This document shows positions 1 through 33,271 of a stretch of DNA of 33,271 bases, in pieces. This DNA comes from Chiloscyllium plagiosum (Eukaryota). How positions within the stretch are numbered: position 1 is the stretch's first letter; each line of letters opens with the position of its first letter. The position numbers and the translations under genes were made by a program. The notes below the pieces were generated by a model. It saw only the letters and a list, made by a program, of their open reading frames with translations, ran no database searches and had not been told where the DNA came from. The DNA is taken from positions 44,532,005 to 44,565,275 of the forward strand of contig NC_057718.1 of the NCBI RefSeq assembly GCF_004010195.1. Direction: 5' to 3'.

Positions 1-103
1 AGTTCGTTAGATGGGTTGGTGTTTGTCCAATGTGTGCAGGAGGGTTTTCTGACACAATATGTAGATAGGCCAACAAGAGGTGAGGCCATACTGGATTTGG
101 TTC
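1..103 (+). mobile_element. CR1 LINE ORF2 endonuclease fragment, left arm of a fold-back inverted repeat (continues off-window)
   Basis: Encodes FVQCVQEGFLTQYVDRPTRGEAILDLV, the typical CR1 APE C-terminal motif. Reverse complement of 112-214 with 4 transitions. Confidence 0.9.
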
Positions 104-294
104 GTTACCCAGAACCAAATCCAGTATGGCCTCACCTCTTGTTGGCCTGTCTACATATTGTGTCAGGAAACCCTCCTGCACACATTGGACAAACACCGAC
201 CCATCTAACGAATTCGAGCTATAGCTTTCCCAGTCAATATCAGGAAAGTTAAAGTCCCCTATAACAACCATCCTATTACTTTCACTCTTCTCCT
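104..294 (-). mobile_element. CR1 LINE ORF2 endonuclease fragment (right arm)
   Basis: Minus strand reads EKSESNRMVVIGDFNFPDIDWESYSSNSLDGSVFVQCVQEGFLTQYVDRPTRGEAILDLVLGN, with the GDFN APE motif and no stops. Confidence 0.9.
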
Positions 295-358
295 CTCCTG
301 CGCGCTTTTATAGGAAAAATAACCTACTCAGGTAAGCTTGCGCTACACCAGCTTCCGA

Positions 359-773
359 CTGCCCCTCTGGTCGTCGTCACTTCCCACTGCGGCTCCCGCT
401 CTTTCTGTGAAGAGAAAACAAAACACCGCTGCCCGCTACCGGTAAGTAATTTTAAAACAAACTGTCTCACCTTAGCTGTAGCCTTCCGGGTTCGTTTAAA
501 CTCAGCTGCTGCTCGCACTCAAAATGACCGTTGGCGTCGAAGGGTGAGTATTTATACTCACTGCTTTCCTTCCCGGCTGCCCCTCTAGTGGTCGTCACTT
601 CCCCCTGCGGCTCCCGCACTTTCTGTGAAGAGAAAACAAAACACCGCTGCCCGCTACCGGTAAGTAATTTTAAAACAAACTGTCTCATCTTAGCTGTAGC
701 CTTCCGGGTTCGTTTAAACTCAGCTGCTGCTCGCACTCAAAATGACCGTTGGCGTCGAAGGGTGAGTATTTAT
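359..773. repeat. Tandem duplication, period 218 bp (359-555 vs 577-773), CpG-rich; probable CR1 5'-UTR monomers on the minus strand
   Basis: 5 substitutions in 197 aligned bp. Duplicated ORFs start at 518 and 736. Lies 5' of the minus-strand endonuclease fragment. Confidence 0.9.
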
Positions 774-1040
774 TAGAGGGGATCAATTTAGAACAGAAAT
801 GTGGAGACATTTCTTCAGCCAAGAGTAGTGGGCCTGTAGAATTCATTGCCATGGAGCACGGTGTTAAATGTCTCCAAGGCAGAGATTGATAAATTTTTGA
901 TCACTCAAGGAATTGAGGGATATGGGGAGAACACAGGTAAGTGGAGTTGAAATGCCCATCAGCCATGATTAAATGGTGGAGTGGACTCGATAGGCTGAAT
1001 GGTCTTACATCCACTCCTATGTCTTATGATCTTATGGTCT
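774..1040 (+). mobile_element. CR1 LINE 3' end (old)
   Basis: RT C-terminal-like ttcttcagccaagagtagtg...aaggcagagattgataaatttttg, then the CR1 3' UTR ending in the (TCTTATG)n-like tail tcttatgatcttatgg. Confidence 0.85.
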
Positions 1041-1639
1041 CTCAAAATTAATTTCCTCTTAGGCAATAAATTGGACACCTGTGGGCCTTTCACAGGATCA
1101 AGGACCCTAAGGGTGGAAGTCCAGTCCATCCAGAGCAACGGGTCATTCAGCACCAGGCAACTCTATTGAATAGCAGTGTCACTGAGGTGCCAATGGCTGT
1201 TGCCCTACCTAAGGCCCTACCATCACGTGAGTGGAGTTGAGAGATGGGCAGGGGAAGAAGAGGGGGAGAGGGGAGGAAGGTATTCAGCAGCAAGGGCAAT
1301 GAGGTAACTTTCAAGAGGGTCCCTTTCTCATGCCAGTTCATCAATGAGACAATGCCTTTTAAATGTGGACTTCTTCCCCTAAGTAAATTTTATTATTGTA
1401 GATTTTAAGGAAAGTTGTGTCATTGGTTGGGATCAATAGGATTGCTGGAAGCTAAGCTGTAGGTAATTTTATCTTTTATAAATCATCTTCTATCTTTGAG
1501 GCTTACCACAGAACCACACAGCGGACTGTTGCCATGTGAACTTTTACATCACTGATGATGTAGACTAGTTATTTATTTGACATTAACCTCTGTCCTCATC
1601 ACTGGCTCACAAAGGTAACTGGACTTTTTAAACCGGTCC

Positions 1640-2190
1640 GTGAAGCAAAAGAAAATACATCCTTACAAAACACTGGTTCAGTCTCAATTGGAATATTGCG
1701 ACCTATTCCAGACACCTTAACTTAGGAAGAATGTGAAGCTAATAGACTTCAGAAAAAAAATCTTGATAATGGTTTGATGGAAGAGCAATGTGGATAGATT
1801 GAAAACACTGGGGCTGTTTATCATGGAGGAATGAGAATTAAGTGGACATTTGATAGAAGTCTTTAAAATCTAGAATCAGGACAGAGTAAATAGGGGGAAA
1901 TTATTTCCATTGGCAGCAAGTTTGAAAACTAGGAGAAGCTGATTTAAGGTGATTGTCTAATAGAAACAACAGCGACATGGGTGTAAGTATCCCTTGTAAC
2001 TAATGGGTGGTTAAGATCTGGAATGCACTGATTGGAAATGTGATGAATGTAGACTCCATCAAGGCAATTAAAACTGATATAGATACTGATCTGTAGTGGA
2101 AGAAAATGGCAGATCAACACAAAAAAGGCAGGAGAGTGAGACAAGGTAAGGTGTTCCTGCAGACAGTCAATACTTCTATGTTATATCCAT
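1640..2190 (+). mobile_element. Decayed CR1 LINE 3' fragment
   Basis: Decayed YKTLV.QLEYC, LGLF.ME..LSGHLIEVFKI and WLRSGMH (CR1 VV.IWN.L) remnants. Confidence 0.7.
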
Positions 2191-2199
2191 TACAATGCA

Positions 2200-2777
2200 T
2201 GTCACCTGTTCCAATGTGGAAAATTGAATCTTCTCCATCACTTCTCAAATTTCTTTTGAATCATATCTGCATGTTCTATTCCCTGACACCAGCTATGCAG
2301 TAAAATCTTCATAACTCTCAATCTTAACAGCAGAGAATGCTATCTATCCCTCAAATTATTGAATTCTCCTTCTCCTTTAGAAAGCCTTCCATTGTGTAGT
2401 GTCTTGGTTTGCAATGTGGCAGTCCTCCTTCTCCTTATTCTGGAGGGTATTAAGTACATTGAGCCTGTTATACAGTACCAGTATCTGCGGGATCTCGTCC
2501 TCTATCTTTCCAGGTTCCACTCTGTGCTGATGACTGATAGTCATACTCTCATCTTGCTTTCCTCTGTAAGATGGCTGTATTTGGCAAGTAACTATCTAGA
2601 TGCACCACATTTCCTTATGTGTTAGGCTATCTCTTATCTGCATATAATTCAAGAACTGTAAGCTACTCTTCCTCATCAAGGAAAATGTTTCTTGCTGATG
2701 AGGCAATCTAGGACATCCTCACAGACCACAAACACTGACATCATGTCATAGAACTGACATACAGCCTGCACTGCCAT
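2200..2777 (-). mobile_element. Possible decayed CR1 ORF1/5' region
   Basis: Minus ATG at 2777 reads MAVQAVCQFYDMMSVFVVCEDVLDCLISKKH, resembling the Cys-containing N-terminus of CR1 ORF1. Heavily mutated, and the left boundary is approximate. Confidence 0.3.
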
Positions 2778-3204
2778 TTCTTTGTTTAATTTCCTTATTT
2801 GTTTGCAAAACTTTATTCCAGCTATAATAGAATAATTTGTGATATAAATTATATTTGGTTGGTGAATTTCTATTGTCTAAAATAGTTTGTAAGTATTTAG
2901 TCTTGCCTTTGTTTATTAACTTCTTTTGTTTCATAACCTCCCATTAATTAATTAGTCCGGCAACAATTATGCTTATTGCAGTTTGGATTCTTTTATTATT
3001 AACGTGCTTTATTTTACTAGTTCATTTTCATGTTGTCTCCTGAGATCTAATTAATAACTTTGTTTATTCATCTATTTCTTTATTGTTAGACCTTGGTTGA
3101 AATTATCTAGCACTGAACTCCTACTCTCATCTGTTATGCTAGCTTTTATGTTAAGCAGACTCTTTCACCCTATTCACAGTTATTTTTCTTTCTATGCCTA
3201 TCCT

Positions 3205-4555
3205 TCACAGAATCACAAAAATATTATGGTGCAGAAGGAGGCCATTTGCCCCATTGTGTCTGCACTGGCTTTCCAAATGAGCATTCATACTGAGTACCAT
3301 TCTGCTGCCTTTTCTTCATACTATTGTACATTGTTTCAATTTAAGTAATCATCCAATGGCCTCTTGAATACATCAATTGAATCTGCCTTCACCACCCAGG
3401 CAGTGTATTCTGAATGTGAGCAATTTTTGAGAAAAAGATTTTTCTAGCCTTCTTGAGAGCACTTGACAACAGTGCTCTCTTGTTCTTGATCCTTTTACAA
3501 GAAACAAGAGTTTCTCCCTCCTTATTCAATTTAATCCCCTCATAATTTTGAAAATTTTGTCAGATCTCCTCTTAGCCTTCTTCTCTCCAAAGAGAACAGC
3601 CAGAACTTATCCAAAGTTTCGTCACAACTGATATTTTCATCCTGGAACCATTCTTGTAAATTTCTTTTCCGCTTTCTCAAGTACATTCACATTCTTCTAT
3701 AGTGTAGCACCCTATACTACACTATACTACACAGAATTGTACATAAAGCTCATGTTGAGGTGCAACAAATGTTCAAAAATGCAAGTTCAAAAGTATCTTT
3801 TTGCTCTTGTACTCTATGCCCTATTAATGAAGCAGAATACTATATGCTTTTGTAACACCACTTCTACTGCCAGGTTTAATGATCTGTGCATTTTTACATT
3901 CAGGTTTTATTGCACCTGCTCCACTTTTTGCGTTGTACCCCTTACTTTATATTGTTTTATTGATATTCCTACCAAATACATCATTTTACACGACTCCATA
4001 TTTAACTTCATCTGCCACCTAGCCACCATTTCGACTTACTTGTCTATGTTCTTTGAGTTTTATATCCTGTTTCTCAAATTTTGATATATTACCAAGTTTT
4101 GTATCATTTGCAAAATTTGAAATTGACCTTTGTACTCCAAGATTTAGATTATTAATATATATCAGGAATAGTAAGGGGTCCCAATGCTGATCACTTGGGA
4201 ACACTTTACTCTTCATCTAGCCCAAGATTATCCATTGCCCATTAATTGTTTTTGTTTCCTAACACTGAGCCAATTTTGTATCCACATTGTTATTGTCCCT
4301 TATATTCCATGAGCTATATCTTTTCTTACAAGTCTAATGTGTGGCTCTGTATCAAACCCCTTCTGGAAATTCATGTACACATTAACAGCATTACTCTCAT
4401 TGACTCTAACTGTTATCTTTTCAAAAATCTCTAGCAAGCTAGTTAAACATAATTTGCCCTTCAGAAGTCCACGTTTGACCTTCCCAATCAACCCAATATT
4501 TAGCATATGTTGACTAGTTCTATCTCAGTTAATTGTTCATAGGAGTTTTCTAATA
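3205..4555 (-). mobile_element. CR1 LINE, RT domain to 3' end (pseudogenised)
   Basis: ORFs 4300-4506 (GKLCLTSLLEIFE..VYMNFQKGFDTEPHIRL) and 4019-4216 (PLLFLIYINNL..FANDTKLG) match CR1 RT motifs. The 3' UTR starts near 3205. Confidence 0.9.
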
Positions 4556-4857
4556 TTAGCTGGGATTGCATTAGTGTGAAAGGATTAAATGGTATGGATT
4601 TTTTAAAGTGTGCCCAAGAGAGCTTTTTGTGCCAATACATAGGTAGTCCCGCTAGAGATGGGGCAGTACTAGACTTAATCCTAGGGAATGAAGTCAGTCA
4701 AGTAATTGAACTTTCAGTGGGTGAGCATTTTGGAGATAGTGACTGTAACTCTAAGTTTCAAAATCATTATAAAAAGGGATAAGGACAGTGCAGAAATTAA
4801 TGTCTAAACTGGGAAGCCCAATTTTAAAATCATTAGACAGGATCTGACAAGCATAAA

Positions 4858-4964
4858 AACCGAAAGAACTGTGGATGCTGTAAATCAGAAACAAAGACAT
4901 AAATTGCTAGAAAAGCTCATGCTGCCAGATCTGCTGAGCTTTTCCAGCAATTTCTGTTTTTGCT
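4858..4964. mobile_element. Short PLE-type terminal-repeat insert with internal inverted repeat
   Basis: Flanked by tctgacaagcataaa (4843-4857) and tctgacaaacataaa (4965-4979). Inverted arms aaattgctagaaaagctca (4901-4919) / tgagcttttccagcaattt (4935-4953). Shares gatgctg and cttttccagca motifs with the hammerhead-bearing inserts. Confidence 0.65.
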
Positions 4965-5659
4965 TCTGACAAACATAAATTGAGAGCAATTACTTGCAGG
5001 TAAGTCCAGATGTGGAAAAGGGAAGTTTTGTTTTAAAATGTAGTACATTGAGAATTCAGGTCCAGAGTGTTCCCCTAAGAATAAAGGGTAGGACACCACA
5101 TCCAGGGAACCCTGGATGTGAAGGGATATCAAGAGTTTGATGAACAAAAAGAAGGAAGCATATGTTAAGTACAAGGCATCAAAATCAGGGGAGCCCCTTC
5201 AGAAATATAGAGAGTGTAAGGGGTTGCTTAAAAAAGAAATTAAGAGCAGGAAGAAGGGCCACAAAATATCTTTGGCAGATAGGATTAAGGAAAAGCCCAG
5301 GTCATTTATATGTGTATTAAGAGCAAGAGGATTATCAAGAAAGAGTAGGGCCAATGAGCAACTTAAGGAGCAATCTGTGCATGGAGTCAGCGGAGGTAGA
5401 TGAGGTCTTAAATATATATTTCACACTTGTATTCACAAAGAAGAAAGATGTTGTAGCTGGAGATTTCAATTGAATTGTTGAGGTTCTAGAGGATGTTAAG
5501 TTTAGTAAGGAAGAAGTATGAGATATTTTAATGGGAATAATGTGAATAAATCCCAAGGCCCTGATGAGCTGTACTCTGGGCTGCCAAGGGAGGCAAGGGA
5601 GGAGATTGCTAGGGCCCTGGCAGATATGTTTAATAGTTTGCTGGTCAGAGGTGATGTGT

Positions 5660-6108
5660 TGGAAGGTTTGAGCTACGGGGAGAGGCTGAATAGGCTGGAA
5701 CTGTTTTCCCTGGAGCATTGGAGGCTGAGGGGTGACTTTACAGAGGTTTATAAAATCATGAGGGGCATGGATAGGGTAAATAGAGAAGGTCTTTTCCCTG
5801 GGATGGAAAGTCCAGAACTAGAGGCCATAGGTTTATGATGAGAGGGGAAAAATTTAGAAGGACTTAAGGGGCAACTTTTTTCACGCAGAGGGTGATGTAT
5901 GTCTGGAATGAGCTGCCAGAGCACATGCTGGAGGTTGGTACAATTACAGCATTTAAAAGGCATCTGGATGCAGATATGAATAGGAAGGGTTTAGAGGAAT
6001 ATGGGCAAATACTGGAAAATAGGACTAGATTAATTTAGCATATCTGGTCGGCATGGATGTGTTCAACCAAAGGGACTGTTGCCATGCTATGCATCTCTAT
6101 GACTCTAA
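5660..6108 (+). mobile_element. CR1 3' fragment nested in the older CR1
   Basis: LSYGERLNRLELFSLEHWRLRGDFTEVYKIMRGMDRV, then the 3' tail ctctatgactcta. Host frame ..LVRGDV|SGDWRQ resumes. GTGT on both sides (5656-5659, 6109-6112). Confidence 0.9.
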
Positions 6109-6961
6109 GTGTCAGGTGACTGGAGACAAAGTAATGCAGTTCCTTTGTTCAAGAAGGGCAGCAGGGAGAGGCCAGGAAGTTACAGACCAGTTAGTCTGAC
6201 ATCAATGGTAGGGAAATTATTGGAAAAATTTCTAAGGGACTGGATTAATCAACAGTTCGAAAGACAGGGATTGATCATGGATTATCATCACAGATTTGTT
6301 GGGGGGATGTTATGTCTGAGTAATTTAATGGAGTATATTGAAAAGGTGACTAAATATGTTGATGAAGATAGGACAGTTGATGTGGTTTACCTGGACTTTC
6401 AGTAAGTCCTTTGAAAGGTCCCATATGGAATGTAATAGCTCATGGGATCCAAGGCAAGTTGGCAAACTGGATCCAAAATTGGCTTGCAAATAGGAGGCAA
6501 AGGGTAACAGTGGAGGGTTGGTTTTGTGCTTAGAAGCCAATATCCAGCAGTGTACCATAGGAATCAGTGCTGAGCACCTTGCTGTTTGCTATGTACATCA
6601 ATAACTTTGTCATGAATGTAGAAAGTGTAATTAGTAAGTTTGCAGATGACCCAAAATTTGGTGTTATTGATAGTGAGGAGGCCAGTCTCGAGCGACAATT
6701 TGAGACTGATCAGCTGGTAAATGTTGCGTAGTAATGCAGATGGAATGTAATGCTGACAAGAATGAGGTGATGCATTTTGGGATGTCTACTGAGGGAATGG
6801 TAGGGCCCTAGGGAGAACTGAGGAAAAAAGAGACCAAGTCCACAGATTCCTGAAAGTGTCAGCACATGTAGACAATGGTGTACACAAATATCTGAGGTGA
6901 ATTGTACATAGCCAAATTTAATGAATGATCAATGCCATTGGATGCACTGACTGGTACAATG

Positions 6962-7080
6962 AAATGAAGCCTGAGGAAGGGCAACACCCGAAATGTCGAC
7001 TTCACCACAGCTGCTTGCTGTGTTCTCCCAGCCTCCTGCTCATCTACCTTGGATTCCAGCATCTGCAATTTTTTTTTAAT
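6962..7080 (+). mobile_element. Short PLE-derived element carrying a hammerhead motif
   Basis: Same layout as the other inserts: core, gctgtgttctcccagc, then the ccagcatctgca terminus. No TSD found. Confidence 0.7.
6965..7004 (+). ncRNA. Minimal type-I hammerhead ribozyme motif
   Basis: tgaagc-CTGAGGA(6971-6977)-a-GGG caaca CCC-GAAA-tg-TC(6997)-gacttca. Stem I is tgaag(c)/g(a)cttca with one bulge. Confidence 0.7.
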
Positions 7081-8145
7081 CTTTAACCAGTTTTAACCAC
7101 TTTGCTGATAACAAAATATAGTTTGGGCATACACATGGAAGTGAAGTACAGATTAAAAGATCATAACCAATATGTAAAAAAAACTGTACATTTTTTGACC
7201 ATAATGAAAACAAAACTATATTCGACGTAAAATTATTCAATTTTCGGGGTCAGAAAAATTATGTATATTAAATCATGAACTTAATATGTTATTGAAAGCT
7301 CAGCTACATCTCATTAAATAGAGTATAAGTTTTCCAAGGATATTTGCTGTGTGACTAATTGCATAAAAATGGAAGTTCACATCATTTAAGTGAACTCAGA
7401 GATTTTTATTTGCTCCCTGTGGAGGACCAGGAAATCACTGACTAAAATAAAATTAAAATAGTAATATGTGCTATCTAAAGCAATGTTATCAGAAAAACTA
7501 TACAAAAATCTATTGATTTTAATGTATTGCTAAGGGTTATGTATACAAGAAGTCGTGAAGTTCTGTGTTTATACAAATTGAAAAGTCAGGGACTAGAGGG
7601 GAGTACAATATTGAAAGTTAGATGTGTCAAAAAGGGAATTGGAGCAGGATTAGAAACTGGTAAACAGAGATTGGTGAAGATGTTAGGCAGAATATGGAAA
7701 CAGTAAATTGAAAAATAGGAGAGAAATTCAAAGAAAATGAGAAATGGGTTTTGTAAAATAATATAATTAATTTATGCTACCTAAGTGGCAATTTAACTGC
7801 TTGTTATTTGTGATTAGAGAAATCTTGTCAATTCATTTATTTTTGCCAATTTTCTTTTGCTACCTTGTACTTTTGTGCATCTGAATGGAAATCCCTGTAG
7901 CTGCCCAAATTAATCTATGCCCATTAAAATCACTACATCTGGGAATTTCTTCCGTAAAAAATGCATATACTTTAGAAACTTTATAAATTAATGTGTATCT
8001 GGTTCTTCTGAACTTAACCATTTATTATCTTGTTGAACTTGTCAAATAATAAATGCCAAAAGTGCTACATCATTACATAGAAAATTAAAATAGAAATTTT
8101 ATTCAGTAGAAAAGTTTAAACTGAAAGGGGGCATCACCCAGTATG

Positions 8146-8515
8146 AGGAGGTGCTAGACTGGTGCTGATGTCACTGGACTAATATTTCAGGCACCCAGAG
8201 CAATGTTCTGAGTACGTGGGTTAAAATCCCACCCTCAGCACTTGGTGACATTTGAATTCAATAAAATCTGGAGTAAAGAACACATCTAACAATGATCATG
8301 GAACCAAAGATGATTGTCATTCAAAAAAATCTAATTTATTAATGTCCTTTAGGGAAGGACATCTGCAGCCTGGCCTATATGTGACTCCAGACCCACAGCA
8401 ATGTTGTTGATTCTTGACTGCCTCTGAAATGGCCTGGAGGGCTAAGGTATTCAGGGGGAACTAGAAATGCTGGCCTTACAGGTGATGCCCATATCCACTA
8501 GAAGAGCTTTTTAAA
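8146..8515 (+). mobile_element. tRNA-derived SINE (shark type) with LINE-derived tail
   Basis: Decayed tRNA head with B-box-like gggttaaaatccc near 8218. Tail aaatgctggccttacaggtgatgcccatatcc is homologous to the LINE 3' end at 14760-14830(-) and 31745-31790(+). Confidence 0.75.
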
Positions 8516-9124
8516 ATACAGTTCACTCCACACCTGTACATTCCATGAAGTTCCTTGGTATGTTTTGTTCATTGTGAATATACCTTGAAATTGTTAATTG
8601 TTGTCAATATTCATATCTTGCAGTGCTTGATACTTTTTCTGGTTAGTATAATAAAGAAATATCAATCCTCCAAACATTGACATCCTCAATATTGATTAAA
8701 AAAATGTATATTTAAAAGAATAATAATGCAATAATAAAATGAATTAGGATTCAATTCCTTTCAACAATTGAGATGGAAGATATGTGAGATTCCATTTTAT
8801 TACATTTTCCAGTCACCACATGTACTCCTGATAAACATCTTTGATTTAGATTCCAATATATATTGAACTTTCTTTCTTAATTCCATGACCTTAATTATAA
8901 AATAATAATCATTAATAACCCTGTCTCCTCTACAGCTTTTGCTGACGTTGTTGGCCTTTTCAAAAACAGACGCTTAATAGTGTTGAATCACCAGATAGGG
9001 AAATTAAAATACTGCTCTCTATTTTATTGTCATTAAGTGAACTAGAGACAAAGGATAGATTCATTTAGGATTTTTGACACTGAAATAAATTCGAAGCAAA
9101 ATTAACCATTTATAAATACTTTTA

Positions 9125-9222
9125 CTCAACATGTTATGACATATCTTGGGAGCAGGCTGAACTTGAAGCAAGGCCTTCTGGTTCAGAGATAGAGTCATTA
9201 TCACTGCACAACATGAGGCCTC
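9125..9222 (-). mobile_element. Short decayed tRNA-SINE head
   Basis: Minus strand ggaggcctcatgttgtgcagtgataatgactctatctctgaaccagaaggccttgcttcaagttcagcc has A-box/B-box-like spacing. Confidence 0.55.
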
Positions 9223-9860
9223 CAAGCAACCATTTCTAAATTGATTGTTACAGCCTACTGGGCGAATAGTGTGCCATTACTGATTAACTGTATACCTATT
9301 TATTTGACTTTCGGACCAAGGTTGTGAGAAATCACAGACAGGTTTCTACACTAAACAAGAATAATTATTAATTAAAGTAATTCGACTCTGGCTACAAGTA
9401 TAAACCATTGGCAAAGAAGATTACTAACTAAAACGCCAATCCTGTATAAGTTCCCCTTTACACACATGCAGACAAAATAGGGAAAATAGATAATTGGTGG
9501 AGGTAGGAAAAACTGGAAAGCCTTTGTTTCCTGATTCTGGTGTTGATCTTCTTCAGCAACCAGATCTTTACTGCTCAGATATCTTTCTTTGGTCTGTGAC
9601 AAATACAGAAAAAGTGATCCACTTGGAAAATGTCTCTGATTTATCAACTCAAAGGTCTCAGCTCATAGCAACTTCTGCAGGAAAGATAACTGGATCTCAT
9701 CGAGTTCAAGCTGACTTTTTTACTACAGAGAACAGGCAACTTCTCTGCAAGGAACAACAGAATATCCTTCAGAGTTTTTCCTAGCATATGTGTCTGTGCC
9801 TCTTTAATTTGTTTCCAGTTCCAATCTGCTCAGCTAACTGAGCACCAATCAACTTCACTC

Positions 9861-11495
9861 GGGGGACTTGGGAAAATAAATAGTGATATCTTGAAAAGTG
9901 TCCATATTACAATAGAGGAAGTGCTGAATGTCTTAAAACACATATAGGTAGATAAATCCCTGGGAACTGATCAGGTGTATTCCAGAACTTTCTGGGAAGC
10001 TATGGAAGTGATTATTGGGCCCTGTGCTGAGATATTTGTATCATCAACAGCCACAGATGAGGTGCTGGAGGGTTGAAGGTGGGCTAATGTGGTGCCATTA
10101 TTTTAAAAAGGTGGTAAAGAAAAGGCAGGGAACTACAGACTAATGAATCTGATGTCAATGGTGGGTAAGTTGATGGAGTGGATTCTGACAGATAGGATTT
10201 ACAGGCATTTGGAAAGGCAGGGACTGGTTAGAGATAGTCTTCATGGCTTTGAGCATAGGAAATAATGTCTTACTAACTTGATTGAATTTTTTGAATAGGT
10301 GACAAAGATGATTGATGAAGGCAGAGAGGTAGACGTTGCCTACATGGATTTCAGCAAGATGTTTGACAAGGTTCCACAGGGTAGAATAGTTAACAAAGTT
10401 AGATTACATGGAATCTAGGGAGACCTAGCCAGTTGGATACAAAGTTGGCTTGAAGGTAGGAGGTAGAGGATGGTGGTGGAGGGTTGCTTTTCAGACTGGA
10501 GGCCTGTGACCAGCGGTGTGCAACAAGGATTGGTGCAGGGTCCACTGCTTTTTGTCAATTAAATAAATGATTTAGATGTGAATATAGGAGGTATAGTTAG
10601 TAAGTTTGTAGATTACACCAAAATTGAAGGTGTAATGGACAGTGAAGAAAGTTAATTCAGAGTACACTGGGACCTTCATCAGATAGACCAATGGGCCAAG
10701 GAATGACAGATGGAGTTTACATTAGATAAATGTGAGGTGATGTATTTTGGTAAGGCAAATCAGGGCAGGACTTACACAATTAAATCCTGGGGAATGTTGC
10801 TGAATAAAGCAACTGAGCAGTGCACTTGCGTAGTTCCGTGAAAGTGGAGTCTCAGGTAGACCAGATGGTGAAAAAGGCATTTGACACGATTGTTTTGAAT
10901 GGTCAATGCACCTCAGGAGTTGGGACATCATGTTGTGGCTGCACAGGACACTTTTAGAATACTGCATACAACTCTGGTCACCCTTCCATAGGAAAGATGT
11001 TGTTAAACTTGAGATGTTCCAGAAAAGATGTACAAGGATGTTACTGGCACTGAAGGGTTTGAATTAATAGGGAGATGCTGAATAGGCTGGGGCTTTTTAC
11101 ACTGGAGCACCGGAGGCTGAGTTGTGACCTCATAGTGGTTTATAAAATCATGGGGGACATGGAAAGGATGAATAGTGAAGGTCTTTTTCCTAAGATAAGG
11201 GAGTCCAAAACTAGAGGGTATAGGTTTAAGGGGAGAAGGGAAAGATTTAAAAAGCACCTGAGGGGTAACGTTTTAATATAGAGGATGGTGCGTGTATGGA
11301 GCAAGCTGCCAGAGGAAGTAGTGGAGGTGGCTACAAGTACAATTTAAAAGTCATCTGGATGGGTATACGAATAAGAAGTGTTTAAAGGGATATGGGCCAA
11401 ATGTTAGGAAATGTGATTAGGTCAGACTAGTATGTCTGGTTGGTGCAGATGAGTGGGCTGAAAGAATCTGTTTCCGTGCTATATGATTCTGACTC
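9861..11495 (+). mobile_element. CR1 (HER1-like) LINE, 5'-truncated, RT to 3' end, pseudogenised
   Basis: DKS.G.DQVY, ANVVPLF.KG, LTNLIEFFE, VAYMDFSKMFDKVP and LNRLGLFTLEHRRL motifs. Tail ctgtttccgtgctatatgattct resembles the HE1 tail. Confidence 0.93.
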
Positions 11496-11539
11496 AACGA
11501 CAGAAAAACTTGACTATAAAGGTAGATCATGACAACAAT

Positions 11540-11670
11540 CCTAAAAGAGTAAAGGAAGGTTAAGAGGGGGGAGGAGTTTGGGTGAAAATTCCAGACTATA
11601 GCATCTGGACAGTTGAATGCAAAGACACCAGTACTGGAGTGAAGAGGATCAGAGTTTGAAGAATATACGC
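11540..11670 (-). mobile_element. Possible old L2-type LINE fragment
   Basis: aaattccagactatagcatctggacagttgaatgc resembles the antisense of the L2 ORF2 C-terminus (AF..L.P.LWNSL). Very decayed. Confidence 0.35.
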
Positions 11671-11927
11671 AATTTGTCTGGTCTGGTTGGGTCTGAGACT
11701 TGTCAGAATATGATGTTGGGGTGCAGGAATGCTCGATTCATCTCCAGCTTCAAACAAAGTATTGTGGTGAATGGAGTCTGCAATTGTGAATGATTTAGGT
11801 GAGAGTTTTGTTTTCTCTTTTCCTCCTTCCCATTAAATTATCTGTCAGTATAAGGCTAAAGCTACATTAAGTGCTTGCATCAATTACACAACACAAATTG
11901 TATGAAGTCACCTCAGTGAATTATTAG

Positions 11928-12045
11928 CTGAAAATGTGTTGCTGGAAAAGCGCAGCAGGTCAGGCAGCATCCAAGGAGCAGGAGAATCGACGTTTCGGGC
12001 ATGAGCCCTTCTTCAGGACTCCAGCATCTGCAGTCCTCACTTTCC
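11928..12045. mobile_element. Young PLE-derived insert with 5' inversion and 17-bp TSD
   Basis: Perfect TSD cctcagtgaattattag at 11911-11927 and 12046-12062. 11928-12018 is antisense and 12019-12045 (ctccagcatctgcagtcctcactttc) is the sense terminus. Confidence 0.88.
11983..12022 (-). ncRNA. Minimal type-I hammerhead ribozyme motif with intact core
   Basis: Minus strand: ggagtc-CTGAAGA(12016-12010)-a-GGGC tcat GCCC-GAAA-cg-TC(11989)-gattct. Palindromic ACGT stem III, predicted GUC cleavage site. Confidence 0.82.
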
Positions 12046-12389
12046 CCTCAGTGAATTATTAGTTCATTTTACCCAACGTTTAGTAATGATGACCTCCAGA
12101 CCCTGTTGAAAGAAAAAGCAAAAGTTTTATAAAGGCCATCTATGGTTGGCAGAGACCTCAGAGATGTGGCAAGCCACATAGAGAGAAGCATATGGGGTGT
12201 CAACATATAGTTGACATTCTAATACCTCAATAATTAAGTCATCTTAATGTACGGTTGTTTGGAGAGTCATAACTTGGAATCTTTCAAGATATGTCACCAT
12301 TTCTGATAATATGAATTGCTTACATCTCAGAACATAGCAATCTTTCCAGATTTTCTTTGGAGATCATCTGTTGTCTTCTGCCAATTTGA

Positions 12390-12456
12390 ACTTCAAAAAT
12401 ACTTCATTGATTGTAAACCACTTTAGGAGGAGATCATGATGTAATTGCAAGACTTT
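12390..12456 (+). mobile_element. 3' tail remnant of SacSINE1/L2-type element
   Basis: cttcaaaaatacttcattgattgtaaaccactttagg...tgcaagacttt, homologous to 27880-27980. Confidence 0.5.
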
Positions 12457-13371
12457 ATGTTGGAGGCCTACAGGCTGGTGGCAATGGTAGGGGACGGCAA
12501 TGAGTAGGAAAACTAGTCAGGTTCCTGTAAGCCTTTCTTAAAGGGAAAGGTGATATTGTCAGGCTGGGAGGGTGGTGTGGAGCCAATGGCCTCATGGAGA
12601 CAGAGAGGGAGAGAGAGACGAAGGATTCCTTAACTAAGATCTCGAACTGCAGCCGTTCTACAATATAACTCTGTTCTCCCAAGACTCTATTAATGTCTAT
12701 AAATACTTACGCAAGTAGAACAATGAATTCCTGCTTCATTGTCTTTTGAGGCTCTGAAATGGGATTTGCATAAGCAAGCCAATGAGGACCTTGTTTTGGT
12801 ATCCCTGGAACTGATGAAGATGTTTGACCATATCCTCCTCCTAGAACATGCGTTCAAATTGACCAGGACAGGCAGCTAAGGGACTGCCTATCTGAAGCAG
12901 TGAGAAATGGGAATATCTATCTGAAGTTGAGGACACATAATCAAGATGACACTCAATTGAGCTTTGACCCACAGACCTGGATCATGAGGACTGACTGTAT
13001 TCCTAAGTTGGGGTAGGTTAAGAGAGGTCACCGTAAGTATAGACGGGGATGCAGACCTCAGACTGAAGAGGAAAGCAGAATAGATTGCTGCTGCATGGTT
13101 TCGGTTAATATACTTCTATCTTCACAGTAAACCTCATGGCTGACCTCACTCAAAGAATGCTGAAAAAGAGGTATTGGAATTATAACAGACTAGGAACTTC
13201 AAATGAGACTGCTCTCAATGTGCTACCATGGCACAGAGACTTCATACAGTGCCTTCCCTTCTAAATGATATGAAACTAGTTGGGTCTTCCACCAGGACCC
13301 AAGTTGGGGTTGGGCTTGAGATAGGATGGGATGGGAGTGGTGCTCTTCCAGGAAGAGGCTCAATCTAAGGT

Positions 13372-13685
13372 GGGCGGCACGGTGGCACAGTGGTTAGCAC
13401 TGCTGCCTCACAGCGCCAGAGACCCGGGTTCAATTCCCGACTCAGGCGACTGAATGTGTGGAGTTTGCACATTCTCCCCGTGTCTGCGTGGGTTTCCTCC
13501 GGGTGCTCCGGTTTCCTTCCACAATCCAAAGATGTGCAGATCAGGTGAATTGGCCATGCTAAATTGCCCGTAGTGTTAGGTAAGGCGTAAATGTAGGGGT
13601 ATGGGTGGGTTGCGCTTCGGCGGGTCGGTGTGGACTTGTTGGGCCGAAGGGCCTGTTTCCACACTGTAATGTAATGTAATGTAAT
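13372..13685 (+). mobile_element. HE1-type V-SINE, full length, young
   Basis: A box tggcacagtgg 13383-13393, B box ggttcaattcc 13427-13437. V-domain tgtggagtttgcacattctccccgtgtctgcgtgggtttcctccggg, CR1-like tail gggccgaagggcctgtttccacactgta, (TGTAA)4 end. Confidence 0.95.
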
Positions 13686-13749
13686 TGCTTGACAGTGAGT
13701 AGGAATTTTAGCAAGGTAGATGGACAATGCTGACAATAAGAAAGGCATT

Positions 13750-14750
13750 AATCATTACTCTGGCTTTTGCCATCCGGCTAAGGGGCATGAGTTAATCTCT
13801 TTCCTCATCCAGGTCTCCATTTTGCAGGCATTGGTCATTTCTGCATCATGTTCTCCCTTTCTGTCTTCAACACACTTTTCATAACACTGAGATAACTGGC
13901 TGTTTGTGTTCTGCTGGATTCCCCAATGCAAGTAAGGAAGTTGTGTTTGGGTCAAACGTGTTACAAGATATCTTTGGAAGGTATTCAGTGTAACTGCTAT
14001 GAGCAGGACGTCATAAAGTTCCGAGATGAGACTAACTTGTTGCTTGTTCCACACGTTCAAGATGTACCAGCCAAATCTTGCAATGGTTTGAGGAGCAGAA
14101 AACTGGGTCATTCTTTTCCTCATTGACGTCATTATTGTTCTTGAAAGTAACAGCATGACATGTCACATGTCATGGACTTACCCTTTAGTGTAACTCTAAA
14201 AGCTACCTTAAGCAATGTTAGGCAGCAAAAGTGCTTATTTCCAAGTGAGAATGCACATAGATATTCTTTAACCTGTCACGGACATAGATAGTGTGCTGAC
14301 TATGGAGGGCGGCTCTTAATTCTTATCAAAGGTGAGGTGGAGGTCACCTTGTTTCTACACTTGCAAAGTATTGGACAACTTTGAGTGAGGATAATGACAC
14401 ATCAGACATTGTTACCTGATGACCCACAGGATTGTGACTCAAGATTACTATTCAGTAAGGAATTCTTAACATTGCAAACCACCCTTTCACTGATGCGACA
14501 TCCGGGATTACCTGTTCAAGTCCTTGTTGTGAAGTGTCATGTGAGAGCTATCAAATTTGTACATGTTCACAACAGTTCACATGAGGAAGATAGATAGAAA
14601 TCTAAGGAGCTGTACGAAATACCAGGGTTTTGACACACAGACTCATAAGGATGCTTAACTTCAAGCTAAGACTGATGAAGATTACAATTTTCAAAGATGC
14701 AGTGTATTTCTGCAGTCTTGCTTTGATCTGAGAAAGACATTGAAAACACA
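13750..14750 (-). mobile_element. Possible highly decayed Harbinger/PIF transposase relic
   Basis: Collinear weak resemblances on the minus strand: FDSSHMTL (cf. IDCTHV), SGN..IILTQS (cf. PGS.HD.FIL.QS), VEQA (cf. IE.AIG), HNF (cf. LHN). Many frameshifts. Confidence 0.25.
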
Positions 14751-14756
14751 CAATCT

Positions 14757-15856
14757 GCATTTTGTTTAATCACTCGTGGGACATGTGCATCGCTGGCTCA
14801 CCAGCATTTATTGCTTGTCCCTAGTTGCCCTTGAGAAGGTGGTAGTGAGCTGCCTTTTTGAACTGCTACAGTTGACCCACAAAGCTCTCAGGGAGGGAAT
14901 TTCAAAGTTTAATCCAGTGACAATAAAGGAACGATGATATATTTCCTAGTCAGGATGGTGAGCGGTTTGGAAGAGAGCTTGCAGGTACTGCCCTTGTCCT
15001 TCTAGATCGAAGAGGTTGTGGGTTTTAAAGATTCTTTCTAAGGATCTTTGGTGAATTTCTGCAGTGCATCTTGTAGATGGTACACACTGCTGTTACTGAG
15101 ATCAGTGGTGGAGGGAGTGGATGTAGTGCCAATCAAGCAGGCTGCTTTGCCCTGGGTGATGTCAAGCTTCTTGAGTTGTTGGAGCTGAACCATCCAGGCA
15201 AGTGGGCAGTATTCAATCACACTCCTGACTTGTACTTTGTAATGTTGGACAGACTTTGGGGTTTTAGGAGGTGCGATGCTTGCCGCAACTTCCTTAGCCT
15301 CAGTGTTTGTGCGGTTGTCCAGTGGAGATTTTCTGGGCAGTGGGAACCCTTCCTGAAGATGTTGGTAGTGGGTGATTCAGTGATGGTAACACCATTGAAT
15401 GCCAAGGTGTGGTGCTTAGATTGTCTCTTCTTGGAGATAGCCATAACTTGGCATTTGGCTATTGCCGCTTGTCAGCTCATGCCTGGATATTGTGCAGATT
15501 TTGTTGCATTTGCAAATGCAGTGCTTCATTATTTGAGGAGTTGCAAATGGTGCCAAACATTGTGCAAACATTAGCCAACATCCCCACTTCTGACCTTATG
15601 GTGGAAGAAAGGTCATTGATTAGGCAGCTGAAGATGGTTGGGCCTAGGACACTATCCTGAGATGCAGAGATGTCCTGGAGCTGAGACGATTGATCTCCAA
15701 TAACCACAATCATCTTCCGATATGTCAGGTATAACTCTAACCATAGAGAGTTTGCCATCTGATACCAATGGATTCCAGTTTTGCTAGGACTCCTTAATGT
15801 CACATTTGTTCAAATGCCTTGATGTCAATGGCTGTCACTCTCACCTCACCTCTGAG
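14757..15856 (-). mobile_element. Second-lineage CR1/L2-group LINE, RT to 3' end
   Basis: WLELYLTYRKMIVVIGDQSS..QDSVLGPTIFSCLINDL (15477-15803), then EYCPLAW..LKKLDITQGKAACLIG. 3' UTR ends aataaatgctgg..cacatgtcccacgagtgatt. Confidence 0.88.
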
Positions 15857-17044
15857 AGAAATCATGAGTTGTGTTCTAGCTAGTTATTGTAGGAAGTTTC
15901 TGCAAGGTTATGCTGGGTTTTCTGTCCTACTCCACCACTTGAAAGAAAACCAAAGTATTCTAAAGGAGTACAGTAGATGGGAAAGAAGATACATTGTGTA
16001 ATACTTCATGAAACATCACAGGGTGTTGGACCCCAGCATGCAAAGATTCCTGTAGCATCCTCCATCTGAAGCTCATGTCACTAACTATGCTTGGCCACCC
16101 AGATTTCAGTCTCTCTTTCATGACTGGAAATCAATATTAGTTTCTTTAGTGTATGAGCTAATCACAGGTTCAAAGGCAGAAGAGAGCGGTTATGGCTTGA
16201 GCCAGCTGGAGTACCCAGCTGAGCGTGATCAGAATGCAGAATTACTCCAGCATGAAGTTAGAACTTAGCTTTGAGATCAGCTATTTCTTCAAAGACCAAA
16301 AGCAGTGTTTTAATCAGTACAGAGTTTGAAATGTTTACAGTAAACAAATCACTCTGTTATTTCAAATATCTGGCAAGCTTGGAGCAATGGAGACCAAACG
16401 ATCTGCTGAACTTGCTCAGTTTTGATTCCAGATTCGAAGACTCACCATAGGAGGGAACTCATCTCGGCCTGGTTGCAGATGAAGCTATGCCCAGCCCATA
16501 AATCAAGGCAGCATTCAGATCCTGATTGCTTTTGACATTTGCACTCAGATCCAGTTGGCAGTCACCGATTCACTTATAAATGAGATCCAGACCATGTCAG
16601 GGAGATAAAGCCAGGTATGATTTCACGTTGTCATCTGACTCGAACAAGGAGTTCAGACTGCTTCACCTGGTTAATGTAGACATTTATAAGCTGCTGCCAT
16701 GGAAGATCCAATGTCCATCAAATTAATGTCAGCTAATGAGGGAGTCCAAACAAGCAAGAAGCCATTGAGGTGCTGCAAGAGGATCAGGGAGGAGGATGGA
16801 GTCTTCCATCAGCTGTTTCATGGCACTGAGAGAGAGGTGAAGTAACTCATCCTTACAAAGCCTCAAACATCATGTTGACACTAGTTCATGATGACTGAGC
16901 AAAACACTGTGATTCTATGCTGGATGGCTGCTGATAATGATAACCATGGTTGAATGTGTCAAAGGTGTATTTTGGATAATGCAGGAGGGGATTTCACCCA
17001 ACAATGTGATTTCTGGTTGCTAAGAGGTCCTTTTAATGGATGTC

Positions 17045-17370
17045 ATGGTTCTTTATCCCAGCAGTAATGGGACTGGGCACATTCTCACACTTACAGGTCT
17101 TGTTGTAGCTCCTCCTTTCCCAACATTACCAATCAGATAATAATCTGTCTCCACGTTTTTGCTACCAAAGGGGAGAACCTCACATTTATCCACATCATAC
17201 TTTATTTGCAGTGCATTTGCCCATTCACTCAACTTATCCAAATCACACTGAAACATCTCTGCATCCTCCTCAAAGTTCATTCTCCCACCCTGCTTCATAT
17301 TGTCTGCAGACTTGAAGATATTACATTTAATTCTCTCATCTAAATCTTTAACGTGTATTGTGAGTTGGAG
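17045..17370 (-). mobile_element. CR1 RT internal fragment
   Basis: ADNMKQGG..EEDAEMFQCDLDKLSEWA..YDVDKCEVLPFGSKN. Confidence 0.85.
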
Positions 17371-17519
17371 GTGTAGGAGTTGAGGCAGCTGTCAGGTGAT
17401 GAACACACACCATTTAGAAGAGGTAATGATGATCATAGGTGACCTGAACATTGATGGAATAGAATGTTTTTCTATTAGTGAACTCTGCTGCAATGTTATA
17501 TGATCCCACAATCAATAAT

Positions 17520-17851
17520 GATTAGATTAAATTATCTACAGTGAGGAAACAGGCTACTTGGCCCATCAAGTCCACAAGGACCCTCTGGAGAGTAAACCAC
17601 CCAATCCCATTCCCCTACCCCATATTTACCCCTGACTAATACACCTAATAATATGGGCAATTTAACATGGCTAATTCACTTAACCGACACATCTTTTGGA
17701 TTGTGGGAGGAAACTGGAACACTTGGAGGAAACCCACGCAGACATGGGAGAATGTGCAACTCCACACAGACAGTTGCCCGAGGTGGGATTCGAACTCAGG
17801 TCTCTGGCACTGTGAGGTAGCAGTGCTAACCAATGAGCCACCGTGCTGTTC
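17520..17851 (-). mobile_element. HE1-type V-SINE, full length, older subfamily
   Basis: Reverse complement of the 13372 element with more substitutions and a longer central-3' segment. Confidence 0.92.
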
Positions 17852-18694
17852 CAAATGTCCTGCATTTGGCAGAAGCCAACCATGTTGCGGAATTTTACTG
17901 CATGGGCTACATGAAGTCATGTTCAGGAAACAAAATGAACTGGTGTGGTCATTGTCTTAATCCTTTTGTGGGTGCACAACTGAGACATCTCACACAGGTC
18001 AGCCATCACTCTCTGAAAGGAGCTAGTCACATAGACGTTCGATGTAGCTGTCATCTTCACAGCCACTGAGAAAGTCACTTATTCAAATCCAACTGCAATC
18101 CACTACTCTCCCCTGTCTTTATGGGCACTTTCTCCCAAGGTGGACATATGAAAATTTGGCAATTTGACAAATTTTCTCTACGCATCTTGATGATGAAAAG
18201 TGAATGTTCACAGGATGTAACATTGGAAGTGATTAAATCAAATAGATCTCAGTGAAATAATACATAAACAACAGAACTTTCAAGAATTTTAGGTTACATA
18301 GTGTAGGATTTTGTTCATTCCCAAATTGACCTTCCTACTTCAATTCTTTTCTTTCAATGTTTTTCCTTTGTTCCCCATTGGTTTTAAAACAGTAATCCAT
18401 GCCCTTAATACCTCAAGGCTTTGTCTAAACAGTATCTCTGTTTCTATCTTACACTAAATTCCTTCATTTGGAATACTCCTTTTGTTGCTATCCTGTTAGA
18501 GTCTTATACCAGCCCCCAGATGTTTGTTAGGAGGACTTTGCAGGGTCGACAGGATAGTGGGTGATCAGTACATTATTTACAGATATGCTCAAACTTTTAG
18601 TTTCTTGTTTTCTCGATATCTGGAACTCTCTTCAAGATTCTTTCACATTTCACCTTCCCTGTTTGCTTTCAATAGTACTTACTGTCAACTTCAA

Positions 18695-19280
18695 CGGAGG
18701 ATGAGAGGATTGCCTTACAATGTTGGGTCAAGTAAATTGATTCTCTTTTATCTGGAGCTTAAAAGACTTCGAGGTGATTTCATAGAAACACTTAAGATTA
18801 TGAAAGGGAATGACAGGAGTTGTTTCCTTTGAGCTGGGGAATCTAGAGACTGGGGAATCAGTTTCAAGATAAGGAGCCAGTCATTTGGAATTGAGATGAA
18901 AAGAAATTTCTTCATTCAAAAGGTTATGAATCTTTGGAAATTCACTACCCAGAAGGTTTTTGATGTATCATCATCAAGTATATTTAAAGCTGAGACTGAC
19001 AGATCTTTGGGTGTCTCACAGAATCAGGGGAATTGGGGAACAAGTAGGAAAATGGAGTTGAATCCGTCAATCAGACATAATCATACTGAGAGGTGGGGCA
19101 CAGAACAGAGTATGGTTTACTTCTGCCTCTATTTCCAGCTACCTGATAAAGGAGCAGTGCTTTGAAAGGTTGTACCTCAAACAAACCTGTTGGATTATAA
19201 GGTGGTGTTGTGTGATTTTTAACTTGTCCACTCCAGTCCAACACCGGCACCTCCTCATCTATTTCTTATGTTCGTATGCT
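18695..19280 (+). mobile_element. CR1 3' end, tail interrupted by the insert at 19136-19257
   Basis: LELKRLRGDFIETLKIMKGNDR and MKRNFFIQKVMNLW..IFKAETDRSL. Tail ctatttc|ttatgttcgtatg. Confidence 0.88.
19136..19257 (+). mobile_element. Short PLE-derived insert (second family) with degenerate hammerhead
   Basis: 8-bp TSD tctatttc (19128-19135, 19258-19265). tac-CTGATAA(19143-19149)-a-GGAGC agt GCTTT-GAAA-ggtt-gta. Confidence 0.7.
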
Positions 19281-19299
19281 ATCTTCATCTGTTCTTTTC

Positions 19300-19570
19300 A
19301 CATAAGAATATAGAAAACAGGAACAAGAGTGGGTCATTTGACCTTTGAGGCTGCTCCACCATTCAGAATGATCATGGCTGATCATCCAACTCAGCGCTCT
19401 GTTTCTGCTTTCTCTCCGTGCCTTCTGATTTCTTTAGCCCTAAGAACTGTATGCAACTCAACCTTGAAAATATTCAATGTTTCAGCCTCAACCACTTTCT
19501 CTGGCCAAGAATTCCACAGGCACATCAGTCTATGAGTTAAGAAATTTCCCTTCATCTCAGCTCTTACACC
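19300..19570 (-). mobile_element. CR1 3' end
   Basis: cataagaatatagaaaacagg..gatcatggctgat..aagaattccacagg..aagaaatttccc is the antisense of the CR1 C-terminus and 3' UTR. Confidence 0.85.
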
Positions 19571-21139
19571 ATATCCTTATGACACATGATTGCAATGCTA
19601 CACCAACATCTTCAGACTCCACCAACATCTTCTAGTGTCCTTCAATGTCTCCACCTTGCCTTTATCCCCATCTGAAGGAATGAAATTCCTCTTTGATGTC
19701 TGACCTACACTACCTCCCCCTTTGACCCCAACTGCAAACACTATATCATTCTGCAGGTCTTTGATGTTCATCTTCCCTATTCTATTGTATTTCTGATCTT
19801 TCTAGATTTTGCCATTTCAATGCTCCCTTTAGCCTTGAACTAATTATATTCCATTCTCCAATTCCTCTTCACCAAACAACTACCTGAATCTAATGCCAGT
19901 TGTAACTTAATTTTCTGCATTTTCCACATTGTTTTTTTTAATCTGCACATCAACATAAGTGAAAGCTTTGTGTGCAAGGGTTTTTAAGATGAGTACGAAT
20001 TATCAAATTAGTTTTAAGATGTCATCAAAAGTATGTTCATATAAACCACACATTTGACAAAAAGTTGAGCAAATAAAATAATTATTCATTAGAATCAATT
20101 TGATTGATTTACTTATTACAGGATCGTGTTTAAATTTCAGTCAACTGAAGTTCAGAATCGTTTCCAAGAAAATATTAATGACATTCTGCATCTGCTCACT
20201 GTTAAAATGGATTTTTGCCATTGAGAAATTGATGCATGTACTTTATTTACTCTTGTGTCATTAGTCACCTGCAGTTTGCTTAGAATCAAAAAAATCACAA
20301 AATGGTTTTGCAGGATGAATAACTTTTGGTTCATTTGATCATAGTCATTGCAGCATTACTGTTTACAAAATAAATCTTGGCTTTAACTTTATCCTAAATG
20401 AAGTAAAACTTCCTGCAGTCTATCTTAGTTTTTCCTTTCATGCTTCTAAACCAGAGACCCTGACATATCTGATAATACATCAACAAAATACACTTATAAT
20501 GTTCCATGATTAGAAACAAATTCTAGAATTGTTCCCAGATTCCCAAATACAATAGGCAATGAACATAAAGAAAACAAGGTACAATGGAGTTTAAGGATTG
20601 AGCTCAGGACTAAGTTCCAGAACCATGCGGCACAACTCCATCATAGTACTTCCAAATGTCAGGGATATAGTAGGGAACCATCTTCCTAGAATAACTTCCA
20701 GTGGCGTTGCCTCTCATTTCCTCCTTCACTATATCTGCACTGTGCAGTGTTCATCAAATGGTCACCATGGCATGTACAAAATTGACTTCCCATCTAGGCC
20801 ATCCATGTTCATTTGATGCAGAATAAACATCAGAATGAAAAATGTGTGAAACTTGTAAATGACATGTTGGTCCAACTCATCATATATAGCTCAAAATGGA
20901 GCTCCAGCATGACTCATGTGTTCTTCTCCTGGTATTGCTGGTCTATTTATTGTTTGTTTTTACCCTCTGAGACATGAGATGCTTCATCCTCTGAAACATC
21001 CAACTGTTGTCTTCAGAGGAGGTGTAAGGTAGAACACCTGTAGCCTGCTTCTGACGTTCTGGAGAATTAACATTTCAAATGAAGCACAAAAACATTGAGT
21101 TGACTAGTTATTTAAAGAGTCATTACTATCAATGGATGC

Positions 21140-21453
21140 CCCAATTCCAATCTTCCAGCTCAGCACTGTCCTCATGACCTGTCCTACCTGACAATCTCCC
21201 TTCCCATTTATCCACTTCACCCTCCCCTCTGACCTATCACCTCCATCCCCACCCCTATTCACCTATTGTACTCTTTGCTACCTTCTCCCCAGCCCCACCC
21301 CTCCCATTTATCTCTCCACCCTGGAGGCTCCCTGTTTCTATCCCTGATGAAGGGTTTTTGCCCGAAACATCGATTTTCCTGCTCCTCAGATGCTGCCTGA
21401 GCACTACTCTAATCTAAACTTTGGTTTCCAGCATCTGCAGTCCTCACTTTTGC
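21140..21453 (+). mobile_element. PLE 3' region/pseudo-LTR insert, 314 bp, 14-bp TSD
   Basis: Perfect TSD ctatcaatggatgc (21126-21139, 21454-21467). C-rich 200-nt leader, hammerhead core, terminus ccagcatctgcagtcctcactttt. Confidence 0.85.
21340..21378 (+). ncRNA. Minimal hammerhead ribozyme motif
   Basis: CTGATGA(21344-21350)-a-GGGT tttt GCCC-GAAA-ca-TC(21371). Canonical core, weak stem I. Confidence 0.72.
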
Positions 21454-21897
21454 CTATCAATGGATGCAGCAGGCTGCTATGGGAGCCAGAGTTGATGGAT
21501 AAGTACAAATCCTCCTCACTTTCCACATCCACCCACCAAACCAGATAATTCAATTTCAACTCCTCCTCTTCAAAACAAAAAGTAACATGCAGGCATTGTC
21601 TTTGGGCTCCAAGAATGTATTTCATCTGAATGTTTTGCTGGTGAATTAGTCACCGGTCTGTGAAGGACAATTAGGAGTATTTCTTCAGTTAGTGATAGGG
21701 ATGAAGTGCTGAAGAGTTAATGGGGTGATAAATGGGTTGTGGGAGTTGTGGAGCAGGGTTTGCCATAGCAAATTCCAAGGTCAGTTTTCACCCTTGGTAC
21801 CACTATTGAAACAGTTTTTCTATAAAGGATAGGAGAACATAGTCAATAGCATCCTGCAAGTTTGTTATGATAATGCATGAGATTTCGGTCTTCTCTT

Positions 21898-22668
21898 TCA
21901 GATTCATTGAATTGGACAATTCAGAAGAGGACCTTCTGCCCATCCAGTCTGTACCAACAAAAACTATTGTAAATCTACATTGGTCTAACACTCCAGCATT
22001 GGAAGTAATGACATTTCAAGTGTTCATCCAAGTACTTTTTGAAAGAGTTGTGAGGTTTGCCACCTTACCTACCCTCCTGGGTAGTATATTCCAGATTTTT
22101 ACCACCCTCATTTGCTTGTTTTGTTTTCCTCAAATCACCTCTAAACCTTCTGCCTTTCACCTTAAAATTGTGCCCAATAATGTGACCCGCTCCTTCCTAT
22201 CCACTGTACCCTTGCTCCCCATAATCTTATACACCTCAATCAGGTCTCAATCTTAGCTTTCTCTGCTCTTAAAAGAAACAACCTAAGCTTATCCAACCTT
22301 TCTCAATTGTGAAAATGCTCTAACTCAGGCAGCACCCTGCTGAATCTCCTCTGCACCCCCTCCATTCTTCCTAGAGTGTAATGACCAAAAGTCCACACAA
22401 TATTCCAATTGTGATTTAAACAAGGCTTTCTTTGTTTTTTATATTTCAATCTTCAACATAATCTCCCTGTTCTTACAGTCTGTGTCATGATTAATAAAAG
22501 CAAGTGTCCTGTATTCCCTCTTAAGCACTCTATGTATCTTACATACTATATTCAATAATTTGTGGACAAGAACCCCAAGATGCCTCTGTTCCCCTGAGCT
22601 TCCTAATATACTATTATTTGTTGAGTATTTGGAGTTGAAAAGCGTTCCTTCCAATGTGTACTCACCTT
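21898..22668 (-). mobile_element. Decayed CR1, RT C-terminus to 3' end
   Basis: ILGSSGEQRHLGVLVHKLL..HRVLKREYRTLAFIN (22439-22654). 3' UTR antisense at about 21900-22030. Confidence 0.85.
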
Positions 22669-22899
22669 GGAGTCCAGATCAGTGGGCTGTGTTGGAAATG
22701 GCTGGTCAGAAGAAATAGAAAAGGAAGGGTTCCAGCCCAGCTCCTTGATTGATGCAAGTTCTGACAGCAAAAGGCAGGGATGCCAGTTTCTTGTAGAGAT
22801 CAGAAGCGATCACTTCATTCTGAAGAAATCTTATAACATCAGTATATTTTACAGACTACATATGAAGCCCAGAGTTTTCTTGAGAGGGTTTCTGTTTGA

Positions 22900-23770
22900 C
22901 TGAGTTGAAGGCCTTTATAAAATTGATGAAGACTATTTAGACAGCTTGGTTTTGCTTGCACCATTTCTCTTGTTATCATGGCATACACAGACTACCTTTG
23001 ACCTGTTTAAAGAAACCTGTTGAGCCAAAGGGCTGCATTTGAATGCAGATGAGACATGTGATCCATGAGCCAAAACTAAAACTTGCACCAAACCTCCTCA
23101 GCATCATTGTTGCAGTTTGTGCTCTGGAGCCAGTCAATCATTTCAGTAATCTCAGTTGCCACTGTTGCAGTCAGTAACCATAGACGTGGAGATCCTACAC
23201 AGAATCCAGTGCAGGATCTCTTCCTTTGGGAAGATACTTAGATGACTCGTCAATGGTTGCATTCTATAAGGCAGTCAGCCTCCCACGGTTTCTTTTCTGC
23301 TGTGAAACCTGGGTGACACATTGCCTAATCCTGCAAAACATTTGAATGTACTGTTAGCACTACTTCAGAAATATCTTACTAATCATCTGAATGGACTGCT
23401 GCACAAACACAGACATATTCCAAGAAGCAGGTGCTCTGAGCATAGAGGAAACCGTTGTTACATAGACTTATGCTAAACAGCCTCTGCACCAGAATGCTGA
23501 ACACTTACTTTCCAAAATGCATCCTCTGTTCCCAACTCATTCCTGGTCAAAAATCACACAATGTCAGTGGACATATTTCAAAGATCCCCAGAAAGGATAC
23601 TTGAAAAAGATTGGCTTCAATTTTAATGGATGGGAAGACAGCACTTTGGACTGCCCATGATAGTGATTACTGTTTCATAGCTTGCTTTTTCTTCATCAAG
23701 GTGTAGCTGGTTTTGAAAGACATATGGTGATGGCTGAAGCTGTGAAAGCAAAAAGAAAGCTCCAGCTTAG
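22900..23770 (+). mobile_element. Old RTE-clade (BovB-like) LINE fragment, RT C-terminal half
   Basis: Manual translation across frameshifts: DLFKETC*AKGLHLNADET, LEPVNHFSNLS, IDVEILHRIQC, YKAVSLPRFLFCCETWVT (23265-23318), PKCILCSQLIPGQKSH, QWTYFKDPQKGYLKKIGFNFNGWEDSTLD. The motifs are collinear with RTE RT. Confidence 0.8.
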
Positions 23771-24526
23771 GTGCAACACTTCACCAATCACAGACTGCCC
23801 AACAGACTAATCAATCACTGACTGCTGTGGGTTTTTTTGATTTTTATTTAAAGGGACCTCAGCCTTTTATTTTCCTTTTTCACCTCCTTTGCCAGACATT
23901 GATTTCATGCTATCTCTTACAGTCTCTCTTGCTTTTCTCATTTCCCTTTTCCTTTTGTCTGTATTGCCCTCTCCTTTCTATGGGACTCCCTGGCAAGCAT
24001 TCTCCACATTCCACAAGGCTATCAAGTTACTTAGGTGAGAACTACAATATTCAGATCAAAATCATCACTAAAGCCACATCAGAGAAGCCAGAGAATTTCA
24101 AGATATAACTAATCACATGTATGTGTGAGCTGAAATACCAGATGGACAAAAGCCACGAAGGCACTGAGAGGTCCTTTTCTCTTTCCATTATTTCTTCCTT
24201 TGCATTTAAGCATACTACCGTTTGCCTCAGCATGCCTTAGTAAGGAAGCCGAAATTGAAACAGAGTTCCTGTCTATGATAGCTTGCCAGACCATTCTTTG
24301 TGGAAGGACTTGTGTAGGTGTAGGTCGGATTAAGTCAATTGTGTTCTGGCAACATTCACTGTCAAAGTTTTCATGCAAAATGGTCACTTGAGTACTTGCA
24401 GCTTGTGCAAAATGTCAGCAAAACATGATTAATAGCATGACAAGAGGTAAGGAGCCTAAAACCAACAAAGAAATAAACATATAAAATGTTTCTAATTTGA
24501 ATGTTCTTTCTCAAAATAGTTTGGGG

Positions 24527-25870
24527 TAAGATAATTAGAAATAGGAAGGAAACAAGTAGATCATATGGCCCTTCAAGCCAGCTTTGCCATTCAATATGCA
24601 GTTGGAGTTCAATCCAGGCAAATGTGAGGTGATGCATTTTGGGACGTCTAATTCTAGAGTGAATTATGCAGTAAACGGAAGAGCCTTGGGAAAAGTTGAT
24701 GAGCAGAGAGATCTGGGAGTTCAGGTCCACTGTACCCTGAAGGTTGTTGCACAGGTGGATAGAGTGGTCAAGAAGGCATATGGTATGCTTGCCTTCATCG
24801 GACGGAGTATTGAGTATAAAAGCTGGCAAGTCATATTAAAATTGTACACAACATTCGTTCAATCGTATTTACAATACTGTGTATGATTCTGGTCGCCACA
24901 TTACTAAAAGGATGTGGACACTTTGGAGAGGGTGCAGAGAAGATTTACAAAGATGTTGCTTGGTATGGAAGGTGCTAGCTATGAAGAGAAGTTGAGTAGA
25001 TTAGGTTTGTTTTCATTAGAAAAAAGGAGATTGAGGAGGGACCTGATTGAGGTCTACAAAATCATGAAGGGTATAGACAGGATAGATAGAGATAAGCTTT
25101 TCCCAGGGTGAAGGATTCAATAATGAGAGGCCACATTTTCAAGGTGAGAGGTGAGATGTTTAAGGGGGATACACGTGGCAAGTACATTACACAGAGGGTG
25201 GTAGGTGCCTGTAGCGCGTTGCCAGCAGAGGTAGTAGAGACAGACACAGTAGATTCATTTAAGATGCGTCTGGACAGATGCATGAGTAGGTGGGGAGCAG
25301 AGGAATACAGATGCTTAGGAAATGGGTGACAGATTTAGACAGTGGATTTGGATCGGTTCAGGCTTGGAGGGCCGAAGGGCCTGTTCCTGTGCTATAGATT
25401 TTCTTTGTTCTTTGTTCGTTTAATAGGACCATGGCTGATCTGACATTCTTCAGGTCCACTTTCCCACCTTTTCCCTGTAATCCTTTGTTTCCCCATTGAT
25501 CAAGAATCTATCTCAGCCTTAAATATACACAATGACTGTTCCTCCACAGCTGTCTGTGGCAAGATCACACAAAATCTCACAACTCTCAGAGAGAGGAAAT
25601 ACACCGTCATTTCCCTCTTAAAGTGACACCCCTTTATTCTGAAACCATACTGTCTGGTTGTAGACTGTCTCATGAGGGGAAAATTCCTCTCCATATTTAC
25701 CATGTCAAACCCCTTGAGAATCCTCTATGTTTCTATGAGATCATTTCACATTCTTCTAAATTACAATGAGTAGGGTCTCAACCTGTTTAGCTTTTGGCAC
25801 AAGACAATCCTTCCATTCTAGAAATCATCTTAATGAACCTTCTCTGAACGGTGTCCACTGAAATGATCCA
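24527..25870 (-). mobile_element. Older CR1 3' end, split by the insert at 24597-25417
   Basis: Antisense 3' UTR ..gccattcaata|ggaccatggctgatc.. is continuous across the insert. ORF 25500-25703 FPLMRQSTTR..LRVVRF..IFKAEID. Confidence 0.85.
24597..25417 (+). mobile_element. Younger CR1 3' fragment
   Basis: [53 protein letters not shown]. Tail ttctttgttctttgttc. Degenerate TSD cattcaata/cgtttaata. Confidence 0.93.
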
Positions 25871-26479
25871 TTTCTTTAAATACTTTAAGTAACAGTTTTC
25901 CTTTACATACTATTTTATCCTTTATTTAGAATTCCTTGACAACAAAGTTTTTTAAAAATGACACTTACTGGTTTAGATGATCTAAGACATTATGAATGGC
26001 AGCAAAAGGTGAGTACCACAGTTATATTTGACTCTGTGCAATATGCCTAGTAAAATACTATATTTTCTACGTGGTATTCTTTTATACTAGAAAAGATAAT
26101 ACTGACATAGAAATGGGAAAAAGTATACTAAGTTCAGTAAGGAAATGTGAGTCCCACAACATTTAATAAAGTATCTTGAATCATATTGTATTGAAACCAG
26201 CCTAGTGCCTTGATGAAAGAGGCTGCATAAATGAAAAGAGGACTTTTTAAAAAGTTGCAATCGGATAATAATTCCACTGACACATCTATGGTAGGAAGTA
26301 AGCCATGTGTCATGACTGATAATGGGTACACTGGTGATGAAGACTATAAAATAAACATTGGAACGTTTCAATTCACTATTAAACCCTGCTCAGTTATTTC
26401 CATGCTTTATTACATTTTCCTTGTAAATGCACACAGCTAAAATTCTGATATCTCCCATTAATCATAATATTATGAGATG

Positions 26480-27845
26480 TAGCGCAATGGGCCAATTCTC
26501 TGCCTTTAAAATATTCAAATATGCTGCCTTTTGAGGAAGAGAATTTCAAAGACCCACAACCCACTCAGGGAAAAAAAAGAATTCTCCCAATCTCTGATTT
26601 AAATGGTTTACCATAATTTTTAAACAATGACACCCTAGTTCTACATTCTTCCATCAGTGAAACATCCTTTCTATATCGAATCATTGAAGTCCCCACAGGA
26701 TCTTGTATGCCTCAATTAAGTCACCTCTTGCTGTTCTAAACTAAAACAGACTCTAACCTAAATTGTCCTCAAAAGACAATCTGCCCATTTCAGGTATTGG
26801 TTCTTGTTGGCTATTCTCTGGACAATCTCCAGAGCAGTTACATCTTTCCTTAAGTAGATTGTAGACAGTCCTCTATATGTGGTATCCACACAGTGCCCTG
26901 TATAAATGAAGCAAAATCTCCTTCCCTCTGCATTTTAAAAGAAATGCTATTTGCTTTCCTAATTACTCATTGTACCTGAATACTAAACTTTTACAATTCA
27001 TGCACTTGGGCAACCAGTTTCTTCTGCATTTCAGACTTCTGTAATTACTCACCATTTATTTTTTAGTCTTCCCCCAAAAATGAACAATTCCACATTTTCC
27101 CACATTATAATTCATTTGTCAGATCTTTGTGTGCTTATCTAACCTAACTATATTCTTTTCTAGCTGTTTTTGTATTCTCTTCACAACTTACTTCCAACTT
27201 ATGTCCGATCAACAACTTTTGCAATAATATCTTCAGTCTCTTCATCCAAATTACTTACATAATTTGTAAAGTATCCATGCCTACACATTGATCCCAGTGG
27301 TACAACACTAGCTACGTCTTACCAATCAGAAAATGGTCACTGTTTCCTGCTAGCCAAACAATTTCCCATCCATGCCAATATGTCCTTCCTACAGCTTTTA
27401 TTTTCTGTAATAACCTTTGATGTTTTACCTTATGAAACATCTTTGGAAATCTCGGTAGAGTACATTTACTAGTCTCACTTAATCCTCGGAGTGTCTTAGC
27501 ACCTCAAAAAAATCCAGTAGATCGGTCCAGCATGATTGCCTTTTCACAAAACCATGGCGAAAGTGCGGACTGCAGATGCTGGAGATCAGAGTTAAGATTT
27601 GAGTGGTGCTGGAAATGCACAGCAGGTCAGGCAGCATCTGAGGAGCAGGAAAATCGACATATTGGGCAGGAGCCCTTATCCATATTAATTGCCTAATTAC
27701 TTAATCTTATCCAAGTCTCCTGTTTAACTTCTTTAATAATAGCTTCTAGCATTTTCCCTTTGATAGGTGTTAAGCTAACTAACCTGTAGCTTTCTACATT
27801 ATGCCTCCTTCCTTTTATATGTGAAGGAGTTACAATTACAATCTT
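26480..27845 (-). mobile_element. Old CR1, RT to near 3' end, interrupted at 27556-27679
   Basis: Antisense remnants of RLVSLT (gttaagctaactaacctgta), HG.VK (aaaccat..catgattgcc), Y.DFQ.FHKV (ttatgaaacatctttggaaat), KCGIVHFWG (aaatgaacaattccacattt). Confidence 0.8.
27556..27679 (-). mobile_element. Short PLE-derived insert with degenerate hammerhead
   Basis: Collinear homologue of 11928-12045 and 21344-21453. Stem II GGGC tcct GCCC is intact, GAAA is mutated to AATA and the core is truncated at the boundary. ccat on both sides. Confidence 0.82.
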
Positions 27846-27879
27846 GGTATTGGTGGGAATGGTCATTTATTTGCTGTAT

Positions 27880-27980
27880 GCCCTATATTACAGGATAATG
27901 ATGCATTAGCAGCATTTGATTGGCTGGAAATCACTTTGGAAGTGGAGAGGTTGCAAGTGGCACTATATAAATGTAAGCCA
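27880..27980 (+). mobile_element. SacSINE1/L2-type 3' tail remnant
   Basis: cctatattacagg..attggctggaaatcactttgg..ggcactatataaatgtaag. Confidence 0.55.
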
Positions 27981-28060
27981 AAAGAAAACGCTGGCTGATT
28001 CCCTGCCTATTATGGTCCAAGCATGTTTTTATAGCTGATCGCTTGACTCAGTGTTACAAA

Positions 28061-28164
28061 GTGACCCAGTCCTAATGAAAGGTTCCTACATGAAACATCG
28101 ACTCCCCTTCTCTGATGTTGTTTGACTGACTATGCTTTTTCCAGCTCCACTCTTTATCCACACT
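28061..28164 (+). mobile_element. Short PLE-derived insert with degenerate hammerhead
   Basis: TSD gtgttacaaa (28051-28060, 28165-28174). agtc-CTAATGA(28072-28078)..GAAA-ca-TC-gact with stem I agtc/gact. Confidence 0.72.
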
Positions 28165-28484
28165 GTGTTACAAAAGGAGATATTCAAAATTCAATACATA
28201 TCATCACGCATAACAATGTAAATATTGCATGTGGCCTACAGTCATACAACTATGAAACGTCAATGATGAACAAGTATTTTGATTGATTCCAAGTTAGCCG
28301 TAAATTGGATTGGTACTTTCTGTAGTCAAACGGGGGAATTTGTATGGATTATGGGTATATTCCTTATTTTGCTGGATCTTCCACTTTTTCATCAATTTCA
28401 CTAGGTAAACCTGTTCTCAGATTACTACCCTTGAGAAATAAAAACATTCGGAAGGATGAGGCTGGATTTTACACTAAGGGCATG

Positions 28485-28795
28485 TAGATTAGATTACTTA
28501 CAGTGTGGAAACAGGCCCTTCTGGCCAACAAGTCCACACCGCCCCGCCGAAGCGCAACCCACCCATACCCCTACATTTACCCCTTACCTAACACTACGGA
28601 CAATTTAGCATGGCCAATTCACCTGACCTGCACATCTTTGGACTGTGGGAGGAAACCGGAGCACCCGGAGGAAACCCACGCAGACACGGGGAGAACGTGC
28701 AAACTCCACACAGTCAGTCGCCTGAGGCGGGAACTGAACCCAGGTCTCTGGCGCTGTGAGGCAGCAGTGCTAACCACTGTGCCACCGTGCCGCCC
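28485..28795 (-). mobile_element. HE1-type V-SINE, full length, young
   Basis: Close reverse complement of 13372-13685 with intact A box and CpGs. Tail (TCTAA)n. Confidence 0.95.
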
Positions 28796-29562
28796 ACGAC
28801 AGTTGTACTCCCCCAACACAGTTTAAATGCCTGGAGGTTAGTCTGCCGCTGGTTGGCTGGTTGTGCTTCAGTATGATCACTGACAGAATATGGATAGGTT
28901 TGAGGTGGCTCTTCTGTCTTTGTTCTGCAGAAAGTTCTCTCACAGAAAGTTAGTGATCAAACAAGGGCTGGAGCTCTGTGGTATTGGCAATGCCACTGGA
29001 GTGGTGCTTGCTGCTGAATCTGTGATGAGGACATCAAGATGTCTTTCATCAATAGACTCAGAATTAGAATTAAGTTTGGCATCTCACTGGTGCCAGGCGA
29101 AGGACTGAGAGGAGTTCATTTGAACAGGGCAGGCAGGAAGATAAATATTGTGTCACAGGTCTATAATTGGTACCCAAGATTCAGACAGCAGGCCAGCTTT
29201 CTTGGTGTTTTCAGCACATTAGATGGAAGGTTTGGAAGTGACCTATCGTCAACCTCTTACCAATATTACACTGTAACTCAGGTAATGCTTTTTACATCTG
29301 GCTTGTGTCTGCTCATTTGACTCCATATTTTCCAGAGAGGAGTTTCACAATATCCCGTAGTGAATTTGAGATGATCATATCATTAGAAAATATGAAGAAA
29401 AAGTCATGTCCTAATACTTGAGGGCACATTCTGTCAGCAAGTTAATGAAAAACAAAACTGTGAAATGCTGTTTGCTTTTGCTGTAATCAATTGCTTATAT
29501 TTTAAACGATGCACTTTTCGCTGTCAAATTAATGATAAGGCTATCTTTATTGATGGCAAATT

Positions 29563-30200
29563 GATTTGATTTATTTATTGTCACATTATCTTATGTGACA
29601 AAATACAGTGAAAAGTAGTTTTTAGTGTCGCCACTCTCCAGCGCTATCTTAACGCACAAAAAGTAAACCAAAACATAGAATATAAAGGCAGGAAAATGAA
29701 GAAATAAAGGTAGTACCCACATTTACGGTCCTTTGTGTTAAGTGCTCCATCACGGGCCTGCATTGCTGCCACTAGCACAAACTTGCCACTCTTCAGCACC
29801 ATCTCACCTCCACTGATGCCCTCACCACTAAGAGTCCTTGTTGAACCTCAACAATGCAGACACCACTGATGCTGCTAGGTACTGCAATGAAGCAATCTCA
29901 ACTCCACCACCGAGAGTCTGCTCCAGGCCCACCTGGCTGATTTAACCACTGTTGATAGATCAGTACGAAGCCAAACTCGCATTGAACGCTGTTCGCACTA
30001 CTAGGCCTCCTCAAATCTACACTGCTTGGCCTATTCGAGTCTGCACTGCTGGGCCAACTTGAGTCTCGTCACTGGGCCTACTCGAGTCTACATGGCTGGG
30101 CCTATTTGAGTCTACTCTGTTGGGTCAACTCGAGTCTGCAGTACTGGGCCTACTTGAGACTGCTCTGCTGGGCTTACTTGAATCCACCAGCTCTAAAGCA
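29563..30200 (-). mobile_element. Probable non-autonomous retroelement with an internal minisatellite
   Basis: Left end gatttgatttatttattgtcac..aaatacagtgaaaag is the antisense of a LINE-like tail (aataaataaatcaaatc). No coding remnants. 5' boundary uncertain. Confidence 0.45.
29996..30186. repeat. 24-bp minisatellite, 8 units, consensus CACTGCTGGGCCTACTYGAGTCTR
   Basis: Units start at 29996, 30020, 30044, 30068 (23 bp), 30091, 30115, 30139 and 30163. Confidence 0.9.
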
Positions 30201-30892
30201 TCAACTGAATCTTGCACCAATCAGACAGTCAATTGTCTGTATTTGTGTCTCATCCATTCACAGAATATCCCACCCCCCAAGTGTTGCCAGCCAAACAGAT
30301 GGGTGACAGTTCTTCAATTTCAGCCATGTCAATGAGCGAAGCAGGGACTTGAGGTGGCCCCGTGTTTACAAAGATGGAAAAGGCCCTGGAGTGCAGATAA
30401 TGGGGAGACAGGTTTATCAAGGGGCCACCTGGCAGAATTCAGTGAGGGGCTGGTGGAGGTCTTTGGGACTGGCTCTTGCCACAAGTGTCACCAGGAGGGC
30501 ACCCCTGAGGTAGCAGGGAGGTAGTAGGTATATCTCCTCATGTTGCCTCAGAACAAAGTTCTTCAGTGGCCTCTGACCAATTGAGGGCCTTCACTGATCT
30601 CATTATTGGTGTCTGGGCTGTCTTCCATCGACTTTATGGCTGGTAAACTTCCAGCAGTAGCAGGAAGTTGATGACCACAGCAGCCTTTTTGCCATCTGAC
30701 CTGATATTACATCATCTTCATTCTGACGCAGTCAAGACCTTAAATTCAAATATCCAAAATTGTTGTCCAAGTTACAGAGCCCTGGTGATAGATTCACAAA
30801 AGCAATATCTCATTGTCTACCTCATCCTTTAACTGCATTAAATACCACAAATCTGCTGCAGGTATTTACCAAAGAAATTTCAAGTTATAACG

Positions 30893-31022
30893 TTTTAGAG
30901 TCCTCCAGCGCAAAGTCAGGCCCTTCGGCTCAAACTGGTCCATGCTGACCAAAATGTCATCCACGCTAACCCCATGTACCTGTACTTGGTCCATGTCCTC
31001 TAACCCTTTCACATCCATATAC
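30893..31022 (-). mobile_element. CR1 3' UTR fragment
   Basis: caggcccttcggctcaaactggtccatgctgacc..cttggtccatgtcctctaaccctttc is the antisense of the CR1/HE1-type tail. Confidence 0.75.
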
Positions 31023-31689
31023 TAAAGTATTACTTTAATGAGGTGATGTTGTTTATTGTCAATCAACCTCTCTAGCATTGAGAATTAATCTTTTGTGAAT
31101 GTCAAGTCTCATTTCATTAATTTGGAATTAACTGATTTGAATTTTGACCTTTCTCTCAGCCTTAGTAGTATTAATTTTACAATTTTTCAATTGGATCAGT
31201 TAAATTTCTTTTGCTATTCACTCTAATTTCAGACACTGTTTTTCTCTTGCTGTGATATTATCAGCTCATATTTTCAGAAATTTGCCATCCAAAATATTTA
31301 AGAGCCCAACCAAGCGAGAGGAAATTTAACTAATGAGGGATGCTGTTAGGTGCTCTGCTATAGCACAATTTTGTTCATTTTATTTTGTTGCTGTGACTCA
31401 TTTTGTCCATAGGTTTCTCTTTTGCAATCAGCAGTTTCACTTGTCACTGTACTAAAAATAGAGATTAGAACTGTTTTTTTTATGCCTGGTAATTTGTGGT
31501 AGTTTACCATTCTCTAATCTTTAGTTAGTTTGCCACAGGTATTGCTGTTCTTCTCTGTCACTGGGATGTATATATATCCAACGTGTACATAACAGTGGCA
31601 CAGCATAACCTAGGTAATGAAGAAGGCTTGTTCAAAAGCTTGAAACTCCTTTCTGAACAGCTTTGTGGGTCTTCCTACACCCATGCACT

Positions 31690-31798
31690 ATATCAGTTTA
31701 AGAAGGCAGCTCAACATCAATTTCTCAAAAGCAAATAGGGGTGGTAATAAATGCTGTCCCAGCTGCAATGCCTACATTCCACAAATTAATAAATGAAA
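31690..31798 (+). mobile_element. 3' end of the same LINE family as 14757-15856
   Basis: cagtttaagaaggcagctca..aataaatgctg..gcctacattcc is homologous to the reverse complement of 14765-14865. Confidence 0.7.
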
Positions 31799-32364
31799 CA
31801 TGTCAAGACAATTCAAGTCAGTGTGTTCAGGGGATAGTCTTACAGGAGGATTGTAAGAGTATTTATTAGGACATTCTATAAAGAGTGGACTGTTTCATGC
31901 AGATGCCTGACAAGTTCAGCTAAAATTACAGGACAGTCAATTATTTCAAAAGCAGCATAAATTTTTCCTCATGAAATGATAGCACTTTCTCGAACTTTTT
32001 ATAACAAAATTAATGTACATAATCTGTGCCAGAGAGATTGAAAGGACAGTTTTTTTCAACACAAATAGAAATGACAAAGGGCTGAATTATGAAAAAAAAA
32101 ATAAGAAAACTGATGAAAAGTACATTTTAAATAGATTTTCAAGTTTTTTAAGCTTATGCTTCTATGAAATATAGGTGGAGGGTATTCTTTAGTGAAACTA
32201 TAGCTTGTATCAATGGGCATAAAATGCTAGCAAAATATTTCTTTAGTAAGAAATTAAGTTTTTTGACATTTATGTGCACAATCCAAGATAAATCAATGTG
32301 GGATACACAACATAAAAGAAAGAAAGCTTTATGTTTTACAGCTTCTCTCATGAAGCTTTACACC

Positions 32365-32645
32365 CAATGAAGTACTTACAATGAATAGTCACTAATCTGA
32401 GGTAGGAAATATGGCAGCTGAAATTGCTGTCAATAATACCAGATAATTTGCTTTAGTGATGTTTGTGGAGGGATAAATGATGATGGCAAAGATACTGGAG
32501 TATCTTTGAAATACAGCATTTGCGTGAGCATCTGAGGTACTGCATTATCAAAAGGGTGGCACCTCTGACAGTGCAGAACTCTCTCATTCCTGAACAGAAT
32601 CATCAGCTTCGGTTATGTGCTTGCGATCTCTGGCCCACAACCACA
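32365..32645 (-). mobile_element. SacSINE1-like Deu-SINE remnant
   Basis: gtaggaaatatggcagc, ccagataatttgctttagtgatgttt..gagggataaat and ggcacctctgacagtgcagaactc match Deu-domain antisense blocks. Confidence 0.7.
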
Positions 32646-32772
32646 AAAACAAGAGTGTGTGCACCAATACTCCAAATTTGAGATATGCACAGATATTAGT
32701 GCAAGCAAATGAAGAATTTTAATAACATTTAGGGGCAAATCAGCCAAGTAAAGAAGAAGCTATTGAAAAAGT

Positions 32773-32870
32773 ATTTTTTTTATTCATTCATCGGATGAGG
32801 GCATCTCTGGCTATGTCAGCATTTATTACCAACCCCTAATTGCTCAGAGGGCAGTTGAGTCACATGCAGG
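32773..32870 (-). mobile_element. 3' fragment of the 8146-type SINE
   Basis: tttattcattcat..cagcatttattaccaacccctaattgctcagagggcagttgagtcacatgcaggc. Confidence 0.7.
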
Positions 32871-32989
32871 CATGTAATTTGATAAGTAACCATTGACAGA
32901 TTACTGCAATGTTCCAAAATCACTGACCATGCAAAACATTAACAGATGGAAATTATACCCAAACCAGCGTTTGACTTTGTGGTATGTAT

Positions 32990-33271
32990 ACATAGAACAT
33001 ACAACATAGAAGAATACAGCGCAGTACAGGCCCTTTGGCCCTCGATGTTGCGCCGATCCAAGCCCACCTACCCTACACTAGCCCACTATCCTCCATATGC
33101 CTATCCAATGCCCGCTTAAATGCCCATAAAGAGGGAGAGTCCACCACTGCTACTGCCAGGGCATTCCATGAACTCACGACTCGCTGAGAAAAGAACTTAC
33201 CCCTAACATCTGTCCTATACCTACCACCCCTTAATTTAAAGCTATGCCCCCCCGTAATAGCTGACTCCATA
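32990..33271 (-). mobile_element. Young CR1 3' end (continues off-window)
   Basis: ITGGHSFKLRGGRYRTDVRGKFFSQRVVSSWNAL..FKRALDRHM with native stop. Tail acatagaacatacaacataga. Confidence 0.93.

Follow-up and report, generated by a model that had tools for sequence, protein, structure and literature searches.

The window, by which we mean the whole 33,271-nucleotide stretch of Chiloscyllium plagiosum DNA that was analyzed, contains seven short insertions related to the Penelope-like element (PLE) terminal unit, a unit that runs from a hammerhead ribozyme through a conserved stem to an optional tail of 30 to 40 nt. The six inserts reported by the first-pass annotation were all found at their positions; a further one, the family E stub at 4885 to 4969, was absent from its list.

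4885..4969, no strand given: palindromic stub of family E, built of two 35-nt arms; covers just the downstream part of the unit, without hammerhead core
6970..7080, plus strand: family C stub, tail present; core at 6971 intact, stem I decayed; 3′ end approximate
11928..12045, minus strand: family A (A2) head-to-head insertion; 17-bp TSD
19136..19257, plus strand: family B stub, tail present; G8>A in the core at 19143; 8-bp TSD
21140..21453, plus strand: family A (A1) 5′-truncated copy of 314 nt; hammerhead core at 21344; 14-bp TSD
27556..27679, minus strand: family A stub with long tail end; truncated inside the core (starts at about +6), GAAA mutated
28061..28164, plus strand: family D stub with short 3′ end; core at 28072 with G5>A; 10-bp TSD

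Exact TSDs had been claimed for four of the six inserts, and four were recovered, at 11911-11927/12046-12062 (17 bp), 19128-19135/19258-19265 (8 bp), 21126-21139/21454-21467 (14 bp), and 28051-28060/28165-28174 (10 bp). TSD searches at 6962 (best 4 bp) and at 27556 (4 bp, or 7 bp with an offset) gave nothing convincing. A minimal type I hammerhead layout, degenerate in three copies, also stands: when intact is taken to mean a core, extra base, stem II of at least 3 bp, GAAA, 2-nt loop, and UH, the motif is intact in three of six (6971, 12016 on the minus strand, and 21344). The other three carry G8>A (19143), carry G5>A together with a broken stem II but retain a natural 4-bp stem I (28072), or lack the core start and GAAA (27556). 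More than one family was correctly recognized, but the count of at least two is corrected to four, with A comprising 11928, 21140, and 27556, and B, C, and D represented by 19136, 6962, and 28061. Less of stem I survives than had been read. The long stem I at 6962 is mostly flanking sequence, element homology beginning 1 nt before the core, and the 5′ strand read at 11928 comes from an inverted arm; only one of six window copies keeps a stem I of at least 2 bp. Monomer folding gave a hammerhead-like stem I and II fold for three of the six motifs (6962, 11928, and 28061, the last weak at only −1.8 kcal/mol).

Individual copies show how the unit is arranged. The 11928 insertion joins a 91-nt arm with an intact core (starting at 12016), which ends at a short 3′ site, to a 27-nt inverted arm (12019 to 12045), which ends at a long tail site. 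The 19136 copy starts ~6 to 7 nt 5′ of its core. In the 314-nt copy at 21140, 204 nt of PLE 3′ untranslated region (UTR) with an AT-rich box at 21306 to 21311 precede the core at 21344, a predicted cut after 21371, and a tail reaching 21453.

A strict hammerhead descriptor returned 3 matches in the window, whereas 50 dinucleotide shuffles yielded none; across 379,789 sampled bases it returned 22, versus 0 in each of 5 shuffles; reversed controls gave 0 descriptor matches and reversed sequence 0 BLAST matches. An Rfam scan of the window up to an E value of 5 returned no hammerhead family match and no tRNA, 5S, or 7SL match on any insert. Outside the window, 233 insertions in 861 kb of sampled genome correspond to 271/Mb, compared to 7 in 33 kb (~210/Mb) within it and to 4, 3, 0, and 3 pieces per 10 kb across the flanking 40 kb. 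We considered the window as a special cluster and rejected this, its density being ordinary relative to the genome sample and flanks. These inserts are extremely common in the C. plagiosum genome: short units make up ~2.6% of sampled DNA, and extrapolation gives ~0.9 million insertions, in agreement with the very large genome-wide number of motifs anticipated from the sequence, with 30,000 to 300,000 copies passing the strict descriptor, a range set by stem I stringency.

The coding partner that the first-pass annotation proposed to look for beside longer copies is present, as a decayed reverse transcriptase (RT) and/or GIY-YIG-type open reading frame (ORF) precedes each unit. In family A, where two of six ORF pieces had Pfam matches and four were missed, locus L092 matched GIY-YIG (PF01541, E value of 9.9e-5) and, weakly, RVT_1 (E value of 0.034). 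Pfam likewise missed five of seven pieces in families B to E. Longer family B members (L291, L296, and L302) carry RT (PF00078, RVT_1; E value of 4.6e-5) and a GIY-YIG-type motif upstream, and the longer family D member L174 carries GIY-YIG (PF01541; E value of 1.6e-5). A GIY-YIG-type C terminus upstream in family C (L135 and L143), without a Pfam match, and the endonuclease linkage of family E were judged by eye. All ORFs seen are broken, and none was intact among 60 long family A loci. In family A, to which the pseudo-LTR and tandem results apply, the unit stands before as well as after the ORF, 7 of 30 5′-region loci reach the hammerhead, and loci L230 and L239 preserve a natural tandem junction running from endonuclease end through 3′ UTR and hammerhead to ORF start. 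Two long copies (L212 and L227) begin at the hammerhead, as stubs do. The description of the units as noncoding holds in family A, whose long reading frame begins ~160 nt after the core. The identification of the motifs as Penelope-like minimal hammerheads was right, the units being the pseudo-LTR head and tail of RT plus GIY-YIG elements. A C-x4-C-x2-C linker is present in L092 (family A) and in L174, L177, and L179 (family D) and is degenerate in L291 (family B). Two further families in the genome sample are ones that we take to be Poseidon-type. Since a CX2-5CxxC linker between RT and EN is a Neptune trait in the accessible text of PMC8557442, the window families are probably Neptune-type, as judged by linker motif (A and D, degenerate in B).

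The core, extra base, stem II, and palindromic loop III region are present in the majority of each of 10 families and subfamilies. That stems differ in sequence and keep pairing was confirmed by simple counts between families, with both sides changed at seven of eight counted pairs in stems I and II; the third stem I pair is U-U in A1 and A2. Core divergence was 1.3 to 3.3% versus 6.3 to 8.7% elsewhere (A1, A2, B, and P2). We do not accept this as selection on the core inside copies, because alignment through the core was itself the criterion for choosing the set and because the decay of core columns is close to that of the median column elsewhere.

Copy ends follow a pattern at both sides of the unit. 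Among 97 sampled noninverted copies, a set restricted to those aligning from unit position 12 or earlier, 50 have 5′ ends at −12 to +8 relative to the core (mode, −4), 2 at −13 to −36, 42 more than 36 nt up in 3′ UTR or ORF, and 3 beyond +8. The pile-up is thus ~20 nt wide and not a single base. In 93 short copies, position −5 has background base composition and family-like composition sets in at −4, with no excess of a cap-derived extra G at −5 (G, 0.19). We also considered the ribozyme cut site as the point where copies start and rejected it: 6 of 144 solo pieces start at +26 to +33, a per-base rate equal to that of neighboring bins. The 3′ ends fall at two fixed sites, ~85 to 92 and ~115 to 128 nt after the core (66 short, 65 long, and 6 other solo ends, with 28 family E pieces not classed). 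The sample holds 68 head-to-head pairs, 67 of them within one family; 49 of 53 combine a long with a short end (26.5 expected, P = 4e-11), and one shared TSD surrounds 38 of 63, versus 2 to 4 in controls. Many inverted arms stop inside the unit, and TSD length varies from 7 to 17 bp. Upstream, an AT-rich box lies at −33 to −38 in families A, B, C, D, and E, whose sequences are otherwise unlike; it is canonical TATAAA in family B and merely TATA-like (TTTAT type) in A, C, and D. An initiator-like match at −4 occurs in 80 of 108 long A, C, D, and E copies, while strict initiator matches near the 5′ peak number 0 of 24 in family B. In the two Poseidon-type families the boxes lie farther out, at about −48 and −53, and stubs are few (within 30 nt, 1 of 4 and 1 of 12 copies).

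Raw poly(A) single-cell reads from four sequencing runs under a related organism label, one of which gave 0 placed reads, showed no point where many molecules begin or end, in a library that is not of the 5′-end kind; nor was there a pile-up at the cut site, this single poly(A) library type being unsuited to such ends. Both strands were equally represented, and 93% of reads continue into unlike sequence. A loose-end read peak at −4 is not used as support, because it is confounded by upstream subfamily divergence.

We favor the view that the inserts are what remains, between TSDs, of terminal units from at least four Penelope-like families and that the 105- to 125-nt class likely represents run-off cDNAs copied from the 5′ head of uncleaved element RNA, to which we jointly give a probability of roughly 0.68. 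Transcription would start at the ribozyme's first base, driven by a TATA-like box (−33 to −38) together with an initiator-like A at −4 (about −8 in family B), the element protein would bind the RNA head and nick target DNA, and internal priming at one of two sites, ~90 to 125 nt into the RNA, followed by copying to the RNA 5′ end, would yield a 90- to 130-nt stub. Read-through RNA transcribed from tandem or ORF-bearing copies, subject to ordinary 5′ truncation, would give rise to longer copies, and extension of both target strands, one from the short and the other from the long site, would produce head-to-head pairs. Stubs, having no upstream box, would be dead on arrival. The ribozyme would be kept by selection in source elements, where cleavage would require a dimer or help from protein, and it did not define copy ends. 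Dimer cleavage of PLE hammerheads was reportedly described by Lunse in 2017. It is also treated in the accessible part of a review (PMC6765202).

Support for run-off comes from the ORF linkage, the tandem junctions at L230 and L239, the 5′ ends, the box and initiator, the pairs, the absence of a short-copy lineage, and an in vitro assay of an Anolis element discussed below. Against it stand the absence of any start or end pile-up in the poly(A) reads, the ~20-nt width of the 5′-end pile-up, the missing extra G, the only TATA-like box of A, C, and D, the 0 of 24 initiator matches in family B, the boxes at −48 and −53 and the few stubs in the Poseidon-type families, and the lack of an intact ORF. 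The promoter of Drosophila virilis Penelope, moreover, is internal and TATA-less (PMC2377424), and the Anolis start sites are alike on both strands in the available text of PMC11167929. Positions −4 to −1 double as the 5′ strand of stem I, and a structural cause could therefore lie behind both their conservation and the stop. It is conceivable, if rather unlikely, that RT begins copying in the 3′ pseudo-LTR of an RNA that is full length or read-through and drops off just past the hammerhead fold or a bound protein; stubs would then be extreme 3′-end fragments, and no promoter would be required there. The −4 peak at the stem I edge, the scatter of ends over ~20 nt, the many inverted arms that likewise end within the unit, and the strong 5′ truncation usual in PLEs (PMC8557442, as far as its available text goes) all fit drop-off. 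However, a stalling RT should stop at a stem's 3′ foot and not past it, the A1 and A2 stem I has 2 bp and a U-U mismatch, yet the −4 mode is unchanged, and drop-off leaves unexplained the AT-rich box that five families of otherwise unlike sequence carry 30 nt upstream.

We regard as improbable the first-pass model of independent, nonautonomous SINE/retrozyme-like units of 105 to 125 nt, transcribed, ribozyme processed, and mobilized in trans by PLEs. The narrow size class, TSDs, and huge copy number would suit it, retrozymes have been proposed as PLE pseudo-LTR derivatives (bioRxiv 10.64898/2026.07.22.740005), and trans action on pseudo-LTR-flanked DNA is known (PMC3846280), both on the accessible portions of those texts. 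On a family A tree of 48 short and 71 long copies (80 columns), though, the two classes are intermixed and short copies form no lineage of their own: nearest neighbors share a label in 62 of 119 cases versus a shuffled mean of 61.2 (P = 0.49), and three sets of identical units span both classes. Label clustering was borderline (32 changes versus 37 shuffled, with 22 to 27 of 500 shuffles as low), which we attribute to over-sampling of one ORF-bearing subfamily. Ends with a mode at −4, away from the cut site, no tandem arrays in the window, and only 15 same-family cases among 32 same-strand neighbor pairs within 1 kb (213 pieces) also argue against such units, as do the upstream box missing from stubs and core columns decaying near the median rate. 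A separate lineage is thus largely refuted, while trans mobilization from promoter-bearing truncated copies, e.g., the 314-nt copy, is possible. An origin of the inserts as MITE termini, or as short-motif matches arising by chance, is scarcely credible. Some insertions are palindromic (the 68 pairs), but the linkage to RT/GIY-YIG ORFs refutes this reading, and shuffles and reversed controls gave 0 descriptor matches, reversed sequence gave 0 BLAST matches, TSDs vary from 7 to 17 bp, and arms are unequal.

Returning to run-off, we see even odds that Neptune-type PLEs are transcribed from the hammerhead's first base and prime 90 or 125 nt farther on through a dimeric protein with a fixed site per strand. 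With such a start and such priming, a monomeric transcript would give a head-only stub alone. If true, this would explain why PLEs need tandems for whole moves, as well as the approximately one million ribozyme-headed stubs, and the ribozyme would act as a 5′-end (decapping-like) switch instead of processing RNA to unit length. For specialists, copy ends in the hundreds of thousands could matter as an in vivo record of PLE replication, covering where the RNA starts, the two priming sites with one used per strand, and the uncleaved template, and a defined 130-nt RNA would allow the hammerhead's role to be tested. In repeat annotation, these short units are easily mistaken for SINEs or MITEs.

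The class itself is already known, and solo hammerheads, tails, and inverted arms of PLEs have been published; our literature search, to which subscription papers, Repbase/Dfam, and supplements that may bear on novelty were external, found no publication on head-only stubs or shark PLE hammerheads. In the available parts of the accounts compared here, minimal hammerheads of metazoan PLEs are mostly solo motifs of truncated elements (Cervera and De la Pena 2014, PMC4209133). They share with the present units a type I core, an extra base between 9 and 10.1, a palindromic 2-nt loop III region, a short stem I, the presence of several families in one genome, dispersal as single copies, pseudo-LTR location, and G10.1-C11.1, which is A-U in family D. 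Counts there are ~4,000 in coelacanth and ~9,000 in Xenopus, versus the extrapolated 30,000 to 300,000 here, with differing descriptors; the accessible text neither mentions cartilaginous fish nor maps end positions. EN+ PLE insertions (Arkhipova 2013, PMC3846280; Craig 2021, PMC8557442) comprise a partial tandem, an inverted 5′-truncated copy, and a 30- to 40-bp tail at one end, and they have in common with ours the pseudo-LTR, a tail on one inverted arm, 8- to 10-bp TSDs, strong 5′ truncation, and the Neptune CX2-5CxxC linker (families A and D). Compared to those accounts, the pair rule is counted here (49 of 53), about half of copies are head-only, and the 5′ mode lies at the ribozyme edge.

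In vitro, the Anolis Poseidon element PAc primes internally at two sites with both strands extended, its product shortens with RNA 5′ truncation, and uncleaved RNA is the main substrate (Frangieh 2024, PMC11167929). The two internal RT starts ~90 to 125 nt after the hammerhead, which define the tail, are common to both systems. PAc, however, is a Poseidon whose ORF runs from stem II, whereas our elements appear Neptune-type with a noncoding head in family A, and a genomic stub class and strand-ordered site use do not figure in the available part of that account. Non-LTR retrozymes, as partially accessible sources describe them, are 150- to 450-bp tandem repeats with canonical hammerheads and circular RNAs running from cut site to cut site (PMC7229834; bioRxiv 10.64898/2026.07.22.740005), one chondrichthyan being reported. 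They resemble our units in their type I hammerhead, noncoding nature, PLE pseudo-LTR kinship, and dispersed monomers, whereas the units described here occur singly or head-to-head, carry minimal hammerheads, and begin ~30 nt upstream of the cut site.

All six hammerhead-bearing inserts of the first-pass annotation are present in the window, and a BLAST search with 24 natural units, which are terminal pieces of Penelope-like elements (PLEs) carrying a hammerhead, sorted them into four families where at least two had been proposed (reversed control, 0 matches). All four appear to be Neptune-type, as does family E, to which an additional palindrome recovered by the same search belongs:

4885-4969, family E palindrome
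6962 (+), family C insert
11928 (-), family A insert
19136 (+), family B insert
21140-21453 (+), family A insert of 314 nt
27556 (-), family A insert
28061 (+), family D insert

The four exact TSDs that had been claimed were confirmed at 17, 8, 14, and 10 bp, while the remaining two inserts have no notable TSD. Three copies had been called degenerate, and a full core with stem II is indeed kept in only three of the six (6971, 12016 on the minus strand, and 21344). The long stem I described at 6962 and 11928 consists in part of flank and inverted arm, respectively. A strict hammerhead descriptor returned 3 matches in the window and none in 50 shuffles; over 379,789 sampled bases it returned 22, again with none in 5 shuffles. 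The window also carries other repeats:

13370-13669 (+), tRNA-derived SINE copy
28498-28797 (-), tRNA-derived SINE copy
17523-17846 (-), tRNA-derived SINE copy
8148-8237, tRNA-derived SINE copy, weak Rfam tRNA match
5300-6900, decayed LINE 3′ fragment
9900-11500, decayed LINE 3′ fragment
24596-25397, decayed LINE 3′ fragment
3-212, inverted repeat (101 nt, 97%, 8-nt spacer) inside a LINE fragment
355-773, direct duplication (201 nt, 97% identity, copies separated by 218 nt)
30001-30185, degenerate 24-bp tandem repeat

Two of the SINE copies are 96% identical over 300 nt. We take the SINEs to resemble the shark HE1 type and the LINE 3′ fragments to be CR1-type, both presumably shark-like. The family B stub (short copy) at 19136 is inserted within the 3′ end of another CR1-type LINE fragment. 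Weak matches of 3-212 to microRNA families reflect the hairpin alone.

To estimate density, we placed 90 segments of 10 kb at round-number positions along the 40 largest contigs of the 3.56-Gb assembly (861,102 non-N bases), a sample that is not formally random. It yielded 301 unit pieces, arranged as 68 head-to-head pairs and 165 solos (single, non-inverted pieces), or 233 insertions (271/Mb); 213 of the 301 pieces cover the hammerhead. Strict motifs numbered 79 with any stem I, 61 with at least 2 bp, and 8 with at least 4 bp (reversed control, 0). Over ~3.4 Gb, this extrapolates to roughly 0.9 million insertions and roughly 30,000 to 300,000 descriptor-passing motifs, in line with the very large number anticipated. 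With 7 insertions (~210/Mb), the window is ordinary. Two further families in the sample, P1 and P2, we take to be Poseidon-type from their endonuclease ends.

Solos end at two fixed sites, ~85 to 92 (short) and 115 to 128 nt (long) after the core: 66 were short, 65 long, and 6 other, with family E (28 solos) unclassed, its queries having stopped before its tail, the piece between the two sites. We excluded 8 pairs that include family E and 7 in which an arm stops at some other position or runs off the edge of its locus; of the 53 left, 49 join a long to a short arm (26.5 expected), 1 being long-long and 3 short-short. Both arms belong to the same family in 67 of 68 pairs, and similarity is higher between the arms of a pair (0.888) than between an arm and the rest of its family (0.842). 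A single TSD of 7 to 17 bp encloses 38 of 63 analyzable pairs (controls, 2 to 4), and one of at least 7 bp was found in 39 of 137 solos (controls, 9 to 18).

The search for a linked PLE RT plus GIY-YIG ORF upstream of longer copies found decayed ORFs in families A to E; no intact ORF was seen among the loci examined. Over its first 150 nt, the 314-nt insert matches sequence directly after a decayed RT/GIY-YIG ORF at another locus (L014), and a matching core lies downstream in 17 of 30 loci retrieved with the family A ORF end (strict pattern). Family A locus L092 has a GIY-YIG match (E 9.9e-5), a weak RVT_1 match, and a C-x4-C-x2-C linker, a type described for Neptune PLEs (PMC8557442). Among longer members, those of family B show an RT match (E 4.6e-5) together with a GIY-YIG-type motif, those of family D a GIY-YIG match (E 1.6e-5), and those of families C and E a GIY-YIG-type C terminus, judged by eye. 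Of 30 loci retrieved with the family A ORF 5′ part, 7 extend upstream into the same hammerhead unit; L230 and L239 preserve the natural junction of endonuclease end, 3′ UTR, hammerhead, tail, and ORF start, and in L212 and L227 the copy starts at the hammerhead. Since the long reading frame of family A begins at ~+160 (counting from the first C of the core as 0), its unit is a 5′ UTR. Family A stubs also lie inside other PLE copies (L007:1200-1720 and L014:205-335), one splitting a Poseidon-type hammerhead.

The proposal of independent SINE/retrozyme-like units was not supported, as short and long family A copies (48 and 71, over 80 columns) form no separate stub lineage. Their tree has 32 short/long label changes versus 37 shuffled (22 to 27 of 500 shuffles as low), nearest neighbors share a label in 62 of 119 cases versus 61.2 shuffled, and three sets of identical units include both lengths. 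Same-strand neighbors within 1 kb formed 32 pairs among the 213 hammerhead pieces, 15 of them with both members in the same family, and none in the window. Two family A2 hammerheads on one strand, 334 nt apart with ORF-start sequence after the first (L055:2140-2712), might cleave in cis as a dimer.

Among 97 non-inverted Neptune-type copies, 50 have 5′ ends within -12 to +8, 2 within -13 to -36, and 42 farther upstream. In 93 short copies with flanks that are not pyrimidine rich (16 of 109 were removed because they might be long, and overlapping loci caused a few copies from the window to be counted twice), base composition is that of background at -5 and that of the family from -4 onward. Ends at the ribozyme cut site (+28) are not enriched (6 of 144 copies). 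Long copies of families A to E carry an AT-rich box at -33 to -38, a canonical TATAAA in B. In 80 of 108 long A/C/D/E copies, and in no long family B copy, position -4 is the A of an initiator-like match; pyrimidine-rich context and stem-I constraint favor matches of this kind. P1 and P2 (e.g., in L040, L055, and L067) follow the tail rule, yet their TATA-like boxes lie at ~-48 and ~-53 and head-only stubs are few; some P2 5′ ends lie near -78.

The mechanism we infer puts the in vitro behavior of an Anolis element on this anatomy. According to PMC11167929, two internal priming sites define that element's tail, both target strands are extended, a shortened RNA 5′ end gives shorter products, mostly uncleaved RNA is used, and the hammerhead requires protein. 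Here, transcription would start at the first base of the ribozyme, and priming at +88 or +125 would yield a run-off cDNA of 90 to 130 nt, the observed stub; read-through RNA would give longer truncated copies, and extension of both strands, each from one site, head-to-head pairs. Having lost the box, stubs would be silent, and box-keeping copies such as 21140-21453 could supply further stubs in trans.

The main rival to such a transcription start, less probable but hard to tell apart from DNA alone, is that RT drop-off at the hammerhead fold produces the stubs. Downstream of the ribozyme, alignment folding predicts a stem that pairs ~+42 to +50 with ~+100 to +108 in families A, C, and D and also, built of unrelated sequence, in family B; the short 3′ end falls inside the loop of this stem and the long one past it. 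RNA reads on both strands, running into flanks, fit passive transcription, and read starts or ends showed no pile-up in a library unsuited to mapping ends. UCCAG occurs twice in A, C, and D units (~+70 and +97 to +101), each ~18 to 25 nt before one 3′ end, possibly as a duplicated protein-binding site.

Each family majority has the core, one extra base, a 4- to 6-bp stem II, GAAA, a 2-nt CG or GC loop that gives the A15.1-U16.1 region a palindromic sequence, UH, and a 3- to 4-bp stem I, with a U-U mismatch in stem I of the two commonest subfamilies. Stems vary and keep pairing, as first observed, both sides having changed in 7 of 8 counted pairs between families. Inside a family, the core columns have decayed at roughly the median rate of the remaining columns, as dead copies should. 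Searches of openly available main texts turned up no description of PLE hammerheads in sharks, nor of stubs consisting of the head alone downstream of a TATA-like box. The family-majority anatomy agrees with the min-HHR definition of PMC4209133, where min-HHR dimers cleave weakly in vitro. Earlier publications already describe solo minimal hammerheads from truncated PLEs, as well as internal priming, tails, and inverted arms, and, qualitatively, a tail on one of two arms (PMC3846280 and PMC8557442); the weight of our finding rests on the promoter geometry and the 49-of-53 long-short rule.
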